Assembly (NCBI GenBank): GCA_000002435.2 | Contig: CM018793.1 | DNA length: 64,000 nucleotides | Source of the DNA: Giardia intestinalis | Lineage: Eukaryota | Strand: one strand, 5' to 3' | In this document: piece after piece, positions 1 to 64,000 of the stretch | How the letters are laid out: every line of letters begins with the position of its first letter | How positions within the stretch are numbered: position 1 is the stretch's first letter | Position numbers and translations under genes: made by a program | Notes under the pieces: generated by a model | Databases searched by the model: none | What the model was told of the DNA's origin: nothing | The model's input: only the letters and a program-made list of their open reading frames with translations

Positions 1-3000
1 ACCTGTTCTGTCCGGCGACCGGGCCGTATCCTCCCTCGCACTCGCACACCTTCTGGTTGGGGGCAGAGTTCGGCGGGCAATCTGCGGCACAGCTCTTCCC
101 GTCGACCTGTATGTTGTGAGAACTGTCGGTGCATGCCGTGCAGGTCTGGTCGGCAGGGTTGCAGGTCTGGCAGCCCGCCGCACAGCCTGCGCTAGGATTC
201 TGTTCGCACCTGTTCTGTCCGGCGACCGGGCCGTATCCTCCCTCGCACTCGCACACCTTCTGGTTGGGGGCAGAGTTCGGCGGGCAATCTGCGGCACAGC
301 TCTTCCCGTCGACCTGTATGTTGTGAGAACTGTCGGTGCATGCCGTGCAGGTCTGGTCGGCAGGGTTGCAGGTCTGGCAGCCCGCCGCACAGCCTGCGCT
401 AGGATTCTGTTCGCACCTGTTCTGTCCGGCGACCGGGCCGTATCCTCCCTCGCACTCGCACACCTTCTGGTTGGGGGCAGAGTTCGGCGGGCAATCTGCG
501 GCACAGCTCTTCCCGTCGACCTGTATGTTGTGAGAACTGTCGGTGCATGCCGTGCAGGTCTGGTCGGCAGGGTTGCAGGTCTGGCAGCCCGCCGCACAGC
601 CTGCGCTAGGATTCTGTTCGCACCTGTTCTGTCCGGCGACCGGGCCGTATCCTCCCTCGCACTCGCACACCTTCTGGTTGGGGGCAGAGTTCGGCGGGCA
701 ATCTGCGGCACAGCTCTTCCCGTCGACCTGTATGTTGTGAGAACTGTCGGTGCATGCCGTGCAGGTCTGGTCGGCAGGGTTGCAGGTCTGGCAGCCCGCC
801 GCACAGCCTGCGCTAGGATTCTGTTCGCACCTGTTCTGTCCGGCGACCGGGCCGTATCCTCCCTCGCACTCGCACACCTTCTGGTTGGGGGCAGAGTTCG
901 GCGGGCAATCTGCGGCACAGCTCTTCCCGTCGACCTGTATGTTGTGAGAACTGTCGGTGCATGCCGTGCAGGTCTGGTCGGCAGGGTTGCAGGTCTGGCA
1001 GCCCGCCGCACAGCCTGCGCTAGGATTCTGTTCGCACCTGTTCTGTCCGGCGACCGGGCCGTATCCTCCCTCGCACTCGCACACCTTCTGGTTGGGGGCA
1101 GAGTTCGGCGGGCAATCTGCGGCACAGCTCTTCCCGTCGACCTGTATGTTGTGAGAACTGTCGGTGCATGCCGTGCAGGTCTGGTCGGCAGGGTTGCAGG
1201 TCTGGCAGCCCGCCGCACAGCCTGCGCTAGGATTCTGTTCGCACCTGTTCTGTCCGGCGACCGGGCCGTATCCTCCCTCGCACTCGCACACCTTCTGGTT
1301 GGGGGCAGAGTTCGGCGGGCAATCTGCGGCACAGCTCTTCCCGTCGACCTGTATGTTGTGAGAACTGTCGGTGCATGCCGTGCAGGTCTGGTCGGCAGGG
1401 TTGCAGGTCTGGCAGCCCGCCGCACAGCCTGCGCTAGGATTCTGTTCGCACCTGTTCTGTCCGGCGACCGGGCCGTATCCTCCCTCGCACTCGCACACCT
1501 TCTGGTTGGGGGCAGAGTTCGGCGGGCAATCTGCGGCACAGCTCTTCCCGTCGACCTGTATGTTGTGAGAACTGTCGGTGCATGCCGTGCAGGTCTGGTC
1601 GGCAGGGTTGCAGGTCTGGCAGCCCGCCGCACAGCCTGCGCTAGGATTCTGTTCGCACCTGTTCTGTCCGGCGACCGGGCCGTATCCTCCCTCGCACTCG
1701 CACACCTTCTGGTTGGGGGCAGAGTTCGGCGGGCAATCTGCGGCACAGCTCTTCCCGTCGACCTGTATGTTGTGAGAACTGTCGGTGCATGCCGTGCAGG
1801 TCTGGTCGGCAGGGTTGCAGGTCTGGCAGCCCGCCGCACAGCCTGCGCTAGGATTCTGTTCGCACCTGTTCTGTCCGGCGACCGGGCCGTATCCTCCCTC
1901 GCACTCGCACACCTTCTGGTTGGGGGCAGAGTTCGGCGGGCAATCTGCGGCACAGCTCTTCCCGTCGACCTGTATGTTGTGAGAACTGTCGGTGCATGCC
2001 GTGCAGGTCTGGTCGGCAGGGTTGCAGGTCTGGCAGCCCGCCGCACAGCCTGCGCTAGGATTCTGTTCGCACCTGTTCTGTCCGGCGACCGGGCCGTATC
2101 CTCCCTCGCACTCGCACACCTTCTGGTTGGGGGCAGAGTTCGGCGGGCAATCTGCGGCACAGCTCTTCCCGTCGACCTGTATGTTGTGAGAACTGTCGGT
2201 GCATGCCGTGCAGGTCTGGTCGGCAGGGTTGCAGGTCTGGCAGCCCGCCGCACAGCCTGCGCTAGGATTCTGTTCGCACCTGTTCTGTCCGGCGACCGGG
2301 CCGTATCCTCCCTCGCACTCGCACACCTTCTGGTTGGGGGCAGAGTTCGGCGGGCAATCTGCGGCACAGCTCTTCCCGTCGACCTGTATGTTGTGAGAAC
2401 TGTCGGTGCATGCCGTGCAGGTCTGGTCGGCAGGGTTGCAGGTCTGGCAGCCCGCCGCACAGCCTGCGCTAGGATTCTGTTCGCACCTGTTCTGTCCGGC
2501 GACCGGGCCGTATCCTCCCTCGCACTCGCACACCTTCTGGTTGGGGGCAGAGTTCGGCGGGCAATCTGCGGCACAGCTCTTCCCGTCGACCTGTATGTTG
2601 TGAGAACTGTCGGTGCATGCCGTGCAGGTCTGGTCGGCAGGGTTGCAGGTCTGGCAGCCCGCCGCACAGCCTGCGCTAGGATTCTGTTCGCACCTGTTCT
2701 GTCCGGCGACCGGGCCGTATCCTCCCTCGCACTCGCACACCTTCTGGTTGGGGGCAGAGTTCGGCGGGCAATCTGCGGCACAGCTCTTCCCGTCGACCTG
2801 TATGTTGTGAGAACTGTCGGTGCATGCCGTGCAGGTCTGGTCGGCAGGGTTGCAGGTCTGGCAGCCCGCCGCACAGCCTGCGCTAGGATTCTGTTCGCAC
2901 CTGTTCTGTCCGGCGACCGGGCCGTATCCTCCCTCGCACTCGCACACCTTCTGGTTGGGGGCAGAGTTCGGCGGGCAATCTGCGGCACAGCTCTTCCCGT

Positions 3001-3292
3001 CGACCTGTATGTTGTGAGAACTGTCGGTGCATGCCGTGCAGGTCTGGTCGGCAGGGTTGCAGGTCTGGCAGCCCGCCGCACAGCCTGCGCTAGGATTCTG
3101 TTCGCACCTGTTCTGTCCGGCGACCGGGCCGTATCCTCCCTCGCACTCGCACACCTTCTGGTTGGGGGCAGAGTTCGGCGGGCAATCTGCGGCACAGCTC
3201 TTCCCGTCGACCTGTATGTTGTGAGAACTGTCGGTGCATGCCGTGCAGGTCTGGTCGGCAGGGTTGCAGGTCTGGCAGCCCGCCGCACAGCT
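1..3292. repeat. Perfect tandem repeat array, 207-bp unit (69 codons), about 15.9 copies in the window, truncated by the window start; coding (see minus-strand CDS)
   Basis: The unit acctgttctgtccggcgacc... recurs at 1, 208, 415 and so on. The track's 65-aa ORFs recur every 207 bp with identical translations, so the copies are 100% identical. Identity is lost at about 3291 (cagcCTgcg becomes cagcTTgcc). Confidence 0.95.
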
Positions 3293-3334
3293 TGCCTGTG
3301 TTACCGCACAAACTAGGAGAAATCCTACCAACAT
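1..3334 (-). CDS. VSP-like cysteine-rich surface protein with 69-aa tandem repeats; N-terminal part only (ATG at 3334-3332), C-terminus lies beyond the window start
   Basis: Manual minus-strand translation from the ATG (plus-strand cat at 3332-3334) gives MLVGFLLVCAVTQA, a signal peptide, then SCAAGCQTCNPADQTCTACTDSSHNIQVDGKSCAADCPPNSAPNQKVCECEGGYGPVAGQNR, repeated with no stops across all copies. Each unit has 10 Cys and CXXC motifs typical of Giardia VSP/HCMP proteins. An in-frame stop lies upstream at 3344-3346. The ORF track omitted this gene because the reading frame runs off the window edge. Confidence 0.8.
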   Translation of the reverse strand, partial: MLVGFLLVCAVTQASCAAGCQTCNPADQTCTACTDSSHNIQVDGKSCAADCPPNSAPNQKVCECEGGYGPVAGQNRCEQNPSAGCAAGCQTCNPADQTCTACTDSSHNIQVDGKSCAADCPPNSAPNQKVCECEGGYGPVAGQNRCEQNPSAGCAAGCQTCNPADQTCTACTDSSHNIQVDGKSCAADCPPNSAPNQKVCECEGGYGPVAGQNRCEQNPSAGCAAGCQTCNPADQTCTACTDSSHNIQVDGKSCAADCPPNSAPNQKVCECEGGYGPVAGQNRCEQNPSAGCAAGCQTCNPADQTCTACTDSSHNIQVDGKSCAADCPPNSAPNQKVCECEGGYGPVAGQNRCEQNPSAGCAAGCQTCNPADQTCTACTDSSHNIQVDGKSCAADCPPNSAPNQKVCECEGGYGPVAGQNRCEQNPSAGCAAGCQTCNPADQTCTACTDSSHNIQVDGKSCAADCPPNSAPNQKVCECEGGYGPVAGQNRCEQNPSAGCAAGCQTCNPADQTCTACTDSSHNIQVDGKSCAADCPPNSAPNQKVCECEGGYGPVAGQNRCEQNPSAGCAAGCQTCNPADQTCTACTDSSHNIQVDGKSCAADCPPNSAPNQKVCECEGGYGPVAGQNRCEQNPSAGCAAGCQTCNPADQTCTACTDSSHNIQVDGKSCAADCPPNSAPNQKVCECEGGYGPVAGQNRCEQNPSAGCAAGCQTCNPADQTCTACTDSSHNIQVDGKSCAADCPPNSAPNQKVCECEGGYGPVAGQNRCEQNPSAGCAAGCQTCNPADQTCTACTDSSHNIQVDGKSCAADCPPNSAPNQKVCECEGGYGPVAGQNRCEQNPSAGCAAGCQTCNPADQTCTACTDSSHNIQVDGKSCAADCPPNSAPNQKVCECEGGYGPVAGQNRCEQNPSAGCAAGCQTCNPADQTCTACTDSSHNIQVDGKSCAADCPPNSAPNQKVCECEGGYGPVAGQNRCEQNPSAGCAAGCQTCNPADQTCTACTDSSHNIQVDGKSCAADCPPNSAPNQKVCECEGGYGPVAGQNRCEQNPSAGCAAGCQTCNPADQTCTACTDSSHNIQVDGKSCAADCPPNSAPNQKVCECEGGYGPVAGQNR

Positions 3335-3916
3335 TAGCCGGATTCATATGCCACTGCCCTTCCGTCAGGCCGGTGTGTTGCCGCGAGCAGTGAGAGACAG
3401 CCGCTCTTGCTCTCTTGATCGGTTGGACTGGAGAAGGACAAGATAGGAGCACATCCATCGGAGGCCAACTGATAGCGCAGTTCTCCCTGGCTTCAGTAGG
3501 AACAGAACCAGTGAGGACCAGACTCAGATCGCACCTCTCTTGTGGAATGATTGGTCGGGGTGCACTCCTGTACATTGCTGTGGAGTATTCGTTGGCTCCC
3601 TCTGCGGGGGCTGGTGTCTTGGTAGTAAACGCATCATCGGTAGATTCCGGTGATGCCTAGTTATTGATTTTGGGGGCAGACGTCTGTTGTCTTATCTGCC
3701 CCAGTGTTTCTGTGCGTTTGGTGGGATGAGTACTAGCACGTGCTGTGGCCGCAGGTAGGACGAGGGGTGCGTAAGCAACACTGTGATGCCTGGCTCAGAA
3801 ACTGATGAAACTACTAATGCGTACACTCAGCACATATAATTATTCGCCACATTGGCAATTACCAGGGGGAGTGCGCCAAATGGGCAAATTTGGTTGGAAC
3901 AAAAAACCGCTGCTTA

Positions 3917-5038
3917 ATGTCCAGAAAATCACCCAGCACAGCTCAGAAGAGCACGCTGAAGCATCGTCATCCCCTCAAATTGAAGTCACTTCCTCGATGG
4001 CTTTCCATACTGCTTGTTGTAATTTATGTCGTTACAGGGATCTTTCAGCCAATTGTCCTAGACTCAATTAGTCGGATGGGTGGAGCCGAGAAGCAGGCTT
4101 TTCTTTTTCCTATCCCTAACTCCATGGGAATGGCCTTACTTATGGCTATTCCTACACGCAAGTCTCACTACTCACGTCGAGCCTCTCTCTATAAGTTTCC
4201 CAAAGAGATAATTGTAATGACTCTGATAGATGTCAGTGCAACGACTCTCACGCTCTTCGGCCAGCTGATGATTGGCTCGGGTCTATATATTATTGTCTAC
4301 TCCTCCCTCACTATTTGGTCAGCTATTGGGTCTTTGTTACTCTTGAAGAGACACTTCACGTGGCCTATGTGGATGGGTGTTGTGGTTGTTACTATTGGAC
4401 TGATGATATCTGGAGTGGGCGCTTTCACCACGTTCGGCCTGTCAACGCTAATTGGAATGGCTGTCACTTTGGTGGGGACCATTCTGCACTCTGGTGTTTA
4501 CTGGGTATCCGAATACTTTTGTCTTCATAAGGAGTACCCAATTCACTCCACTTTCTTGGCCGGCTACATGGGAATCTTTGGGGTTGCAATTTTCCTTTCT
4601 TATGTCACAGGATACACAATTCCTCGGTGGGAGGCACTATTTGTCCAGCCAATGGAAGCTGGTGGTGGATCATACTGGAAAATATTTAGCACCTACCTCC
4701 TATTAATCCTGATTGACTGGGCTCACCTATACGCCCAATTCACAGCTGTCGTGGCTGTAGGCTCCGTGATAGTTGGGATCAACAAGGCAATTAGCTCCAT
4801 CGGTGTCTTCGTTCTTAGTCACTTTCTATTTTGTGAAGTAGATAGTTCTGAGTGCATAGATCTATTTAAAATCCTATCCTTATGCTTCGTTATATCTGGA
4901 GTCATCATATATACTACTGCTTATCATTATTATAAGAAGAAACAGAACCGACTGCAGGGAAGTCAGAAGAGTCCGCAGGAAGATACATCAATTGATCAGT
5001 TGCCAAGTAGTGAAACGCCCCCGCTTAGTTTAGAGTAA
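3917..5038 (+). CDS. Multi-pass membrane protein, SLC35/DMT-like putative transporter (373 aa from the first ATG; the track start at 3890 is a TTG)
   Basis: About 9-10 hydrophobic helices (LSILLVVIYVVTGIF, MGMALLMAIP, VVVVTIGLMISGVGAF, LLLILIDWAHLY, LCFVISGVIIYTT). ATG at 3917 is preceded by tta. Stop at 5036-38. Confidence 0.6.
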   Translation: MSRKSPSTAQKSTLKHRHPLKLKSLPRWLSILLVVIYVVTGIFQPIVLDSISRMGGAEKQAFLFPIPNSMGMALLMAIPTRKSHYSRRASLYKFPKEIIVMTLIDVSATTLTLFGQLMIGSGLYIIVYSSLTIWSAIGSLLLLKRHFTWPMWMGVVVVTIGLMISGVGAFTTFGLSTLIGMAVTLVGTILHSGVYWVSEYFCLHKEYPIHSTFLAGYMGIFGVAIFLSYVTGYTIPRWEALFVQPMEAGGGSYWKIFSTYLLLILIDWAHLYAQFTAVVAVGSVIVGINKAISSIGVFVLSHFLFCEVDSSECIDLFKILSLCFVISGVIIYTTAYHYYKKKQNRLQGSQKSPQEDTSIDQLPSSETPPLSLE

Positions 5039-8000
5039 TTCTAACTGGAAGGATAGCGGTTTTTTCAAACGATCCACAGGTCAGTTTAAAGCTTATGTAG
5101 CCTTCCATAGTTAAGGACAAGGCACCAGAGAACGCAAGCTTTGGAACAGAAAGGGTCATTTTTGCCATCTTTCCCGCCTGGACAGTTCCACTAGCCGGGG
5201 AGATAACGAGATCTAAAAGTTGGGGAGAAGTCGAAATGTGCTTAAACTCGGCCTGGGGCTGTTCTATTGCACACCCACAATATATTTTTGTACTGCCTTG
5301 GAGCGGTACAGTGACCACTGGTCCAATAAAGTACATGGAAACAGGGTGTCGCGAAGCAAAGCACCTACATATAACCAGCTTCTTTGCATCTCCAGAAACA
5401 ATCTCTGTTACGGCCAAGCTTCCATTGGCTTCTGTTACCCCAAACACCCCTATAAGTATTTTGGTCATAATGCTACTTCCTTTAGGCACTACACCTTCAG
5501 ATGCAATAGCGGTTTGCGATATGTTTTCAGAACACTCGTGATATTTCACGTTGTATTTAAAGTCATACTTGTTTTCATTACTGAGAGTCAGTGCAATTAA
5601 ATGCGTATAGGTCTCTGAAGTGTCAACAATTAGTATCGGCGGGGACTCAGTGTAAATGACGTCTGACTGAGAGGCAGTGTAGATATCTGGAAGCGGAAAA
5701 TCTGTTTGTACTAAAGAGCTGGAGCTATCTAAAGTTACAGCCAGGGTAACCTTAACACCATAGCCCTTTAGCTTGAGGATAACATTGTTAAGTCGTTGAC
5801 TTGTGAGCAGAGAACTTGATGACAATTCTATGGTTTCTTCAGTGTACCCCACTCGCCTTGGAGAATACTCGAAGTGGAGTGTGAGGGGCTTCTGTGCTGT
5901 CATAGAGGCTTCTTCAAGGCAGCTTGTTAATATAATATCCGAATCAAAGGCCTCTTCCAGCTGGCGTCTGAATTGAAAATGGTCTCCATAATATTGTTCG
6001 CGATCATAGAATGGAAGAGACTCATTCAGCGATATGACTGCACTTCGGTTTGACACACAACCCAAAGGAACATATCCAAAATTGAGCGTTATGAGGGATT
6101 GATTGTGAGCTAAAATAGTAGGAAGCTTAAGGGCCTCTTGACGCAGCAAGTTAGCTACGTATTTTGATTCAGCTAGCGCAGGCATCTGTTTTGTTATAGG
6201 ATCTTCTGGAATACCTTGTGTTACAACCTGCAATGATCCACCGTTAGCCGTTAATAGTGCAGACGAAGTAGTGCCCTCGGTTGAGTTGAGATCCTCCTTG
6301 AAGGTGAGAGGCGGAATAAGTATTGCATCATCAGGAGCTACATCAAGTTCGTCGCAAAGCCTATTTGGCACGGGTGCTATCACAATAATAGGACGGGCGA
6401 TTAGCAAATTCAACGGGCAAACCAAAAAGGGAGACGCAGCATCTTCTGTCATAATTGGTATGTTAATGGTCAAATGCTGGTCGACAAAGATCTGTTTTTT
6501 CGATTGTACCATTTCATTGGAATCCAGCTTCTTCTGCTTACCTTCTTCCGTATTCACTAGGTCTGTGGTAGTGGGATCATTTTCAACAGAGACATCAGAA
6601 TCGCTCAGAATGGAGCTATTGTCAGGGAGAAGAACAGAGGGGTCCAAATGGCGTCTCTGGATATAAAGGAATTGATTTTTCTTTGTCAGATAATTGATAA
6701 TGTCAGTGGTAGAAGACGTGCCAAGAACTGCCGATGTGTTTGGACTAGGCTCGGCTGTATAAGTTTCAAGGGCATTATGAGAAGGACTAACTGCAGTGGC
6801 AGATATAGGTCTGGATGTCTGGCTCAGATCAAGCAAATCCTTGAGCGCTTCATCTGCATGCTGATCATCTAGAAAAGAAAGTAGTCGGACCAAGAGGGAG
6901 GCAGATGTATTAATTGTTACTGACATTCTATAAATAGATTGTGCAGCGACTACTCCAGCAGTAGGCTTAATACTTAGAAACCCATTAAAGTTAGTCTCCA
7001 TGAACTGAAGAAATGCCGGAGATATAGACCATTTTTTGGGCATGTTAACCGTTGAGCGCAGATAAATTTGCTCTACTCGAAGAATATCTGTAACACTCAT
7101 TCTAAATATATCCATGCTGCTTTGGCAAAGGAGTGAGGGCTGCATAGAAGTAGCACAGATAGTGAAGTTCTTGATGTATCCAAACTCCGACTCAATCGAG
7201 CATTTCACTTGAAACTTCTTTGCATTATTGGGCAAGATCCCCAAGTGCATGCGGACTTCTTGGCCAGGATAGAGAAGAATCGTGCCATTATCTGGCCCTG
7301 CTAATAAAGAGACATCTGGAACAGGTTTAGTCAAAAGCGCAACATGCTGCGGCAATGCACTGCTATTCCGTACGATGACAGGGACATTCGTCACATGCCA
7401 CAATGCTATTTCACCCAAATTAACTGATGACCGGTCCTGAAGGTCTAAGGTGTCATTAATCGTTAGATATCCTTCTGTTAATGTACGATTGGCTCGCGTG
7501 GCTAATGTCCCCACAGTACGCATTGTACGAACAGTTTTTGTAACCTGTGAAAGAACACTAGACTTGGCACGTATAGAGGCTGACTCCTCACTCGCAGATG
7601 GGTGGGTATAAGGAAGCTTGACAAGAAGCTCCGAGCTGGTGAAGCAGGTGCTTAACCGAACAAGAATCGGTTCGGGCTGACCAGATACTCTGATTAGTAT
7701 ATTAAATGAACAACTAATATACCCACCTACAGAACTCAAGTTCCGTAACTCTGCTTTTGCGTTAGCTACTCTTCCTTGCAGCAAGGGCAAATCTTGGTCT
7801 CTAATGGTTTGTAGGTTTGATGATAGCTGATCACACTCGAGGGTTAACCTTTGAAATTCTTCTTGACTGGATGTAGAGCTTGTGGTCTTGCTCTTGCTAG
7901 GCGTCTTTTTTTCTACTGCCTTTGCCAGCTCTTTAGCCCTTCCAGAACCTAATGTAGACGAGGGTTTAGAATCATCTGCGTCTCGAAGTGCATCTTCCAC

Positions 8001-11000
8001 CGCTTGCTTCTTTTGCAGCAGAGTTGCCAATTTGGTCTCCAGCTCCTGCTGATAGTTCAATAGCGAATCTAGCTCCTGTAATTGCTGCTTCAGTTGCTCA
8101 TTGAGAGCTCTAACATCATCCCCCAAGACTACAGATGGAAGGGTAGGGGCATATTGGTCGACTCCGGAGATGAAAATATCTGCCCACGATTCTAAGGGGC
8201 ACTTGGTGGCAGGCGGTCTACGGTTTTCCTTGATTGTGTATTCTAGATCAGTGTAGTCGACCAGTTCTTGGTACTGCTCTACCTGATTAAGAATCCTCAT
8301 CAATTCAGCCTTACTTTCGCATAGTAAGCTGACCTTTATATGAAGATCCCCCGTTGTCTTGCAGATAATTGTTTCGGAGACGTTGGAGGAGCAAATGGTT
8401 TTCATGAGAGTTGGTACAAAGACAGTTATTGGTCTACTATTGTTGTCAACAGACCGCAGCCTTATCTCAGAGCTGTATGTTGAATTGTAAAAACAAGTCA
8501 GGTAATCTATACTGCTGCTTAAAGCATACACTCCTGATTGGAGGGTGTATGCATTTACAAGCAAAGTGTTGGTAAATTCGCCACTACTTTGCAAGACAGC
8601 ATAATCATCGTCGGACTTGTCCAAGCAAGGAAAGATAGGTTTAACGGTTAGGTTAAGTTTTAGTATCATGTCTAAGAGAAAGCGAAGCGGAGAATGCACG
8701 ACAGGAAGGGCCACAATAGACATCGGGGGAAGAACTATAGACAGTTCTATATTACTGTGCACCGTATACTCAAGCAAATCGTTAGCTACGTTATATGCTT
8801 GGGCCCACGCAGTCATGTCTGTCTCTGTCTTCTCCTTCACGCGCCTGTCTAGCTCTGACTTAAAGAACACGGGATCCAGTAGTGTGTTGCTGGCAGTATC
8901 CTCTTTAGAGCTCTGCTGGTCGTTCGTGGTGAGAACATCCTTTGTACCTCGAGTACTGGGCGGCCTTCCTCCTCCTTTATTTGTTGATGAATTCGCTGTG
9001 CCTCCGTTCCCTTTTTGGAGAGCTACTGGCTGCTCTAGGCTTTTTTCGTAAGCCCTGCGCTCATCCTCTAGTTGTGCAGTAATTGCTTGCAAATTCTCAG
9101 AAAGAATATCCTTCAGCTTTTCTTTCTTAAGGCGAGCAAAGTATGGCTCGAAATGAAATGCCTTTCCTTCATAAAATGCCAAGAACGGAGTTCCAATTTG
9201 AAGTAGAGGAGCAGTCCTGGCTGACTCGTTGTGTCCCGTCACTGAAATATTGGATAGGGCTTCTACCATCAATTCTGTGCTGAGCTCTTCCGGTTGAGGC
9301 CCTAACTCAGTGATTGCCACGTCAATAGCATCATCACGTGTAATGTTCGGTACCACTGTAGTATCGTTATCTGTAGAGTGTGTCTGCTTTTGCTGAATAA
9401 GGCCTGCTTTTGGTGATCGTTGTCTAGCAACAAGAGACTTCGCAGCCGGTGGATTTACCTCCGCCGGTGTATTACTGGCAAGGATCTCCTCAACCCTTTT
9501 ATTCAGTGCAGAAACATATGCTTCCACTTCTCGATGCCGAGTTTCAACTTCGTCTGTTGAGTATAGCTTAGAGGGGATTCGTGGAGATGTCGATCTGGTT
9601 GCTTGTTGCATGTATGAGTACACCGTGTCTATAGAAACACTGGTAGATCTAAAGGTTTGGGGAATTGTGCGGTCAAGTAGCATTCCTTTTCTTCTCGACA
9701 TAGATCCTCGCAAAGTAGATGGGGACGACGACTGGGCGTCGAAAGTGAGGTGCATCTGTTCGCTGAGCTGCTTCTCCATAGAAAAGGGTCTAGATGTAGA
9801 ATGCGCCTTCACGTTATCATTTGCAATTTGCTGTATTTCAGTTAAGCTACCGGTTAATATGGTTTGTGGTACTGGGATACCAAGCAGACTGCTGTGAAGA
9901 GCACATGCATCCAATCTTATCCTTACTAGTGCAGGCAACGCACCACTATTGGACAGATAAAATGCCTCCTGTGAGACTCCGTGTGGAGGCGTTGCCAACG
10001 TGATAAGCTCTCTCCCACCATCTTTATTTAATGCTAGAGACGACAAGTTCATAGTTTGTGACAAGGTAGCGCCTAGATCTGAAATAATTGCTCCATTGAT
10101 ATTTGTATGGATGAGCGTGGCCTTTGTTGCCAGGGTTTCTGGAGAAGAATTACGTAAAGAAATGGAAATCTCATATACTTTTCTCACTAATTCAAGATTT
10201 TTTAAGATAAGAATTGCTATTTGGCGCGGATAACAGGTAATCGGAACGTGAAGCTCTCCAGTTTGGTATTTTATGGTGAGGGAAGTGTCTATAACAGTTA
10301 AGCACGCTTTTTCATTTAGTGGAGGCGTAAATATGATCGTTACTGATGTCTTTGCTCCAGAGGCCATAAATCCACTGGGTGTATATGTAAACTTTAGCAA
10401 ATGAAGAACTTGTGGTTCTGGCTCAAGAACTTTAAATGCAGCAAGCCCTGCTGATACGTTAGTCACTTGGATTACAAACGACTTAGACTGCCCAGGGGCG
10501 TAGTCAAAAAAGATAACCGCCGAGGGATGGCAGAGAAATGCTGAAGAGCTACTAAGGTGTGATGACATCACTGTCTGCGTTTGAATAGCACAAGGCATGT
10601 CCAATGTTTTCAGCTTCCTAAGATGGGACGACGCTAACTTCTTGGCACCTAGTCGTTCGGACGCCTGACTAGATACGATAGGTTTAGCGACCGGCAACTT
10701 CTGAGTATTTGTTTTGTCTCTTTTCGTGGTTGAGAAGCTTTCCGGTGGTGGGGGCGGGGCATGGTCGTAGGCCAGGGCTACCTCGTTATCATCGTCACTG
10801 CTCGGCCATGCATCAAAGTCTATCTCCCTGACCTCCTTCTTTGCATCTGCTCCTTTCCCACGAGCTGGCACTTGGGTAGGTGAAGGTCGTCGCTGCTCTT
10901 TGGAGGAAGTACGTGTAGCCTCTTGTAAATCAGCAGCAACTTGGGTCGTTGTATTTGCCGGTGTTGTGTTTTTTGGAAGCATATCGTAAAAGGGGTCCTT

Positions 11001-12266
11001 ACAAAGGTAAGACATAGGATCTGCACGACTGGGGGAAGACTTGTTCTTTGATGCTGCCAGAATGGCTGATGTGCTGATAAGCCTTTGCTCTTCCGCTTTG
11101 TATGCTTCATGGTGTGAGATATCAGGCTCTAGACCACCAGACCTTGTGCGCAGCCCAAGTCCCACTGAAGGAGGAACAATATTTTTTGCGACAACAGACA
11201 CAGGGTCCCTAAGATGCTTAGAACGAGTAGACTGATAGAGGACCTCACACGGATCATCAAGTCCCGTTACCCGCGTGATTGTTTCTGCACTTCTGTTCAC
11301 AGAAGAAATACTCTTTGCTTTTATAGTTTTCTGGCGTTTAGTGGCCTCACAATCCTTATAGTACTGTAGCTCGCGGCGAGCCATTTCTGTAGCAAACTCT
11401 TCAGCGGCCTTTTTAGAAAGAAGTAACTGCTTTTTCCGTGCTTTAATATAGGTTGCTAATAATCTCTTTTGGTCTTCTTCTCGGAACTTTTTATAAACAT
11501 TGTCAGTGGTCACAATTCCATGCTCGATATTTGCAGCAATTTGCTCGTGGAATGCAGTGATTTCCTTGAGTCTCTGAGCCGTTCGTTTGTCTTCCTCATC
11601 AAGACGTCGCTGGACTCGTATGGAGTGTTCAGAATTGATTTTCTTTATTGTTTCCATTAGGTGAGCAAATGCGTTTTCTCTCTTTTGTTCTGCTTCAAGT
11701 ATGGCTTTGTCATACAGCTGTTGAATCTCCCTCGCCTTGCTAAGACGAGCACCATATTTGTCTAAGAATTCTCTATGTGCCTGTTTGGCTGCAGCTGTGC
11801 TATCCCTTGTCATAGGCCCATAGCTCTGTCCCTGGGAGGAGATGATATTGGATTTAGCAATGCTTCTGAGTGAAAGGCCTCCTGGCACCACTGCATCATG
11901 CTCAGGCATACTAGTTAAATCCTTCCTGTCTTTATGAGAGTGCGATCCCGTTGTAACAAGATCTCCCATTGCCCTCTTTGACTCCTTTAGCCGAGCCTCG
12001 TGAGCCGCCAGCTCCCGTTCTTCTCGGTCTACTTCTGTCATCAGCCTCTCCAAAAGATTATGCATATGTTCTATCTTATAGATTAGTGAGGAAAATTCTG
12101 AGTATAGATCGGAAAAGCGTTCATCAAAACTGTCACTGGGTCCAGATTGCAGGCCCAGTTCTACATTATGAAATTCTGTCGACACACGCTCATACTCCTT
12201 CCATAATGCCTCGTAGCGTGAGTACTCTTGGGACAGCCGTGAATTTATAACAGCCAATCGTGCCAT
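5025..12266 (-). CDS. Large (2413 aa) coiled-coil protein with several ASH/MSP-fold (PapD-like) domains; candidate cilia/flagella-associated protein (Hydin/CFAP-like)
   Basis: ATG (cat) at 12264-66 and stop at 5025-27, with a 14-bp 3' overlap with the convergent transporter gene. Three segments have an ASH/MSP-like beta-sandwich pattern: FDYAPGQSKSFVIQVTNVSAGLAAFKV...SVTIIFTPP; PGQEVRMHLGILPNNAKKFQVKC; and the C-terminal PASGTVQAGKMAKMTLSVPKLAFSG. Long heptad-like stretches also occur (LNEQLKQQLQELDSLLNYQQELETKLATLLQKKQ). Confidence 0.55.
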   Translation of the reverse strand: MARLAVINSRLSQEYSRYEALWKEYERVSTEFHNVELGLQSGPSDSFDERFSDLYSEFSSLIYKIEHMHNLLERLMTEVDREERELAAHEARLKESKRAMGDLVTTGSHSHKDRKDLTSMPEHDAVVPGGLSLRSIAKSNIISSQGQSYGPMTRDSTAAAKQAHREFLDKYGARLSKAREIQQLYDKAILEAEQKRENAFAHLMETIKKINSEHSIRVQRRLDEEDKRTAQRLKEITAFHEQIAANIEHGIVTTDNVYKKFREEDQKRLLATYIKARKKQLLLSKKAAEEFATEMARRELQYYKDCEATKRQKTIKAKSISSVNRSAETITRVTGLDDPCEVLYQSTRSKHLRDPVSVVAKNIVPPSVGLGLRTRSGGLEPDISHHEAYKAEEQRLISTSAILAASKNKSSPSRADPMSYLCKDPFYDMLPKNTTPANTTTQVAADLQEATRTSSKEQRRPSPTQVPARGKGADAKKEVREIDFDAWPSSDDDNEVALAYDHAPPPPPESFSTTKRDKTNTQKLPVAKPIVSSQASERLGAKKLASSHLRKLKTLDMPCAIQTQTVMSSHLSSSSAFLCHPSAVIFFDYAPGQSKSFVIQVTNVSAGLAAFKVLEPEPQVLHLLKFTYTPSGFMASGAKTSVTIIFTPPLNEKACLTVIDTSLTIKYQTGELHVPITCYPRQIAILILKNLELVRKVYEISISLRNSSPETLATKATLIHTNINGAIISDLGATLSQTMNLSSLALNKDGGRELITLATPPHGVSQEAFYLSNSGALPALVRIRLDACALHSSLLGIPVPQTILTGSLTEIQQIANDNVKAHSTSRPFSMEKQLSEQMHLTFDAQSSSPSTLRGSMSRRKGMLLDRTIPQTFRSTSVSIDTVYSYMQQATRSTSPRIPSKLYSTDEVETRHREVEAYVSALNKRVEEILASNTPAEVNPPAAKSLVARQRSPKAGLIQQKQTHSTDNDTTVVPNITRDDAIDVAITELGPQPEELSTELMVEALSNISVTGHNESARTAPLLQIGTPFLAFYEGKAFHFEPYFARLKKEKLKDILSENLQAITAQLEDERRAYEKSLEQPVALQKGNGGTANSSTNKGGGRPPSTRGTKDVLTTNDQQSSKEDTASNTLLDPVFFKSELDRRVKEKTETDMTAWAQAYNVANDLLEYTVHSNIELSIVLPPMSIVALPVVHSPLRFLLDMILKLNLTVKPIFPCLDKSDDDYAVLQSSGEFTNTLLVNAYTLQSGVYALSSSIDYLTCFYNSTYSSEIRLRSVDNNSRPITVFVPTLMKTICSSNVSETIICKTTGDLHIKVSLLCESKAELMRILNQVEQYQELVDYTDLEYTIKENRRPPATKCPLESWADIFISGVDQYAPTLPSVVLGDDVRALNEQLKQQLQELDSLLNYQQELETKLATLLQKKQAVEDALRDADDSKPSSTLGSGRAKELAKAVEKKTPSKSKTTSSTSSQEEFQRLTLECDQLSSNLQTIRDQDLPLLQGRVANAKAELRNLSSVGGYISCSFNILIRVSGQPEPILVRLSTCFTSSELLVKLPYTHPSASEESASIRAKSSVLSQVTKTVRTMRTVGTLATRANRTLTEGYLTINDTLDLQDRSSVNLGEIALWHVTNVPVIVRNSSALPQHVALLTKPVPDVSLLAGPDNGTILLYPGQEVRMHLGILPNNAKKFQVKCSIESEFGYIKNFTICATSMQPSLLCQSSMDIFRMSVTDILRVEQIYLRSTVNMPKKWSISPAFLQFMETNFNGFLSIKPTAGVVAAQSIYRMSVTINTSASLLVRLLSFLDDQHADEALKDLLDLSQTSRPISATAVSPSHNALETYTAEPSPNTSAVLGTSSTTDIINYLTKKNQFLYIQRRHLDPSVLLPDNSSILSDSDVSVENDPTTTDLVNTEEGKQKKLDSNEMVQSKKQIFVDQHLTINIPIMTEDAASPFLVCPLNLLIARPIIVIAPVPNRLCDELDVAPDDAILIPPLTFKEDLNSTEGTTSSALLTANGGSLQVVTQGIPEDPITKQMPALAESKYVANLLRQEALKLPTILAHNQSLITLNFGYVPLGCVSNRSAVISLNESLPFYDREQYYGDHFQFRRQLEEAFDSDIILTSCLEEASMTAQKPLTLHFEYSPRRVGYTEETIELSSSSLLTSQRLNNVILKLKGYGVKVTLAVTLDSSSSLVQTDFPLPDIYTASQSDVIYTESPPILIVDTSETYTHLIALTLSNENKYDFKYNVKYHECSENISQTAIASEGVVPKGSSIMTKILIGVFGVTEANGSLAVTEIVSGDAKKLVICRCFASRHPVSMYFIGPVVTVPLQGSTKIYCGCAIEQPQAEFKHISTSPQLLDLVISPASGTVQAGKMAKMTLSVPKLAFSGALSLTMEGYISFKLTCGSFEKTAILPVRITLN

Positions 12267-12701
12267 TGCACAACTTTTTAATTACTTCTCTTTGTATCTC
12301 AAATTTTAGGAGGACCAGCTACTCTAGCTATGATAAGTATTTCGATGAAGTTAGGACATGTGTTTTCTATGCCATCTTTTCTAAGGGATACTCTCACAAA
12401 CCCGTAAGCTAATTGCAACCTACCTTTGTTTGTCCATACAAAGATAATAGATTGGCAATTCATTAAACTTTCCTTGCTAAAAAGAGCAAGAACAAAGTTG
12501 GATTGACAGATTATATGACTGTTACGTGTGGATTAGTGAGAAACTAGGCGCTAGAATCTGAAACGCATCCAGTGAAAAGATCAGCAGAAAGCGTTAGCAA
12601 GCTATCAGGATGGTCAAATTGTCTTGCTGCAATGCATCTCTCTGTGGAGTTTCAGATGAGTACAATTGCGCCAAATTTGAGAATTTGAAATAAATTTTTG
12701 A

Positions 12702-14198
12702 ATGAAAGCTCTGATCACTGATAAGGCGTACAATTGGGCAGCGCACGCTAAGTATGATGAGAAGGCAGTGTTTCAGGACCTGACTAACGATCTCAAGCGC
12801 TATCAGGCCGCGAAGCATCCAGAGGACCTTCCGCTAACGAATACTGAAAAGCAGGTTTTCCAGTCCGATGATGCGCCCAAAGCTTCTCAGAGCACTCTCC
12901 CAGCAACACCCGGGGGGACATTGTATCCTGGCGGAGTCAAAGGGGCGCAAACTATGGGTTCTGTTAGCGGGGTGACGTCCCATTCAGCTCTCCATGACGA
13001 CAAGATGACTGAAACAGTTGGTGGACTTCCATCGCTAAACAGGTCACACAGTGATACACGACCTGTGAACCATTCTGCATGCCCTACGCTCTGGGGATAT
13101 AGCCGTCAACAGGCCATCTCCAAGACAACAGCCCCGTCGATGGCCAATGCCAAGGCGAATTCTCGGAGGTTGAAGAGTCAAATAATAAATGACGCACCAG
13201 TTGGCGCTCCTCCTACATGTGTAGATTGCAACACCTTTCTAGCTGGTACTCTCGATCAGAAGTCAGGCTCCCGCGGTGGAAAGGCTACTAGAGGCTCTAG
13301 CGAGCCATCTAGCTTTGCTCTAAAGCGTGGCTACATCTATGTACCTCCCCAAATGCAGGGATCAACGGCTCCCAAGCCGATCTATGCTAAAGCAATGCTT
13401 TCGCAGACAAGCTATATTCCAGCTGCAGACTCATCGGCCGAGACCCTGTGGAGGAAGCAGTGGAATGTGTCGTGCCACCAACATGATTACACACTCAACC
13501 GGAAGGCAACAGATGGAGTCGGGCCACTTGTCCCCACATATTGGTCTGAAGCTGACTCCGGAGCAAGATTTACTGTCACATATGGCAACAAAATCGGAGA
13601 AATGCCAGAAGGAGCAGAATTTGGTCCTGTAGATAGCAAGCTTAGGTACGTTCCACGTGACGTCCCCAACGCGCCTAAATCTTCCTTCTTGACTGCTCCC
13701 GTTGGCCAGATGTTCTCTAAGACGGATAGCCTTCGCTGGGGTTTAACAGGGGGCAAGCCCTACCTTCGAAACATCACAGAAGAAAACGTACAGGACACGA
13801 TGACACTTGAGAGAGAGCTCAAATATGACGACAGAACTACGCACAGGAAGAGCTACATCCCCATGTCTGACATGGCCAAAGATGCAGCGGCGAATGACCA
13901 CGCAGAGTGTGTACGTTTATGGCGTGAGCAATACACCAAGCCATGCCCGGTACCGAAGGGTGCGCCACTTCCGATGGAAACCACCCAGCAAGTAGCCAAT
14001 AGAATAACAAGCATGAATAACGAACTTACAAGCCAGCGAGAAGAGGCCTCTCTGCGTAAAAGGCTGCAAGAGGAAACTGGAATCCTTTATAAGCCACCGT
14101 ACGCTGGTGAGTGGGCACAAGGACTTCCAGAGAGGCGAATGCATCAGCTAGATACCCTGATTCAGGCTGTGAAGCTGGACCCAGATCAAAATGAATAG
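12702..14198 (+). CDS. Hypothetical protein, 498 aa, Ser/Thr/Pro-rich, no recognisable domain
   Basis: ATG at 12702 after an AT-rich leader (tgaatgaaagct). Long uninterrupted frame. Divergent from the 2413-aa gene across a 435-bp AT-rich intergenic region. Confidence 0.55.
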   Translation: MKALITDKAYNWAAHAKYDEKAVFQDLTNDLKRYQAAKHPEDLPLTNTEKQVFQSDDAPKASQSTLPATPGGTLYPGGVKGAQTMGSVSGVTSHSALHDDKMTETVGGLPSLNRSHSDTRPVNHSACPTLWGYSRQQAISKTTAPSMANAKANSRRLKSQIINDAPVGAPPTCVDCNTFLAGTLDQKSGSRGGKATRGSSEPSSFALKRGYIYVPPQMQGSTAPKPIYAKAMLSQTSYIPAADSSAETLWRKQWNVSCHQHDYTLNRKATDGVGPLVPTYWSEADSGARFTVTYGNKIGEMPEGAEFGPVDSKLRYVPRDVPNAPKSSFLTAPVGQMFSKTDSLRWGLTGGKPYLRNITEENVQDTMTLERELKYDDRTTHRKSYIPMSDMAKDAAANDHAECVRLWREQYTKPCPVPKGAPLPMETTQQVANRITSMNNELTSQREEASLRKRLQEETGILYKPPYAGEWAQGLPERRMHQLDTLIQAVKLDPDQNE

Positions 14199-14203
14199 AG
14201 TTA

Positions 14204-15259
14204 TCATGCCAACTTCTGGTTGAGACGACAGTAGCTGTTGTAAATAGCAAGCACAAACCGCTCGAGGATACTAGAATCCGACACTCTCCGTGCTACATAC
14301 AGTCCTGCTCGTTGGTAAGCATCTCCAACAGCATGGCGGAGAGATTCGGGCACCTGTGCTTCAAAGCAAAGGCTTCTCCAAAGTTCACGAATAACATCCA
14401 AGGCAGGATAACCGATGCGAACAACAGATTTGTGTAAATACTCTATTAGAGATTCGACAGGTAAAGACACATCCGTCATCTTCTCAATGAGCGAGGCAAT
14501 AAGCTCATCCGGGATCTTCCCAGCCAAAAGGTGAACATGCTTTGGAGAAAGCTCTTCCTCCATATTCTGACAAAACTGAACTGTTGCCTGCAGCAAGGTT
14601 ATGGCAGCGCGCATATCGCCTTGGGAAAGGGTGGCCACTTCTCCAAGAGCCTCGGAAGCAGATGAGGACAGCTTTTCGTTTGCATTTCTAAGTTGGTGCA
14701 TCTCAGCATAGCAGATAGATTCAAGCCTATCGATAATTAAAGGTCGGGGCAGCGAGGAGAATGCAAAGCGTGCACAGCGTGAAACAATAGGGGCTATAAT
14801 CTGACTAGGATAGTTGCAGATGATACAGAATCTCGTGGTTTCCGAGAAGTCTTCTATGATGCGCCTCAACGCCGCCTGGGACTCTCGTGTAAGGGCGTCT
14901 GCTTCGTCAAGGATAATTACCTGGAAATCAGGACAGGGGTAAACGGCCTTTACGTCATCCGGCGCTACAGCAATCACGGTTCGTGCGATGCTCTTGATTC
15001 TCTCTCGCACGATCTTAATGCCTCTGTCGGTACTAGCGTTAAACTCACTGACCCGTGCTCGCCAGAAACGCGGGCCAAAGAATTCATGCATCATCGCGTG
15101 GATAAGCGTCGTCTTTCCCGTCCCAGCGGGTCCATACAGTAGCATATGAGGCATGTTTCCCGACTCAATACACCTCTTGGCTGCACGGACTGCGTGATCT
15201 TGGTGCATTATGCGGTCAAGCAACAGCGGTCGGTGCTTTTCAGTCCACGGCGCAGACAT
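14204..15259 (-). CDS. Replication factor C small subunit (clamp-loader AAA+ ATPase, RFC2-5 class)
   Basis: EKHRP, Walker A LLYGPAGTGKTT, Walker B ILDEADALT, sensor/arginine finger SQAALRRIIE, and the RFC-box SRC motif in CNYPSQIIAPIVSRCARFAF. ATG (cat) at 15257-59. Confidence 0.9.
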   Translation of the reverse strand: MSAPWTEKHRPLLLDRIMHQDHAVRAAKRCIESGNMPHMLLYGPAGTGKTTLIHAMMHEFFGPRFWRARVSEFNASTDRGIKIVRERIKSIARTVIAVAPDDVKAVYPCPDFQVIILDEADALTRESQAALRRIIEDFSETTRFCIICNYPSQIIAPIVSRCARFAFSSLPRPLIIDRLESICYAEMHQLRNANEKLSSSASEALGEVATLSQGDMRAAITLLQATVQFCQNMEEELSPKHVHLLAGKIPDELIASLIEKMTDVSLPVESLIEYLHKSVVRIGYPALDVIRELWRSLCFEAQVPESLRHAVGDAYQRAGLYVARRVSDSSILERFVLAIYNSYCRLNQKLA

Positions 15260-15520
15260 GGAAAGTTTTTAATTGAAGGATGTCTCTGCGTATGAAACCG
15301 GAGACCCTCCGGTGACCAAGAGCAGCTTCTATCAACGATGCTTGGCCAGCCTATGCACATGCATACGCCGGTAGAGACCAAACTGGGCTTCTGCTTGCTT
15401 TTCCCAGAACGAGACGCCGAGCCTCCACCCAGCCTGTCCCTATCATCGTTTTTTGACGAAAAGAGAATTTTTTGTTCACTTATAAGAAGGAGCTTTTATA
15501 AGTACTGAAGCATGGGCTAG

Positions 15521-17404
15521 TTAGTCCTTGGTTGCTGCTACTTTATGTCCGAAAATGTTCGGCTTTTTTCTCCGACCCTTCACAGATCCTCGGAGAGCTA
15601 TAGCGTCATACATCGTCAGAAAATCTTGAACATCTATATCCTTACTTGCTCGTGCATAGTCTAAAGCCGATTGTTTCTTGTTGTCCCGTATGGAATATTC
15701 ATAAGGGGCAAGCCACTTGACAAGCTGTAGGTGGCCATTGATGGTAGCAAAGATCAGAGCCGTCTTTCCTTCACTGTCTTGCATTCCATATTCCTCTTCA
15801 ATAAGCTCTTGGAGAACTCCTTCGCTATTCATAGCCGCTGCAATCATAAGGGCGGTAAGTCCATTTCCCGTTTGCTTCTTCATCTCTCTTAGCTTAAGGA
15901 GTCTTGCCACACGATGGTGATCCCCAGTAGCTGCTTTCATAAGCGCTGTCCAGCCCGCGTTGGTGGCTAACCCTGCTTCGTATTCAACAAGGAGCTCAAC
16001 AATAGACGTATGGCCCTGTGTTGCGGCGATGATCAAGGCGGTATCTCCAACATCGGTTGTCTTACCAGCCTCTGCTTCCAAGAGAAAGCGTACTATCTGC
16101 AGGTGATTATTCTCAGCCGCCATCATCAGGGCCGTCTTACAATCTTGATTTTGCAGGCCTACTTGGGAGTCCATGTACTGCAACACACTAGCTAAGTTAC
16201 CACTTGCTGCAGCGAGCATGAGAGGTGTATTACCATACTTATCTCTTGAGATGGATATCTGGACATCTTGAATAACTGGTAGAGATCTGACAGGGTTTAG
16301 AAGCTCTTCTTTAGTTCGCATTGCAGATGCTATACTCTTAGTTGGTGCTGCTCCGATACCGACTGAATCGTTTTGACCCTGAGTAGACAACAGATCGCTT
16401 GAAGGCATAATTTCGACGCTTTCTACAGCATGGATGGCTGCATGCCGGTCTCGGGCAAGTATTGATTTTCCTGTGACATCGACATTGGTACCAAAGACAT
16501 CCTGCACACTTGGCGCCACTGGAGCTGGCGTTTTAAGGAGGTCTACCTTTCCACTATTATATTGTTCTCCAGTTTCTTGAATCTTCGGGTAACGGAGTAG
16601 TTCGTTTGCCGCTGGTCTCTTGGAAAAATCTACGGTGAGCATCATATCGATGAAAAGACACAGCTCTTGGGAGTAGTTGTCTAGGTGCAAAGGGCGAGGG
16701 AGCTCATCTATCTGTTTTAGAACAACGTCTGTTCCCTTTCCAACAAACATCCTCTGCTTGGTGCACAGCTCATACAGTGCACATCCCAGCGCCCATATGT
16801 CTATTTTCTCGTTGTACTCCTGGCCCTTGAGAAGTTCTGGAGCCATATAGCATGTTGTTCCCACATTTGTAGTCGCCATTATTCCATCTCCTATTGTTCT
16901 GCATATACCAAAGTCAGCGAACTTGACAGTGACCTCGCCCGCCCGAAGAATATTCTCTGGTTTAATGTCTCTGTGTACGACTCGCCCCATATTCGGGCAG
17001 TTCTCCTTGAACGGGCTATGACAGTATTCAAGAGCATTGAGGAGCTGATAGGCAAAGATCCATATAGTGGACTCTGGAATATCCTTTCTCGCCCGTCTAT
17101 AGTGCTTTATGAGATCCGAAAGGTCTCCTTTGTCGCAAAATTCCATCAACATGTAATACACTTCGTTGACGGGATCTTTGTAAACGTTTGTAAAATGAAC
17201 AATGTTAGGGTGTTTCAGAGAAATTAGGAGCTTGAGCTCGTTATCTTGAATCTCTTTGTACTTGTCGGAGAGACAGCCATAGTCGATTTCCTTACAAGCA
17301 AAGATCTCATTTGTCTTGAGGCTCCTGACCTTATAAACCTTACCAAAGCCTCCCTGGCCTATAAGACCTAGGCTTTCGTAGTCCTCCATGCAGGCAGATT
17401 CCAT
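15521..17404 (-). CDS. Ser/Thr protein kinase of the NEK family with C-terminal ankyrin repeats
   Basis: Gly-loop GQGGFGKVYKV, catalytic Lys in FACKEI, HRDIKPENIL, DFG, and YMAPELL. The C-terminal half has at least 5 ankyrin repeats (GNTPLMLAAASGNLASV, KTALMMAAENNHLQIVRFLL, DTALIIAATQGHTSIVELL, WTALMKAATGDHHRVARLL, KTALIFATINGHLQLVKWL). This architecture matches the expanded Giardia NEK-ankyrin kinase family. Confidence 0.9.
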   Translation of the reverse strand: MESACMEDYESLGLIGQGGFGKVYKVRSLKTNEIFACKEIDYGCLSDKYKEIQDNELKLLISLKHPNIVHFTNVYKDPVNEVYYMLMEFCDKGDLSDLIKHYRRARKDIPESTIWIFAYQLLNALEYCHSPFKENCPNMGRVVHRDIKPENILRAGEVTVKFADFGICRTIGDGIMATTNVGTTCYMAPELLKGQEYNEKIDIWALGCALYELCTKQRMFVGKGTDVVLKQIDELPRPLHLDNYSQELCLFIDMMLTVDFSKRPAANELLRYPKIQETGEQYNSGKVDLLKTPAPVAPSVQDVFGTNVDVTGKSILARDRHAAIHAVESVEIMPSSDLLSTQGQNDSVGIGAAPTKSIASAMRTKEELLNPVRSLPVIQDVQISISRDKYGNTPLMLAAASGNLASVLQYMDSQVGLQNQDCKTALMMAAENNHLQIVRFLLEAEAGKTTDVGDTALIIAATQGHTSIVELLVEYEAGLATNAGWTALMKAATGDHHRVARLLKLREMKKQTGNGLTALMIAAAMNSEGVLQELIEEEYGMQDSEGKTALIFATINGHLQLVKWLAPYEYSIRDNKKQSALDYARASKDIDVQDFLTMYDAIALRGSVKGRRKKPNIFGHKVAATKD

Positions 17405-17448
17405 GGAAACACTAAGAGGTCCGATTATACTTTTTTGCTTTTACCCTT

Positions 17449-18894
17449 ATGTCCTCCATGGAAGCAGAACACAAAGGATATCAGCGACGCTTCGCTACAA
17501 CATTTTGGGGTATAACTGATCTCCAAGCAATGAAGGATATGGGATATTGTGTTTGTGGAGAGCGAGAGGGAGCCACCAGGTTGATGCTCGGAGGCATTGA
17601 GGATGCACCCAGTCCGGAGACCTTGGCAGGCGTTGCAGCATACCTATCACGAGAAGCCCTTGTCGCCCTCAAGGGGAGTCACTGTTCGAAGCAGGGAACA
17701 GTGTGTAAGGTGAGATTCACTGGCACATGTACGCAGGTGTTTTGTTGTTGTAGAGCAATTGCAGATGCACTGATATCTATTCAGAGGAAGCTTTTCTACA
17801 ATAACGCACGCCTAACTCTTAACCAACAGCGCGATGCAACGAAGCAGGGCACGGAGGAGCTTTCTTTGGCAGCTTTGCATGGAAGCAAGCTTCTGCTCTC
17901 CTCCGCCATTGGCTCAGAACGTCTCTTTCCCGCCATCCATCAACTGCAATGCGTGACAGACAATCTGCAATTTACATTGGACTCCCTCAGATCAGTCGCA
18001 ATATCCATCGAGGCCACATCTCACGATCAGGAACTCAGTATTTATGGAATCTCGAAAGCAGACACGTTAGTCTCTACAGATATTCAGTTATTAGCCTTTA
18101 ATTTGTATCGTAATACAACGGATAGCGCCATACAGGCATACACAAATGCACTCATTGAGGCAGCAAAGTTACTGGAGACGGTGTTCCAATATGCCAAGCT
18201 TGTGATCAGCCCCTACCGCCTTATTTGGAATGGTGTGGCTATAGTGGCCACGCAAGATTTGTGGAGCAACACGTGCAAAAAGCTCACAGACCTACTGAAC
18301 CACACTCTAAACGGAAGCTTTACTGGTAGCATTGTAAAGTACGACAGACAACACATATTCAACGCCCATGGGAGCCTGAACAATGTGCTGGGAAACATCT
18401 ACGCTGCCAGGACACTCCCACTCTATGAGGTAGAACTAGGTTTGGATGAGGAGCTTGAGGAGCATCAGGTAGGCGTGTCTTCTATAGAGTGCTTAGCAAT
18501 CTTAAACGCTGTTGCAGATCAAGATCAACGTGACACAGAGAGCATGGAAGAGCTTGTTGCAGATCTATGGGAGTACTGTGAGTCTATAACTATCAAAGGG
18601 GCCATAATTAGCATAGCATTTTCTGGAGAATCTCCAGCACTCACGGGATTCCTAAATGAGGAATCTGGGGCCTGGGTGTCCTTTTCCGGACTTGAGCTAG
18701 AGGTGAGTCCATGTCCGTGGAAAGGCGTTTTAATTGTTCAGTTAAAGCCAGAATATCTGCAGATACTACAAGAGGGGCTGAATCGCGCCTCATACAAGGG
18801 CCGGACTCTATATGCAATCAGGATAATGTGTCCTTCTGAACTGGTCGAGCATCCACAATCAACACAGACAGACGACGAGGGGTCAACAATCTGA
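17449..18894 (+). CDS. Hypothetical protein, 481 aa
   Basis: ATG at 17449, 44 bp from the divergent kinase start. Clean long frame; no domain recognised by eye. Confidence 0.5.
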   Translation: MSSMEAEHKGYQRRFATTFWGITDLQAMKDMGYCVCGEREGATRLMLGGIEDAPSPETLAGVAAYLSREALVALKGSHCSKQGTVCKVRFTGTCTQVFCCCRAIADALISIQRKLFYNNARLTLNQQRDATKQGTEELSLAALHGSKLLLSSAIGSERLFPAIHQLQCVTDNLQFTLDSLRSVAISIEATSHDQELSIYGISKADTLVSTDIQLLAFNLYRNTTDSAIQAYTNALIEAAKLLETVFQYAKLVISPYRLIWNGVAIVATQDLWSNTCKKLTDLLNHTLNGSFTGSIVKYDRQHIFNAHGSLNNVLGNIYAARTLPLYEVELGLDEELEEHQVGVSSIECLAILNAVADQDQRDTESMEELVADLWEYCESITIKGAIISIAFSGESPALTGFLNEESGAWVSFSGLELEVSPCPWKGVLIVQLKPEYLQILQEGLNRASYKGRTLYAIRIMCPSELVEHPQSTQTDDEGSTI

Positions 18895-18897
18895 ATC

Positions 18898-21800
18898 TCA
18901 AAGTTTAACACGTCTTCTAGTCTCTCTGTTTGCTTGGAGCTTTAAAATACGCTTTCTTACAGTCTGCGGTTTGCGGTGCAATATCGTTGCCAACTCAGTT
19001 ATCTGTGCGCTACCTAGCCCGCCTTTTTTCTTTGAGTACTGAATGATCACATTGTCCTCTTCCTTAGAGAAATGCCCGGTCTTGAAAGACAGCAGTTTCC
19101 ACTGCTCAATTAATTGGGCGACAGTAAAGCTACACCCCAGATCTATCATCAAAGCACCCATCACATCCTCTAGAGCGATTCCCCTCTTCATTTCTTTCTC
19201 AGTACGATCCACTATTAATCGATTGATATCAGGAGTAAACCCATTGTCACAAAGAAGATCACATTGGTTGTAGTCTTTATCTGACTGTACTTCTTCAGTT
19301 GAATTGTGCAGTGCGCCACTTCCAAAACTAAGATTGTCGTTCTCGCTCTCATGGACGCTTAATACGGGTACTTGAGGTACAGAGGGATTAACTCTGACAG
19401 AAGACGATCGATGACATTGCTGAGCTTCTGCATAGTCCAGGCTGGCAGCAGAGATGTCTCCTATTATCTCCTCAAGAGCAGCATCTGTAATAAGATCCTT
19501 GTTAATGACAAGGGCATTCAGATCTTTTCTGTATGTAGCTCCAGCATGCCGGGCTCTAAGATCGTACGTAGAGCCAGTAGCGTGTTGATTAATCAAAATG
19601 TTGTCCAACTTCTCTGCTTCATACTTAAAGAATAGGCTCCTGTGGGCTGGAATCTTGGATCGTTTGAACAGGTTAGTAATGCTCTCTTCGGTAAGATAAG
19701 CTGGCTCACAAACAATATTCAAGATCTGGCCGGCCAGCTCTTTGAGTTTCTGATGAGATGGTATGCTGGAAGGCTTGTCCAGAAATGTCACTAGCACCAG
19801 GATAGACTCCAAATTGCCAAATACTGCAGATGTGTGACCGCTATCTTTCATGCCAGCCCGCGTAAATAACTCGAGCATTCTGAAAATGAGCGAATAGACT
19901 TCTTCCTGGCCCTCGCCAAACAAAGACTTTTCAAGCATGCTGTCGGTGAAGATCAACAGCCCATTGATAAATGCAGAGCTGGAAATTTGTCGCGCCATAA
20001 ACATTCCAAGAGTGCATACTTCTGTTTCAGTGCTATCTACGTCTCCTATAGCATTTAGATCAAACTGTGCCACTGGTTCACCGCCATCTGTATCGTCGGT
20101 GGACCCATCAAGGGTGAGAACCCTTCCAGTGACGCTCTTAGTAGCAAATCCAGCTGCTACTGAGAACGTCTGCTCAGCGGTTAGAGAGAGTGCTTCTAGC
20201 ATACTATGAAAACGATCTTCTGTAGCCAGGAGTTGAGCATAAGAACAGAGACAGCGCAGCTCGGCACCTTTTTGGGGCACCCATGTCTCTAGCATGTGGG
20301 ACAGCGTGTGCAAACAGCTAATACTCATACGCAATGGCCGGCTGACACTCTGCAGCACAGGCATGATCTTATATAGTTGATCATTTTCACTCCGCAACCG
20401 TTTGGCTAGGGCATCGGTAGCCAACTTTTGGGCTTGGAAAGGAAGGGTGCTCATCACTGTCGCATTATTCTTTTCTGCAGACAGAAGAGCTAGTCGCTTG
20501 CCAAGGGAGGATACCGGTGCAGTTCCAAGATGGTATACAAGTTCAGTAATCCAATAGAAGCACGACAGCCCCGTGTCCCGCACATACCAGTTGGTATGGT
20601 CATTGAACCCCGACAGTGCAGTGGAATGCCGCTGCAATCCGCCAAATACTGAGTTTAGTACACGAATGGACGAGTCCACATACTTAAATACTTTGTCATC
20701 TCGCAAGAGGTGCATCTTCTCAGTGTCTGAAAGGTTCAGGGTGCTAAATATTATGTAGGCAGCAGATTGGGCAGCGAGGACAAACACGCAACAGAACATT
20801 GCATTGTTGAACTGATGATCTGTCTCTACACTATGCTGCTTGGTGTACAGTAGTTGTCTAGAGAAGCCTTGCTGCATCCCTAAACCTACTTGGCAGATGG
20901 AAGAAATATGGTCCATACAGTATGTAACGAATGTAAGCAAGTGGCCATCTCTGCATATGGCCATGAGAATCTCTCCATGGAAGGGTGTGAATACAGAGGG
21001 TTGTGATAGATAAGGCCATGTCACTGGTATCTTATGCACCGGAATAGTTTTTGCAGACGTAAGTGCAGTTGAGCGTCCTCTTCTAGCTGAACCTTTTTCA
21101 GCATCGTCTGATGACGTGATGCTATCTATATCGCTGATGATGCTATTATCATCAGACAAGCCTGGAATCACATCTCCCGAACTTGCTACAGCCTTTAGTC
21201 GTGTAAACGTGTTCCCCAAGGGTCTTCTGGGAGTATTTTTCCTGCATAATAGATAGTAATCCCCAAGTGCCATGTCTGTTGCGCCTATGTGTGACAATTG
21301 ACCGGGTACTATGATGGATGGAGATGATGGAAGGGCAGATACGGACGCATAACGGCTCATTCTTATGTGCGTATCAGTAGAAGGTGCCATTATCGGAGGT
21401 TGCAAGGATACTGATCCATCTACTGAGGGTCTATTATTAAAAGGGGTTCTCTCTTGATTTAAAGAGGGCCCCGGAAGGGTGCCAACTATGTTTAGCTTGA
21501 CCCTGGGAACTTTCACTGCAGCAGGGGGTTCTATACGTCTGAATGCCAACGGTTGGGTCGTGTCTTTACTGATACTATATAGAGATTGAGTGTGAAGCAA
21601 AACGGTAAGAAGTCTGAGAAGAGGAGCAGCAAGCCCGGCCATAACGTCTGTGGAAACCAAATTAGTAAGAATGACTAGCAGCTGTGGCAGATTTCCAGCG
21701 ATGCAGAGAGTAAGCAAGGTTTTAAACATGTCATCCTCATGGCCTCTGAAGTTATTGAACAATGATCTGGACGAGTCCCCCTTATGTGATGCTCCTTTCT

Positions 21801-22623
21801 GCAAGGAAGCACCTACCAATGGCTGCACACGGATTGCCAAAAGATTCTCCAAGAAGAAGAGCAAGGAAATGACGTCGTCAAGCAAGGCTGCTCTTTCCTT
21901 TAATAAGCTGTACCGGTCTTCAGTGTACTTCTTATGCTGCAAGCTAGCTAAGTCTGTTAATCCAAGGTGCTCAGATTGGGGGGACGGGCTCTCAAATAAG
22001 GATGGAGAAGCAGAGTCCGAGGCAATAGCGTCTCCTAGGTCTGTGCGCCCAAGCTGCTGAGTTCCTTGGTCTATAATGATAGATATGTCAGATAGTTCAG
22101 TGGACCGGATCGCAGCATCTGCGACAGATTGTTCTAATTGGGCATCCTCCTGTGGTTCACTGTTGTCCATGGCAATCTGAGGATTTAGGTCACTTTGCAA
22201 AACAGGCCGACTACGCAATTCCTCGAATTGCTGGTCTAAAAGAATGAGGCTATCATTGTTCTCTTTGAGCTGTTGGACCATGTCCAAAAGGAACAGTAAA
22301 ATCCCGTCTATTATGTTTTCCGCTACACACGAGGCTCTCAGCACTACGAGACTATTGTGGACTTGTGGTGGCATCGGGCCTATGATTACAGCTGAATCGA
22401 ATCCCATTCGCAAGATATTAATAATCAACGCCTTAACTGTTCGGTCGCCCATTCTATCTGTCAAGTATCTGGCCATATATGCACAGAAGTCTAAGCTTAT
22501 CAGAGCAGTGGCTGGATGCTCATAGTTTGTGAGAAGCTTGCTCACTTTATGAAGGTAGCGTGCACATCGATCGGCGTCTGTGGCTGTCTTTGCTTTATGA
22601 AAGTAATTAGATATCTTTTCCAT
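18898..22623 (-). CDS. Hypothetical protein, 1241 aa, with a C-terminal Myb/SANT-like segment
   Basis: ATG (cat) at 22621-23. The C-terminus FSKEEDNVIIQYSKKKGGLGSAQITELATILHRKPQTVRKRILKLQ fits the Myb/SANT pattern (acidic EED, spaced aromatics, basic recognition-helix tail) with Trp positions substituted. Stop is 3 bp from the convergent upstream gene. Confidence 0.5.
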   Translation of the reverse strand: MEKISNYFHKAKTATDADRCARYLHKVSKLLTNYEHPATALISLDFCAYMARYLTDRMGDRTVKALIINILRMGFDSAVIIGPMPPQVHNSLVVLRASCVAENIIDGILLFLLDMVQQLKENNDSLILLDQQFEELRSRPVLQSDLNPQIAMDNSEPQEDAQLEQSVADAAIRSTELSDISIIIDQGTQQLGRTDLGDAIASDSASPSLFESPSPQSEHLGLTDLASLQHKKYTEDRYSLLKERAALLDDVISLLFFLENLLAIRVQPLVGASLQKGASHKGDSSRSLFNNFRGHEDDMFKTLLTLCIAGNLPQLLVILTNLVSTDVMAGLAAPLLRLLTVLLHTQSLYSISKDTTQPLAFRRIEPPAAVKVPRVKLNIVGTLPGPSLNQERTPFNNRPSVDGSVSLQPPIMAPSTDTHIRMSRYASVSALPSSPSIIVPGQLSHIGATDMALGDYYLLCRKNTPRRPLGNTFTRLKAVASSGDVIPGLSDDNSIISDIDSITSSDDAEKGSARRGRSTALTSAKTIPVHKIPVTWPYLSQPSVFTPFHGEILMAICRDGHLLTFVTYCMDHISSICQVGLGMQQGFSRQLLYTKQHSVETDHQFNNAMFCCVFVLAAQSAAYIIFSTLNLSDTEKMHLLRDDKVFKYVDSSIRVLNSVFGGLQRHSTALSGFNDHTNWYVRDTGLSCFYWITELVYHLGTAPVSSLGKRLALLSAEKNNATVMSTLPFQAQKLATDALAKRLRSENDQLYKIMPVLQSVSRPLRMSISCLHTLSHMLETWVPQKGAELRCLCSYAQLLATEDRFHSMLEALSLTAEQTFSVAAGFATKSVTGRVLTLDGSTDDTDGGEPVAQFDLNAIGDVDSTETEVCTLGMFMARQISSSAFINGLLIFTDSMLEKSLFGEGQEEVYSLIFRMLELFTRAGMKDSGHTSAVFGNLESILVLVTFLDKPSSIPSHQKLKELAGQILNIVCEPAYLTEESITNLFKRSKIPAHRSLFFKYEAEKLDNILINQHATGSTYDLRARHAGATYRKDLNALVINKDLITDAALEEIIGDISAASLDYAEAQQCHRSSSVRVNPSVPQVPVLSVHESENDNLSFGSGALHNSTEEVQSDKDYNQCDLLCDNGFTPDINRLIVDRTEKEMKRGIALEDVMGALMIDLGCSFTVAQLIEQWKLLSFKTGHFSKEEDNVIIQYSKKKGGLGSAQITELATILHRKPQTVRKRILKLQANRETRRRVKL

Positions 22624-22727
22624 AAGTAGCTTATCAAAGCTTTAAAGGTGCAATCGTACGTGTGAGGCAGCTTGGCTCACTGTCCAATTTTTGACTTATC
22701 GATACTTGCCAACGATTTTTTCAAAAA

Positions 22728-25163
22728 ATGGGTGCTGGTTGCAGCATGGGGCACAAATCCATTTACGAGCAGAACTTCTCCAGGTTTATGGACAGCTTCC
22801 GCACAAAGTATAAGGCCGAGGGCGGCCCCCTGACCAGAGAATTAACGCGAGGGGATGAGTTCTCCCGCCAAAACATCTTGCTATTCCAGCAAGCTCACAA
22901 TGAATCCGATCACGAGAGCTATGGGGGCATCCCTGGGGTTACCACTAAAGCTTCCTCTCCCATATTCCAGACCCCAAAGACGCAAGCAGATTATAGAGAA
23001 ATGATGTCACACTATGCCCGCCACCGGAGTAACAAAGCCCTTTTGGATCTAATAGTTATCACGCCTGTTTCACAGGAGTTTCTTATTTCCCTACTGGGTG
23101 CCCTTGAAACAACAGATGTGGCCGTCAGTCTTAACATTACACAGCAGAAGTTTGATATCATGGTAGTGAATGCTTTCTTGGCCATGTTATCAACTAATAA
23201 GTTTCTGGAGTGTCTTACCTTGAATAATTGCGGACTGACTGTCTCTTCATCTAAGGTTGTTGCGTCTGCGTTCAGGGCTATGGCAGTCAACCGTCTAGCT
23301 GCTTTATCTACTCGTAGCACTAAGTCTGCCCGCCGCCCTCTGGACGTCAGCCTACCCGAAATGCCCTTGATGACAACGTTGATGCCCTATACCGTCCATC
23401 CGTCGCTGAAATACCTTGACTTGTCATATAACCAGTTAAACGACGACGGAGTGATCCTGTTCATAGAGGCATTGCAGCACTGTAAGGAGATAGAGTACTT
23501 ATCCCTTGCGGCCACCGGGTGCCGAGACGGTGGGGTGACTGCACTGTGCGAGTACCTGCCCTATTTAAAACACCTAGCATATATAGACCTTTCTAAAAAT
23601 CCTGGAATAACATCGAGTTCTGTTAATACGTTTGTGCACGCATTTAAAACGAACCAAACCGTGCGACAATTGAATCTCCACATGTGTAATGTGGGAGAGA
23701 ACGGCCAATACCTAGTTAGTTATTATCTTAGTCGCAACCAGATCATGCGAGAAGCTCTTGATGACTTGATAGACAATGCACTAGCCCGTATAGACAACGT
23801 GCTGGATGGAGACAATACAAGAAGTAATATCACAAGTGCTGGGCATCCTCCTAGCAGTTTGCCAGATGAGCTTGTTATATACCAAGAAAAACCACAGATC
23901 TTTCAGGGCGCTAACCAGATTGCTCAGGAAAACATCCTTAGAAGGTTGCAAAACACCAAGGCGTCTATGCAGGATGTAATTCTTACAGAGATTTGCCGTA
24001 TCCTAGCTAACCCTCCTCCAAAGACATCTACTAGCTCACTAAAATCATGCAGCGAGCTTGGGCTGGGTGATCCTGAGCGGCCTCTTGATGCTGTGCTACA
24101 CGGATTCTCTATTTCTCAGTCAGAGACGATTGGAAGGCGTACCGAGATGGAGGATGTAACTATGATTATCAAGGACTTTGCATCGTACAGGAGGGGAAGG
24201 TCTTCATACAGAGGTGCGAAGTGCCATGAGTCAGGACACAAAGAAATATTACTGGGTATCTTCGATGGTCACGGAGGTACTGAGTGTTCCTCTATGGTGG
24301 GAGACCTCTTCCCAGTGGCCTTTGCAGATGCCCTCAATTCCGTCCTCTATGCTGCTCAGCTCAACCACGCCTATGATCTCCCAGACAGCGTCTGGGAGCC
24401 GCTCTTCGTCGGGGTCTTTCTCCGTCTAGATGATACTCTTCGCTTAAAGAACATACAGTCAGGATCAACCGCAGCTATATGCTTTATCCTTGACAATCTT
24501 GTTGTGTCAGCCAATTGTGGGGATTCGCGCACGGTCCTCACCCGTGACGAGGCCATGATTAAGTCGTTTGGTTGTGACTCTATGCTATATAAAGTAGAGG
24601 GGCCAACAAGAAGCTCGCGAATCAACGAAATATCCAGCGGATCTCTTCTTCAATTAGAGCAGTCCCAGACAGCGCAGCTTTCTGGCCATGCTATTATCAA
24701 CTCTGCTCGGTACTTTATGAATCCCGAAGAGACAAGTGAGGAAGCTCTTGTGTCTGCCAAGCGACGAGGAAAACGAGTTGAAGGCCTTTCACTACGCCTT
24801 AGTAAAGACCATAAACCCGATGACCCCACAGAGACACGTCGAATAGAAGCATCGGGGGGATACGTCCACGGAGGTCGTGTGATGGGGACATTGTCTGTTT
24901 GCCGATCCTTTGGAGATTTTGTGTACAAACCCTCCATTTCCGTTGTCCCCTTTGTCAGTGTTTATCACTTTCGTACCTATGATGCATGGATAGTGATAGC
25001 ATGCGATGGTTGCTGGGACTCAATCAGTGATATTGACGCAGCAATGCTTCTGTCTACCTGTCTATCATCACAAGCAGGGGCGCTTAAGCTACGTGACGAA
25101 GCATATCGGCTAAACAGTCAGGATAATATTTCTGTCATTACAGTTAGGCTGTATCTTGAATAG
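22728..25163 (+). CDS. Leucine-rich-repeat + PP2C-type Ser/Thr phosphatase (PHLPP/Cyr1-like architecture) with an N-terminal myristoylation/palmitoylation motif
   Basis: Starts MGAGCSMG (Gly2, Ser6, Cys5) after caaaaaATG. Residues about 150-330 are RNI-like LRRs (LECLTLNNCGLTVSS, LKYLDLSYNQLNDDGVILFIEAL, IEYLSLAATGCRDGGVTAL, LAYIDLSKNPGITSS, VRQLNLHMCNVGENG). The C-terminus carries the PP2C motifs GIFDGHGG, ANCGDSRTVL, SKDHKPDDPTETRRIEASGGYV, GTLSVCRSFGD, ACDGCWD and DNISVITVRL. Confidence 0.88.
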   Translation: MGAGCSMGHKSIYEQNFSRFMDSFRTKYKAEGGPLTRELTRGDEFSRQNILLFQQAHNESDHESYGGIPGVTTKASSPIFQTPKTQADYREMMSHYARHRSNKALLDLIVITPVSQEFLISLLGALETTDVAVSLNITQQKFDIMVVNAFLAMLSTNKFLECLTLNNCGLTVSSSKVVASAFRAMAVNRLAALSTRSTKSARRPLDVSLPEMPLMTTLMPYTVHPSLKYLDLSYNQLNDDGVILFIEALQHCKEIEYLSLAATGCRDGGVTALCEYLPYLKHLAYIDLSKNPGITSSSVNTFVHAFKTNQTVRQLNLHMCNVGENGQYLVSYYLSRNQIMREALDDLIDNALARIDNVLDGDNTRSNITSAGHPPSSLPDELVIYQEKPQIFQGANQIAQENILRRLQNTKASMQDVILTEICRILANPPPKTSTSSLKSCSELGLGDPERPLDAVLHGFSISQSETIGRRTEMEDVTMIIKDFASYRRGRSSYRGAKCHESGHKEILLGIFDGHGGTECSSMVGDLFPVAFADALNSVLYAAQLNHAYDLPDSVWEPLFVGVFLRLDDTLRLKNIQSGSTAAICFILDNLVVSANCGDSRTVLTRDEAMIKSFGCDSMLYKVEGPTRSSRINEISSGSLLQLEQSQTAQLSGHAIINSARYFMNPEETSEEALVSAKRRGKRVEGLSLRLSKDHKPDDPTETRRIEASGGYVHGGRVMGTLSVCRSFGDFVYKPSISVVPFVSVYHFRTYDAWIVIACDGCWDSISDIDAAMLLSTCLSSQAGALKLRDEAYRLNSQDNISVITVRLYLE

Positions 25164-25172
25164 GTAGTTGGT

Positions 25173-26171
25173 CTAAATACTAATTTCCTCTTTGGCATTG
25201 CCCTCACTTTGCATTGCCATTCTTGATTTAGCTTCGCGTATCTCTTTGTATGCACTTGCTAATATATCTTGCTCACTAACTTTCAAGCCGTCGGCGTCCA
25301 TTTCTAAGACCCCGAGGGCAAGATTTTTTCTTTCACAAACAGATTGCTTTGTAATATTTTTAAATTCTATTCCTGTTTGATCTGCAGCATCTATAAGCAA
25401 GAACAGCAGGAGAATGACATATTCTGGCACAGTATACTTATCTGGCACAACGCGGTCTTCAACGTATTTCATATGGTCATGAAGTTTCAGTAGCGCCCTT
25501 CTTTGCTCCCCGCTGAGTTGGAGCTGATCTCCAAGGAGAGGAATAAACTCGCATGTACTTTGCAGGGCGTTGGGCTGCACCTTTTCTTTGATATCCTTCA
25601 ACTGCCGGTCCAATGGAGAGACCTTGCCTCCGATTCGTCCACAGCCTTGGATCTCCTTTTGGAGACGCTGTCGGGCAGTGGTAGAAGACATTCCTAAGTA
25701 CATCGATCGACCAGTCTTCTCATTGCGTTTACGCTCCTCTTGTTCAGCCAGTTCCACAGCCAAAAGGAGACAACTAGCCGCGATGACAACAATACTCCTG
25801 CTTTTCAGAAGCGTCTCTTTGTTCATCTTGTACTCGTTGAATATAGTGAGCGCCATGTTGGCATACTCTGCGTTGATTTTGCAGCGAGCACTCAAGCGTC
25901 TTATTTCGGTACTTGCAGCCTGAATGGTAGTGTACGCAGATGTCCTTTTGTCACCTGTGATGAAGATTTGCCGTTGAAAATCTGTGTGCTGTCGACCTGC
26001 AACGTTTCTGGCCTCTGCAGATTCCGAATCTCGAAAATTGCGGAACCCGAGACCTTCGTCCACGATTGCATTGGCCCATGCTCCACAGCGTGAGCACACA
26101 TATCTACCGATATCTTCGATTCTCACAAGCATGTTTGGGTCTGCATTGCACACAGGGCAGGGATTATTCAT
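25173..26171 (-). CDS. Transcription initiation factor TFIIB (or closely related BRF-type factor)
   Basis: N-terminal zinc ribbon CPVCN...RYVCSRCG, followed by the B-reader/linker-like GFRNFRDSE and two cyclin-like repeats. The 332-aa length is typical of TFIIB. ATG (cat) at 26169-71. Confidence 0.7.
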   Translation of the reverse strand: MNNPCPVCNADPNMLVRIEDIGRYVCSRCGAWANAIVDEGLGFRNFRDSESAEARNVAGRQHTDFQRQIFITGDKRTSAYTTIQAASTEIRRLSARCKINAEYANMALTIFNEYKMNKETLLKSRSIVVIAASCLLLAVELAEQEERKRNEKTGRSMYLGMSSTTARQRLQKEIQGCGRIGGKVSPLDRQLKDIKEKVQPNALQSTCEFIPLLGDQLQLSGEQRRALLKLHDHMKYVEDRVVPDKYTVPEYVILLLFLLIDAADQTGIEFKNITKQSVCERKNLALGVLEMDADGLKVSEQDILASAYKEIREAKSRMAMQSEGNAKEEISI

Positions 26172-26189
26172 TAGAATAAATTTCTTTTG

Positions 26190-26438
26190 ATGAGAGACGT
26201 GACGATCATAACGGCGGAATTGACCCCTACGTTCTTTAAGAAAGTGCTAATGCTCAACCCAGACCTGGAGCGGCTGACAATTGGGCCCATCTCTAGCCTT
26301 TCCGAGAACCCGGACTTGGCATACCTTCCTCCTCGTCTACAAGAACTCAAACTTATTAATGTTCCCCCGCAGTTTACTGATGAAATCGTCAATCATATGA
26401 AACGAATGCACCCCCATATTAAGCTTATGCTTCTTTGA
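26190..26438 (+). CDS. Small ORF (82 aa) filling exactly the gap between two minus-strand genes; possible small protein
   Basis: ATG at 26190 (the track's TTG at 26187 is discounted). Stop at 26436-38 directly abuts the stop of the neighbouring minus-strand gene at 26439. Leu-rich sequence (LERLTIGPISSLSENPDLAYLPPRLQELKLINVPP). No other support. Confidence 0.3.
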   Translation: MRDVTIITAELTPTFFKKVLMLNPDLERLTIGPISSLSENPDLAYLPPRLQELKLINVPPQFTDEIVNHMKRMHPHIKLMLL

Positions 26439-27164
26439 CTAAAGTTTTTCTGCTGAAGGAGAGGCCATTAATAGAGCATAAACATAAGCAAAGCTGGTCT
26501 TGAAGATAGCCGATCGCACTCCTGCTCTGATATAGTCTGGCGTGTACTTATTGTCGAGCTTGGCCCTTACAAACTCTCCAGCTGCTGCAGATGCGAACGC
26601 CCACGTCGCAACATCCATAGTAGAGGGGTTAGACCCAGAATTGATCATAGCTGCCCGTTTTCTGCCTACATCGTAAACCAGGTCAGATGCTGTGCTCACC
26701 AATACATCGCTCATAAAGCGTTTCCAGTACTCAGGGGTGGTCATCGATGGTTTGTCCAGCCTTTCTAATTCTAACTTGGGCCGGGATCTGACAGCTTTGT
26801 CGACTATAGACGGGGTCCTTGACGGTTGCATACTTGGCTTTCCTGTGTGCAAAGGGTCGCCTAAGCTTCCGGTGAATGCCAAGTCTACGCATTGATCCAA
26901 GAGGTCTGACAGAACAAGTTTAGTCGCGGCTCTGAGAGGATACTGCATGATACCAGGGACAGTTGTACAGTCTGGCTCACTGAAGATGTTGCTGCAGATG
27001 CCTCGATTTATCGCTACTGACTTCACGCTTTTATATAAGTACGTCTTTTTAGGTTGCAATTCGCCTGGAGCAATCCCAGCAATGGTCAAGCGGGTACCTG
27101 AGATAGAGTCACGCAGTAGCGAGCTCGTTATACCAGCAGTAACGGCGGCGATAGAAGAACGCAT
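26439..27164 (-). CDS. Hypothetical protein, 241 aa
   Basis: ATG (cat) at 27162-64. Clean frame; no recognisable motif. Confidence 0.5.
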   Translation of the reverse strand: MRSSIAAVTAGITSSLLRDSISGTRLTIAGIAPGELQPKKTYLYKSVKSVAINRGICSNIFSEPDCTTVPGIMQYPLRAATKLVLSDLLDQCVDLAFTGSLGDPLHTGKPSMQPSRTPSIVDKAVRSRPKLELERLDKPSMTTPEYWKRFMSDVLVSTASDLVYDVGRKRAAMINSGSNPSTMDVATWAFASAAAGEFVRAKLDNKYTPDYIRAGVRSAIFKTSFAYVYALLMASPSAEKL

Positions 27165-27220
27165 AACCTTTTTTCGCTTGTGGACAGTTTTTTAAAAAAA
27201 GAAGCCCTCTCTCTCCACAA

Positions 27221-29038
27221 ATGGAGTCTAACAAGAATCTTCATAGCCAGACCATCGATGCATTGCTGGCTGTTTTGGTGTTATGGACACTCCTTTCTAA
27301 TGTCTATAAAAATTTAGTCCTGCCGTTTTTGGACAACTCCTCTATCACTAGCGCTTCCACAATGACTGAAAAGTTGGGAGTGTATCCCCTCTTTTTCATG
27401 TCCAACTGGCTTGATGACTTGTTTATTACTCTCTTCGGAGCAAGATTTTATTTAAAGCTCAAGCACCGTTGCAAATCCACTACTGCCCCTGTCATACTTC
27501 TTCTTGTACTCTTCCTAGACAGCTACCTTGTTTTCATCCCTTATTCGGTAATATTTCTTTCGTATGACATGCCTCAAGGAAGGGACATCGGGCTATTCGT
27601 TATAGCATGGCTCTACTTTGGCAACTTTATTCCTTTTGTTGGCTCTTACACTTATAACTTTGCATGGCTTCCAGCGTTGCTTTTTCAATGTCAGATTATA
27701 ATGACCCTTATCTACTATGTTTCTGCCGCTCGCGAAATCTCCTTGGTAAGCGTCCTTTTTGTCGCCATGGGTGTCTCTCTGTTTATTTATGTGACTCTAA
27801 GCGCAATTTGCTATTTCTCTCTCACCCTAACAATTGAGTTCTTCATGCCGGTGGTATTTCATAATCCTCTTGCTGTATTTCACAACTTTTCTCTTGGCTT
27901 TCTGATATCCTACATGACGGATGATAAACGGCATAGCTACCTTAAGATAAATTGTCACGGAAAGCCGAGTACCCATGGGCCAGGGAGGATGGATTGCTTT
28001 AACACTTCTATTCCGTTACCAAAGGAGTCTAAGAATATAGATGAGAACGACGCAGTACAGAAGCCCTCTGATGCTGTGCCAGTTTGTTCACCGTGTAACC
28101 CTGCGGCACAACCAGAACATCCAGTTGACCCTGCGGATTCACAAACCTTGGCTCTTCGTTTGTCCCCTGAACGCCAGCCCGGTGCAGCCGACCCTCCATC
28201 TCCCGGTAGAGATGAGCGTGTTGAGCAATCTACTAAGCAAAGAGTCAAGTTTTGTTGCCCACGCAAGCCACGTCATGTGGAATCTATGCTTTCTCAAATT
28301 AGTCCACGACCTGGGAATAACGAAAGTTGCGGAAGTGCTCGATTTGTCCAGTCTACAATGGATGCTGCATTTTGGCACCCAAGAGCCGCTAGATACCGTC
28401 AGCGGTGCAAGTTCCTCTGCGAGAAAGTCATCAAAGAAGAAAGTCAGTGGTTATCCACCAAGCTCTACTCTCTCATCTATAATCACCGCCGCTTCGGAGA
28501 CATGCTGGCGATTATCCTCATCATGACCATTTACGGCACGTTCACGGCAATAGGAACAGAGACGGGGCTTATTTACAACCAAGTACCAAATGAGACTTTA
28601 GGAACTTACCAGGATAGCCCCAATGTGGCAAGCTACGTTGTCCTTCTATTGGCACGTATAATGGTCCCTGTTATGTTCTCTACTGCCCTTTACTATATTA
28701 TGATTTCCTCTACGTACGCCCTAGAGTGGCTCATGCACCGTGTGTTTCTGACGTGGATTGGAAAGAGTGCTCTTCCGATTCTATACATACAACCAGTTAT
28801 CATAAGCTTAATAAGCAGCAACATAGGCGCAATAAAAATAGGACCCTATTCTATCTCAATTTTTCTTCTCTACCTTTTGGGCGGTGTATTTGTTTGTATA
28901 CTAATAGGCACGTGCACGAACACACTCATGGAGGAGCTTGTCAGAGCCGTGATGAGCAAGAGCTGGTCGTCCTTTGATCGATATAAAGCTTCTCTCATTG
29001 CAAAGAGATACAGAAGACAGCTGAACGGGGAGAGGTAG
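27221..29038 (+). CDS. Multi-pass membrane protein, 605 aa, with a large hydrophilic loop
   Basis: ATG at 27221. Several hydrophobic helices flank a Pro/Ser-rich hydrophilic insert (residues about 250-420). No family assignable by eye. Confidence 0.55.
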   Translation: MESNKNLHSQTIDALLAVLVLWTLLSNVYKNLVLPFLDNSSITSASTMTEKLGVYPLFFMSNWLDDLFITLFGARFYLKLKHRCKSTTAPVILLLVLFLDSYLVFIPYSVIFLSYDMPQGRDIGLFVIAWLYFGNFIPFVGSYTYNFAWLPALLFQCQIIMTLIYYVSAAREISLVSVLFVAMGVSLFIYVTLSAICYFSLTLTIEFFMPVVFHNPLAVFHNFSLGFLISYMTDDKRHSYLKINCHGKPSTHGPGRMDCFNTSIPLPKESKNIDENDAVQKPSDAVPVCSPCNPAAQPEHPVDPADSQTLALRLSPERQPGAADPPSPGRDERVEQSTKQRVKFCCPRKPRHVESMLSQISPRPGNNESCGSARFVQSTMDAAFWHPRAARYRQRCKFLCEKVIKEESQWLSTKLYSLIYNHRRFGDMLAIILIMTIYGTFTAIGTETGLIYNQVPNETLGTYQDSPNVASYVVLLLARIMVPVMFSTALYYIMISSTYALEWLMHRVFLTWIGKSALPILYIQPVIISLISSNIGAIKIGPYSISIFLLYLLGGVFVCILIGTCTNTLMEELVRAVMSKSWSSFDRYKASLIAKRYRRQLNGER

Positions 29039-29076
29039 TTGATGGCCTGCTGAGTACTGAGCCATACAAACGTCTC

Positions 29077-32000
29077 CTAAAAGTACCCCGTCCCACAATA
29101 TGGGGACTTAGCATCGATGTCACTCTTTTTCAAGGATGTCTTGTTCTGGAGAATCAGATCCCAGCACCCAGGGAAATCAACTGGTATTGTCACGTGTTGA
29201 ATTGTATTTTCGTAGTAGTGATCTACACCGAAGTTCTGATCAATCTCAGCCAATTCCTCCTCACTCTGTGGTGGCGATGATGAGTAGCTCAGTGCCTCGT
29301 ACATCATGAGATAGCTATCTCTGGTCTTTACAGAGTCTGGAAGCATTGAGCTAGATGAGCTCTCGCATGGGACGAGGATTGCATAGATATCACAGTTGTT
29401 CGGATAGCTCAGACTCTCTGGGCTTATGTCCACGATTGTATTTAGCATATAATCATATCCAATCCCGTACAGTCGCATATTTGTGACCCTGACGGTGGCA
29501 AGCGGCATAGTGTGCTTGCGCTTCTGTCTTCTGTTATCTATCTTAGAGCATTGAATGCAATTTTGCCCATCATATCGCAAAAACCAATCTCTATAATACG
29601 TGGGGTCCAGAAGGGTAAAAACAATGGAATAATACCCCATTTCCAGGTTATATTTCAGACACATCTGGAGTTTGAAAAGCTTGAGGATGTCATGCATGAT
29701 CGGCTGATAGATATCGCCGCGAACAGACCATATGTTTTCAGAAAGCACTTTGATTGGATGAGACTGCTCTACCAACGAGTTGGATGTGAAGCCATATGTA
29801 AGCCTTCTGACCCTTTGATAGGTCTTACTGAGCAACAGGACAGCGTAAAGTGTTGGTGGTAAGGCCTTCTCGGCCCGGTCAACTTCTACAGATGAATAAG
29901 CGTTGCTGTGTATAGAGTGTGAAGCTATGTTGGATATTACGTCAGTTGATAGCATGAGACTGAATGCATCACGAACAGTACTTTGGCATCTCGATAGCTC
30001 TGGCCGCAAAAAGCATATCGGTTGAAGGGTATCTGCCAGCCGTTCTTGTAGTTCTTGAGTCCGTATTATTTCTGCAACGTTGGTATGTTTCATGGCAAAC
30101 TTTTCTAAGTCCATTGTAATGAGTTTAATTTTTTCCACTAAATCTATCAGAGTTCTTTCTGACATAGTCTCCGGAAAATGCAGTAGAGCATCCATCCTCG
30201 AAGATGCGTGAATTGTCACCATATGGCGCCGACTACTCAGAATCTTTTGTAGCTCTGCTCGAGAATAGGATCTGAATCCATCTGGGTCAGTGGCATTGAG
30301 CAACACGTTTGCGTTCAGTTCGTCCCCTGCTAACGTCATAAGCCGCGCACTTGTAGCCTGTGGGGCTCCATCCACCTGGCGCTGGTCTGCGTAAGTGTAA
30401 TCTGTCTTGAAAGAACACATAGATACATCGTCAATGGACGATTCAGCAGAAGAGAACACCGACCTGGAGTTGCTGATCTCCACATCACTGTTGTGTATGC
30501 TGGTTAGTGATGGATCAAAATCAGTGCGTTCCGCTTCCGCTTGATCGTGGGTGATTGTAGGGACCTCTTCATAGAATGAGGCTACGTTTAGTGACTTACT
30601 ATTCAGGTAGCTTATTGCAACACTGACAGAAGCATTAATCGGTGATCCAATCAATATAGCCGAGGACTTGCGATATATCAAGGAATAGAGGTTAGATAGG
30701 ACGTAACTGGTGTTTATCTCAGAACACGTATGACACAGAACAGAGTATATCATTGGCAAGTTTGCGATATGCGAAGCAGCTCCTTGTTTTTTAGTAAAGA
30801 AGAGCCGACGACCCTGGTTAGCGAGTGGCAGCGTTTTCAGTTGCGATATAAGGTGTACATACAAAAGGAGCATTTCATTGTCATCTACCTTGAACATTCC
30901 ATTACTGATCAGCATGCTGTATCTAATGGCGAGGAGCGTCAATGCTTTGACAAAGGAAGACTCGTAGACAGAGCAGCCAACTGAATGGGACAGTGTGTAG
31001 TTTCGCATAGTACTGATTGCATGTTGCATGGCATCCAAGAATGTTGTAGGTCGCTGCACATACAATTGGACGGGTCTACAAATGTCAATAAAGACGGCAA
31101 GCTGCACGCTAATGTTTTCCGGAGTTGCAGCTCCGCTTTCTGTCCCAAACTTCTGACAACAAGACAAAGGAACAAGGACATACACGAGATACGCTGGCTT
31201 GACGCCTGAACTGTACAGGTCTATTAAGTGTGCTAATGAATAATGAGGGTTATACCGTATATCAACTATTACGACATTAGTGGCTAAATACGAGGTGGCA
31301 GGTGCTGGCTGACAAACATAGTCTGGAAAGCCATACTTTGGTATAATTTCTTTTGAAAAAATTGCTTGCAGATATGGAAGGATTGCCAGGCCTTCGTCAT
31401 AGTACAGTAAAACGGTGCGCGAGCCGCGGCCCAATGATACCTGTTGTGTTGCCTCAAAATTGTATTCTTCCTGAAGATTCTTGAATAGCTGTGCCACATG
31501 GTCCAAATTGGCTGGATTTATGACTGAAAGGTCAAGGGGTCCATCGGCATCGCCGACAGCTCTCGTCTGAGTCTCTTTCCCTTCGGCTTGTAAATTACCT
31601 GCATCTATCGCTACCGCTGTTGCACTGGCCACTCGCGAAAGAAGGCCGTCGCTCAGGAGCTCGGCCTCATTGTTAGCTGAGCACCAGTCTGCCTTTGCTT
31701 TAGCGCGCAGGGATGCATCGTCCTGAAGAAACTTATGAATTGCTGATGGTGGAGTTATCCTACAGAAGAACTCCATTGTGCTAAGGATGAGATCTTGTCG
31801 AAGAGCTACAATAAGGAGAAGCGCGACCCAAATGTTCTCAAAGCTGGGATACTGCAGGCTAGGTGGCAGAGGAACCAACCGTGTGCTGTACGCTGCCAAC
31901 TCGTCATGCACATAGGGCGGGACAATCGGAACATGCGTCGTTTTCAGAGTCCTCATGCCCTCTTCTATCTCTTGCGCTACCGTGGCATCTAGGTTGATGT

Positions 32001-35000
32001 CATCGCCAGCGGTACGGTCAATGGCATCTGCGATTGCACTCTTGCTTGTCTCTGCTATGCCGAGCTCCGCTTGCTTAACCTTGTCGCTGGATTGTGCAGT
32101 CCTCTCTTTGTATAGATACGTACCCACTATCATTTTGTAAGCGTCTCCCGCAAAGTTTAGCAACGTAAAGACAGCCTTGTTATGAGTGAAGTACTCGTAC
32201 CAGTCAGAAAACCGTCGAGGATTGTATATGGAGAGCAAAGAGAAGAGCTTCCAACTGTACACCACGGTGGGGCTGCATCGAAAAGAAGTGGGACAGCTTG
32301 CTGCAATCTGGCGGGCATAGTTGTAGAGAGGCAAATGGCTATTAAACTTGTCAGAGAAATGGGAGACCAAGAACCTTATGTCATTGACTAGTATCATCTT
32401 GAGCTGAGTCAAATCGTCTGGATGGCCTAGCTTGAAGCACAGATTGTATATGGATATGAAAAGATTGATGTAGAGCCCCCGTTCTCGCTCTGGTAGCAGT
32501 AAGACAGTATTCTCTAAGATGTAGTGTGCAGTATTGACAATGGCAGTGAAGGCCCGAGATGGATTGGACCCTACGTGGTCGTCAAGATAGGAAAGGTGGC
32601 ACTCAAAGAAGTGGTCGGTGAAAACAGTCGCAATACTTGGGTGAATCAGGGACATCTGCCTCAACAGCAAGAGTATGCTTGTAATGGCTGTTCCAAAGTA
32701 TTTGGCATATTCGCTTATTGTCGAGCTTTCCGCGATTTTCTTTGCAAGCTCCTCTCTATGCTCTATACAGCGTTCTACTCCAATGCAGTACAGATTCATT
32801 TCGGCAAAGTCAAAGCCCTCACTGTCCTTAGATGCATGCTGTAGATGAACAAAAACAGCATTGGACTCTTCACGTTTGACCAAGCGACTCATGATCTCCT
32901 TCTTGGAAAGTATATACTTCTCGAGATTGTTTGCGATGTTCTCGATATTCCTGTGAAGTCTGTCAGAGCATTCAAGGCAGCTCTCACGGCGAACTATCTC
33001 AAGACCATCAAATCCGTTAACATAAAGGGAGTACACGCTTGAGAACTTTTCTGATATTTCGCGAAGCTTGTACTGCAGCTCATGTTCCGTCACAGATGGA
33101 TTTTGCATCCTAAGAAGATTGAGCGAGTTAGACTTAAACTGGAACTTGGGAGCGTTCAGAGTAGACATGTCACAGTTACGAAGATTGATAAAACCTGTTT
33201 CCAAGAGAAACTTAAGTGAAGCTCCTGTGGTAAGGACATAGTATATTCTATAGTCATGCAACGGGCGGACAATATCTACTGAGTATGTTGTTGTCACAGA
33301 CACTCTTGCATTTCTCTTTGTTAATCTGGACTCGATAAGCAGTGCTAGCTTTGTCAGTATCATCATGTTGAGCATTGGCATTGCTGCAGATCCAAAGTTC
33401 AGAAATACAATAGGCTTGTCTTGAAGCAGTGCATGCTTAAGAAGAGCCTCAAATATGGGTGGCGGAAGGTGACAATCTAAATATATCAAAAGCTTTCTAC
33501 GGACCTCGTGATAGTTATAGCAAGTTGATGGAGCGCCAAAACGCACGTTTGAAGGTAGCCTTTTGTATGACACCGCCGAATATTTTAGACTGGCTATCTG
33601 CTTTAGAAGATCTTCAAGCTCAGCTATAAGGTAGTGCATCTCATTGTACTGGGCAACGCCCTTTTCAGGCCTCTTGCCAGTGTCGCCATGACTGCCTTGT
33701 GTACCGAGCACTAGATCCTCGATGGTAGCGTTTATTGCTCCCGTCGCATTGTACTTCTCTAGCGCTTGCTCCACATTAACCCCCATGGCCGATAGCCGCT
33801 GCTTACAGTCTTCGAGACGAGCCTCTAATAAGTACACTTCGCAGGCGGGTATTATAATGCGTGCCAAATCGCTTGTCACAAAGAGGAACTTGAACCCAAA
33901 CTTGATGTACTGTAGTAGTATAATAATTTCTTGAATCAACTTTGGATCTGGATTACATAGTGAGCAAGTAAGTTGCGTCCTCCACCTGGGCCACATGAGG
34001 TCCTCGCAAAGCATGAGCAACCGTGAAGGGAGACCGTAGTTGGAAAGCATGTCTGACCGTTGGATCAACTCGTCGCTGGTTGAAAGATTAAACAAAGATT
34101 GCAGCATTACCGTGCTATTGTCAGAGTAGGAGGTGTTTAGGGAATTATTCATAATCTTTCTATTCTTGAGACACTCAAACAAGCCCAGTTCAAACTGCAC
34201 ACAATTGCCCCAAATGGATGTTATGAACGGGTAGAATAGCAGTCTGGCTGCAATAAGCGGTCCATCACAGCATGCATTTTGAAGCATGATCACGGCACGA
34301 ATAAAGTCCAGCTTAACCTTAAGCTTTATGGAAACAAGCTGGTCCCGGAGATAAATGATGTCGTTGCGGATAGAGGGCGAAAACAAGCCATTGCGAATGC
34401 CGTTATCAAAAAGGGTGATGCTGGACAGGATCTTTTGAATAAATGTGATTGTCTTCAAATGCTTTGCAATAAGCTCGTTTGTGTAATAGCTTGCAACTTC
34501 GGAGAAGCGCGCAAGACTGTATGGGATTGAATGTGAGACGTTCTGCATGCAGCACTTATAGATGCAGAGTGTAGTTTGGCAAAAGATCTCGCAGTACATA
34601 CTACTATATGCATCGTGAAGCGGGGTTTCTGAGTGCTCGTGCTGTGTGATAAAAGGCTTAGGGTCAAGATTATATGGAATATTTGATAGAATAAAGTAAG
34701 GGATTGCCCTAACGAGCTGCAGACTGGGCGTTGCTGTTTCAGACGCCTTGTATGAGCCTTGTAGTATATTCTCAGCAGTCCCTACTTGCAGCGAATGTAT
34801 CCTATCGTTCTCATCAATCGTGTGCCGTATGACCGGAAGCTCTTGCAATGGAAGAGGATGATCAACGCTAGTATCTGCGAATACCACCAGCGAAAAGGAT
34901 CTAGAGAGGATGTTGATAATCTCCTTCCCAGATAGCATGGTTGTGAGGCAGAAGTACTTGGCCAAGAGAGCACCCAGCACTCGAACTTCTCCGTTTGTGA

Positions 35001-38000
35001 AAAGGGACAATAGACTGCTACCAGACTCTACTATGGAAAGGATACCAATGGCAGGAGATTTGTTAAGGAGAGCATTAAATAAGGACATAGGGATCGTCAC
35101 CATAATATCTGTGGGTGTGGAGAGAAAGAGGTCAGTATATTCCTCTGCGTTGATTTCGAGACTACCCCTATTGATGTAGTGCAGTAGGTAGTCTGGAATT
35201 GTGGACGAACATCGATCACATAGATACGTTGACGAAGTGGGTGTAAAGTCCTGGAAGGCAATGAGCGGGTTAATACCTAATGCTATAAGAACTGCAGCTC
35301 GAATAATATAGTGGGATGCAGCCGCCTCGCTCTTGGCAGTGAGGGTCGAAACAAGGGCGTCAGTTAATTCTATCATAAGGTTCTCGGAAGCTACCGTTGT
35401 AGTCACCGGCCTTGATTGCAAGGACGAAGTAGTAATGTTATTTGGCTCAGGCTCAGAGTCCGACTCTGATCCTCCCACAGTTTGGTGCATAAGCGATTGA
35501 ATCATGGTCTGTGTATCTATTAGAATTCTTTGCCGCCGCTTGATGGCTATCTCTGTAGGTTCTTCAGTGATGGAGAGAAATGCACGGAGATCGAAGTTCT
35601 TGGCCGCATGAGCTAACAGTGGCCCATCACACTCAGAAAGACTTCGACCGGAGATAGTTTGATGCAGAGAAGTTACGCTACGGGAACAGGAAAAGCTGTT
35701 GGCTTGTGAATCGGCGTCAATACCAAAGCCCTCCATGTCTGAAGAAAAGGTCTGTTGTGCGACTTTTAGAAACGTCTTCCGATTGGAAATCCTATAGTTC
35801 CCCATAGTTTGGAGCGCATGCAAGAACGAGGAGTAGAGCGTCCCCGACATCTCTAGCTGAGACATCAGGAATACTGGCACACGCAGTGCTAATGCCTGCA
35901 TACTCTTGGCGTCTGCTGGAGAGTGTAGCTTAGAGAACAATCCCGGATTTCTTAGGTACTTAATATAGTAAAATACCTTTAAGGAATTCTGCTCCATAAG
36001 CATGGATATATCTATGGTAAGGGTGAATACTCTATTGCAAACAGTGGGGTCCATGGCATCCAGTAAACACTCGTGCACCACAGACGAGTGTACCTCAAAA
36101 ACTTGACGATTGATAGAATTGTTGTGTGGATTGTAAAAAAGCAGCTTAGCATAATGCTGTCGTGCTCTTGCACATGCGTCCACAAAATGCTTATATTTTC
36201 CCCCATCATTGAGTAGCTCAATGTCACCTGAATAGTGAAATCTCTTTATGCTGGAGCCAGACTTAAACTTCTGAGAGTCTATAAGGGTGCCATCTATATC
36301 ACCAGGGGCCTTGGAAATATTAGACGATGACGTTCCTGTGTTACAAAATGATCGCTTAAACACTGCCTTAAGAACTCGAAGTTCCCAGTTGGGAAGTGCC
36401 TGGACCCCTGTATGGGAGCTCATGGAAATGAGCGTATTGGTCCGAAGGTACTTGCTCATGTTTTCTGGATTTAGTGGTCCATATGGCCCATGTGGCGCCA
36501 GACGGCCTATTGCCACGGCAGATGCCAGTTCATCCAGTATGCAAGACACGTGGCTATGCTTAACAGCAGGGATATTGCGGAGTGCACCCATAAGCGATCC
36601 TAAGGTCACAGCGCTCAATTGAATGTTATCTAGATCTACAGAATCAATGTACTTTTGCAATCTTTTCATCTCAGAGATAACCCTGAGAATAGAGACAGGA
36701 AGATGGTATTCTACAAGCAATAGTCCCTCTATGAATTGCAGAAGGTAGGAGTCCGAGTACTCATATAGAAACTCTTGTTCTGGTTCCGTAACTCCAACAT
36801 AAAGATTGCAGTCGTATTTGTTTTTAGTATGTACAGAGGAAACACGCGGCTGAGGTGCAGATGCCACATGAGCTTGAGCAATCTTCGGTGCAAAAGAATC
36901 CAGATTGCTTAGCGACGGATGCTGAAAGTTGCGCTTCAACAACAGCAGTAAAAATTCCTTTGTGTTGTTCATTGGTGGAAGAACAAAGGTGAGTTCGCTA
37001 GCCAAGAAAAAGTCATACAGGTAAGAGCTCTCCACCACAATGGAAATGTTTGGCACAAATATCCCTGAAGAGAAGCGAGCCCCTGTAACACCAGTTAAAC
37101 CACACACAGGGGATCGTTCAGAGTTCTCCATAATAATATACTTTTCTCCCAGAAGCATGGACAGTCTGTCGTTCTGAACTGCAACCTGGGGTTCTGAAGC
37201 ACTAGCGACCAGAGACTCCAGCATAGAAAGCCTCTGTTCGTCAGCTGCGCCTCGTGCAACCAGGGCATCGTCGGAAACACGGTGAGCGATTGTACTTGTG
37301 AGCAAGTTCGTTACGGTTAAGTGGTAAAGAGGCAGCTTGCCGCTTGGAACATCTAAAATTATGCTTTGGTTGATATCCTTTGTCTCATCCAGCAGAGTGT
37401 TATCCTCAGTAACGTCAAGAATAGATAGAGGGCAACCGATAACAGAACTCGCTCTTGCTCTCTTTGCTTTGGAAGATGAGGAATAATGCGCTGCTTCAGA
37501 ACCGTCCTGGTGGGATGCGTTTGCTTCTATCGCAGTCTTTTGAGTACGGGCCGTTTGAATGTTGTGCAGGTAGCACGTACTTATCAGCTTTTGTAGCACT
37601 TCATCAAAGGAATCGATATCGAAAAGAGCAACACATTCGCGCCACACATACTTGCCTAGGAAAATCTCCGCGGCTCTTATATAGGTGCTTTTCCCTGAAA
37701 ACGCCTCTCCAATAAGACAGACGGAGAGCTTTGCCATGATAAAGCTGGACAAGTAGACGATAAATAAGATGCGCTCACAATCAAATGTTAATGTAAGTTC
37801 ATGCTTCGGGGTTGTGCTCTGGTCAAAGAGCCTTTCGAAAGACGCATCAGCAAATATTCCAGAAGAGCACATGTAGGGAAAATGCTGCACACAGAGCCTT
37901 CTTCCTTTATCTGATGCCACAAAATATAGAAAGGATCCATCAGAGTCTGAAACACCTAGATACGAATAAGCTGAAAGATCGTCGTCTTCATCTGCATAAT

Positions 38001-41000
38001 GCTCGGGGAATAGATCGGGAAGTAACGCCATTGCATCGTCAAGATCTGATTTGTTGAGAAGCTGCGCCGAATCTGCAAACATTGACATCACATGTGCCAC
38101 AAATTTCTCGGGCCGATAGACACATTCCACCAAACCCTTTTTGTAGATCTTACTTAACTTGTTCAGAGGCCTTTTAAAATACATTACATGAAGGACATGC
38201 AGTGCATTAAAAACAGCTGCATATATGGGGAGAAACAGGTTGATAATGACAGACAAGTTATCCAAAGCCTCATAGATAAAATTCTGGAGATAGGTAACGG
38301 AAAAACTAACGCTGAAAAACGCTGTACGCGGTGCACTCTGGAGCTGCATGTAACTATCATATTTGGCCAAAGGAGTAGACGATGTAATTGTGTGCAAGGA
38401 GAGATATGAGTCTAGCTGATAAAGCTGTGTGTTCATAACCTCTGGAATTGGCTCGAAGGTAGCGTAAGCCTCGGGGTGGCACGGGCTCAGTACGAGAACC
38501 CTAAAACTAGTCAGGAACAGAACTAACAGTTGACGATAAAGGGTCCACACAATATGAGAGGGAACGATGCTAAACTCCCTGCGCATTAGGTTGTCTGTTA
38601 GACAAGTTATGAAGGCTCCAAACAATTTGCTGCCCAAACGCAATCGCTTTTCGGCAAGACACTCTCCTTTAAGCTCTGCAGTTGTTCGTCGCGAACACAG
38701 CGACTGAAGGTACTGTATGGATAGAGCAGATGTCTTCATGTCTATCAGGGATGTAACTGTGAACAGCTTGCGCGACTTCTCAGTCAGCTGTTCGTCTTCG
38801 GCTAAATGCAGGTGTCTTCCAACATAGTTATTGAGCATGGTGGAAAACTTAAGATACTCAGGCACTACGATTAGTCGCCGCTGGACAGATCCTACATTCG
38901 AACCAATAATGGATGCAGTTTCATAAGCGGTCACTAGCAGAAGACAGCGAGGTTTGTTAAAGAAATCAAATTTGGCTCTAATGTTGTAGTACAGCTCAAG
39001 CTCTGGATAATAACTCTGGAGAGCCGTGATCGAGGAAAGCATGCTTCGGGCCAACGTACCACTTGGTGGATTGAAAATGAATATCAATAATGCCTGGGAG
39101 CCTAGATACATTATAGTTCGAATGTTCTCGTGCAAATCTGCCAACGAATGGATAAAAAAAGGTCTGAGTTTTCCGACTTTGGCAACGAGCTGAGAAAACA
39201 CAACAAGAAGCTGAAAATGCGACTGGCGTAGGGTTATGCTGGATAAAGCCCTAGACTTAACTAGTTGGGCTGTAACACTTTTATTTGACAACTGAGGGAT
39301 CGTAAGCCCTGTGCCTTTTGTACCCTGAAGGACGCTTGTTGACGGAGGAAGTAGGACAACAGGCCCCAGGGAGAGCATGTCCAAACAGAGGGCCAAGGCG
39401 TCGATACCCACTGGCTCTAGAAGAGCAAACTCCTGGGAGAGGGTTTCACAGAATTCGGCATACGTAGGCGTATACATCTGCTTTAGCGTCTTCCACACTT
39501 TCGCGATGTTATTTGCAGTGAAATTACTGTCAGTGCCATGGTGTGTTTTACGTGAAATGAGCATGCCAATATCTATATCGTTGGGTTCCTGAACGCCATG
39601 CAGAACATTGAGCAGACTAACAACTGAATTGAGAACAGCCTTGTGTTGCGGCTGAAGTACAAACGCTCCCTCGATAACGCGTGAAACAATGTCTCTAGCG
39701 GGACGAAGGGTGGTCTGAGACAAAAGAAAGGCAGACAGGGACGTTGCAACAGAGATAGGGTTGCTCATATCTTTGCATCTTTTAAGCACGAGATCGACGT
39801 CTTCCGGTCGAAGTTGTGGAGTAGATAGCCCCGCCGTATTCAGGAATAGGGATATTTCATATAGCTTGGGCCCATACTGAGAAGATCTTTGCAGGAAAAG
39901 ATGGCCAAGCTGATTGGCTTCAGTCTGATGCTTACAGTTACAGTGAGGATATAATGCATCAAAGTTTAGTGCAGTAATTGGAATATCATCGGAGACTGAT
40001 AGGCGATACTCTGTAGACAAGTTTTTCTCTGCAAAGAAGTTGGTTATCTGTTCTTCAGTGGCCTTGCTCTTATGTGAGTGCAGATCGACGTTGTTGGTAG
40101 ACGCGCGGGCCTCTAAGCAAAGGTCGTAAAGAAGCGCATTCGTTTGCTGAAGCAGGCTCACTGGAACTAGCGTGCCATAGTCCTTTATTTCAATCAGGCT
40201 GTGCATTGGGAAAAGCTTTCGAAGTCGCTCTCCCCGAATGGTTAGAGAAAGCTTAGATCCTTCATATACTGCTTCTGGAAGGCAGATGGCATAACCACCA
40301 GGAAATATGGCATCCTTCCCTGTGGAATGAAGAATAGAAAAGTCCAGCGGGCCTGTATCTGCCTGTTCTACGGTCGGTACAGCACCTTTTGCCAAATTAT
40401 AGCTGGAAAGCACATTAATCAAACCATTCAGCTGAGATTCTTCTAAGAATTCAACGCCACAGAGAACGACATAGCGTCCTCCCAAGATCCTTGTGCAAAG
40501 GCGATGAAGAAGAGCGTCAGGATCTGTAGCTGGAGAACAGAAAACAAACTCGTAGCGCATACCAAAATACCTGCAAAGCGTGTGCACAATAATAAGGTAG
40601 TCGATATTGTTGTACGAACGCATGGTATCTCCAACGAGGAAAGCCGGTATTCGGCTCTGCATGCTTATTCCCAGTTGCGAAACAGCCTGAAGTTGCCTGT
40701 AGTTAAGAGGAATACAATCCAATAAGGAAGCTTTTCCTGTATACTGCGCTATGATGGGGATGGCAACATTTGCGCAAGTGACAAGAAGCGTTTCATCATT
40801 CTTTTGAGACAAGAAGTTTTGATTATGAGTCGTATACACTCTGTCTTTGCGCCAGTCTGTCAACTCGCCGCAGGAAGCTGAAGAAGACGCTTCAGTAAGA
40901 GCCGATTCTGTGGGAAGTCCATATGGAAGCGTTGAAATTATGTGATGCATATGCACATTTGGGTGGACCCCGCACGACATAGCTGTGATACATGCTTGGC

Positions 41001-44000
41001 TCTTTGCATCTGCATATAGCTCTGTAAATGCAGCTCGAACCTGACCCTCATCAGATATAAATGATGCTACCTTCTCAGCTGTGGCTGCTCTAGAAAGATT
41101 TGGAATAGCCCGCATTATGTATAATGTCAGAGAATCTTCCATAATAGTCTGCAGTGTTCGTTCATGTTCAGCAATGCGTGCCAGTAGTGCCTGAATGTAC
41201 ATCCTTCTATCGTGCTTGTAATTCCGAAGTGAATAGCAAGAAGTAAGCGATTTATCAGTGAGTACGGTTGCTGTTCCTATTGCTACTGTTGCTACGGCCC
41301 TCTTGAACTCAGGCATACATTTGTAGTATAGCTGGAGAAAATTAACGGGAGAACCATCAAGATGCATAAACACAAGCGTGGATAGTGCGTAATGAACGCA
41401 CTGATAAAGGCATGAGCCTACTAACTCCTCATATCGCTCCTCCATAAGGAGGCGAAGCCCCTTCAAGTACTCCTTAATCAGGGCGGCACGGTGCACAGAG
41501 GGTGCAAACACGGAGGCCCCGAAAGCTGGTAACGTGTCTGGCATGTCTATGGGCTTTAGAAAACGCAGCTGCTCATACCCAGCGCACAACCCCGTTATCT
41601 GTAGACGAGTCGATGAGCCGGTGCCGGTCCGAAGCGTCATAATGTCGTAAATAGAGTTGCTAAATGCACTGCTAGATGTGTGGAACACAATGGGGCGAAG
41701 CTTTCCAGAGGGAACTAATGCTGAGGTGGAAGTGTAGATGTTGTTGTAGAGAACCGCACTCCGAATAAGTGGGCACCGCCGAATCAAATCACTAACGTGG
41801 TGCTGGCCCTGGGCATGGTAAGTAGCAGGAATACAAGGGATGCACGCATACTCTAAGGAAAGATTGCTGGTGAAAGAAGATACAAGCGGAAAACGTAGAA
41901 TTGTATCAGAAAACACTCCTAGAATGCTATCAGCCCGAGCTATATGTAAAGATAACGACCGGATAATATAAGGACAGCGCCGCACTATGCCCCGGAGAAG
42001 TCCAAAACTTCCCACTGTGGGTAGCAGAGATGGCTGCACAGGTGATCCTCTCAATGAGGTTATCTCACCGGATAGACAGCATGCATTCTCCTCAGAAGAC
42101 TCCTTGCAAAGGCTGTGCAGTTGACGCATGATATTGAGAAGAGAAACGACTTCAAGCAACGGGTCTTGAGAAGATAAGAAGGCTTTCCGTAACCGTGGAT
42201 GGGCACTTCCTAATGAAATACTGCAGAGATCCGGAAGTAGGAGCAGAAGCTCAGGAAGAATTGTCATTGCACGCTGAACACATATCGCTAGCGTGTGAAG
42301 GAGAATAAGCTCGGCTTCAAGTCTTCGAGCAACCGTCTGTGTGGACGGTGAATAGTCGTTGAAAAGGATGTAGGCAACTGCAAACATGGCTTCTCGTATA
42401 TACTCCACATGTCTTTTACAGCATACAAGGGTTGGTACACCCAACAAGGATTCCTTGCTTGTAAGATGATCGTGCTGGTTTGGTTGCTTTGTAGTAAGGT
42501 CAAGGCTTCCAGTTATAGACTGAGCACGACTCCGTGTCCGTACATCAGATGCAAGAACGATAGATCCTGCAAACAGATCCTTGTTTCGATCAAGTGACTG
42601 CATGGCAAACAGGCTGTCGTCACGACCTGCCTCTTCATCAACGGAGATATCGTCACTGATGCACTCAAAACTAGATAGTTGTGCCAGAGAGGAATCATCA
42701 GCTGCATCGGCTAGTATTCCCAAACGACTAGAGTAAGCCTCTAACACTTTCTCCTTTGCAAGTATGAGAGTGCGGACTTTCTGTAAAAGCGATGTAAGAG
42801 ATGATGCCTTACCTCCCATGACAGGACCAAGTTTGCTTGCAATTGTATGGTCTGAAAACTCTCCTTTTCCAGTGATCCCCCAGAACGCATAGAGTACAGA
42901 TAAAAGGTGCCCTGACCTGTGTGAAGCAGTCAGTGTGATTGGCTGGAAATTCAGGCCATTAATCCAATCATCAATCTTATTAAGTGTCACCATCGCCTGT
43001 CTATTAACTAAGCCCCGTGCATAAATGGCTGCGGCTGCTTCGAACATAGCATCAGTATTATCGTATAGGAAGAGGTGCTCTACGAGAATCGTACGATCAG
43101 GCTCGAAGTATGTATCGATAGGAGCTGCATGAATGGTTGGTGCACTCCTCAGGAAAGCGTTGAGACCGGTAACCTCACCAAACCCTGCTAGATCCTCTTC
43201 AATGGCGTCAGGGGAAGTCAAAAAGCATAGCAGAAAGAGCCGAGGAGTGATGGCCCGCAGATAGCAGTCTACCTGATCGGCAGTAGAGGTCCAGTTAGAA
43301 TATACGAAAGATGAACGAATAGTGGAGATGGACGTAGCACATATCTCGAGCAGAGTAACAAGGGCCCCGGCGTCTAGATCAATCAGTGCCTTTGAAGGAG
43401 CTGCCTTATAGAGCTGGTTCAGTTTCACAAATGAAGTTACCAGTAAACACAGCGGAAGTAATACTGCTTCGAGTTCGGCTGGCGAGTCAACTAGGTGCAT
43501 GTCTATATTGAGTGCCCTGCTCCAACTAGAAACCCGCAGATAGACGTTCTTAATTTCTTCTATCAAGATATAGAGCTCCATGAACATGCGGAAAACATCA
43601 TAGTGGGCCAAGCTTGGATGATCCACAGGGATGTCTGATTCCTTATTGTCGCATAGATGGCCATGCATGTAAGTTGACGCGACTATGAGACCTTGGCTAT
43701 TTCTTGAAGCAAACAAATCAGACCTCTCAGAGAATTCGAAGTTACAGTCCGTTACCAGAAGATAATCCAAAGGCGATGTTGGAGCCTGTATGGCGCTCTC
43801 TCTAGTAGATTGCTCCGACACACTGTCTGGGCACGGCCGAGAATAGAGATAGGGCCACCTGTAGCCTTGATATGGAAGCTGCCATCCAACATGATATTCA
43901 GTGAATTGACAAGGAAACTCTAACGCTCCATGCTCTGGTTCTAAAGATGAAGGGTGTTCTGTATGTTTATCTGCAGTAACTGGCTGATCCTCCTGAGATG

Positions 44001-47000
44001 CTAACTGAGTATTCAGAATTGGGAATCCATTGACTACTTCTGAGTTAATACTAATATGGATGCAGGTGTAGGCCTGAAGTGTTTTTATAACCTCTGTAAC
44101 AAGTAGAAGGTCGTTCCCCTCGAAATTTGAATACATTGTCTCTAAGTAAGGTATTTCAATGTTTTTACTAAAGATTGGAAACATCTTTCTGAATTGTAAG
44201 GGATTTGTTACCGCTAACTGAAAGTCTGAGAGTTGCATCTTAAGAACCTCGGACGAAATTGCGTAGAGAGCTCCGGTCACCTTGCTAAGCCAGTCTGAAA
44301 ACACCAACAGTACTCGTGAAAAAACGCGAATATGGCGCTTATAGTTAAATCGTGCATTCTTATAGGCATGGTTCACCCAACCTAGTTTAGCAGCCGCCTG
44401 TAATGCTACATGCAGTTCATTACTTGATAGAATTGATGGCTCAGTTGGACGAGGCGCTTGGGCCTGGCTCAAGGCCAGGTGAGGCCTTGGTGTCGTCTCG
44501 TTTTGATCAAAGGAACCTGAGAGTCCAAAAACAGTAGGGATTGTGTGGGTAATTGAATTTCTGATATCATATAAAGTGGAAAGACAATAGGAGTTGCTCA
44601 GTTTCGAGATTGGGCCAAGGAAGTCGCAAAGGTAGCATGCAACTGGAGTCCACTGCTTCACAAATAACCCGTGGTCCTCCATCACAACTAGGATTTTGGA
44701 TAGCTTGTCCAAGTTTAATGTTGTAATATTTAACACGGATTCTGTCAGCTGCAGCACCCGTAACATGTAAGAAGAAGCTTGCGTAATAATCTTTGAAATG
44801 GACTCGGTAATGTTTTGGCGTACTGTAATAAAGGCCGAAATAAGAGAAAGCTTAAAGTCGATAAGACTAACAGTAATACTGCCAGTGGAAACATATGAGG
44901 AAATGGCATAAGCATCTAGTATCTCTTGATCGATAGAACGAACCAGCTCAGCCGATATATGCACCATAAGTACAAGATAATCGACCCCCGACGAATTAGC
45001 CAAAGTAACAATATTCTCATTAGGGGACTCTCCTTTTAGAATAACGCTCACGTAATCCCTAGCAATGGTTTCGATAGCAGACAGCGAACGTACAAATCCT
45101 GGCGAGACCTTCATACTGTCTTCGCCCATGCTAGTATAAGGATTAGGTACTTGAGAAGTGTCAAAGCTTTGTGTCTCGTCATCAGGAGTTTCGCTGGGCA
45201 TTTGTGTTTTAAGTAAGTGTTCAGGAGGCGCTGAGTAGACAGATTTTACATCATCTGCGTCGAGGCTAACGTTTGGTAGTCCACTGTCTACAACGAGCTC
45301 AAAAGCTCGATAGAAGCTGCTAATGTTATTACATGTAGAGAGAAGCTCTACAAGTTTTATAGAAAGAGCCTCAAATAGGGTGTCTATTTGCTTCTTCACA
45401 ACAACATCAGTATCAGATGGTGCAATGAACGCAGTTAGGACAAGCGGAGAATCCATAGTGTCCTTCGCATATATAGGATCATTATCTACATCGGAAAAGT
45501 GCATAGCTGTTGTACTAGAGCTTTGTGGCGGCTTTTCTGTTCTGGACGACGGACAAAGGGGAGGAAGTTGCAAATGCATCCTAGGACGAACTATAGGCTC
45601 TAGAGGTATTAAGATATTAGATTGGCGCTGTTTCAAGCCAAGCCAGGACGAGAAAAATTGGTCCACCTCTTGATCAGGGTTTGACAGAAGTAAGTCTTGT
45701 GTTAGTGTGAATGCAAAGTCGTCTGAATCCGTCTGCGCAAGTTGTTTGACGTTGGAGAGAAGGGCTTTGCATATATATCTGGCTGTGGGGACCTCAAAGC
45801 TATACTTATCTAAGAAAAGCAAGGACCGCGTCCGTCTATCTAGAAGATTGCCCAGGGGACGAGAGTAAACAATGGCAGTTTTTTCGGTGGACGTGGGATC
45901 AAACGATAACTGAGGCGCTAGAACAAGAGAATTGATAGAAGAGATAGAAGACTCCGTGGTGTATAAGCAAAATGACAGCTCGCGAAGGCTTTGTTGTAAC
46001 CAAGCAAAACCTGTCACGGAAGTAGATTGGTGAGTGAAGCCAATACTTGAATTCTTAATAGTGAGTGTAGATGAAATGAACGGTGCGTACATTGATGAGT
46101 CTGTACGAAACTGAAGGCGGGGAAAGCCAGTCACTGATAGCAAACTATCCAGAAGATTACGACTCCACATCTCGTGCATCTGCAAAAAAATATTCCCGAT
46201 GTGTGTCTTTATTTGTTCAACCAATGTACGGAGAAAGCGGGGCCATATGCGATCGAAAGCTCTCATTAGGATGGCGTCGCTAGAAAGATCCTGATTCCCA
46301 TCTGCTAGAATAGAAAGCGCGGTATGAATTACGGAGAGTGGCAAGCCAGATGCAAGTAAGCGATCACGTCTGTCACTCTTCGTCTCGGAGGCCTCTTTGA
46401 GTGATTTGACACGAAGCTGTTTGATCTTTGTTGAAAAGTCAATAGAAAAGGTACTATCTGAAACGCATGTTGGAACAATGCTATCTACCACATAATTCAA
46501 CAGGCTCGACTGCAGAAGAGCAACTATTGTTGAACTTAATATCAAGGGAATGATCTTCTCTACGAAGTATAATCGAACAAGATAATACCGTTCCGCCATG
46601 TTAGATATGGGTAAGAACGATGAGAAAGGTTCCATTAATAGAGACCCGCGCTCCTCTGGTGTAGCTTCAGTTTCATACAGTATTGAAAGGTGTCTCCGTA
46701 GGAAAAGTTCAAGAGATTCGGATACATCTAACGCAGGCTTTTGATTGGCAGTCCTGAGGTTAGAGGTTAATGAGTCTGTGTCTTTCGTCTGTGAAGATAA
46801 AGCAGAAGTATTATGTAAGATTGTAGTAACTCTTTTATCCAGAAGAATTTGCAGATCAGTTTTGATTGCTGTACAAAGCTCCTCGTCTATAAAAAACTCT
46901 GTTGCAAGAGATGACACGATAAAATGAGGAATCTCTACAAGGGCGTCTTCTTCTACCTCGTGCGTACCATCAGGGAGAGGAGTAAGGAGACGAAGGACAT

Positions 47001-48339
47001 AATCAATGATTCTAAATATCTTATTCTGAAGCGCAATTAATAAAGGATCAAACTTAGAGCAAGAAAGAAGGCGGTCATGAGCATCCTGAAAGTGTGGCAC
47101 AGAGCAAGGAGGTAGACAGAAAAGCTCAACCCCATAAAGGGTTTTATGGGAAGGATCTACAAATAAGCGTGCGCCCTCTGCATGCTTTAGAGACAGTCTA
47201 GAATAGAAGCGCAAATGATCAAACCTATGGCGTGTATCAAGTCTGTTTGTTTCTAGAGCGTTCTCAACGATGCTTTTAGCAATAACGAACTTATACAATG
47301 AAGAAAGACCATGCAACTCGGCATCTTCTAGATCGTATTTCACTACCATTTCAGAATTTTCCTCGGACGTCTCAGAGGGCGCAAAAGTGAGTAAGCTTTT
47401 TGATATATAAACGCTTGGAACCATTATGTCCAATAGGTAACTGTTAGTGAGCGAGAACTGATCCTCCTGAAGATGTGCTAGTCCTGTTATTGAAGACTTT
47501 AATTCGTCAATGAATAGATGCTCGACACTATCAAGATCTAGCCCCTGGACAAACCCCTTACGCGATGAATACATTACTGTAAACCTTTCCCATTCCCTTT
47601 TAACTAGTACCTTAATCAAAGTAATAAGATGCTCATTTGGGCATACTCCATGCTTTAATACGGGATTCTGCTTAAAGAGGTGGTCGTTAGAGGTTGCAGG
47701 AAGGAGGTATCTGTTACGCCATGGAGTCGTAACTAACTTGTTAGAAGAGTCTGTGTCAAGACTGGAAGCATAAATATCGAGCTCAGGACTAGCCATAACT
47801 GCTTTAATCTCCTTATAGAATATGTTTCCAAGGATACTATTCAGGCTAGCATAACTATTCACGCGAACTAGGGCGAGTGGGGCAACCACTACTTCTCTCT
47901 TCATAAGCAGAACAGCTCGTCTGTATAGAAAATCAACATGGTATATCTGACACCACCTGTAATAGCCAGGCCGCACTAGTATATACCCAGGGCACCCTAA
48001 CTGCATTGGCACACAGTGAAACTGCAAACCATTAAAATTAATCCCTGTGGATATTTTGCTGCAGAAATCTTTTGCACATTGTGTGGTTAGGACTTCTATC
48101 AAATGGACTATTTCATTATGGCAAGAAGAAATTGGAAGTATTGTTGTTACTGCTTTAACTCGGTCTCCATTCTTGGCCTGAATTATGCTGCCTCCCATTG
48201 CTGTGTCGCGCTCGGTCTTCTGCAGCGAGCCTCCAAGAATCTGGGGAACCCGTAATGGTGTAGTGGATCTCTTCAACGACATTCCTTCGTGAAGACAATA
48301 AATATTTATCCTGTTTCTGGTTATCAAAGATAATTTCAT
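29077..48339 (-). CDS. Giant hypothetical protein, 6420 aa, single uninterrupted ORF; one Walker-A-like P-loop (GEAFSGKST) near residue 3540
   Basis: 19.3 kb with no stop in frame. ATG (cat) at 48337-39. Coding-like composition throughout. P-loop at plus-strand coordinates 37684-37710, minus strand. No dynein, midasin or other giant-family signature recognisable by eye. Confidence 0.7.
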   Translation of the reverse strand: MKLSLITRNRINIYCLHEGMSLKRSTTPLRVPQILGGSLQKTERDTAMGGSIIQAKNGDRVKAVTTILPISSCHNEIVHLIEVLTTQCAKDFCSKISTGINFNGLQFHCVPMQLGCPGYILVRPGYYRWCQIYHVDFLYRRAVLLMKREVVVAPLALVRVNSYASLNSILGNIFYKEIKAVMASPELDIYASSLDTDSSNKLVTTPWRNRYLLPATSNDHLFKQNPVLKHGVCPNEHLITLIKVLVKREWERFTVMYSSRKGFVQGLDLDSVEHLFIDELKSSITGLAHLQEDQFSLTNSYLLDIMVPSVYISKSLLTFAPSETSEENSEMVVKYDLEDAELHGLSSLYKFVIAKSIVENALETNRLDTRHRFDHLRFYSRLSLKHAEGARLFVDPSHKTLYGVELFCLPPCSVPHFQDAHDRLLSCSKFDPLLIALQNKIFRIIDYVLRLLTPLPDGTHEVEEDALVEIPHFIVSSLATEFFIDEELCTAIKTDLQILLDKRVTTILHNTSALSSQTKDTDSLTSNLRTANQKPALDVSESLELFLRRHLSILYETEATPEERGSLLMEPFSSFLPISNMAERYYLVRLYFVEKIIPLILSSTIVALLQSSLLNYVVDSIVPTCVSDSTFSIDFSTKIKQLRVKSLKEASETKSDRRDRLLASGLPLSVIHTALSILADGNQDLSSDAILMRAFDRIWPRFLRTLVEQIKTHIGNIFLQMHEMWSRNLLDSLLSVTGFPRLQFRTDSSMYAPFISSTLTIKNSSIGFTHQSTSVTGFAWLQQSLRELSFCLYTTESSISSINSLVLAPQLSFDPTSTEKTAIVYSRPLGNLLDRRTRSLLFLDKYSFEVPTARYICKALLSNVKQLAQTDSDDFAFTLTQDLLLSNPDQEVDQFFSSWLGLKQRQSNILIPLEPIVRPRMHLQLPPLCPSSRTEKPPQSSSTTAMHFSDVDNDPIYAKDTMDSPLVLTAFIAPSDTDVVVKKQIDTLFEALSIKLVELLSTCNNISSFYRAFELVVDSGLPNVSLDADDVKSVYSAPPEHLLKTQMPSETPDDETQSFDTSQVPNPYTSMGEDSMKVSPGFVRSLSAIETIARDYVSVILKGESPNENIVTLANSSGVDYLVLMVHISAELVRSIDQEILDAYAISSYVSTGSITVSLIDFKLSLISAFITVRQNITESISKIITQASSYMLRVLQLTESVLNITTLNLDKLSKILVVMEDHGLFVKQWTPVACYLCDFLGPISKLSNSYCLSTLYDIRNSITHTIPTVFGLSGSFDQNETTPRPHLALSQAQAPRPTEPSILSSNELHVALQAAAKLGWVNHAYKNARFNYKRHIRVFSRVLLVFSDWLSKVTGALYAISSEVLKMQLSDFQLAVTNPLQFRKMFPIFSKNIEIPYLETMYSNFEGNDLLLVTEVIKTLQAYTCIHISINSEVVNGFPILNTQLASQEDQPVTADKHTEHPSSLEPEHGALEFPCQFTEYHVGWQLPYQGYRWPYLYSRPCPDSVSEQSTRESAIQAPTSPLDYLLVTDCNFEFSERSDLFASRNSQGLIVASTYMHGHLCDNKESDIPVDHPSLAHYDVFRMFMELYILIEEIKNVYLRVSSWSRALNIDMHLVDSPAELEAVLLPLCLLVTSFVKLNQLYKAAPSKALIDLDAGALVTLLEICATSISTIRSSFVYSNWTSTADQVDCYLRAITPRLFLLCFLTSPDAIEEDLAGFGEVTGLNAFLRSAPTIHAAPIDTYFEPDRTILVEHLFLYDNTDAMFEAAAAIYARGLVNRQAMVTLNKIDDWINGLNFQPITLTASHRSGHLLSVLYAFWGITGKGEFSDHTIASKLGPVMGGKASSLTSLLQKVRTLILAKEKVLEAYSSRLGILADAADDSSLAQLSSFECISDDISVDEEAGRDDSLFAMQSLDRNKDLFAGSIVLASDVRTRSRAQSITGSLDLTTKQPNQHDHLTSKESLLGVPTLVCCKRHVEYIREAMFAVAYILFNDYSPSTQTVARRLEAELILLHTLAICVQRAMTILPELLLLLPDLCSISLGSAHPRLRKAFLSSQDPLLEVVSLLNIMRQLHSLCKESSEENACCLSGEITSLRGSPVQPSLLPTVGSFGLLRGIVRRCPYIIRSLSLHIARADSILGVFSDTILRFPLVSSFTSNLSLEYACIPCIPATYHAQGQHHVSDLIRRCPLIRSAVLYNNIYTSTSALVPSGKLRPIVFHTSSSAFSNSIYDIMTLRTGTGSSTRLQITGLCAGYEQLRFLKPIDMPDTLPAFGASVFAPSVHRAALIKEYLKGLRLLMEERYEELVGSCLYQCVHYALSTLVFMHLDGSPVNFLQLYYKCMPEFKRAVATVAIGTATVLTDKSLTSCYSLRNYKHDRRMYIQALLARIAEHERTLQTIMEDSLTLYIMRAIPNLSRAATAEKVASFISDEGQVRAAFTELYADAKSQACITAMSCGVHPNVHMHHIISTLPYGLPTESALTEASSSASCGELTDWRKDRVYTTHNQNFLSQKNDETLLVTCANVAIPIIAQYTGKASLLDCIPLNYRQLQAVSQLGISMQSRIPAFLVGDTMRSYNNIDYLIIVHTLCRYFGMRYEFVFCSPATDPDALLHRLCTRILGGRYVVLCGVEFLEESQLNGLINVLSSYNLAKGAVPTVEQADTGPLDFSILHSTGKDAIFPGGYAICLPEAVYEGSKLSLTIRGERLRKLFPMHSLIEIKDYGTLVPVSLLQQTNALLYDLCLEARASTNNVDLHSHKSKATEEQITNFFAEKNLSTEYRLSVSDDIPITALNFDALYPHCNCKHQTEANQLGHLFLQRSSQYGPKLYEISLFLNTAGLSTPQLRPEDVDLVLKRCKDMSNPISVATSLSAFLLSQTTLRPARDIVSRVIEGAFVLQPQHKAVLNSVVSLLNVLHGVQEPNDIDIGMLISRKTHHGTDSNFTANNIAKVWKTLKQMYTPTYAEFCETLSQEFALLEPVGIDALALCLDMLSLGPVVLLPPSTSVLQGTKGTGLTIPQLSNKSVTAQLVKSRALSSITLRQSHFQLLVVFSQLVAKVGKLRPFFIHSLADLHENIRTIMYLGSQALLIFIFNPPSGTLARSMLSSITALQSYYPELELYYNIRAKFDFFNKPRCLLLVTAYETASIIGSNVGSVQRRLIVVPEYLKFSTMLNNYVGRHLHLAEDEQLTEKSRKLFTVTSLIDMKTSALSIQYLQSLCSRRTTAELKGECLAEKRLRLGSKLFGAFITCLTDNLMRREFSIVPSHIVWTLYRQLLVLFLTSFRVLVLSPCHPEAYATFEPIPEVMNTQLYQLDSYLSLHTITSSTPLAKYDSYMQLQSAPRTAFFSVSFSVTYLQNFIYEALDNLSVIINLFLPIYAAVFNALHVLHVMYFKRPLNKLSKIYKKGLVECVYRPEKFVAHVMSMFADSAQLLNKSDLDDAMALLPDLFPEHYADEDDDLSAYSYLGVSDSDGSFLYFVASDKGRRLCVQHFPYMCSSGIFADASFERLFDQSTTPKHELTLTFDCERILFIVYLSSFIMAKLSVCLIGEAFSGKSTYIRAAEIFLGKYVWRECVALFDIDSFDEVLQKLISTCYLHNIQTARTQKTAIEANASHQDGSEAAHYSSSSKAKRARASSVIGCPLSILDVTEDNTLLDETKDINQSIILDVPSGKLPLYHLTVTNLLTSTIAHRVSDDALVARGAADEQRLSMLESLVASASEPQVAVQNDRLSMLLGEKYIIMENSERSPVCGLTGVTGARFSSGIFVPNISIVVESSYLYDFFLASELTFVLPPMNNTKEFLLLLLKRNFQHPSLSNLDSFAPKIAQAHVASAPQPRVSSVHTKNKYDCNLYVGVTEPEQEFLYEYSDSYLLQFIEGLLLVEYHLPVSILRVISEMKRLQKYIDSVDLDNIQLSAVTLGSLMGALRNIPAVKHSHVSCILDELASAVAIGRLAPHGPYGPLNPENMSKYLRTNTLISMSSHTGVQALPNWELRVLKAVFKRSFCNTGTSSSNISKAPGDIDGTLIDSQKFKSGSSIKRFHYSGDIELLNDGGKYKHFVDACARARQHYAKLLFYNPHNNSINRQVFEVHSSVVHECLLDAMDPTVCNRVFTLTIDISMLMEQNSLKVFYYIKYLRNPGLFSKLHSPADAKSMQALALRVPVFLMSQLEMSGTLYSSFLHALQTMGNYRISNRKTFLKVAQQTFSSDMEGFGIDADSQANSFSCSRSVTSLHQTISGRSLSECDGPLLAHAAKNFDLRAFLSITEEPTEIAIKRRQRILIDTQTMIQSLMHQTVGGSESDSEPEPNNITTSSLQSRPVTTTVASENLMIELTDALVSTLTAKSEAAASHYIIRAAVLIALGINPLIAFQDFTPTSSTYLCDRCSSTIPDYLLHYINRGSLEINAEEYTDLFLSTPTDIMVTIPMSLFNALLNKSPAIGILSIVESGSSLLSLFTNGEVRVLGALLAKYFCLTTMLSGKEIINILSRSFSLVVFADTSVDHPLPLQELPVIRHTIDENDRIHSLQVGTAENILQGSYKASETATPSLQLVRAIPYFILSNIPYNLDPKPFITQHEHSETPLHDAYSSMYCEIFCQTTLCIYKCCMQNVSHSIPYSLARFSEVASYYTNELIAKHLKTITFIQKILSSITLFDNGIRNGLFSPSIRNDIIYLRDQLVSIKLKVKLDFIRAVIMLQNACCDGPLIAARLLFYPFITSIWGNCVQFELGLFECLKNRKIMNNSLNTSYSDNSTVMLQSLFNLSTSDELIQRSDMLSNYGLPSRLLMLCEDLMWPRWRTQLTCSLCNPDPKLIQEIIILLQYIKFGFKFLFVTSDLARIIIPACEVYLLEARLEDCKQRLSAMGVNVEQALEKYNATGAINATIEDLVLGTQGSHGDTGKRPEKGVAQYNEMHYLIAELEDLLKQIASLKYSAVSYKRLPSNVRFGAPSTCYNYHEVRRKLLIYLDCHLPPPIFEALLKHALLQDKPIVFLNFGSAAMPMLNMMILTKLALLIESRLTKRNARVSVTTTYSVDIVRPLHDYRIYYVLTTGASLKFLLETGFINLRNCDMSTLNAPKFQFKSNSLNLLRMQNPSVTEHELQYKLREISEKFSSVYSLYVNGFDGLEIVRRESCLECSDRLHRNIENIANNLEKYILSKKEIMSRLVKREESNAVFVHLQHASKDSEGFDFAEMNLYCIGVERCIEHREELAKKIAESSTISEYAKYFGTAITSILLLLRQMSLIHPSIATVFTDHFFECHLSYLDDHVGSNPSRAFTAIVNTAHYILENTVLLLPERERGLYINLFISIYNLCFKLGHPDDLTQLKMILVNDIRFLVSHFSDKFNSHLPLYNYARQIAASCPTSFRCSPTVVYSWKLFSLLSIYNPRRFSDWYEYFTHNKAVFTLLNFAGDAYKMIVGTYLYKERTAQSSDKVKQAELGIAETSKSAIADAIDRTAGDDINLDATVAQEIEEGMRTLKTTHVPIVPPYVHDELAAYSTRLVPLPPSLQYPSFENIWVALLLIVALRQDLILSTMEFFCRITPPSAIHKFLQDDASLRAKAKADWCSANNEAELLSDGLLSRVASATAVAIDAGNLQAEGKETQTRAVGDADGPLDLSVINPANLDHVAQLFKNLQEEYNFEATQQVSLGRGSRTVLLYYDEGLAILPYLQAIFSKEIIPKYGFPDYVCQPAPATSYLATNVVIVDIRYNPHYSLAHLIDLYSSGVKPAYLVYVLVPLSCCQKFGTESGAATPENISVQLAVFIDICRPVQLYVQRPTTFLDAMQHAISTMRNYTLSHSVGCSVYESSFVKALTLLAIRYSMLISNGMFKVDDNEMLLLYVHLISQLKTLPLANQGRRLFFTKKQGAASHIANLPMIYSVLCHTCSEINTSYVLSNLYSLIYRKSSAILIGSPINASVSVAISYLNSKSLNVASFYEEVPTITHDQAEAERTDFDPSLTSIHNSDVEISNSRSVFSSAESSIDDVSMCSFKTDYTYADQRQVDGAPQATSARLMTLAGDELNANVLLNATDPDGFRSYSRAELQKILSSRRHMVTIHASSRMDALLHFPETMSERTLIDLVEKIKLITMDLEKFAMKHTNVAEIIRTQELQERLADTLQPICFLRPELSRCQSTVRDAFSLMLSTDVISNIASHSIHSNAYSSVEVDRAEKALPPTLYAVLLLSKTYQRVRRLTYGFTSNSLVEQSHPIKVLSENIWSVRGDIYQPIMHDILKLFKLQMCLKYNLEMGYYSIVFTLLDPTYYRDWFLRYDGQNCIQCSKIDNRRQKRKHTMPLATVRVTNMRLYGIGYDYMLNTIVDISPESLSYPNNCDIYAILVPCESSSSSMLPDSVKTRDSYLMMYEALSYSSSPPQSEEELAEIDQNFGVDHYYENTIQHVTIPVDFPGCWDLILQNKTSLKKSDIDAKSPYCGTGYF

Positions 48340-48340
48340 C

Positions 48341-48830
48341 AGTTGTACGGTGATTCACTCCACCCACCGGTTGCTTCCAGCGCTGTGCTGCCGGGCCGCC
48401 TGCAGGCACGATTCAAAAATCTCACGAGTAAATTCTCGTTCAAGCTCTGGCCAGTTCAGAGACGACTGTTGGTCATTGATAACATAATGAGAGAGTCCTC
48501 TCTAGTGATATATCCAGAGCCTGGCACATTCCTCTGCCATTTCATGAGCGTGTGCTCAATCCGGGTGTGCGCGTCGGTCTGCCCAGGATTCAGGCCTTCT
48601 CGCAGACCCTCTGCTCTACCGGTGGTGCCTCTCCTTGGCCTGCCGTCTGGTGGGTGAAGCTCGGGTTGCTGTCTTTTTTAGATGCTCCCATCTGTCAAGG
48701 GCTGCCACCGGGCTCTCCGCTGGCTGGGCCCTCGGTGCCCGTCCGGCTGTGGCTCGAGTCAGGGCTCCCACAGTCGCGGTCACCTGGGTCTCAGTGGGCC
48801 GGCTGGTGGGACCGGGTGGGGGGTGTTGTA
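48341..48830 (+). repeat. Arm A of an inverted repeat (VSP-3'-flank-like element, about 85% identical to arm B), abutting the start codon of the giant gene
   Basis: The reverse complement of 48345-48690 aligns with 50600-50870 and with 59031-59360. Shared blocks include ccaggattcaggccttctcgcagaccctctgctctaccggtgg and cttttttagatgc. Homology continues, with more decay, to about 48830 versus about 50420. Confidence 0.75.
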
Positions 48831-50419
48831 TGTGCCCTTGGTGTCAGTGGGTCAGTGGGGTGGTGGGTGATCTCCGCTCTGTTTGCCAAGGTGGTTGTGT
48901 CTGATCCCCAGCCTTCGTTGCACTCCAAGACACAGGCACCGACGATCGTGTCGTGTCCCCTGACTGAGCGCCTCCCTTGGCCCCTTGTCTCAGGCAGTAC
49001 TGCCTCTCTGACTGGCTGGTGCGTGAGTGTCGAGGCAGGCCATCGCAGCCCCTCCTGTTGCTCTGTGCGGGTCTGCTGGGCCCCTGGCATGCCCTGTCCA
49101 GTGCCTCGACGGTAGTTCACCTCGGCCAGCAGGGGTGTGGATGGCCTGTGGATGGGATGGGTTCTCTCGTGCCTCTAGTGTGATGGCCCAGAAGACTGGC
49201 ACAGTGGGGCACTGGTGACTGCACTGTCCCTGTGGTCAGCTGTGCTGCTCCTGGTGGGTCCTCGTTGTGGAGCGCTGTGTGTCGTCCGTAGGCAGAGGTG
49301 AGCCTCCTTGGTCTCAGGATGCTCTACCATGCAGAGAGGAGCACGCTGATGGTTACCCATACCTCACCTGCTGTGCCCGTTCGGGAGTTCCCGATGTGGT
49401 CTACTAGGATCTTGACCCCTCCTCGTGGCTCTGATGACCCCTCGGGGAGAGCCGGGGCATCCTATGCCGAGGGGCGTGCACCCTCCTGCATGAGCTGGGA
49501 CCCACTGCACTGCCTCCAAGGAGGTCTGCTATGAGAGGCAGTGAATGATTGACAGCCCCAGAGTGCGGTGGAGGGTGATCGTGGTCATCTCTGTGACCGG
49601 GCATCACTCTGATGGTCGGCTCTGTGCCTGTGTGGTGCTCATGGGCCACCTGTCTGCCTCATCGCCTGCTGGACAGCCGGCCTCTTGTGGCGTCCGAAGG
49701 CCTCCTCGCTCCTCTGGCTGCTGCCCCCTCAGGTCATCGTGAATGCAGTCGAGGCCAGCGAGTCTGGTGCCTGCCTGGGTGTCATGGGGGGCTGGCAGCT
49801 GTCAGGGCTCTGCCACTGCTCACCTGCCTGGAGTGTGCCTCCCTTGGGTCTGCTGTGCTGCGTGAGTCCTCTGGCTTCCTACCAGGCCCTGACTGTGAGG
49901 GTGACTCCACCTGGCCCTCTGATGCCCCTGTGGATGAGCATAGCAATGTGTCTGGCTAGGGATCTCTGGTGCCCGTGTCTGTCACTGCCTCTCGGGTGGC
50001 TGTCTGGGGCTCTCGCATGAGGTCTACAGTCAGCGTGTCCCGAGCAGACTCCAGTCCTCTCTGGGTCCACACAGTCTGTCCGTGTGTGGACGGTCCTCCT
50101 GCACTCATGTCCATCTGTGCACACTGTCACTCAGTCTCGAGAGCAGACCAGTGCAGTCGCCAGGGCTGCTGTCAGAGGGAGTCGTCTGTCACTACATCGC
50201 TCGAGCAGCCCATGCAGATCAGGCTGGTTGCTGTGCACCCTCATGGCAGGGCTGTTTGACTTCCCTTGGCTATCCTCTCTGTCCCGGTGTGCACGGCTCC
50301 TGAGGGTTGTCTGGGTGGAGGCACTCACAGATCACGAGCACACAGAGGGATGAGTCACAGATGGGCAGCCCCCAGTCACCACAGCTACGATCACCTCACT
50401 CACCAAGAGGTCAGGGGCA

Positions 50420-50870
50420 TATACAAGTACCCCCACCTCAGCCCCCACCAGCCCCACCAGCCTCACCGCCCCACCCACCAGCCGGCCCACTGAGACCCAG
50501 GTGACCGCGACTGTGGGAGCCCTGACTCGAGCCACAGCTGCCCGGACACCGAGGGCCCAGCCAGCGGAGAGCCCGGTGGCAGCCCCTGACAGACGGAGGC
50601 ATCTAAAAAAGACAGCGACCCGGGCCTCACCCACCACGAAGGAAGACCAAGGAGAGGCGCCACCGGTAGAGCAGAGGGTCTGCGAGAAGGCCTGAATCCT
50701 GGGCAGGCAGACGTGCACACACAGACTGAGCACACTTCCACAGAGCGACCGGGGAAGGTGCCAGGTTTTAGATATACTAATAAAGAGGACTCCCTAGTAT
50801 GTCGTCTACAACCAGCCATCGTCCTTGGACTGACCAGAACTTGAACGAGAATTTACTCGTGAGATCCTTG
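50420..50870 (-). repeat. Arm B of the inverted repeat, lying immediately downstream of the 3' UTR of the truncated VSP at 50941
   Basis: The 50607-50865 core is nearly identical to 59031-59290. It is inverted relative to arm A. It starts about 70 nt beyond the VSP poly(A) signal. Confidence 0.8.
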
Positions 50871-50925
50871 AATGCACCGCAGGCGGACCTATCAGCACAT
50901 CTACACAAGCTACGCACAGTAACGC

Positions 50926-50932
50926 GTTTACT
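50926..50932 (-). promoter_or_regulatory. Giardia polyadenylation signal AGTAAAC, 10 nt after the VSP stop (TAGACTTAGGTAGTAAAC)
   Basis: Matches the established Giardia AGTPuAAPy consensus. The context TAG-ACTTAGGT-AGTAAAC is the conserved VSP 3' end. Confidence 0.7.
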
Positions 50933-50940
50933 ACCTAAGT

Positions 50941-52668
50941 CTACGCCTTCCCTCTGCACACGAACCACCAGCAGAGGAACCCTATGAGGCCCCCCACGAC
51001 GACGACCACAGCGACGGAGATCCCCGCGATGGCCCCCGTGGAGAGCCCGCTCCTGTTGGCGCCAGAGGACACACACTTGCCATTGTCTAGACTGTATCCA
51101 TCAACACACTCCCCACATATATTGTCCATCACACAGCTCTTGCAGTCACTCACAGAGCACAGCACACACCCACTACCATCCTTGTTGGGCTTCTTACCAC
51201 TGTCACAGGAGGTGCACACAGCAGCAGCCATGCCAGCCCCAGTCAGAGCTGCTGGGGCTGTACACTGCGAACAGCCATCCACCCCCACATATGCCTTAGT
51301 ATCTACTAGTGTGCCTAGGGGGTTGCCACATGCCAATACAGACTGTTGAGCATTGGTTGCTTCTGGGACTACGAAGTACTTATTATTCTCACTAACAGCT
51401 GTACAGACCCCGTTGTTAGCTGTCTTGCACATATGACTACCGGGGGCCTTCGACACATCATAGCACCCTCCCATATAGAGGAAGTAGTTAGCAGCAGTAC
51501 ATGATGTACAGACACCATTGGCACATCCATTATTATTAGCCTTGTCACTAGCACAGAGACCATCAATTGGTACCTTACCACTATCTCCACAATAAGAACA
51601 ATAATGCTTTGTGGTGCCCTTATCATCTATTACGATGGCATCGCAGGCTCCAGATGTCCCCCCGCAGGCAGTATCATCTTCACAAGTCTTGGTGCATGTG
51701 AGGTCGCCAGGTTCTCCGCTGGGCCTGTAGTTGGGCTTACATTCAGTGCACTTGAAAGTATTGCCATCATTCGAGCAGACACTGCATCCATCGATGCCAC
51801 CTTTGGTTGTATCACTACATAGGACACACTCCTTTGTTCCCTGGGCATCCTTAAGGAAGTACCCCGGCATGCATTCAGTGCAGTCCTGTATGTTTCCCGT
51901 TGAGCCACACTTTGCGCAGTTTCCTGCACAGGGCTTGCAAGTGCTACTCAAGTAGAATCCAGGGAAGCATGCTTTACACACCGGCTTCTGAGAGGCTTCC
52001 TTGCTACACGTCTCGCAGTCTGCTATGCCCTGGTCGTTGCCAGACCCACTGCTATCACCGCACAGTATACACTTGGTATCTCCGTCACTTCGAAAGTGCG
52101 TCCCGTCCTGTCCGACAGTTGCGCACCCAGCAGCATCAACGCACGTTGTCGTCCCGTCGGCAGCAGTTCTTATCAGCTTCCCGTTACAATTGGTGCACTG
52201 AGGCTTCCCCGTAGCATCACTATATTCACATGCAGTGCAATCAGTTATGTCGGGATCACATGCCTTACAAGTCCAGGTCTTCTTGTCTGCGTACTGGGTT
52301 GCCTCGCATTGACCAGCATCTACACATTGATTATTCTTCAGGTACTTCCCATCCTCACACGTTGTGCACTGGCCTGCACCGGTGCAGTCTATGCATCCAG
52401 TAACGCACTTCTTACATGCTCCGTTATCTTTATAGTACCCAGCCTTGCATGTATCACATGTGGCAGCCGTTGGGGTGTTTGGTGCCATACATGTAGCGCA
52501 GCCCTCGACTCCCTTTGTCGTGCCATCTCCCACCGTGTCCCAGCAGAGGATGCACTCGCTACCAGGTTTCTGAGGTGTAACTGGGTTCTTGAACAGGCCG
52601 TTATCTGCCTTACAAGCAGTGCATACTCCGTTACTGGCCTGTGTGCATATCTCACTCCACTATCACCC
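50941..52668 (-). pseudogene. 5'-truncated VSP (variant-specific surface protein) lacking an ATG and signal peptide; VSP fragment or pseudogene
   Basis: C-terminus GGLIGFLCWWFVCRGKA-stop, GGCY motif (YFLYMGGCYDVSKAP) and many CXXC. The track start at 52533 is a GTG. The Cys-rich frame continues upstream to an in-frame stop at 52669-71 with no ATG or hydrophobic leader. The first in-frame ATG (CATCMAPNT) is not followed by a signal peptide. Confidence 0.6.
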
Positions 52669-52682
52669 TATCACTGTACAGC

Positions 52683-52689
52683 ATTCACT
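52683..52689 (-). promoter_or_regulatory. Giardia polyadenylation signal AGTGAAT downstream of the intact VSP (TAGACTTAGGTAGTGAAT)
   Basis: AGTPuAAPy consensus, 10 nt after the stop at 52698. Confidence 0.7.
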
Positions 52690-52697
52690 ACCTAAGT

Positions 52698-54462
52698 CTA
52701 CGCCTTCCCTCTGCACACGAACCACCAGCAGAGGAAGCCGACAAGCCCTCCGACGACGACAATCACAGCAACAGAGATCCCCGCGATGGTGCCTGTGCTG
52801 AGGCCGCTCTTGTTCATGCTGTCTCCTCCAGTGTCTCCGCCGGTGCCATCGTCAGTCTCTTGTCGCGTTATGTAGCAGATGACAGATCCTTGACCATTAG
52901 TTGGAGGAGCACAGCTTACGCAATTAGGCACACCAACTATTCCATTATCGCTATCAGCTGCACATTTGAAACACTTACCAGTACCAGTTCTATAATATCC
53001 AGAATAGCATTCAGTACAAACATCCGAATTGCTAGCCCCACACTTTGCACAGCCCTCAGAACATTCCGGACATTTTCCTCCGGCTGGGCTTTGTCCATTG
53101 GCTGCACATGTCTGACACTGTCCATTCTGAGCGCTACTGCATAATGTGTTACCTGGGTATGCTGTCGACTGATAGCACCCGCCAGACTGCAGGAAGTATG
53201 AACCTGTACAGGCCGTACATGTCCCGTCGTTTCCTGGCGTGCATCCCATGACTTCTCTTGTTGCTGTCGATACGCAAATACCATCTACTGGGGCGTATCC
53301 AGCCTTACACTTGCTGCAGTACTTCGAGCCCCCAACGACGGCCGTGCACTGCCCGTCTGCGCAGTTCTCTGCATACCTTCCCGTGCACTCTGGGATGCAT
53401 GTGCCGGTGGCTCCATCGTCGCCCTTGCTTAGCACATACCCAGGGTAGCAAGCCGTACACGACGTTTTTGCATTAGTACTACAGCTTGCGCATGACTCGT
53501 GGCAGGGGGTGCACACCTTGCTATTAGCATACATTCCAGCAGGGCAGGCATCTAAGCACGCATTCTTTTCTGGAGTGAGATACTTGTTTTGTTCACACGT
53601 CAAGCATGTGACCAAAGGGGTGGCTCTGGATCCTTGAGTGAGCAGACTGCACGTCGCACAATTAGCGATTCCACCATCTGGCGCACTATTACATGCAGCA
53701 CACTTGTTTCCCTGTTGTTCATCGACCTTTGGAAACGTAGCCGCTGTACATCCAGATGCTTCGACGCACGTGCCTGTGCTGCCACCGTCCACTTTCAGAT
53801 ATGTCTTAGTACCAGTTCCTTTACACTTACTACACTTGTTATTGCCTGTTACGGCACACGTAGCGCAATTCTCGTCTTGGCATGCTTCACAAGTGGGGCC
53901 AAAGAACCCGTCCTCACAGGTTGTGCACGTGGCAGGCACAGGATTAGTATCACTTGCTGCTGCTTTGGGTGCATCACACACTTTGCAGTGCAGCACGCCC
54001 TTGTACTTGTGGCTGTTTCCAACCAACACTTCTTCAACATCTCCACATGGTATGACCGATTGGTGTGCATTATCTCTATCTGCACCTGGTGGCACGAAGT
54101 ACCCAGCCTTAGCCTGCGTGCACACTCCAGCATTTGCTGTTTCACACATCGTGTTACCAGGCTCAGTAGCTTTTTTGTAGCATCCGCCTTTGTACATGAA
54201 GGATTCATGAGCACACTGTGTGCATACTCCGTTGTTCTTAGTACTGCACTCGTTGTTGTCTGCCGTGCACTTGCCGTCTGTCGGAGCAGATTGAGACCCA
54301 CTGTCATTGCACTGTGAACAGTACTTCTTGCCGTTGATGACGGCGCTACAGGTCTTGCAAGTGTTGGGGTCACTGCCAGTTACCTCTTCACATTCGTCTC
54401 CGGCTTGCGCTGCCCGTGCCATCTCGAGCATGAGGCCAATCAACAAAACTGCGTAGAACATT
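52698..54462 (-). CDS. Variant-specific surface protein (VSP), about 587 aa from the true ATG
   Basis: The track start at 54497 is a TTG. The real ATG (cat at 54460-62) gives the signal peptide MFYAVLLIGLMLEMARAAQA. The protein is Cys-rich with CXXC motifs, two GGCY motifs (FMYKGGCYKKATEP, YFLQSGGCYQSTAYP), a TM helix and the invariant CRGKA tail. Confidence 0.9.
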
Positions 54463-57400
54463 GTGGCTCGACGCTCTGTTACACAGGAATATAGCAACTT
54501 CGCTCGTCAGTCCGCCCCTTCGTGGCATCCGCCTGCGCTGCATGACGTATCGGCAGGGAAGGCCTCCACATGGGCCTGCACTGAGAGGTGGAGTTGTGCT
54601 GGTTCCGGTCTCATGGCCTGCCATCCCCGGGTCCCATGTAGCTAGCCGACCATGAAGATGGATCGATCAGTGCAGGCCCCTCCTCTGTGTTGCAAGGCGC
54701 ATCGCATGATAACTGCTACATGGCTGACCAATGCTTCGCTCTTCGCTGTGATGTGAGGGTCTCCTGGCGACCAGTTCTCCTGCTGTGCCAGTCACAAGGT
54801 CTGCCAAGGGACTCCTAGGTTCTCCTGGATGCCTGACCAGCGACCCGATGGAGCCGGCCGTGCGATGTCCAGCAGCCCGAGCCACGGGTCGTCACAAGCA
54901 GATGCCCCAGACACTGCTCGTCGAGGTCCTACGTTGAGGCCCGGCAGGAGCGATGCCCCGTGGAGGAGGGCTGCGTGTTCTATCGCGACTCACTACGACT
55001 GCCCCCTCTGCTTAGGGACACGCAACATGCCCGCCGCGAACGGATGGATGTCCGTCTGTCATACGACTTAACCTGGTTGCACCGCAGACCGTCGATAAGC
55101 CTGCCCCCTGTCGACTCCTATGCCACTGAAGGGCTCTGCCGGCCGATCGTCTTTAAAGACTGTCCCTCGCCGGTCGCAGGCCCATCTAGGAACCGGTGCC
55201 CGTCCGTCCTCATCTGGGATGGTCCCACTGGGGTGGACACGCCTTCGGGTACGCAGTGATGTGCCAGCACCCTTAGAACTGGTAGTCCCGCTCGCCTAAC
55301 CGGCTCCAGCCAACATACCACAGCGTCTCTCACACGAGGGCTACCCCGCGCACCGGAGAAGAGGTGATACCGGACAGCCAGCGCTATCTGGGCTGCCACA
55401 CTCCCTGCTAGCCAAGGGATAGTGGAGCCGTAGACGAACTGGGCCGTTGTCGTCCCTCTGGTTGGGGGTGCCCAGGTCCTGGAGCCATTGCCAAGAGTGA
55501 TCAGCTGGGTAATGTACACAGCGTGGCCACCGCTGCCAGGGGACACTCTTATGCTTGAAAGTCTACCAGCGAGACTTGGCCCGGTTGGCTGGTCAGAGAA
55601 CGGACTGTGTGCTGGTCAACTGGACTGAAGATTGATGATAGTGCTATATGGACAGCAAGCTAGGAAAGTCAGTGCCTTCTAGATTTCGTGTCACATTGAA
55701 CAACCCGCCGTACGAGATGCCTTAGACGATCAGCTGACTTTACAAAGTACTTTGGAGTACCAACAACTGTGTGGAGATGAGACAGTGAGAGAGCCTTAAA
55801 GCAGCTCGCGAGCAGAGAGGCTGGTGTGCACAGCAATGTGATCCATTAAGTCTCTGTTGGGTGCACAAGAAATGCTCGAATGTAGTAAACTGGTTGGCGC
55901 CTCTTATAGCAGGCAAGGGCTTCTATCCGCGCTGTGCAGTCGTGGGATGCACCTTGTAGACTTGAGGTGGACATCTACAAACACCGTGACTTGGAATGTA
56001 ATTGACAAAGTGCTTGAGGTCTAACTTGAGTGGGCAAGAGCTGATTGTGTCACCTCGGTTGGCAAGTATGTCCAACTGCGTAATGCGTGTAGTCGTCCCC
56101 TGGTGAGGGTGGATGGCCATCTACAGAGCACTATAAAGCTAATCGTGTGGATTGTGGGAGCATCATCCGGTGGCTCGTCTACTGCGGAAAGACGCAACTG
56201 AGGAACTGCTGAGTAGCAAACACGCTGACTGATATTGGTGTGCACCGTATACCTCTACAATAGGGTCTTGCGCCACGTACGGAGAGGAAACGAGCTCCCT
56301 CGACTTCGGAACAGTTGAGTATCCAGAAGCCTCTGCCTCGCTACAAATGCACAAAATCAAATCAGCCTCAAGTCGTCTGCAGACTCCACGATCTTTCCAC
56401 GTTTGGAGGCCAGAGGGACTCACGTGTGTCCTTATTGCAAATGGGTCTATACCTAGTCATCCTATTACAGAGTGGGCTCCCTGGCTTTCTCCATCTTCTT
56501 TGTCCAAATTTGCTTCCCGAGGATCTTTGTACACGAGTAGCCTTCTGTGTACCCAAATAACATCCTTCTTTGTTGAGGCGCTTCACCAAGGACTAGATAC
56601 CACTAGGTCATGCGGACAAAGGCAAACCTTTTCGCAGGTCCGTCTAAAACCAGCCACGGGCATCCAGACAAGTGTATAGATGCTTATCAAGTGGACTGTG
56701 ATACAGGCCAGTTATCGCATGAGGTTCACAGCAGTTGGTGTACAGAGTTCTGTTTTTAGCCATAAGTGTGGAGCCCATGTCTCACCTTGAAAGACGGCAG
56801 AGCGCTTTGTAGGACCTTCCGGGTATATAGTTATTGCTATAACTGATGGAGAAGCAGGTACGAAGACACGATGCTTACACAGAAGCACCTCTGGTGCTAT
56901 CTTCCACTGATAACAGATAGCTCAGACAGGCGGTGTACGCTCTATCATCAGACCTTATACGGCGTGTGTGCATTATTAGAGAAGCTTCTGTAATCTCTGC
57001 TCAGTCTGCTGGGCAGGCACAGCCCAAGTGCAACGAAGACGGTGGTGGAGGCAGCCACCGGCGCAGGGCAGTGGGGCGTGTGGCTCGGTGCAGTGTTCTG
57101 TAGTTAGACACCTCGGCCCTCTGAGACGAGAACAACACGCTGTCTGCACATGCGACTGCCTTTTCATGCTGCTTACTCCTATGAGCAGTTGCGATGCATC
57201 GTATGCCAGAGAGCGGGGCAGAGGGTCCCCAGACTATTGGACCAGCAGGCTAGACTGACAAGAACAGTTGACCATGCGTGCAGAAGCTCTGTCCTGGGGG
57301 CGGCGGGTGCAACGGCTGCCTCAAGTCTTTTAGCCGGGGTGGAGCTGTCCCCTGCTACCTGAGTGGTCTCTCATGCGAGCCATCGCCACCCTGGGCAAGC

Positions 57401-59030
57401 CCCTCGCTCGTTCACCAACCGAGATCCAGATCCAGAGTTCGAAGGTGAGTGTCAAGCGACTCCGGCGGGAGAAGAACTCTTGTTCTGCCCTCTTCCCAAG
57501 GACGAGGCAGGACAACCACGATCAGGGGACGATCATGATGCGCTCCACAAGGCAGTCCCGAGTCCCCTGGAGACCCAGACACTGGTCTTCCTTGAGACCT
57601 AGCAGACTGCGTTCCACTGGATGTACATGGGCGGCATTTGCATGGCGCAGGGAGGCGCAGACTGATGGAACACAGCGGTCTTGCTCGACATAGCGAACAT
57701 TCCAACAGTAGACGGCCTCTGCCAGGCGAGTGTGCCCTGCCCCGAGGAGCTGCGTCGAGGCCTTCCTCCGGCTGCGACGCGCTGCACTCCTGGACTTGGT
57801 CCCTCGGGGTTGAGCATGCTTCTGTGCTGCGGGGGACAGAACCTGCTCATCGGAAGCTGAGGAGATGCCCCGCTCACTGCCCATGCCGACGACAGCGACG
57901 CGACGAGGCAGTCACAGAGGCGACAGGCCCGGCGAAGCAACATGGCTCGACGGTCAGCACTGACAAGTATAGGAGCACAGAGTAGCAGGGGGCCCCCTTC
58001 CTGGCCGGTCTCAAGGAGCCCCCAAGGCAACCGAGGGCCGAAGCCAGTGATGGCACTAATCACTCGCCCCGCTTGTCGAGATGGACCCACACGTGACCTA
58101 TGTGAATCCCTCGACAAGAGATGAGGCCCTTGGGGTGCTTGGCTGACAGAGGCGGATTGATCCTGCCTGCACCGGAGAGTGGTGGCGGCCTGGGCCACTT
58201 GCCGGGGGTCTGCCACAGCAGCTGGTAATGCCTTGACATCCTCGAGTAGACGGGTGCCGATTGTAGAGAGACGGCCTCGGTGAACCGGTCCTGACCGCTC
58301 CTGGTGCCTCAGACGACGCCTCGACAGACCGAAGCACCACCCCAAGTGTGCTGTGCGGTGCAGATGGACCAGCCCACACGTCACTGAGCCAGATGCACTG
58401 CACAGGGTGGGCGTCGACGCGGTCTCGTGCTGGGTGACGGACCACCTGCAAGAGCGCCCTGCGATCCATGAGCAGAGGGCCATACTTCTCCCCGACACAA
58501 CACATGGGAGTACTCCATCGACATCCACGAATGCGTACCACAACCTCAAGATAGAGGGACACGGGGAAAGCGCCCTCCGATCATACTCGGGACTGATGGT
58601 GCCCTCCACGAGGAGACGAAGAGGCACCCGAGGAACGGGGTAGACATCCGAGGTATGGCGTGCGATCTTCGTTATGAAGCACCAGCACCACAAAGCGACC
58701 CTGGAGTACATGGCCAGAGTTAACTGCTCTCGAGACTGGATCGCCGCGACTGACGCAAGGCCAGAGACAACGGGTGCTCACTAGTGCCAGACGGTGGCTG
58801 GCCCCGACAGGCCAGAGCGGAGAGACGCCCCGGAGCGCATAGTGGAGCACCCAACGGCTCCCCGGGCGAGGAGGCACAAGGCTCTTCTCCAGAGTGGACG
58901 GCATCTAAGCTTCGGATCCTGGATTTGGATCTTAGCTAATGCATGAGTGGGAGGCCTGCCCAGAGTGGCAGTGACTCACGTGGGAGACCACTCAGATAGC
59001 AGATGAGAGTAAATTAGGGGACCTTATTGA

Positions 59031-59360
59031 AAAAGAAACAGCGACCCGAGCTTCATCCACCACGAAGGAAGACCAAGGAGAGGCGCCACCGGTAGAGCAG
59101 AGGGTCTGCGAGAAGGCCTGAATCCTGGGCAGGCAGACGTGCACACACAGACTGAGCACACTTCCACAGAGCGACCGGGGAAGGTGCCAGGTTTTAGATA
59201 TACTAATAAAGAGGACTCCCTAGTATGTCGTCTACAACCAGCCATCGTCCTTGGACTGACCAGAACTTGAACGAGAATTTACTCGTGAGATTTTTGGATC
59301 GTGCCTGCAGGCGGCCCGGCAGCACAGCGCTGGAAGCAACCGGTGGGTGGAGTGAATCAC
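59031..59360 (-). repeat. Third copy (C) of the VSP-3'-flank-like repeat, in the same orientation as arm B, with no adjacent VSP coding sequence
   Basis: 59031-59290 is nearly base-for-base identical to 50607-50865. 59291-59360 matches the segment of arm A that abuts the giant-gene ATG (ccggtgggtggagtgaatcac). Confidence 0.8.
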
Positions 59361-60454
59361 TAATAATACTTTAGACATATCACCGTGCACCAGTCAGCCT
59401 AAAGCTTAATAAAGTCTTGACCTCCTGCATGCTTGCTACCTCTTTTTCTATACCCATAGGTGTGTATTTACGAATAGCGCCGCTCTGAACGTATGCAGTA
59501 GCCAGGTATCTCACCAAACTAACGATTGCGGGAATAGAGGGCTGGAACTGGATCTTCATCTGATAAAGTTGCAACATGGAAACACACAATCTTCGAACGC
59601 TGAACAGAATGGAGCAAGACAATCCACGTCAGTATATAGTATAGGGGCATTCTTAACGTTATAGTGGTTATGAGTATAACATCTTTAATAGAGAGAGCAG
59701 GACTATGAGAGATTACGGTTCAGACAACCGTGAAAGGTATACAGGAATCCATGTGCGGGCGCTCTAAGTGTCTTAAGAGGATTCAGTGGAAGCAGCAATT
59801 GGTACTATTGTTAAAAACAACGGCCAGTTGCATTCCCCGATTCTGGACCTCTACATAAGACTGGTAAAACCTATCCCCCTGTGCTCCACGTGATAACTTT
59901 AGAAAGTGGCACTGGGATTGAAGGACATGATTGAAGAGCCTTTTTAACCAGAAGCACCCCAGGATCCTCTCTAGTGTCCGACCCTTTGAAGTTTCACGAG
60001 CATTACGGGCACTCTGCGCCAAGGCCCACAAGACGATGTTGCTCCATGACAACCGGCGTGGGTTATTAAGAGATACTGGGAGAGCACAGCACAGATCACT
60101 GGGGTGACCATCGATTGACAGTGTGACAAAATCAGTAGTTACAGGTGTCACAGGATCACAAGCGTCAGCATCCAGTGGGGCTCATAGGTACCTTTTTCCT
60201 CATGTTCAGGCAGAATCGTTACGAAGAGCATTGGAGTCTCGCAGAGGCCGTATTGCTGTGATGAAATGCTAATTACGCGATATATGACAGTCGGCATACT
60301 TCCTGCCTAACCATGGACCGAGACATTATTTTCTGAGATAGAGGGTTATGGTACTTTAGACTAATTAGTTTAGACTCGTTAGTGAAGTTTTCAATAAAAA
60401 AGAATATCTTTATTGGGAGCGTTCGCTACCATCAGTGAAAGCTAAAAACATAGG

Positions 60455-62629
60455 ATGGCTTATATTAGAATGCTGTTATTGACTTTCTACTTCATAGTGA
60501 ATAGTTTCGCAGCGCCTTGCCAACAGAAGGGGTATCACATGGTAACATGCAAACCGAATAGCTGTGAAAGAGTTGGTGTCATAGAGATTTGTGTTCAGTG
60601 TAGGGCAGGAGGGGTTCCTATCAATGGACAATGCTCTCTATTCGACACTTCTTATGTTGCTGAAGCGAGATGTACCAAAAGTGATGGTACCGCTTTGACA
60701 AGTTCCGATACTACCTGCGGAAAGTGCGGCGGTGAGTACTTTCTCTTCATGGGAGGGTGTTATGGCATAAAGTATAGACCTGGCAATGAGATATGCACTA
60801 GGGCTGATGATGGAAAGTGTACCACTTGTAATACAGGAAATAGTGGTAAATACGTATTTAAGAATGGAGACCCTAATGCTGCGCCGGGAACAGAATGCAT
60901 TCTGTGCCATGATACGATGGGAGCAAATGGATATACAGGAGTAGCAAACTGTGCAGAGTGTAGCCATGCAGGAACTAGTTCTGGTGCTGCTACCTGTGGA
61001 AAATGCCAGACAGAATACTTTAAGAGTGGAGATACATGTACACCATGTGGAGCTGATTGTTGGATTTGTGAATCTACAGCTAAGTGCACAGTGTGCAAAT
61101 ATGGAAAATATATAAAAGAAAATGGTAATGATAGAACTTGTGTAGACACTAGTGGATGTGGTACTGGTAACTATGCAGATATAAGAACAAACGAGTGCAA
61201 GCCGTGCACGGACACAAGTGTCAATGAATGTGCTACGTGTACATACAGTGACACCCTCAGGAAGCCCGTATGCACTGGGTGTAATAGTGGAGGAGCCAAG
61301 CCTCTCCTTAAGGTGGACCTCGATGGGTCAGCGACGTGCGTTGCGGAGGGAGAGTGTGCAAGTGGCAATACGCACTTCCTTGAACAATCTCCAAAGGCTT
61401 GTGTCCCGTGTGGTGATGCTAAGAATGGTGGGATTCTAGGTTGTAGCACTTGCTCCTCTAAAACTACATGTACAAAGTGCCTCGATGGATATTACAATAG
61501 TGGAAATGGTGGTACGGTTACATGCACAGCTTGCGGTGCCAACTGTGCTACATGCTCTGCTGCTGGCAATGATCAGTGCACTAAATGCAAGCCTGGATTC
61601 TTCATGAAACAACCCGGCTCTGCTGGTAAGTGCTTCGCCTGCGACAGTAAAGCCGACAATGGCATCGAGGGGTGCTCCCAATGTAACAGCGGCCTAACCC
61701 CTACATGCACCGATTGCAAGTCCAACTATCGCAAGGAGGGAACCAATCCGGTGAAGTGCACAAAGGCCTGCGAGGACCCCACGGCCTGCGGGGGGACGTC
61801 TGGGGCCTGCGGGGCGGTCGTCGTTGACAGCGCCGGGGCGTTCTCCCAGTACTGCTCGCTGTGCGGAGACCCCGCCACATTCCCCATCGATGGCGTTTGC
61901 ACAGGGGATAAGGGCGGGAATACCTGTGCCAATGGCGTCTGCACCCGGTGTGCTGCCGGGTTCTTCCTCTTCATGGGCGGCTGCTATGATGTGTCGAAGG
62001 CTCCTGGCAGTCACATGTGCAAGAGCGCCGAGGGAGGGAGGTGCACCGTCCCTGGTGAGAGTGGTCGATACTTCATAGTCCCTGGAGCATCCAGCACTGA
62101 TCAGTCTGTCCTGACATGTAGTAACCCAGTAGGCACACTGACAGGTACTGGTAGTACCGCTAAGGCATATGTGGGGGTATATGGCTGTTCGGCATGCACA
62201 ACCCCAGTAGCTCCGTCTGATGGTGGTATGACTGCTGCTGTGTGTACAGCGTGTAACAACAACAATAAGCCCAACCTGGCTGGCAGTGAGTGCCTCACAT
62301 GTACCGTTAGTGGATGCTCGCACTGCAACAGGGATGACATGTGCTCCGCCTGCACAGAGGGGGGCAAGAGGCCGAACATAGACGGCTCCCAGTGCATCCC
62401 CTGCAATATCGACGGGTGCGTCAGGTGCAGCGAGGAGAACAAGTGCGGCCAGTGCGGGGGTGACTACAAGCTGGAGGGTGAGGCGTGCATATTCACCAAG
62501 CCCAGCGGGGGCAACAGGAGCGGACTCAACAAAGAGGCCATAGCCGGCATCGCTGTTGCTGTCATCATCGTCGTCGGGGGCCTCGTCGGTTTCCTCTGCT
62601 GGTGGTTCATATATAGAGGGAGAAAGTAA
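60455..62629 (+). CDS. VSP-like high-cysteine membrane protein with a non-canonical cytoplasmic tail (YRGRK instead of CRGKA)
   Basis: ATG at 60455 after an AT-rich leader. Signal peptide MAYIRMLLLTFYFIVNSFAAP. GGCY motifs (FLFMGGCYGIKY, FFLFMGGCYDVSKAP). The C-terminal about 230 aa are paralogous to the truncated VSP at 50941. TM helix GGLVGFLCWWFIYRGRK-stop. AGTAAAC (62625-62631) overlaps the TAA stop. Confidence 0.85.
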   Translation: MAYIRMLLLTFYFIVNSFAAPCQQKGYHMVTCKPNSCERVGVIEICVQCRAGGVPINGQCSLFDTSYVAEARCTKSDGTALTSSDTTCGKCGGEYFLFMGGCYGIKYRPGNEICTRADDGKCTTCNTGNSGKYVFKNGDPNAAPGTECILCHDTMGANGYTGVANCAECSHAGTSSGAATCGKCQTEYFKSGDTCTPCGADCWICESTAKCTVCKYGKYIKENGNDRTCVDTSGCGTGNYADIRTNECKPCTDTSVNECATCTYSDTLRKPVCTGCNSGGAKPLLKVDLDGSATCVAEGECASGNTHFLEQSPKACVPCGDAKNGGILGCSTCSSKTTCTKCLDGYYNSGNGGTVTCTACGANCATCSAAGNDQCTKCKPGFFMKQPGSAGKCFACDSKADNGIEGCSQCNSGLTPTCTDCKSNYRKEGTNPVKCTKACEDPTACGGTSGACGAVVVDSAGAFSQYCSLCGDPATFPIDGVCTGDKGGNTCANGVCTRCAAGFFLFMGGCYDVSKAPGSHMCKSAEGGRCTVPGESGRYFIVPGASSTDQSVLTCSNPVGTLTGTGSTAKAYVGVYGCSACTTPVAPSDGGMTAAVCTACNNNNKPNLAGSECLTCTVSGCSHCNRDDMCSACTEGGKRPNIDGSQCIPCNIDGCVRCSEENKCGQCGGDYKLEGEACIFTKPSGGNRSGLNKEAIAGIAVAVIIVVGGLVGFLCWWFIYRGRK

Positions 62630-63015
62630 ACACACACTTGAACAGTAAGCGGCCACACCAATGAATCCTATTGGTAATGCTTGGGTGTAATCAGTGTGTG
62701 AGCGCTCATGCTAGTTATCCGCCCGCCCTCAGTATTGCTATGCACTTGTGGGATCGCTATGCTGATGAGAGTGGAGCATGCTTTGAGTCATAGAGGAGAC
62801 GCTCACCACGGTTTATAAGTAGCCCCAGGGGCGAGGGACCGACACCTGTTGGGGAGAAGCATGATTGAAGGCAGCCTAGCTGACATTAAGGATGGCGGAG
62901 CAACCCTGTCCACACCGTGCAAACGAGGGCCTGGATCCCGTTTTGGAACATAGAGTGACACTGTGGCGATTGGCAAGATCTGCAAATATAGGCAAAGTAA
63001 CTAGTCGAATCAGTT

Positions 63016-64000
63016 CTAATTTACTAGGCAAAGTTTGGGGACCTCTATTTCGTCATAGGTATCAGGGTCTGAGCACCCAACAATAAAGAAGATTTGACCT
63101 GGAGGATCGTTGACCAGCTCAGCCAGACGTTTGTCTAAGGCAACGGCCCCATTTCCAAATGAAGAGTACACCATGCGGGTATTGAAGATGATTGAATCAA
63201 CATCACCCTTGTAACGGTCACGGAAATAGTCAATAACGCCTTGAACTGTTACGGTTTTTGGCAACTCAATATGGTCCCACGGAGTGATCTTCTCTTTGGT
63301 GGTAGAGCACTCCACAAAGGTACACGGGCCTGGCTCTGAAAGCTGAAGACTAGGAAGAGCAAAGTTGAAAAACGCACTCTTGTAGTCAGCAAGTGGGTGC
63401 CTTGCACTAAGATCTGGATTGTTCCACAAAAGTACTTTATAGAACTCTATTCCCACAAGACCAACAACACTGGCTGTAGTGGTGACCATTGCAGGGATGA
63501 TGCTTCCCGAAAGCCGGCGGGCTTCCGCATAATCAATAGTCGGGATGTCATAATTCTCTGCTCTAAGGTTGGCCAAGGACGCAATGTACTGCACGTGTCC
63601 ATTTGTCAGGTCGTCCTTTTCAAAAACAAGGGCCCTAGGAGTCACGCCCCACGGTGACAGATGCTTTAAGAACTCTTGGTCAAACAGAGTATCGTCGGCA
63701 AGGAGCTGAGAGATAGTCTCTGGGTTATACGTGCAATTTAAGAAGTTAGAAATCTGCTTTGCAGCTACCTCCCTTGTTAGTATAACTGCTTTTGCAGGAG
63801 AAGCCGATGACGCTGCGAAGTATGCTGTCGCGATGGACATGATAGTCTCAGAGGAGATATCCACGTCATTCCCCAGAATAACCGTATAAAGACGGGCGGC
63901 CGTTGAAATGAAGTCATGATGAATTGGATTGTTTGCGTCATAAGTAAGCTTGTGCGGCGGACGCTTCTCCCCGCTCCAGAAGTTGTTGCCATCCTTATCT
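63016..64000 (-). CDS. Ubiquitin-activating enzyme E1 (UBA1-like), C-terminal about 330 aa; the gene continues beyond the window end
   Basis: Manual translation to the window edge is open and reads DKDGNNFWSGEKRPPHKLTYDANNPIHHDFI, matching E1 FWSGPKRCPHPLxFDxNNPLHLDY. Downstream it reads FEKDDLTNGHVQYIASLANLRAENYDIPTIDYAEARRLSGSIIPAMVTTTASVVGLVGIEFYKV, the E1 SCCH/ubiquitin-fold region. The track's M at 63864 is a GTG. Confidence 0.85.
   Translation of the reverse strand, partial: DKDGNNFWSGEKRPPHKLTYDANNPIHHDFISTAARLYTVILGNDVDISSETIMSIATAYFAASSASPAKAVILTREVAAKQISNFLNCTYNPETISQLLADDTLFDQEFLKHLSPWGVTPRALVFEKDDLTNGHVQYIASLANLRAENYDIPTIDYAEARRLSGSIIPAMVTTTASVVGLVGIEFYKVLLWNNPDLSARHPLADYKSAFFNFALPSLQLSEPGPCTFVECSTTKEKITPWDHIELPKTVTVQGVIDYFRDRYKGDVDSIIFNTRMVYSSFGNGAVALDKRLAELVNDPPGQIFFIVGCSDPDTYDEIEVPKLCLVN

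What the first reader, a model, noticed from the sequence alone, without database searches (positions are those of the whole stretch)
1..3334. VSP-like surface antigen built from at least 16 perfectly identical 69-aa Cys-rich repeats, encoded antisense to the track's long ORF
The minus strand has an ATG at 3334, a 14-aa signal peptide, then an in-frame 207-bp repeat array with no stops (10 Cys per unit, CXXC motifs) running off the window start. Repeat-bearing VSPs are known in Giardia, but a 69-aa unit present at 100% nucleotide identity in every copy points to very recent expansion, strong concerted evolution, or assembly collapse. The plus-strand 1066-aa ORF and the 65-aa ORFs are mirror-image artefacts of this.
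Basis: seen in the sequence. Interest (0 to 1): 0.7.

Follow-up and report, generated by a model that had tools for sequence, protein, structure and literature searches.

The report
Known Giardia VSP gene with repeats

Summary
Window 1-3291 is periodic at 207 bp with zero mismatches (15.9 copies). The minus-strand ATG at 3334 sits inside a TAATGTT initiator and opens a stop-free frame: signal peptide, 15 complete 69-aa units and one 61-aa partial unit, with 10 Cys per unit.

The gene is Giardia intestinalis WB GL50803_00112693 (vsp51). The 2007 gene model (XP_001708046.1, 258 aa) is 100% identical but holds only 2.9 units, followed by a transmembrane helix and a CRGKA tail. Adam et al. 2010 list it as "TR207" and warn that assembly may have condensed such arrays. 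Tables built on the long-read reference give XP_001708046.2: chr5, 4296 nt, 1431 aa, 203 Cys. That length equals 19.9 units. The same tables list the identical 207-nt consensus.

If the window comes from that reference, it lacks the last 962 nt of the gene.

The plus-strand 1066-aa ORF has no ATG codon at all. The 65-aa ORFs start at GTG. Both are artefacts of bacterial-code ORF calling.

In-frame tandem repeats occur in 36 of 136 WB VSPs, and several others visibly repeat identical units.

The parts
1..3334 (-). 5' 3334 nt of the VSP coding sequence (GL50803_00112693 / vsp51). It is partial and runs off the window start. The reference CDS is 4296 nt, so 962 nt (4 units, the 3' unique part and the stop codon) are missing if the window comes from that reference.
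   Evidence: Frame with no stop over 1111 codons. 100% identity to XP_001708046.1. Published tables give 4296 nt and 1431 aa. Arithmetic.
3330..3336 (-). VSP initiator / Kozak-like element TAATGTT, containing the start ATG (3334-3332).
   Evidence: Read directly from the sequence. Listed as 'TAATGTT' for this gene in both catalogues.
3284..3334 (-). Signal peptide MLVGFLLVCAVTQASCA: 17 aa by SignalP as tabulated.
   Evidence: Hydrophobic N-terminus with Kyte-Doolittle means of about 3. SignalP column of the published table. At least 9 other WB VSPs begin with the same MLVGFLLV leader.
1..3295 (-). In-frame tandem array: 207 bp = 69 aa per unit, 15.9 copies in the window, 100% nucleotide identity. 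Each unit has 10 Cys, 2 CXXC, 2 CXXXC, 1 CXC and an EGF-2-like motif.
   Evidence: The published 207-nt consensus for GL50803_112693 matches the window exactly 15 times.
3335..3585 (-). About 250 nt of 5' flank shared by a subgroup of VSP genes. It runs on into the first 9 codons.
   Evidence: Very few mismatches over the ~100 nt next to the ATG, more further upstream, against the flank of a non-syntenic VSP of isolate DH; similarity is lost upstream of about 3585. Short-read contigs from many runs all end at window 3538-3617.
116..3316 (+). Mirror-image open frame (1066 'aa'); not a gene.
   Evidence: GTG 'start', no Met codon in 1067 codons, Ala/Arg/Val/Leu-rich low-complexity translation. 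No Pfam hit.

Best explanation
Window 1-3334 (minus strand) is the 5' three-quarters of Giardia intestinalis WB gene GL50803_00112693 (vsp51, XP_001708046.2, chromosome 5). It is one of about 136 variant-specific surface protein genes. Shown here or on record: the product is a type I membrane protein with a signal peptide, an ectodomain made only of about 20 identical 69-aa cysteine-rich modules, a conserved transmembrane helix and the 5-residue cytoplasmic tail CRGKA. From established VSP biology: one VSP at a time coats the trophozoite, and switching between genes gives antigenic variation. This gene is one silent or low-level member of the repertoire in the clones sampled so far. Inferred: the array arose by amplifying the single module of an 8595-like short VSP through unequal sister-chromatid exchange or replication slippage. 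Continued expansion and contraction would keep the units identical. As in VspA6, the repeats would present a highly multivalent, probably immunodominant epitope.
For: Periodicity and reading frame. 100% identity to 'VSP [Giardia lamblia ATCC 50803]', which carries the TM helix and CRGKA tail. Adam et al. 2010, supplementary file 1: vsp51, GL50803_112693, 'TR207', chr 5, TAATGTT, 258 aa, 33 Cys. Their text warns that repeat numbers may be condensed by assembly. Rodriguez-Walker et al. preprint tables: 4296 nt, 1431 aa, 203 Cys, 40 CXXC, signal peptide, TM, CRGKA, extended PAS, and a 207-nt consensus identical to the window. All 10 Cys of the unit are invariant in relatives from isolates DH and GS_B, a WB paralogue and a metagenome contig. 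Third-codon-position differences dominate against the two more distant relatives (28 versus 16 and 12; 21 versus 14 and 10). GC3 is 0.75 in this frame, and it is the only open frame with an ATG. The one-unit paralogue GL50803_8595 (127 aa, 73% identity) has the same type of leader, the same tail and an identical PAS motif. Pfam VSP scores 78 bits on the 2007 model.
Against: The TM helix, CRGKA tail and poly(A) signal lie outside the window. They are taken from the database protein and published tables for the same gene. The repeat portion alone does not reach Pfam VSP. Reported expression is only 0-9.7 TPM, so production of the protein is not shown. Copy number comes from assemblies only: 2.9, at least 15.9 and 19.9. 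Polishing could also have erased rare differences between units. The amplification mechanism is an inference.
Confidence: 0.96

Rival explanations
1. The plus-strand 1066-aa ORF (116-3316) is the real gene and the VSP frame is its mirror image.
For: It is open across the whole array. Antisense RNA over silent VSP genes is common in Giardia.
Against: It has no ATG codon anywhere in 1067 codons and 'starts' only at GTG under the bacterial code, whereas Giardia is a eukaryote. It has no Pfam hit. All database homology, the Cys conservation and the codon-position bias support the minus frame.
Confidence: 0.01
2. The array as written is partly an assembly product. The true copy number differs, varies between the four genome copies, or the units carry rare differences that consensus polishing homogenised.
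For: The 2007 assembly holds 2.9 units and the reference-based tables imply 19.9. Adam et al. warn about condensed arrays and report allelic copy-number differences for vspA6 and vspC5. The WB long-read assembly was corrected using mapped Illumina reads. Short-read assemblies cannot cross the locus.
Against: The 207-bp unit and its sequence are the same in the Sanger-era model, in the long-read-based tables and in this window. A 4.1-kb array is within the span of single PacBio reads. Other WB repeat VSPs also show identical units. This rival concerns copy number only, not what the feature is.
Confidence: 0.25
3. The gene is an intact-looking but never-used relic, in effect a pseudogene.
For: Expression is low, 0-9.7 TPM in 14 samples. 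I found no report of a clone expressing it.
Against: All defining VSP elements are intact, and it is classed as a VSP, not a pseudo-VSP, in the curated set. Low RNA is the normal state of every non-selected VSP. A 4.3-kb frame without stops would not persist without selection or very recent origin.
Confidence: 0.05

Closest known systems
GL50803_00112693 itself (vsp51; XP_001708046.1 and .2), Giardia intestinalis WB chromosome 5
   Same: Identical start, leader, 207-nt unit and Inr. The window is this gene.
   Different: The window holds 15.9 units and lacks the 3' end. The 2007 model has 2.9 units (258 aa) and the current model 19.9 units (1431 aa).
vspC5 (vsp90): 66 bp of 5' sequence, then about 25 copies of a 105-bp repeat running up to the conserved 3' end
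   Same: Same architecture: almost the whole exposed part of the protein consists of tandem repeats.
   Different: The unit is 35 aa rather than 69 aa and has a different sequence. Allelic copy-number variants are documented for vspC5 but not for this gene.
vspA6 / CRP170 (vsp67): 99 bp, then about 22-23 copies of a 195-bp repeat, then 1.3 kb of unique sequence
   Same: A long in-frame array of a roughly 65-69-aa Cys-rich unit directly after the leader. Its repeats are reported to be immunodominant. It has a low-copy relative, vspA6-S1, just as GL50803_8595 relates to this gene.
   Different: vspA6 has a long non-repetitive segment before the tail; this gene has none.
GL50803_008595 (vsp46, 127 aa), the one-unit paralogue
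   Same: 73% identical. Leader MLVGFLLVFVVTQA, one copy of the same 10-Cys module, identical TM helix and CRGKA tail, and an identical extended PAS motif.
   Different: One unit instead of about 20, and on chromosome 2.
GL50803_0050290 and other WB repeat VSPs (for example 50163, 50070, 137717)
   Same: Tandem arrays of related modules of about 70-75 aa (AGCxTC...QTCxxC...KVQ..GKxC...CPxNS...VCEC..GY...C) whose units are visibly identical.
   Different: Different unit sequences and more copies (proteins of 1900-2300 aa).

Membership tests
Giardia variant-specific surface protein (VSP) | N-terminal signal peptide | tested here: met
   MLVGFLLVCAVTQA has a strongly hydrophobic core. SignalP-positive in the published table.
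Giardia variant-specific surface protein (VSP) | Cys-rich ectodomain with multiple CXXC motifs | tested here: met
   10 Cys and 2 CXXC per 69-aa unit; 160 Cys and 32 CXXC within the window.
Giardia variant-specific surface protein (VSP) | Initiator / Kozak-like PyAATGTT around the start codon | tested here: met
   TAATGTT at 3336-3330, minus strand.
Giardia variant-specific surface protein (VSP) | Conserved transmembrane helix followed by the CRGKA cytoplasmic tail | tested here: met
   Not in the window. It is present in XP_001708046.1, which is 100% identical over the leader and units, and in the published table for XP_001708046.2. One older table shows 'CRGKL' for this row; that discrepancy is unresolved.
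Giardia variant-specific surface protein (VSP) | Extended poly(A) signal downstream of the stop codon | not testable with these tools
   It lies beyond the window start. The published motif table lists GACTTAGGTAGTAAATGCTG at +9 to +28 for this gene (file 5).
Giardia variant-specific surface protein (VSP) | Pfam PF03302 match | tested here: inconclusive
   The repeat-only part from the window gives no hit at E<=0.01. The 2007 full model gives 78 bits over its last unit plus tail. The literature finds this domain in only 19 of 136 VSPs, so it does not define the family.
Giardia variant-specific surface protein (VSP) | Surface coat location and mutually exclusive expression | not testable with these tools
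   Only bulk RNA values of 0-9.7 TPM are available.
Tandem-repeat VSP subgroup (36 of 136 WB VSPs) | In-frame tandem repeats within the ectodomain | tested here: met
   Listed as consensus no. 10 in the published repeat table and as TR207.
High-cysteine / Cys-rich membrane proteins (HCMP/CRMP) | Cys-rich membrane protein lacking both the Inr and the CRGKA tail | tested here: not met
   This gene has both, so it is not a CRMP. The gene at 60455-62626 (+) in the same window does fit that class.

The most novel reading that the evidence does not exclude
The perfect identity of about 20 units reflects ongoing, rapid expansion and contraction of the array. On this reading the four genome copies, WB sublines or sub-assemblage AI isolates would carry different unit numbers, giving size variants of one antigen as a second, finer layer of surface variation. 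The evidence here (2.9, at least 15.9 and 19.9 units in different sequence versions) does not separate this from assembly effects.
Probability: 0.3. Interest if true: 0.25.

Novelty: already known. Interest (0 to 1): 0.1.

Why it matters
It matters little beyond bookkeeping. The gene, its 207-bp repeat and the warning that such arrays were condensed in the first WB assembly are all published. The current annotation already carries the expanded 1431-aa product. Three practical points are useful. First, bacterial-code ORF tracks on Giardia sequence produce long spurious antisense ORFs over GC-rich repeat VSPs. Second, short-read assemblies cannot cross this locus, so copy number is known only from long-read assembly. 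Third, antisense RNA is not evidence against a VSP gene model.

Tried and rejected
1. I tried to walk past the window start using exact-protein look-ups of the two neighbouring genes. Only short-read Logan contigs were returned, and all end at window 3538-3617, upstream of the VSP. The 3' end could therefore not be read as DNA.

2. Exact-protein look-ups of P0001 and P0002 found nothing on record.

3. A full-text search for '112693' returned only irrelevant numeric matches. Supplements of two other Giardia papers did not contain the gene. The 1994 papers on vspA6 and on repeat copy number are not held.

4. AlphaFold2 on two units with a 5-sequence alignment gave mean pLDDT 57 and pTM 0.30, as short beta-hairpins only. 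That is too poor for a fold search, so none was run.

5. A sequence search of the PDB gave no hit at E<=1.

6. The bacterial promoter/terminator scan of the 5' flank is irrelevant for a eukaryote and was ignored.

7. I considered and rejected three alternatives: the plus-strand ORF as a gene, the second open minus-strand frame (no Met), and a CRMP/HCMP classification.
Full report
**Observation**

Reading the minus strand of 1-4200 shows an ATG at 3334-3332 inside the string TAATGTT, followed by a highly regular sequence. Tandem Repeats Finder reports a single array at 1-3295 with period 207, 15.9 copies and no indels. A base-by-base comparison at lag 207 finds no mismatch for x up to 3084, so 1-3291 is perfectly periodic.

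Translation from 3334 gives 1111 codons with no stop. These are MLVGFLLVCAVTQAS, then 15 identical 69-aa units (CAAGCQTCNPADQTCTACTDSSHNIQVDGKSCAADCPPNSAPNQKVCECEGGYGPVAGQNRCEQNPSAG), then a 61-aa partial unit cut by the window edge. Each unit has 10 Cys. Each unit also carries two CXXC motifs and one EGF-2-like C-x-C-x2-G-Y-x8-C motif.

**Which strand codes**

Three frames are open over the array. The plus-strand 1066-codon frame has no Met codon and 'starts' at GTG only under the bacterial code used by the ORF lister. The second minus-strand frame also has no Met. The 65-aa plus-strand ORFs all start at GTG. Only the VSP frame has an ATG, and its third-position GC is 0.75.

A database search with the leader plus three units returns five proteins. 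All are Giardia VSPs or VSP fragments. The unit aligns to single modules in proteins from isolates DH (AHGT01) and GS_B (AHHH01), in the WB paralogue GL50803_8595 and in a metagenome contig. All ten Cys are invariant in that alignment.

Against the two more distant relatives, DNA differences concentrate at codon position 3 (28 versus 16 and 12; 21 versus 14 and 10). Against the DH paralogue they are evenly spread (11, 10, 9). The plus-strand translation has no Pfam hit. The minus-strand frame is the gene.

**Identity of the gene**

The top hit, XP_001708046.1 'VSP [Giardia lamblia ATCC 50803]' (258 aa), is 100% identical. It has only two full units and one near-complete unit. It then ends ...[48 protein letters not shown], which is the conserved VSP membrane anchor and tail.

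Adam et al. 2010 (PMC2996952) list this gene in their supplementary file 1. The entry reads: vsp51, clade III, GL50803_112693, 'TR207', 207 nt per repeat, 2 repeats, chromosome 5, Inr TAATGTT, 258 aa, 33 Cys. Their text reports 30 WB vsp genes with tandem repeats of 105-516 bp. [quoted passage not shown] It also cites allelic copy-number differences for vspA6 and vspC5.

The supplementary tables of Rodriguez-Walker et al. (bioRxiv 10.1101/2022.03.07.483299) give the current model:

- Gene GL50803_00112693, protein XP_001708046.2, on NC_051860.1; chromosome 5 in that paper's tables.
- CDS 4296 nt, protein 1431 aa, Inr taatgtt.
- 203 Cys, with 20 CXC, 40 CXXC and 40 CXXXC motifs.
- Signal peptide MLVGFLLVCAVTQASCA, one TM helix, tail CRGKA.
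- An extended poly(A) motif, GACTTAGGTAGTAAATGCTG.
- A 207-nt repeat consensus that matches the window exactly 15 times.

The length fits the arithmetic: 1431 aa = 15 + 19x69 + 62 + 43, which is 19.9 units. The expected Cys count of 203 also agrees. If the window is taken from that reference, its first base lies 962 nt before the end of the gene (four units, the tail region and the stop codon).

**Context**

The rest of the window also fits Giardia:

- It is dense with long intron-free ORFs. They include a CFAP74-like protein (5025-12266, minus), an RFC-like AAA ATPase (14204-15259, minus) and a TFIIB-repeat protein (25173-26171, minus). Gene calls on matching Logan contigs add a kinase with ankyrin repeats.
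- There are three more Cys-rich genes at 50.9-54.5 kb and 60.4-62.6 kb.
- GC is about 0.45 in the housekeeping part and 0.52-0.64 around the VSP genes. This agrees with the gene-poor VSP neighbourhoods described for the WB long-read assembly.

About 250 nt upstream of the ATG, plus the first nine codons, is closely similar to the flank of a non-syntenic DH VSP. Mismatches are very few in the ~100 nt next to the ATG, and similarity is lost further upstream. Short-read contigs from many sequencing runs all stop at window 3538-3617, where this shared element begins. At least nine other WB VSPs start with MLVGFLLV. The literature notes that groups of VSP genes share their upstream sequences.

**How it most likely works**

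Shown here or on record: the product is a type I membrane protein whose whole ectodomain consists of about 20 identical 10-Cys modules.

From established VSP biology: one VSP at a time forms the trophozoite coat, and switching between genes gives antigenic variation. Repeats were immunodominant in VspA6.

Inferred: the array arose by amplifying the single module of an 8595-like short VSP. That paralogue has the same type of leader, the same tail and an identical PAS motif. The likely mechanism is unequal exchange or replication slippage, and continuing turnover would keep the units identical.

Reported RNA levels are 0-9.7 TPM in 14 samples. That is the normal state of a non-selected VSP.

**Structure**

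AlphaFold2 on two units with a shallow alignment gave only low-confidence short beta-hairpins (pLDDT 57). No PDB relative was found by sequence. The literature reports the same difficulty and mentions resemblance to EGF-receptor domains and furin-like repeats.

**Comparison and novelty**

The gene meets every defining VSP feature that can be examined. The features outside the window are documented for the same gene. It belongs to the repeat-bearing subgroup, 36 of 136 WB VSPs. Several of these show long runs of identical units.

Its architecture is that of vspC5, with repeats running up to the conserved 3' end. Nothing here is new. The only difference between sources is copy number: 2.9 in the collapsed 2007 assembly, at least 15.9 in the window and 19.9 in the current model.

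Only 12-20% of VSP genes have more sense than antisense transcripts; the rest have more antisense than sense, or no transcripts at all.

**Verdict**

The gene is already known, and I score interest at 0.1.

Noticed in passing
window 52701-54461 (-): A second complete VSP gene: 587 aa, leader MFYAVLLIGLMLEMARA, CAATGTT initiator at its ATG, CRGKA tail, Pfam VSP 310 bits.
   Followed up: partly
window 50944-52659 (-): A VSP-like open frame of 572 codons with a CRGKA tail (Pfam VSP 124 bits), lying directly downstream of the previous gene. It has no start codon or signal peptide at its 5' end, so it looks like a pseudo-VSP in a head-to-tail array. It is 45% identical over 629 aa to the plus-strand Cys-rich gene at 60455-62626.
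   Followed up: partly
window 60455-62626 (+): A 724-aa Cys-rich membrane protein (85 Cys, 31 CXXC) with a VSP-type TM helix but the tail ...CWWFIYRGRK and no PyAATGTT initiator. This fits the HCMP/CRMP class rather than VSP.
   Followed up: partly
window 48000-60400: GC rises from about 0.45 to 0.52-0.58, and long ATG-started ORFs are scarce outside the VSP genes. This is the gene-poor, GC-rich neighbourhood reported around VSP genes.
   Followed up: partly
window 29077-48339 (-): A giant ORF of 6420 aa with no Pfam match in either half.
   Followed up: partly
window 3335-3617 (-): About 250 nt of 5' flank is shared with a non-syntenic VSP of isolate DH (locus L012). Every short-read contig recovered from public runs breaks at window 3538-3617, which implies that the element is multicopy within the genome.
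   Followed up: partly
window 1-3300 (-), second open frame: A third stop-free frame (1100 codons, Arg/Ala/Pro/Thr-rich, no Met) runs through the array alongside the VSP frame and the plus-strand frame. This follows from the GC-rich 207-bp unit having no stop in three of its six frames.
   Followed up: yes
window 1: The window begins 2 nt before the point in the unit where, in the 258-aa model, the last unit leaves the repeat (GQNRC|ISSS). So the window holds x.9 copies in the same phase as the complete gene (15.9 versus 19.9). This is probably coincidence, at about 3%.
   Followed up: no
literature: Adam et al. 2010, supplementary file 1, row vsp51: That table shows 'CRGKL' as an alternative C-terminal motif for this gene. 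The database protein XP_001708046.1 and the 2022 table both end in CRGKA. The cause is unknown; it may be a column or row shift in the stored text, or an early sequence difference.
   Followed up: no
window 50443-50475: A short 9-bp tandem repeat, CCCCACCAG x 3.8, in the GC-rich stretch just downstream of the pseudo-VSP.
   Followed up: no

Follow-up and report, generated by a model that had tools for sequence, protein, structure and literature searches.

The 64,000-nucleotide stretch of Giardia intestinalis contig CM018793.1 analyzed here (the window) carries on its minus strand a single open reading frame of 6420 aa plus stop (Table 1). The ORF list and the translation, which starts at an ATG and contains no internal stop, bear out the preliminary description of this DNA, in which the frame was reported as uninterrupted. 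The product is identical to XP_001708036.1, the Giardia lamblia WB protein GL50803_137711, annotated as a "hypothetical protein". A newer RefSeq model (XP_001708036.2) comprises 6401 aa and begins at M20, and because the M20 ATG is immediately preceded by an AT-rich stretch the actual product is probably of this shorter length. The protein is Leu- and Ser-rich, no internal repeats were found in it by self-BLAST, and literature queries with the gene identifier returned nothing relevant to it. Transcripts were present at all encystation time points in a published RNA-seq matrix (Table S1, PMC8700996), whilst the gene is not listed in the supplements of two proteomic studies or of one localisation atlas; the evidence of expression called for in the preliminary description was obtained for RNA but not from the two proteome supplements. 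The sequence 5' of the gene pairs as inverted repeats with two further segments of the window at 80–93% complementarity, and these arms adjoin genes matching Pfam VSP, in agreement with the earlier proposal that the flank derives from a VSP-flank repeat.

Table 1. Features of the GL50803_137711 locus, with positions as numbered in the window
Feature	Position	Strand	Basis
Complete ORF, GL50803_137711	29077..48339	-	Translation, RefSeq match, transcript table (PMC8700996)
Candidate start codon, M20 of ORF	48280..48282	-	XP_001708036.2 and AT-rich stretch upstream; presumed start choice
5' flank, inverted-repeat arm common to VSP gene cluster	48350..48810	.	Partners 50474-50873 and 59064-59360
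N-terminal ~2230 aa, no recognisable domain	41650..48339	-	Conservation profile; no Pfam match in homologues; no transmembrane segments
Predicted AAA+ module A, alpha/beta (large) domain, aa ~2540-2700	40240..40722	-	
Predicted module A helical lid (small domain), aa ~2800-2960	39460..39942	-	Helices 140-241 of AF2 model
Predicted AAA+ module B, alpha/beta domain, aa ~3040-3200	38740..39222	-	AF2 model residues 270-403
Module C, aa ~3500-3830	36850..37842	-	Alignments; putative AAA+ fold from module spacing and motifs
Walker A GEAFSGKST, aa 3544-3552	37684..37710	-	Regex, alignment, homologue scan
Candidate further degenerate module, aa ~4975-5060	33160..33417	-	Alignment; putative
C-terminal domain, aa ~6180-6420	29080..29802	-	Conservation profile and invariant columns

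Full-length collinear homologues of GL50803_137711 were found in G. muris (GMRT_14745) and in three other assemblies, with 20–27% identity, and conservation was judged on a five-species full-length alignment. As far as seen, the family appears restricted to Giardia and close relatives. Within the N-terminal ~2230 aa conservation is moderate from aa ~1000 onwards and several polar linkers are present, and this part of the protein may represent a tail or linker region. Conservation is highest in the C-terminal domain, which contains the blocks 'W.xRGDxYxP', 'VTxMRL..IAYD..L.T.VD.SPE', 'V.VP' and 'KGAFCGTGYF'. A likeness of this domain to the dynein C-terminal domain was noted by eye and was unstable in hhalign. 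Classification as a membrane protein was rejected because no convincing transmembrane segments were present, and we interpret the product as a soluble giant protein.

Searches with sequences and profiles placed GL50803_137711 in no canonical family. Pfam gave no real match to the protein in three and then in ten tiles, nor to any of five homologues covered at full length by four tiles, with noise only (AAA_29, E 0.08), and in the homologues no dynein domain appeared at even E=1; the dynein families AAA_6/7/8/9, Dynein_heavy, DHC_N2 and Dynein_C were absent from the protein tiles at E<=10. Neither phmmer nor hmmsearch/profile searches against PDB sequences produced a match. When hhalign was run against profiles of real dyneins (AAA1-2 and C-terminal), matches were confined to the P-loop, with probabilities <2% elsewhere, and the top dynein alignments shifted with changed tile boundaries. 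Dynein HMMs run against the giant proteins, with shuffled controls, gave noise-level scores. The absence of canonical dynein, midasin and VPS13 signatures, previously judged by eye, extends to sensitive searches that were negative apart from the P-loop, and as the product is not canonical no member of such a family had been overlooked. Individual candidates were also rejected: midasin, with no VWA or AAA_5 Pfam match in any homologue and an AAA region that begins only at aa ~2540; VPS13/bridge-like lipid transfer proteins, with no Pfam match (Chorein_N) and a modelled region that is alpha/beta AAA+ rather than beta-groove; and hydin, with no ASH domains.

The pattern [AG]xxxxGK[ST] matched once in the 6420 aa, at aa 3544 (GEAFSGKST), which is the lone Walker A motif already recognized in the preliminary description. 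At least one chance match occurred in 16.2% of 5000 residue shuffles of the protein. Despite this rate the motif is not considered a chance occurrence, since the five-species alignment shows no variation at G3544, G3549 or K3550 and each homologue contains exactly one Walker A, always in the same alignment column. Against dynein the motif scores highest with the AAA3 P-loop (30.2), ahead of those of AAA2 (28.2), AAA4 (27.6) and AAA1 (26.0). This only intact Walker A is preceded by a conserved hydrophobic strand, 'LSVCLIG', and the surrounding region, module C, also contains a candidate Walker-B strand 'SIILD', whose D3663 is not universally conserved, an invariant H3673, a strand 'SIVVE' with the invariant E3770, and a disordered insert of ~100 aa. 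For the P-loop tile, AF2 gave a model with a pLDDT of only 38.8, which was left unused.

A second AF2 model (m05d5098b86b5), made from a compact homologue fragment corresponding to aa ~2545-3180, had a pLDDT of 64.2 with 185 residues >=70; it is one model, of medium confidence, for a fragment of a metagenomic homologue, and was generated from a 7-sequence alignment. It displays two alpha/beta domains with a helical lid between them, corresponding to two tandem AAA+ modules (A and B) with degenerate P-loops, and covers two of a presumed six modules. To conclude from the single P-loop noted in the preliminary description that multi-AAA organization is lacking does not hold, because the model places two AAA+ modules with decayed P-loops 500–1000 aa upstream of the P-loop. 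In module A the P-loop position reads GDTMRSYNN, and GK[ST] is missing from this module in every homologue as well, whilst in the Walker-B strand 'CGVEFL' G2628 and E2630 are invariant, E2630 being equivalent to the Walker-B Glu. The module A lid holds the conserved block 'FG..LYEISLFL.T.G.STP.L.P.DVD.I..R..D'. In module B the P-loop is deleted or degenerate ('VAKVGKLRPFFIHSL'). Module C is presumably also AAA+, given its motifs and a first-strand spacing of 494 aa from A to B and 477 aa from B to C. Further downstream, the candidate module contains 'KPIVFLNFGS...PLHDYRIYYVL' with invariant L5027, H5028 and Y5030, and the top dynein match of block 4960-5019, which lies in AAA5 (DYNC1H1 ~3677-3701), scores weakly at 16.8. 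Comparison of modules with family profiles in hhalign detected no similarity among the putative modules.

When the homologue-fragment model was compared with the PDB by Foldseek, 126 matches were obtained at E<=1e-3, essentially all to AAA+ proteins. The top three were dyneins (5vh9_A, 4.5e-7; 7z8h, 7.5e-7; 4rh7, 1.8e-6), with TM-scores of only ~0.3 and with ClpA, Cdc48, RNF213 (E = 1.6e-5) and Rea1 close behind. Dynein ranked first in both independent structure searches and gave the longest aligned stretches. In the fold comparison, of the kind suggested in the preliminary description, dynein motors were the best match of the homologue fragment.

Similarity to the dynein motor was also assessed by a custom collinearity test in which 60-aa profile blocks were matched to DYNC1H1 and the best monotone chain was taken. 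The block chain gave z 3.2–4.4 (p<=0.002), with a phase-dependent strength (z positive throughout, 1.3–3.9, at other block sizes and phases, but down to 1.3–2.4 for some phases), and Spearman rho was 0.29 (p 0.0099) for global best matches and 0.48 (p 0.0026) for the stronger matches. Controls consisting of locally shuffled dynein and nine unrelated Giardia targets gave z of -2.0 to +1.9 and rho of ~0, and with reversed dynein and reversed block order z still reached up to 2.8. In this custom test the weak dynein matches appear to keep the order of the dynein motor all the way from the end of the linker to the C-terminus, those in hhalign and HMMER not being significant. The best single match was between block 2800-2859, in the module A lid, and DYNC1H1 2139-2163 ('PKLVAEDIPLLFSLLSD'), which belongs to the AAA1 lid, with a score of 29.2 vs 19.4 for the next best; in hhalign the lid gave P=0.04. 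Around a dozen dynein-like motifs, with three competing AAA1 registers, were picked out by eye and serve as leads only. One AAA1 register has independent support, being the only one that agrees with the model strands and the lid match.

Taken with the structure matches and the collinearity, the AF2 model indicates that GL50803_137711 probably contains a chain of dynein-like AAA+ modules in which a single nucleotide-binding loop survives. We lean towards the reading, at somewhat better than an even chance, that it is an extremely diverged multi-AAA+ relative of the dynein heavy chains, its dynein membership being unproven. The family, described earlier as unclear, is still not a canonical one, but is narrowed to a dynein-like AAA+ giant. 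The protein would begin with a tail/linker of ~2200-2500 aa, followed by AAA+ modules at intervals of ~485 aa (A at ~2560, B at ~3060 and C at ~3540, with others likely downstream) and then by the conserved C-terminal domain. Nucleotide-binding loops appear to have decayed in all but module C, at the AAA3-equivalent position, with the same decay in all five known homologues. The modules may close into a single-chain ring, in which ATP binding at the one site would set the conformation of ring and linker, much as at the regulatory AAA3 of dynein or in the AAA core of RNF213.

In dynein heavy chains the catalytic AAA1 has both Walker motifs intact (A, GPAGTGKT; B, DE), and this site drives the power stroke. 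As the AAA1 site is missing from GL50803_137711, we infer that the protein would act as a nucleotide-gated AAA+ ring, either a conformational switch or a scaffold, and not as a processive microtubule motor. Like dynein heavy chains it is a giant single chain in which a long putative N-terminal tail precedes serially joined AAA+ modules, each with a large domain and a lid. Of its motif matches, the strongest is with the AAA1 lid of dynein, and some AAA sites (AAA5, AAA6) are naturally degenerate in dyneins too. It differs from them in the missing AAA1 Walker A, in having one P-loop rather than four, in a module spacing of ~485 rather than ~340 aa, in a length greater by ~1800 aa, and in showing no evident long antiparallel coiled-coil stalk or microtubule-binding domain. 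RNF213 (mysterin) is likewise a giant with a dynein-like core of six AAA modules, most of its sites inactive, and its nucleotide binding acts as a switch and does not drive a motor; however, no RING/E3 module and no sequence similarity to RNF213 were detected in GL50803_137711, and RNF213 occurs in metazoans whereas the present family was seen only in Giardia and relatives. Midasin (Rea1/Mdn1) has six mostly intact N-terminal P-loops, a D/E-rich region and a C-terminal MIDAS/VWA, all of which are absent from GL50803_137711. DNHD1 and the 'orphan' dyneins are comparable as divergent dynein heavy chains with unusual motors, but the orphan dyneins were found through sequence similarity to dynein motors, and searches of that kind do not detect GL50803_137711. 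Kollmar (2016; PMC5100056) mentions an orphan diplomonad dynein whose tail is unique and finds no recognisable cytoplasmic dynein-1 heavy chain in Giardia.

If GL50803_137711 is a dynein relative, a 'hypothetical protein' lacking domain annotation, presumably encoded by one of the largest Giardia genes, would prove to be a member of the dynein family diverged past the reach of Pfam and HMMs, with a bearing on how far the scaffold of the motor can drift and on the role of a ring with one nucleotide site. It would also bear on the cell biology of Giardia, which has an elaborate microtubule cytoskeleton and reportedly no cytoplasmic dynein-1 (PMC5100056), and would indicate that orphan giant proteins can be placed by predicting the structure of a compact homologue and pairing it with collinearity statistics. 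A more specific form of this reading, which we regard as unlikely, is that the protein represents a hitherto unrecognised, deeply diverged dynein heavy chain class in which AAA1 catalysis and the canonical stalk were lost, leaving a one-site nucleotide-gated giant repurposed to serve a Giardia-specific cytoskeletal structure; such a class could be descended from the cytoplasmic dynein-1 that Giardia reportedly lacks.

Rather unlikely, too, is that GL50803_137711 is a single-chain multi-AAA+ protein not of dynein descent, belonging to another ring family (midasin/MoxR-like or RNF213-like) or arising by independent tandem expansion, so that its resemblance to dynein would reflect convergence or a general property of AAA+ modules linked in one chain. 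Consistent with such an origin, a crude heptad scan of the protein found only short conserved segments (aa 1578-1612, 2001-2028 and 4666-4691) and no ~100-aa stalk-like coiled-coil helices, and the only active site lies in the third module, which resembles RNF213, whose active sites are reportedly AAA3 and AAA4 (Ahel et al. 2020). However, a non-dynein origin does not readily account for dynein being first in both structure searches with the longest aligned stretches, for collinearity that runs from the linker end to the C-terminus, or for a strongest block match to the dynein AAA1 lid; moreover, Pfam found no VWA/MIDAS or RING/E3 module, and Giardia reportedly possesses a separate, recognisable midasin (Garbarino & Gibbons 2002).

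We consider it improbable that the protein is a lineage-specific giant helical scaffold with a lone P-loop NTPase domain; the AAA+-like model and its matches to dynein would then be artefacts of predicting generic Rossmann-like segments from a shallow alignment. The uniformly negative sequence and profile searches, the Leu- and Ser-rich composition, the poor P-loop tile model and the medium confidence of the second model speak for such a scaffold. Against it stand the 126 PDB chains, essentially all of them AAA+, the fit of the model's strand order and lid to the conserved blocks, with the invariant G2628/E2630 falling in the Walker-B strand, and a collinearity signal that is independent of the AF2 model.

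It is very improbable that the long ORF represents a misannotation or a pseudogene in decay and not one functional protein: published protein-level support is absent from the two proteome and one localisation-atlas supplements, and the gene seems split in one relative (P0019 and P0021, both with a longest contig of 27,917 bases and consistent with one contig), but the stop-free 19.3-kb frame recurs with conserved length and order in five or more divergent genomes, conservation reaches the final residues and transcripts occur at every time point, and GL50803_137711 is a real, transcribed Giardia gene.

Translation confirmed the uninterrupted ORF of the preliminary description, and a regular-expression scan of its product (the giant) gave the lone Walker A motif, GEAFSGKST, also reported there. 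By itself this single match is weak evidence, since 16.2% of residue shuffles of the giant contained at least one. The protein is rich in Leu (13%) and Ser (10%); no internal repeats and no convincing transmembrane segments were found within it. Exact-sequence look-up identified it as XP_001708036.1, hypothetical protein GL50803_137711 of Giardia lamblia ATCC 50803. In the newer model XP_001708036.2 (6401 aa) the first residue is M20 of the ORF, and the M20 ATG is probably a likelier start than the first ATG because an AT-rich stretch directly precedes it. The 5' flank proved to be VSP-repeat derived, as proposed. NCBI and UniRef list the orthologue from a different G. intestinalis isolate (ESU35472.1, 6416 aa) as 'Translation initiation inhibitor'; for a protein of ~6400 aa that lacks any such domain, the label was almost certainly carried over from an annotation error.

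With aa 2481-3680 as query, phmmer run exhaustively over 1.84 billion representative proteins returned eight matches only: four full-length giants (5911-7361 aa), including Giardia muris GMRT_14745, three fragments and one spurious match. The five full-length giants are collinear across >5000 aligned positions at an identity of merely 20-27%, with conservation from approximately aa 1000 through the extreme C-terminus. Each homologue has one Walker A, always at the column of aa 3544, and G3544, G3549 and K3550 are invariant in the five-protein alignment. The collinear homologues and invariant P-loop residues argue that the ORF is a conserved gene whose Walker A is under selection. Two homologue fragments, P0019 (843 aa) and P0021 (290 aa), correspond to neighbouring stretches of the giant family and are both listed with a longest contig of 27,917 bases; the gene may be split or frameshifted in that relative, or the gene call there fragmented. 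Expression was seen at the RNA level, the RNA-seq matrix of PMC8700996 including the gene with values of 7.3-8.3 (unit unconfirmed) at every encystation time point; it was absent from the supplements of two organelle/secretome proteomes and one localisation atlas, and the main text of no paper found names it.

Sequence searches bore out the earlier statement that the family is unclear. Pfam gave nothing on tiles of the giant and generic P-loop noise only (AAA_29, E 0.08) on four tiles spanning the full length of all homologues. Searches of all PDB sequences by phmmer and profiles detected no dynein, midasin, RNF213 or VPS13, and with dynein HMMs the scores of the giants did not rise above noise. 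With hhalign and profiles made from real dynein fragments fetched from databases, the P-loop alone aligned (probability 30-62%); elsewhere probabilities were <2% and alignments shifted with tile boundaries.

Structure prediction added to this picture. For aa 3290-4200, the tile that contains the P-loop, AlphaFold2 with six sequences gave a pLDDT of 38.8 and this model was not used. The compact 436-aa metagenomic homologue fragment P0020, corresponding to giant aa ~2545-3180, was modelled from a seven-sequence alignment with medium confidence (pLDDT 64.2, 185 residues ≥70), and the order of its domains is predicted to be AAA+ large domain, lid, then next large domain. Module A, the first such unit, has PAFLVG as its first strand; DTMRSYNN, without GK[ST], occupies its P-loop position, and its third strand, VVLCGVEFL, carries G2628 and E2630, both invariant, at the position of Walker B. 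Foldseek of the model against PDB gave 126 matches at E≤1e-3, the top three being dynein motor domains (5vh9_A 4.5e-7, 7z8h 7.5e-7, 4rh7 1.8e-6), followed by ClpA, Cdc48, RNF213 and Rea1 mixed with more dyneins. From the model and these matches, the P-loop previously described as solitary is predicted to be accompanied upstream by at least two further AAA+ modules, A and B, which have lost their own P-loops. First-strand spacing of 494 aa (A to B) and 477 aa (B to C, the P-loop module) is even, which suggests a series of modules.

Because single matches to dynein were insignificant, a collinearity test was run asking whether such matches keep dynein's order. The target was a 2990-aa composite of a real linker fragment (P0027) and human dynein heavy chain DYNC1H1 1866-4646, the latter validated against database sequences: residues 2218-4206 aligned 1:1 with PDB chains (4568 bits), and the C-terminal and AAA1-AAA2 parts were 100% identical to database fragments over full length and over 61-69% of length, respectively. 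Eighty giant-family profile blocks of 60 aa (aa 1600-6420) were locally aligned to this target, and the best order-preserving chain compared with 1000 block-order permutations gave z 3.2-4.4 (p≤0.002, score thresholds 8-14); with the block size or phase altered, z ranged from 1.3 to 3.9 and was never negative. Block order correlated with position of the global best match (Spearman rho 0.29, p 0.0099, n=80; rho 0.48, p 0.0026 for matches scoring ≥16). Controls with dynein locally shuffled in 20-, 30- and 60-aa windows gave z -2.0 to 0.6, and nine targets of unrelated Giardia proteins z -1.05 to 1.9, with rho -0.08 to 0.10 for eight of the nine. When both dynein and the block order were reversed, some signal persisted (z 1.0-2.8), so architecture, and not homology at the level of residues, may account for part of the effect. 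Two single matches were the strongest. Block 2800-2859, which sits where a lid is expected after module A, matched the dynein AAA1 lid (PKLVAEDIPLLFSLLSD) at 29.2 (next-best 19.4), and the P-loop block scored 30.2 with AAA3, 28.2 with AAA2, 27.6 with AAA4 and 26.0 with AAA1. The P-loop scores fit A, B and C as AAA1, AAA2 and AAA3.

Taken as a whole, the giant is best explained, with moderate confidence, as a hyper-divergent dynein-like multi-AAA+ protein; its multi-AAA+ nature taken alone is somewhat more likely. The interpretation in the preliminary description is thereby upheld in part. A dynein-like fold is supported structurally by a single model, of medium confidence, for a metagenomic homologue, and dynein similarity reached significance by no sequence method. 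Unlike dynein, all giant homologues lack the catalytic AAA1 Walker A, and modules are ~485 aa rather than ~340; a crude scan found no ~100-aa conserved heptad helices of a stalk. An independent tandem AAA+ array is possible, as is midasin-like or RNF213-like ancestry. Neither a MIDAS nor an E3 module was detectable in the giant. A separate midasin is reportedly present in Giardia (Garbarino & Gibbons 2002). A dynein relative hidden in Giardia is biologically plausible because cytoplasmic dynein-1 is reported to be missing there and diplomonads have orphan dyneins (Kollmar, PMC5100056), a report that does not identify GL50803_137711 with such a relative.

As a dynein-like protein, the giant would form a single-chain ring from modules A, B, C and presumed others, with a tail/linker of ~2200-2500 aa ahead and a conserved C-terminal domain after. 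Nucleotide would be bound solely at the AAA3-equivalent site. The AAA1 site drives dynein's cycle; with its equivalent apparently dead, one AAA3-equivalent site and a candidate module C Walker-B Asp whose conservation is not universal, a processive motor is unlikely. The favoured role would be that of a scaffold or conformational switch gated by nucleotide, akin to the regulatory AAA3 of dynein or the AAA core of RNF213.

Features of the window, the giant and the P0020 model (nt unless stated)
Feature	Position	Strand	Remarks
207-bp repeat	1-3405		sixteen head-to-tail copies; first 15 100% identical, last 72%
Repeat-bearing ORF	116-3316	+	1066 aa; GC 60-64%; no Pfam match; holds 207-bp repeats
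ORF with CFAP74 Ig-like domains	5025-12266	-	2413 aa; PF24771 7e-13, PF24798 2e-5
Four ORFs	12702-14198, 17449-18894, 18898-22623, 27221-29038		no Pfam match
RFC-like AAA ATPase	14204-15259	-	ordinary neighbour
Protein kinase with ankyrin repeats	15521-17404	-	ordinary neighbour
LRR-PP2C phosphatase	22728-25163	+	ordinary neighbour
TFIIB/Rrn7-like factor	25173-26171	-	ordinary neighbour
Giant ORF	29077-48339	-	6420 aa; ATG start; no internal stop
Walker A GEAFSGKST	37684-37710 (plus-strand coordinates)	-	aa 3544; single regex match
5' flank of giant	48350-48810	.	inverted-repeat arm common to adjoining VSP cluster
VSP cluster	48350-62629		several direct and inverted repeats
Inverted repeat	48648-48810, 50474-50636		arms 93% complementary
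Direct repeat	50605-50873, 59031-59299		97% identical
VSP gene	50941-52533	-	
VSP gene	52698-54497	-	
VSP gene	60455-62629	+	
E1 ORF fragment	63016-63864	-	ubiquitin-activating enzyme domains UBA_E1_SCCH, E1_UFD; near window end
Module A	giant aa ~2560-2700		mapped from P0020 model via alignment
Module B	from giant aa ~3060		P-loop essentially missing; mapped from P0020 model
First alpha/beta domain	P0020 strands 25-29, 54-59, 81-86, 121-130		AlphaFold2
Five-helix bundle	P0020 140-241		AlphaFold2
Second alpha/beta domain	P0020 270-403		AlphaFold2

Elsewhere in the window, the 207-bp array appears to encode a 69-aa protein repeat that has been perfectly homogenised, and the ORF with Ig-like domains probably encodes the Giardia central-apparatus protein CFAP74. 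The boundary of the giant gene and the VSP cluster is marked by an increase in GC content, from ~45% to 52-58%.

Follow-up and report, generated by a model that had tools for sequence, protein, structure and literature searches.

An inverted repeat with a GC-rich, gene-free centre, located in Giardia between a 6420-aa ORF and a VSP gene, is probably a partnerless copy, now in decay, of the non-coding module found between two convergent, identical VSP genes. The structure belongs to a kind that earlier publications have noted and does not constitute a new element. In its intact form, the module would be a spacer-containing palindrome in which a VSP gene runs into an arm of ~520 nt, followed by an oriented core of ~1.5 kb, the inverted arm and a second VSP gene that faces the first. 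A previous sequence-only reading of this DNA had proposed a source of hairpin RNA or, alternatively, a mobile element; the simpler context that it missed is most likely a convergent VSP-pair palindrome, of which this would be the centre and which has lost one gene.

Anatomy of the inverted repeat

The DNA analysed, referred to here as the window, is a 64,000-nt stretch of Giardia WB chromosome 5. The repeat and its parts are located as follows:

48341–48870, plus strand: arm A (left), from repeat search, blastn and multiple alignment; reading from its outer to its inner end is 5' to 3'
48597–48680, plus strand: near-invariant arm block of ~85 nt, TTCTCGCAGAC..CTCTGCTCTACCGGTGG.GCCTCTCCTTGG..GCTGTCTTTTTT, with a conserved T-run at its end
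48809–48897, plus strand: arm/core junction, G-rich, indel-prone and hypervariable (36–60% identity among paralogs)
48898–50399, plus strand: core of ~1.5 kb without coding sequence, with 62% GC, 14% A on the plus strand and an intrinsic orientation
50400–50900, minus strand: arm B (right), which repeats arm A when the minus strand is read and passes without a break into the 3' end of vsp50
59031–59360, minus strand: copy C, a solo truncated arm consisting of the outer ~330 nt, which stops at the T-run and has neither a core nor an adjoining VSP

The repeat is genuine, its similarity lying far above chance expectation. A blastn comparison aligned arm A (48384–48810) with the inverted segment 50899–50474 at 84.4% identity over 429 nt (E 4e-129), and arm A with copy C at 84.6%, in good agreement with the ~85% that had been estimated for arm A from the letters alone. 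Within the A/B match three collinear segments were distinguished, of 163 nt at 93%, 158 nt at 81% and 76 nt at 80%, the inner 163 nt being the best conserved. Since the multiple alignment carried the repeat past a ~40-nt indel to ~48870 and ~50400, the arms are given here as ~520 nt; the DNA that they enclose measures ~1.55 kb. The ~85-nt block was retained in all seven arm copies, three of them in the window (A, B and C) and one in each of the loci L001–L004, and was never found in L005–L009.

The plus strand of the core is composed of 14.3% A, 30.8% C, 31.3% G and 23.6% T; GC content in this region lies between 0.60 and 0.65, and the AT skew falls to −0.44. No credible ORF was present in the arm–core–arm unit, and a six-frame Pfam scan of 48341–50900 was empty at E ≤ 10. 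Comparison of paralogs revealed frameshifting indels and variable sites that lacked codon periodicity (49/57/46), and the earlier description of an A-poor, GC-rich and ORF-free spacer was borne out. A motif check of the window copy identified no strict G-quadruplex motif at the arm/core junction.

Neighbouring genes and poly(A) signals

The genes and signals that border the module are the following:

29077–48339, minus strand: 6420-aa ORF, not part of the module; its 5' end marks the truncated side of the module
50851–50857, minus strand: second poly(A) signal, AGTAAAT, inside arm B
50926–50932, minus strand: canonical VSP poly(A) signal, AGTAAAC, just past the vsp50 stop codon
50941–52533, minus strand: vsp50 (GL50803_137710), a VSP-family ORF ending in CRGKA and the sole VSP joined to the module
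52698–54497, minus strand: vsp49 (GL50803_0041472), a complete VSP of 587 aa that has an Inr and a signal peptide and lies upstream of vsp50 in head-to-tail order

The VSP joined to the module, vsp50, is a promoterless pseudo-VSP: its ORF starts with neither a Met nor a signal peptide, and an Inr is lacking. It stands last in a linear array of two genes. On this chromosome the adjacent VSP entry, vsp48.1/48.2 (137707/137708), is a true tail-to-tail identical pair. Arm B starts ~27 nt after the AGTAAAC signal, a shorter distance than the ~70 nt beyond the poly(A) site that had been reported. Arm B, L001 and L003 align without a break from the CRGKA-stop end of the VSP ORF into the arm. The earlier claim that the giant gene is adjoined by sequence resembling a VSP 3' flank was right. 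The AGTAAAT signal within arm B sits in a small hairpin (ACGAG TAAATT CTCGT) and is mirrored at 48427–48433 on the plus strand in arm A and at 59277–59283 on the minus strand in copy C.

On the opposite side, arm A is an orphan arm with no VSP at its outer end. Its outer edge (48341–48350) adjoins the first ATG (48339) of the 6420-aa ORF, as had been read previously, and the 5' end of this ORF most likely takes the place of the missing left-hand VSP. A second in-frame ATG, preceded by an AT-rich stretch, is located near 48282 and, judging from the sequence, may be the real start of the ORF; the search for orthologues of the giant gene with which to place the start codon yielded one 103-aa fragment only.

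Recurrence of arm and core at other loci

The sequence-only reading had named two findings that would speak against it, namely that the spacer is unique and that the arms are a generic 3'-UTR motif; neither description fits the data. Arm and core were found together, collinear and at 84–88% identity, on two contigs (L002 and L003) of another Giardia assembly, L002 matching window positions 48397–50065 at 84% and L003 matching 48447–50101 at 86%. These contigs are 85.7% identical to each other, with the last ~130 nt at 100%, and both match the window; the module therefore belongs to a multi-copy paralogous family. On L003, the end of a plus-strand VSP is followed without interruption by an AGTAAAC signal, the arm and the core. 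In the window, the core leads at its other end into arm B and from there into vsp50, so that across these copies a VSP is linked to either side of the module. Both contigs end inside the core, and none of the recovered copies displayed a complete two-VSP module with this core. Pattern scans of JGI metagenomes with arm and core strings returned 0 matches, and the diagnostic strings had no match in supplement texts on paired VSPs.

By its distribution the arm is specific, and not a generic VSP 3' flank. It is absent from five other VSP or CRMP 3' ends (vsp49, CRMP 10659, L005, L008 and L009). Among candidate paired VSPs of other assemblies, L006 likewise lacked the arm and L007 contained faint arm motifs only. 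The contig of L009, a P15 VSP, ends 516 nt past the stop codon and has an unrelated GC-rich flank; hence, this arm family is not common to all candidate pairs.

A mosaic of conversion among three arms

Copy C, which had been proposed as a third copy of the arm, was confirmed as such, with blastn identities of 94.6% over 297 nt to arm B and 84.6% over 331 nt to arm A. It is chimeric, its outer ~60–85 nt being arm A-like and the remainder identical to arm B: over 48367–48425 it equals arm A at 97–100%, and over the equivalent of 48426–48635 it equals arm B at 100%, a stretch in which arm A reaches 63–97%. Arms A and B, for their part, are 88–100% identical over 48665–48799. This mosaic of 97–100% identity among three arms shows recent gene conversion, and the structure is recombination-active. 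Patches of the arms would have been overwritten through ectopic conversion with the third, solo arm, 8–10 kb away. Homogenisation between arms A and B would have lapsed (84% identity overall) with the presumed loss of the left VSP.

A tblastn search detected no VSP remnant next to copy C or arm A (E > 0.3). An origin of the core as a divergent duplicate of the GC-rich stretch to the left of copy C, or of a 207-bp array, was rejected, as tblastx and sensitive blastn were empty in both cases. The 207-bp array itself is coding, on the minus strand.

The multiple copies, with terminal inverted arms enclosing a non-coding core, could also be read as a non-autonomous foldback or TIR-type mobile element that was inserted here and elsewhere, and these are features shared with foldback and MITE-like transposons. 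In addition, arm A and copy C have a sharp common outer edge (TGATTCACTCC..., at TGATTCAC), outside of which the DNA is unrelated. That edge is, however, equally explained as the boundary of a conversion tract, and further observations argue against insertion. Unlike such transposons, the module has no target-site duplication (CAGTTGTACGG versus CTACCTAAGT in the flanks) and its arms run into VSP ORFs; because the homology of arm B, L001 and L003 passes the supposed terminus into the VSP ORF, there is no discrete right end. The outer boundaries also differ among copies, L002 and L004 each starting elsewhere than the A/C edge, and no transposase or RT remnant was detected in six frames. To our knowledge, no cognate transposase for foldback or MITE-like elements is known in Giardia. 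We regard a mobile element as decidedly improbable, and the earlier suggestion of a TIR-bounded element gained no support.

Descent from GilD / Genie 2, a family of dead non-LTR retrotransposons, was weighed as well. These elements carry inverted repeats of up to ~170 bp, a size to which the inner, best-conserved arm segment of 163 nt comes close, and retrotransposon relics have been reported between duplicated VSP pairs. Against this, published RT relics lie between head-to-head duplicated pairs, and tail-to-tail pairs have none (bioRxiv 10.1101/2022.03.07.483299). Six-frame Pfam scans were empty for both 48341–50900 and 54400–59100, with no RVT or endonuclease signal at E ≤ 10 in the former and none in the latter. 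This origin was rejected, and we give it hardly any credence.

Possible read-through transcription and hairpin RNA

In the hairpin reading offered previously, transcripts that continue past the end of the VSP array would pair arm B with arm A, and Dicer would process the resulting dsRNA of ~400 bp into small RNAs that feed VSP silencing. The pairing is physically possible: the arms can pair over ~413 bp, with a cofold dG of −845 kcal/mol versus −418 kcal/mol for shuffled arms and with perfect runs of 65, 47 and 39 bp. Past the two proximal poly(A) signals, no further AGTRAAY occurs on the same strand before 48353–48359. Overlap of 3' ends is pervasive among tail-to-tail Giardia genes, at 81% of pairs (PMC3610916), alternative distal polyadenylation has been reported for some VSPs (bioRxiv 2022.03.07.483299), and in intact pairs the dsRNA would reach into the VSP ORF itself.

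The fold itself is nevertheless no evidence, because any inverted repeat folds in this way. The signals at 50926–50932 and 50851–50857 lie upstream of nearly the whole arm and transcription would have to read through both, while the adjoining vsp50 has no Inr, start codon or signal peptide. Since the arm is not VSP coding sequence, siRNAs derived from the orphan would hit arm copies only. No Rfam match was obtained at E ≤ 1, and the core showed no excess folding. The hpRNA endo-siRNA loci of Drosophila and plants share with the module a spacer-split inverted repeat that yields a long dsRNA stem if transcribed through, but the module arms, unlike theirs, are not copies of the coding sequence of a target gene. 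Of the previous proposal, then, the capacity of the arms to pair is retained and the silencing function is not supported; we consider it unlikely that this locus acts through hairpin RNA.

Conservation of the core

The window core is ~88% identical to the cores of L002 and L003, and the outer arm only 63–74%. It is worth pointing out that this difference is not what a purely passive spacer role predicts.

The core itself might be functional, as an lncRNA, an insulator or terminator zone separating convergent genes or a replication-related element, with the arms being secondary; in addition to its conservation among paralogs, the fixed intrinsic orientation and the strong strand asymmetry agree with such a role. 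An A/T run is a simple promoter-like element in Giardia, and runs of at least 6 nt number zero in the core and seven in the arms. By our own estimate, however, about three such runs would be expected at the GC content of the core, which makes their absence weakly significant. Local folding gave z values of ~0 on both strands, equal to those of coding controls, and no Rfam match was found. Moreover, patches of L002 and L003 are 100% identical, and concerted evolution can therefore mimic constraint. We think it decidedly improbable that the core is the functional part of the module. A structured non-coding RNA was rejected (no Rfam match at E ≤ 1, mean z ~0); in the ~85-nt block of the arm, too, a structured RNA finds no support because 0 of 29 predicted pairs show compensatory change.

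Comparison with convergent VSP pairs and other palindromes

A module left behind by a convergent VSP pair would account for the dimensions of the locus. In published convergent pairs the identity of the flanks extends 318–559 nt past the stop codon and the ORFs are spaced 2393–3222 bp apart (PMC2996952, Table 5); twelve pairs in the -> <- arrangement have spacings of 2526–2813 bp and no gene between them (PMC7000408, Table 2). The spacers fall into groups whose members are reported as 'very similar', and two pairs have identical ones (bioRxiv 10.1101/2022.03.07.483299, text and S4 table). Identical convergent pairs at a fixed spacing of ~2.7 kb make up at least a tenth of functional VSP genes, for a reason termed 'cryptic' (Adam et al. 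2010). In WB, KAE8301282/3 (P0015/P0125) are an adjacent 681-aa pair. In the window, arm B runs 467–541 nt from the vsp50 stop codon (50941 to 50474–50400), inside the published range of flank identity, and the 2600 nt from that stop codon to the outer edge of arm A (48341) are gene-free, within the published spacing of 2526–2813. The VSPs of a convergent pair are (near-)identical and lie on both sides, and here vsp50 is on the right and the 6420-aa ORF on the left. As only one VSP is present, we file the locus as an orphan or degenerate derivative and not as a pair. The outer end of arm A is where the 3' end of a VSP would be expected, and the giant gene starts at this point, from which we infer that a left-hand VSP was formerly present and has been lost; given that no left-hand VSP remnant is detectable, the locus might also never have been a full pair.

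The intact module most likely works as a recombination structure. Its inverted arms would supply the homology for intrachromosomal gene conversion that spreads outward and keeps the flanking VSP copies identical, and the unique core would prevent a perfect, and hence unstable, palindrome. Gene conversion is thus the process that presumably maintains identity between paired VSPs. The module could instead be an active cis-acting cassette, made up of the conserved ~85-nt arm block and the oriented, conserved 1.5-kb core, that drives inverted duplication and homogenisation of the adjoining VSP, or it could feed RNAi-type VSP control through a read-through hairpin RNA. We hold such an active role to be unlikely; if it were true, the orphan would be a natural 'half-site' that separates these activities. 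Taken alone, the locus is a degenerate instance of an arrangement that has been tabulated in the literature. A conserved, oriented and non-coding spacer module, if demonstrated, would provide a handle on the duplication and homogenisation of the antigen repertoire; the traits that matter for this are that the module can persist with one VSP missing, still swaps sequence with other copies and carries a near-invariant block.

The closest known systems are the convergent pairs of WB (vsp1267 and 11–12 others; Adam 2010, Xu 2020, Rodriguez-Walker 2022). Shared features are VSP-3'-flank arms of ~520 nt that give way sharply to a unique core of ~1.6 kb, a span of ~2.6 kb without genes inside, and similar spacers that form a multi-copy family. 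The VSP-rich and gene-poor setting is common to both as well. Unlike those pairs, the locus has a single VSP, a pseudo-VSP, opposite a 6420-aa non-VSP gene; its arms are 84% identical, compared with nearly identical arms in the WB pairs, and an extra solo arm lies nearby. The spacers of the WB pairs probably belong to the same sequence family as the module, a membership suggested by the common geometry and by the core found beside a VSP tail in L003.

A further parallel, by analogy, is offered by the ampliconic palindromes P1–P8 of the human Y chromosome, whose arm identity is kept by intrachromosomal gene conversion. They have in common with the module gene-carrying inverted arms, a unique spacer and, most likely, arm-to-arm gene conversion. 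The scale differs, from hundreds of bp to 2.7 kb in Giardia versus 9 kb to 1.45 Mb on the human Y, and unlike the Y palindromes, the Giardia structures involve genes for antigen variation and would form a whole palindrome family with one common spacer sequence.

Structure of the arms and core

The inverted arms that the sequence-only reading placed at 48341-50870 are real: 48384-48810 aligned with 50899-50474 at 84.4% identity over 429 nt (blastn, E 4e-129), with 93% identity across the inner 163 nt and about 80% in the outer parts. In a seven-copy alignment, a G-rich stretch holds an indel of ~40 nt, beyond which the repeat resumes and reaches about 48870 and 50400; the arms are therefore ~520 nt long. 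The expected third arm (copy C) was also found. The features of the arms and of the neighboring variant surface antigen (VSP) genes are as follows:

59031-59360 (-): copy C, truncated third arm
48427-48433 (+), 50851-50857 (-), 59277-59283 (-): AGTAAAT, second poly(A)-signal-like motif, in every window arm copy
50941-52533: ORF that fits vsp50 (GL50803_137710); adjoins arm B; 515 aa from the first Met; linear-array member
52698-54497: vsp49 (GL50803_0041472); complete VSP of 587 aa with Inr and signal peptide
60455-62629: CRMP GL50803_0010659; ORF matched to published tables

The AGTAAAT motif, conserved in five of the seven arm copies, sits about 75 nt past the canonical VSP signal in a small conserved hairpin (ACGAG-TAAATT-CTCGT) and may act as a back-up 3'-end signal. 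All seven copies share an almost unchanged ~85-nt arm block (48597-48680) whose end is a T-run, exactly where copy C terminates; no compensatory changes were seen within the block. An RNA gene is not supported, there being no Rfam family, no folding excess and no covariation.

The enclosed DNA was likewise as first described, A-poor and ORF-free. The core has 62% GC and 14% A on the plus strand, matched no Pfam family in six frames at E<=10, and differs from two paralogous copies by frameshifting indels and by variable sites (49/57/46) that lack codon periodicity. It is ~88% conserved among paralogs, compared with 63-74% for the outer arm, and the G-rich junction is hypervariable. Seven A/T runs of at least 6 nt occur in the arms and none in the core. 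The near-invariant block, the core conservation beside a hypervariable junction and the absence of A/T runs may be functional, or may simply be a product of concerted evolution.

Composition resembling that of the core (plus strand A 12.5%, GC 64%) was also observed in a perfect 207-bp x 15.9 tandem array on the minus strand at window positions 1-3295 (to ~3330); this likeness has a different cause, because the array is coding. Its minus strand holds an open frame of >1100 codons with 14% Cys, CXXC motifs and a signal-peptide-like start (MLVGFLLVCAVTQA), and the array is therefore the repeat part of a VSP/CRMP-type gene that the window edge cuts off, probably vsp51 (GL50803_112693, 'TR207'), for which the old assembly had just 2 repeats.

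Copies elsewhere and specificity of the arm

With a small ORF inside arm B as query, four ORFs were recovered from ERZ27317378, a further Giardia assembly. The window has exactly three occurrences of a 30-nt conserved arm block; each of the outside Giardia contigs that carry the arm (L001-L004) has one, and the comparison VSP contigs (L005-L009) have none. The arm is absent from L005 (a solitary VSP), L008 and L009 (two P15 VSPs), vsp49 and CRMP 10659, and is not a generic 3'-UTR motif; in VSP/CRMP 3' flanks without the arm, homology ends 17-26 nt past the stop. Nor is the spacer unique, since arm and core recur together in L002 (84% against window 48397-50065) and L003 (86% against 48447-50101). 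L002 and L003 in turn share 85.7% identity; arm plus core is therefore a multi-copy paralogous family. Generic arms and a unique spacer, the outcomes set out as refuting the sequence-only reading, are thus both contradicted.

L002:2785-2914 and L003:2630-2758, from the same genome, are 100% identical over the last ~130 nt and ~88% elsewhere, a conversion patch within the core. Both contigs break at this stretch because their mutual identity there ends assembly; they stop within the core, and no complete two-VSP copy was seen. In L003 the sequence runs uninterrupted from the VSP ORF end through an AGTAAAC signal into arm and core, and arm B and L001 are similarly continuous from ...CRGKA-stop into the arm. 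The left module end thus joins a VSP tail in L003, and the right end does so in the window.

Two flanks without a clear arm were also observed. The P15 contig L009 (ACVC01000185.1) holds a candidate pair gene, a 719-aa VSP equal in length to the WB convergent-pair gene 14586, and breaks off 516 nt after its stop; this flank (12161-12676) is very GC-rich and unrelated to the arm family. It may represent convergent-pair arms of a second family, as would fit the existence of at least two spacer families. In L007 (human gut metagenome ERZ942288, k127_166502), the 3' flank of a Giardia VSP is GC-rich and A-poor and carries arm-like motifs that are only faint; this could be an arm of another assemblage that has diverged.

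Locus and neighboring genes

Window sequence strings matched to published tables placed the locus, with its several VSP-family ORFs, on G. lamblia WB chromosome 5 (NC_051860.1), where the next VSP entry is a true tail-to-tail identical pair, vsp48.1/48.2 (137707/137708). Since the head of the vsp50 ORF has neither start Met nor signal peptide, vsp50 is best read as a pseudo-VSP; no Inr was found. The 6420-aa ORF begins where arm A ends, at the position expected for a VSP 3' end. The sequence before its first ATG is GC-rich and belongs to the arm; a second in-frame ATG lies 19 codons downstream (48282-48339, -) after an AT-rich promoter-like stretch and may be the true start, in which case ~60 nt of unique promoter would separate gene and arm. 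For the N-terminal 600 aa of the ORF, a search of 1.8 billion representatives gave one 103-aa fragment and essentially no other relatives.

Between the head-to-head vsp49 and CRMP GL50803_0010659 lies ~4.5 kb (54500-59030) of gene-free, partly GC-rich DNA (0.58-0.64), in which six frames gave no RT or other Pfam remnant; a 370-aa ORF (57599-58711, -) appears to be open by chance, given the high GC content. The DNA left of copy C is core-like in composition and has no sequence similarity to the core. GlsR19, an H/ACA snoRNA of Giardia, was located at 15278-15427 (-; 190 bits, full length), intergenic between two convergent/adjacent ORFs.

A probable orphan convergent-pair spacer

Tail-to-tail identical VSP pairs have been described; their 3' flanks are identical up to an abrupt divergence 318-559 nt past the stop, and the ORFs lie 2393-3222 bp apart (Adam et al., 2010; PMC2996952). 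The chromosome-scale WB assembly has 12 convergent duplicated pairs, spaced 2526-2813 bp and gene-free between (Xu et al., 2020; PMC7000408), and pair intergenic regions form "very similar" groups, two being identical (Rodriguez-Walker et al., 2022; bioRxiv 10.1101/2022.03.07.483299, text and S4 table). The window module shares this geometry: arm B extends to 467-541 nt beyond the stop of vsp50, the core measures about 1.5-1.66 kb, and 2600 nt separate the vsp50 stop from the outer edge of arm A. Unlike the WB pairs, it has a single VSP, on the right. Together with the VSP tails seen at the two module ends in different copies, this geometry indicates that the structure is most likely an orphan, decaying convergent-VSP-pair spacer with one VSP. 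On the strength of this geometry, the linkage to VSPs and published work, we infer that the core is homologous to the tabulated WB pair spacers.

Other origins fit less well. A TIR-bounded mobile element, as proposed earlier, would make arm-core-arm a transposable unit, but neither a target-site duplication nor discrete termini common to the copies were found. Derivation from a retrotransposon would predict a coding remnant, which was not found, and RT relics are enclosed by divergent, head-to-head duplicated pairs rather than tail-to-tail ones (PMC7000408). A read-through transcript could fold arm upon arm into hairpin RNA, with about 413 bp predicted to pair; however, such a fold is expected of any inverted repeat, almost all of the arm lies beyond two poly(A) signals (50926-32 and 50851-57), and the gene upstream is a promoterless pseudo-VSP.

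The class of convergent-VSP-pair spacers is already known, though poorly understood, and the window module alone is of moderate to low interest; it would carry greater weight if the module were an active duplication/homogenization cassette or a source of hairpin RNA. At 48367-48425 copy C equals arm A at 97-100%, with arm B only 55-60% identical; over the next ~210 nt it equals arm B at 100%, with arm A at 63-97%; and in the inner 135 nt, missing from copy C, arms A and B match at 88-100%. A three-arm mosaic of this kind marks recent ectopic gene conversion among copies lying in direct as well as inverted orientation. Conversion between the inverted arms of intact pairs would spread outward and keep the two VSPs identical, and the unique core would prevent a perfect, hence unstable, palindrome. 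At the window locus a left VSP was presumably once present; with its loss, the arms would have drifted to 84%. Other spacer-containing palindromes undergo arm-to-arm conversion, and the process proposed here for VSP pairs would resemble theirs.

Follow-up and report, generated by a model that had tools for sequence, protein, structure and literature searches.

A headless VSP cassette on Giardia intestinalis WB chromosome 5 and the fixed 5' boundary that it has in common with dozens of pVSPs

One locus on chromosome 5 of Giardia intestinalis WB raises the question of how a VSP gene can lack its beginning and keep a complete 3' end, and whether such a copy retains any use. The locus lies on the minus strand of a 64,000-nucleotide stretch of DNA, all of it from this chromosome, that was analysed as a whole and is called the window below. 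An earlier note on the same DNA described a tandem VSP pair with a headless second member, viewed it as the footprint of recombination or duplication within the VSP repertoire, and suggested that the second copy is silent but might donate sequence to other genes or give rise to transcripts with a bearing on VSP silencing.

The pair is the two-gene linear array vsp49-vsp50, which is already known. Additional file 1 of Adam et al. 2010 (BMC Genomics 11:424, PMC2996952) assigns both genes to chromosome 5 and to the class 'LA', and gives the initiator CAATGTT for vsp49 and the entry 'No' for vsp50. The reference genome also carries the downstream copy, with exactly this sequence, as the annotated pseudogene GL50803_00137710 on NC_051860.1. 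This gene is classified in UU_WB_2.1 as a type I Cys-rich pseudogene, or pVSP (bioRxiv 10.1101/2022.03.07.483299), and its row in Table S7 of that preprint starts with tggagtgagatatgcacacagg and records a length of 1719, ORF 'N' and inner stops 'N', together with CRGKA in frame 1 and an extended poly(A) signal of the VSP type. The pair adjoins housekeeping genes, and an adjoining HCMP is 100% identical to WB KAE8305264.1. What is added here is a fixed cassette 5' boundary that is common to dozens of WB pVSPs; no mention of it was found in the sections of PMC2996952 that were consulted or in a text search for GTGATAG.

The upstream gene of the pair, vsp49 (GL50803_0041472, XP_001708033.1, KAE8305263.1), is a Clade II VSP that occupies positions 54461-52698 on the minus strand and encodes 587 amino acids followed by a stop codon. 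Its ATG at 54461-54459 is embedded in the context CAATGTT (54463-54457), which matches the initiator PyAatgTT, and thus the intact VSP that had been placed at 52698-54462 is indeed present but starts at 54461. The product begins with the signal peptide MFYAVLLIGLMLEMARAAQA, ends with CRGKA before a TAG codon at 52700-52698, and is 100% identical to P0121 from a 4.02-Mb WB contig. Its ORF matches the Pfam VSP family PF03302 at 310 bits (cut-off 31.4). The extended VSP poly(A) signal ACTTAGGTAGTGAATGC follows at 52697-52681, with AGTGAAT at 52689-52683. This signal agrees with the consensus ACUUAGRUAGURAAYRY given in section 13 of the preprint, and is entered for GL50803_0041472 in its Table S6 (bioRxiv 10.1101/2022.03.07.483299). 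With an initiator, a signal peptide and a poly(A) signal of its own, vsp49 is a complete, expressible VSP.

Between the two genes lies a 21-nt spacer, TGTACAGTGATAGGGTGATAG (52680-52660, minus strand), which is composed of GTGATAG-type repeats and aligns with the spacers at junctions in the contigs L005 and L007. A AATGCTGTACAGTGATAG string of this spacer also opens WB pVSP entries, with at least 15 occurrences in Table S7. The spacer carries the in-frame stops TGA (52665-52663) and TAG (52662-52660), and therefore a stop does precede the headless frame as previously noted, but not at 52669-71, and it lies 17 nt beyond the last base of AGTGAAT rather than about 12. From the TAG of vsp49 there are 35 nt to the first in-frame stop and 38 nt to the open cassette frame. 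The two genes are thus arranged head to tail on the same strand with a gap inside the range described for linear arrays, which in section 15 of PMC2996952 extends from overlapping genes to an intergenic distance of 241 bp (mean 60).

The cassette itself, vsp50, is assigned to Clade I and spans 52659-50941 on the minus strand, or 572 codons plus a stop (1719 nt). Its open frame (52659-50944) begins with WSEICTQASNGVCT, which encodes WSEICT, and closes with TAG at 50943-50941. The translation contains 70 cysteines and 26 CXXC motifs, carries GGCY at 51471-51460, and matches PF03302 at 124 bits against the same cut-off of 31.4. All 68 of the conserved Cys columns are retained. The chance of a frame of this length staying open, calculated from base composition, is about 3e-13, and 19 and 58 stops interrupt the two remaining frames of that strand. 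The conserved C-terminus (50944-51033) consists of the transmembrane segment AIAGISVAVVVVVGGLIGFLCWWFV at 51033-50959 and the CRGKA tail at 50958-50944. It is followed at 50940-50924 by the extended poly(A) signal ACTTAGGTAGTAAACGC, with AGTAAAC at 50932-50926, which is likewise listed in Table S6. The downstream copy therefore has the transmembrane domain, CRGKA tail and extended poly(A) signal (ACTTAGRTAGTRAAYRY) of complete VSPs, and the intact C-terminus attributed to it earlier is borne out.

The 5' end is a different matter. Relative to its full-length relatives, the cassette is without about 105 N-terminal residues. Its first in-frame ATG (52488-52486; MAPNTPTAATC...), from which an old 515-aa model starts, has the context ACATGTATGGCACC and no PyAatgTT initiator. 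No hydrophobic stretch of the kind expected for a signal peptide comes after any of the six in-frame Met residues, as the best 10-residue Kyte-Doolittle mean after these residues is at most 1.15, compared with 2.59 for vsp49. An upstream ATG with a signal peptide, or a recoverable N-terminus, would have spoken against a headless gene. No signal peptide is present in any frame of the 38-nt gap, and a tblastn search with the N-terminal VSP modules of nine full-length relatives revealed none adjoining the cassette, its only strong match being HCMP at 60470-60784. The interval of about 6 kb that separates the array from the next Cys-rich gene likewise yielded no VSP-like sequence. The cassette thus lacks a promoter and initiator as well as a usable start codon and a signal peptide. 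These characteristics are consistent with the rule described for linear arrays in PMC2996952, wherein the first member carries the upstream non-coding region and the initiator, and the members downstream have no initiator and, in some cases, no ATG. In this array, vsp49 fills the first role and the cassette fits the second.

Transcript data agree with the proposal of a silent copy. In strand-specific RNA-seq, sense TPM for the cassette ranges from 0 to 0.63 in seven libraries (Table S9, bioRxiv 10.1101/2022.03.07.483299), antisense TPM ranges from 6.9 to 72.5, and the upstream VSP has a logCPM of 5.4 in the same study; these are published values from few clones, in which vsp49 is not the dominant VSP. 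The cassette is essentially untranscribed in the sense direction in these clones, and there is no sign of the suggested read-through from the upstream gene where vsp49 is not the dominant VSP. Given that antisense predominance is described for most VSPs in the same preprint, the antisense reads are not specific to the cassette locus. A paper on small RNAs (PMC2817412) holds nothing specific to the vsp49-vsp50 locus. We infer that the cassette makes no protein.

If the cassette is headless, where was its head lost? The 18-mer with which it opens, TGGAGTG[A/T]GATATGCACA, is found at least 95 times in the WB pseudogene table (Table S7), a figure that counts occurrences of a string in the table and not curated cassettes. 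The two strings covered by tggagtg[a/t]gatatgcaca contribute at least 48 and at least 47 of these occurrences, and among the matches listed, every row for both strings starts with the boundary, the rows being distributed over chromosomes 4 and 5 and unplaced scaffolds. The same boundary, directly after a GTGATAG spacer, recurs at two junctions of the independent contig L007, and the window and these two junctions align position by position, starting at the poly(A) signal and continuing across the spacer into AG(T/G)G(A/T)GATATGCACA. The two neighbours themselves share only 37-40% identity, and vsp49 falls in Clade II, the cassette in Clade I. The best protein match to the cassette is 67% identical and also headless, and a search for the full-length parent, as the earlier note had proposed, turned up none. 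The 143-nt 3' ends of the pair (50915-51057 and 52672-52814) are 84% identical. Self blastn of the window revealed no recent exchange within it, in that the body of the cassette resembles only HCMP (approximately 70%), in addition to the conserved 3' end.

Because the boundary recurs, in independent contigs, and the neighbours are so dissimilar and of different clades, the truncation probably did not happen at the vsp49-vsp50 locus. In the model that we favour, and which as a whole we consider very probable, vsp50 is one unit of a large Clade I family of headless VSP cassettes. All units start at the same codon (TGG AGT GAG ATA TGC, or WSEIC), roughly 105 residues from the N-terminus of a full-length VSP, and are preceded by the 3' UTR and stop-rich GTGATAG spacer of whichever VSP lies upstream. 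The cassette would then have arrived at its present position already truncated. As judged from its anatomy, the likely route is homologous recombination, either unequal crossover or conversion, via the approximately 140-bp 3' end and UTR common to all VSPs, rather than a deletion at the locus. An origin of the arrangement by recombination or duplication within the VSP repertoire, as the earlier note had it, is supported, but the loss of the head probably did not take place within this pair. The boundary might be shared by common descent, but could instead result from recurrent microhomology events between the GTGATAG spacer and the coding sequence GTGAGATA.

Several other histories can be weighed against this model. 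If the pair is considered alone, the simplest reading is that a once-complete second VSP lost its 5' end and promoter by deletion and became fused to the upstream 3' UTR, and there is possible GG or GTGA microhomology at the junction. This view is disfavoured by the identical boundary and spacer at many other loci and in independent contigs, and by nearest relatives that are themselves headless, and we regard it as improbable. Even less credence is given to the view that translation begins at the internal ATG at 52488 and yields a short but functional VSP. The uninterrupted ORF does carry a transmembrane domain, CRGKA tail and poly(A) signal, and vsp50 was counted among the 'complete' vsp genes in 2010, at 515 aa (Adam 2010 Additional file 1). 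Opposed to this are the missing PyAatgTT initiator, the lack of a signal peptide at any in-frame Met, sense TPM values that never exceed 0.63, and the re-annotation of the gene as a pseudogene in UU_WB_2.1.

In a retroposed (processed) copy, a 5'-truncated cDNA of a VSP mRNA would have been inserted by a LINE-like element, and target-primed reverse transcription typically leaves copies that are cut short at the 5' end and complete at the 3' end. However, no poly(A) tract follows the signal, as there is no A-run after 50924 and the sequence runs on as GCGTTACTGTGCG. A repeat search of the window detected no direct repeats flanking the cassette except the conserved VSP 3' end. Moreover, the junctions are homologous to one another through the spacer, which is situated past the reported cleavage sites (16-38 nt after the coding sequence), and cassettes form head-to-tail DNA arrays. 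We judge retroposition to be just as improbable as the short VSP. Least likely of all is an assembly artefact in which VSP repeats were collapsed or joined as a chimera. Arrays of VSPs do pose difficulties for assembly, and another VSP in the window was collapsed in 2007, with two copies of a 207-bp repeat then and 15.9 now. Against this, the same pair is present both in the 2010 catalogue, which was based on an earlier assembly, and in the chromosome-scale assembly, and equivalent junctions occur in unrelated contigs.

Other features of the surrounding DNA can be described briefly. Self blastn of the window identified a repeated element of about 430 bp in the 3' flank of the cassette (50899-50474, minus strand), which has an inverted copy at 48384-48810 (84%), forming a mirrored 3' flank, and a direct copy at 59031-59326 (95%). 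A tail-to-tail inverted VSP pair, in which a second VSP would lie in inverted orientation at a distance of 2-4 kb, was considered and rejected, since tblastn detected no VSP-like sequence beyond the second arm. An ORF of 6420 aa starts at 48339, beyond that arm. A search of positions 47500-60500 against Rfam at the gathering threshold gave no match.

Whether the headless copy has been kept for a purpose is less certain than how it arrived. The proposal that such sequences are recombination cassettes, or else discarded remains, dates from 2010 (PMC2996952, section 15). Should the cassette have a function at all, it would be to serve as the DNA template from which segments are transferred to expressible VSPs by gene conversion. 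By this hypothesis, which is stated in PMC2996952 and in PMC7641422, selection would keep the cassette intact so that it can be copied piecewise into expressed VSPs to create mosaic antigens. We view this role as possible, but would not wager on it. The 572 open codons, with the slight probability noted above, and the retention of every conserved Cys column favour it, as does a dN/dS of 0.23-0.29 (approximately 0.26) relative to relatives in L005, L006 and L007, two of which are themselves headless. Moreover, the best-matching VSP switches along the cassette; over residues 176-275, identity to an assemblage E protein is 82-86%, versus 52-66% for the next-ranked matches.

The perfect cysteine complement and low dN/dS fit the long-standing idea of a putative gene-conversion donor. 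However, dS is about 1.1-1.2, which is near saturation, and the dN/dS ratio is therefore suggestive only. The constraint may predate the truncation, or the cassette may have received converted sequence instead of supplying it. Neither a tract of at least 95% identity to any catalogued VSP protein nor a recent conversion tract to a known VSP was found, and some members of the family are interrupted by internal stops (inner_stop_codons = Y in Table S7). In addition, the abstract of PMC2996952 describes VSP switching in G. intestinalis as epigenetic, not recombinational. A broader and more doubtful version of the proposal holds that about half of the WB pVSPs, including vsp50, are copies of one founder cassette, defined by the 5' boundary after a GTGATAG spacer, that has been kept open and cysteine-perfect as a modular donor library for the approximately 136 expressible VSPs. 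If that version were true, vsp49-vsp50 would represent a minimal unit of one expression gene plus one donor, in which exchange is directly testable.

The locus itself matters little, given that it contains an annotated pseudogene, and that the class, the arrangement and the role suggested for it have all been in print since 2010. It is nonetheless a convenient test case, with only two members, unique mapping, a fully assembled chromosome and a first gene that is intact and expressible. If headless cassettes do feed expressed antigen genes, then antigenic variation in Giardia would combine epigenetic switching with recombinational diversification.

Among known systems, the closest are the linear arrays of Adam 2010, which include this very locus. 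The short head-to-tail gap, the initiator on the first member only and the conserved 3' end are all described in PMC2996952, and vsp49-vsp50 shows no difference in kind. Likewise, GL50803_00137710 is a listed member of the pVSP class of UU_WB_2.1 and does not differ from it. The pseudo-VSP arrays of Giardia muris (Xu et al. 2020, PMC7641422) also consist of untranscribed tandem copies that lack signal peptides and are proposed to be conversion reservoirs. Those arrays are long (more than three genes), mostly telomere-adjacent and marked by a GCRGK tail, whereas vsp50 stands alone as one cassette downstream of an intact VSP, beside housekeeping genes, with a CRGKA tail. The VSG pseudogene arrays of Trypanosoma brucei, an analogy drawn in PMC7641422, similarly contain promoterless and often incomplete copies with conserved ends that can be used for homologous recombination. 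Mosaic VSG formation is treated in PMC13233330. In T. brucei, copying from this archive into an expression site has been demonstrated, whereas the switching of G. intestinalis VSPs is described as epigenetic in PMC2996952.

Reading and translation of the minus strand across positions 50700-54700 revealed two VSP genes in head-to-tail order, and both ORFs match the Pfam VSP family. The upstream gene (54461-52698) begins with an ATG at 54461, one nucleotide from the start at 54462 given by the earlier note, in the context CAATGTT. It encodes the signal peptide MFYAVLLIGLMLEMARAAQA and continues for 587 codons through CRGKA to a TAG at 52700-52698. This protein is 100% identical to G. intestinalis WB XP_001708033.1/KAE8305263.1 (4.02-Mb contig), and it is catalogued as vsp49 (GL50803_41472; Clade II, LA, chromosome 5, CAATGTT, 587 aa; PMC2996952 Additional file 1). 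The gene is followed by an extended VSP poly(A) signal, ACTTAGGTAGTGAATGC (52697-52681), and then by a 21-nt spacer, TGTACAGTGATAGGGTGATAG (52680-52660), which closes with two stops, TGA TAG, that are in frame with the downstream gene.

From 52659, an open VSP frame of 572 codons beginning WSEICTQASNGVCTACKADNG extends on the same strand to a TAG at 50943-50941, after which a further extended poly(A) signal, ACTTAGGTAGTAAACGC, is found. The openness of this frame is not due to chance (probability ~3e-13), and the remaining two frames carry 19 and 58 stops. The encoded segment, hereafter the cassette, includes 70 Cys residues, 26 CXXC motifs, a GGCY motif, the conserved transmembrane segment and CRGKA. 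Reading and translation thus bear out the tandem pair proposed earlier, whose second member is headless with a complete C-terminus. An in-frame upstream stop does exist as the earlier note had claimed, but the stops reside at 52665-52660 and not at 52669-71, and the first is 17 nt past AGTGAAT instead of about 12 nt from it.

The earliest in-frame ATG of the cassette is at 52488, and no hydrophobic stretch comes after any of its six in-frame Met residues. Likewise, no leader-coding sequence is evident in any of the three frames of the 38-nt gap between the upstream stop and the open frame, and the headless state therefore survives the search of cassette and gap for an alternative upstream ATG with a signal peptide. 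Alignment with full-length relatives indicates that ~105 N-terminal residues are missing, comprising the signal peptide and the first Cys module through the first GGCY. With the first 105 residues from each of nine full-length relatives as tblastn queries, no N-terminal module adjoining the cassette was recovered; the matches were to 60470-60784 in another gene and, weakly, to internal GGCY modules.

A sequence search located the cassette verbatim in the supplementary tables of bioRxiv 10.1101/2022.03.07.483299, where GL50803_00137710 (NC_051860.1) is listed as a 'pVSP' of 1719 nt beginning tggagtgagatatgc, with ORF = N, inner stop codons = N and a VSP-type extended poly(A) signal. In PMC2996952 Additional file 1, the row directly after vsp49 is vsp50 (GL50803_137710; Clade I, LA, chromosome 5, initiator 'No', 515 aa), and the ORF from the ATG at 52488 encodes exactly these 515 aa. 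The cassette, which takes the downstream place in the vsp49-vsp50 linear array, has already been catalogued and is annotated as a pVSP.

The earlier note had anticipated a full-length parent, but none was found: the closest proteins are at most 67% identical, and the closest ones are headless too. WB entries among them begin MLYSDSDS...LFFMGGCY, a start that represents translated 3' UTR and spacer (AATG CTG TAC AGT GAT AG...) running into a truncated VSP. The same architecture recurs in the DNA of two independent ENA contigs. In L005, a poly(A) signal and several GTGATAGNGG repeats precede a cassette beginning just before LLFIGGCY, and beyond a second junction just the final 70 codons of a VSP remain. 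In L007, two junctions come one after the other and can be aligned to the window column by column, passing from poly(A) signal to spacer to a VSP body that resumes at AG(T/G)G(A/T)GATATGCACA. Because WSEICT is also internal to full-length VSPs (...GGCYKTSQWSEICT...), the point at which homology begins is exactly 52659, the first base past the spacer. String counts in the WB pseudogene table (Table S7 of the preprint) give at least 48 occurrences of tggagtgagatatgcaca and at least 47 of tggagtgtgatatgcaca; among the matches listed, all rows start with the string, and they derive from chromosome 4, chromosome 5 and unplaced scaffolds. Judging from these counts, the boundary would cover roughly half of the ~190 reported pVSPs.

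Many 'partial' Giardia duodenalis VSP models begin with a non-Met V, as VNDPAGV(S/P)IDSLCRP..., ~53 residues ahead of the first GGCY (protein matches P0045, P0065-P0069, P0071, P0075, P0078-P0083, P0090, P0092, P0095, P0096, P0104 and P0106), which suggests a second headless-cassette family whose fixed boundary lies elsewhere; in a few ENA or M-start relatives the N-terminus reads MDDPAGV or MNGPAGV. In a third recurrent size, no more than the last 70-87 VSP codons (GCKSCV...CRGKA) come after the poly(A) signal and spacer, as in L005 at 1880-2150 and in the 264-nt pVSPs GL50803_0040022/0040023 of WB chromosome 5 (Table S7). On a further contig (L006, 7900-8060), the VSP homologue P0002 is called with a GTG start and has an in-frame upstream leader-like FLLIPLFAVSTIA with no ATG, and may have been inactivated by start-codon loss rather than truncation.

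The cassette and the upstream VSP share 37-40% identity and fall into different clades; the two neighbours are not recent duplicates of each other. Over 143 nt, their 3' ends are 84% identical. Most economically, a headless unit made up of body, conserved 3' end, UTR and spacer would have arisen on one or a few occasions and then multiplied and spread, with one such unit set behind an unrelated Clade II VSP via recombination through the 3' end common to all VSPs. The cassette is unlikely to be a retroposed copy, since it has no A-tail and the homology between junctions spans the spacer and extends beyond the cleavage sites that have been reported. The earlier proposal of recombination or duplication appears right in general, but the truncation would characterize the family rather than mark an event at this locus.

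All 68 Cys columns conserved in at least eight of nine relatives are kept in the cassette. Its dN/dS against relatives, including two other headless cassettes, is 0.23-0.29, at dS values of ~1.1-1.2 that are near saturation. In 50-residue windows, the best-matching VSP shifts along the cassette, and residues 176-275 are nearest to an assemblage E protein (82-86%), a pattern that fits an old mosaic history. No such window reaches 95% identity, and recent exchange with any catalogued protein-coding VSP is therefore not in evidence. Internal stops occur in other cassettes of the family (WB pseudogene table). These observations would fit a donor library that is being maintained, but they fit equally well if the constraint predates truncation or if sequence was converted into the cassettes and not out of them.

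Strand-specific RNA-seq with unique mappers (seven libraries; Table S9 of bioRxiv 10.1101/2022.03.07.483299) gives GL50803_00137710 sense TPM values of 0.26, 0, 0.39, 0.27, 0.37, 0 and 0.63, and antisense values of 8.1, 29.0, 17.3, 19.6, 72.5, 20.3 and 6.9; the upstream VSP has a logCPM of 5.4 in the same study. On the sense strand the cassette is therefore silent, as the earlier note supposed, with no evident read-through from the upstream VSP in the clones sampled. Antisense predominance is reported there for most VSPs, and so this signal is not special to the locus. No small-RNA evidence specific to this locus was found in PMC2817412.

Several features of the surrounding DNA also deserve mention. 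The cassette's 3' flank is a ~430-bp repeat element (50474-50899) with two further copies, one inverted at a distance of 1.66 kb (48384-48810, 84%) and one direct at 8.4 kb (59031-59326, 95%). The inverted pair resembles the mirror-image flanks of two VSPs arranged tail to tail; tblastn found no partner VSP beyond the second arm, where a 6420-aa ORF starts. The VSP-like gene at 60455-62629 (+) (GL50803_0010659, HCMP Group 1 / CRMP), 100% identical to WB KAE8305264.1, has a full signal peptide and N-terminal module and a YRGRK tail, not CRGKA. It has the stretch GGCYDVSKAPGSHMCK in common with the cassette, and the two are ~70% identical at the DNA level over 370 nt. At 1-3295 (-), the VSP GL50803_00112693 (vsp51), whose N-terminus is near 3330, extends past the window start and carries 15.9 copies of a 207-bp tandem repeat (99% identity, 64% GC) encoding 69-aa Cys-rich repeats. 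The 2010 catalogue (PMC2996952 Additional file 1) gives vsp51 just 2 copies of the repeat and a length of 258 aa, and the array was therefore collapsed in the earlier assembly. GC content is 52-58% in the VSP-bearing segment and its non-coding surroundings (48000-60000) versus 42-49% in the housekeeping core (4000-48000), with a sharp boundary near 48.3 kb.

According to Adam et al. 2010 (PMC2996952), linear arrays hold more than half of the WB vsp genes with a mean intergenic gap of 60 bp, and an initiator is present in the first member and absent from downstream members. The authors propose that downstream copies are unexpressed and serve as recombination cassettes or are discarded remains. 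Together with the catalogue and pseudogene-table entries, this means that both finding and interpretation were already published for this exact locus, and the donor or silencing role raised in the earlier note is an old hypothesis. The same proposal is made for the pseudo-VSP arrays of G. muris in its genome paper (PMC7641422).
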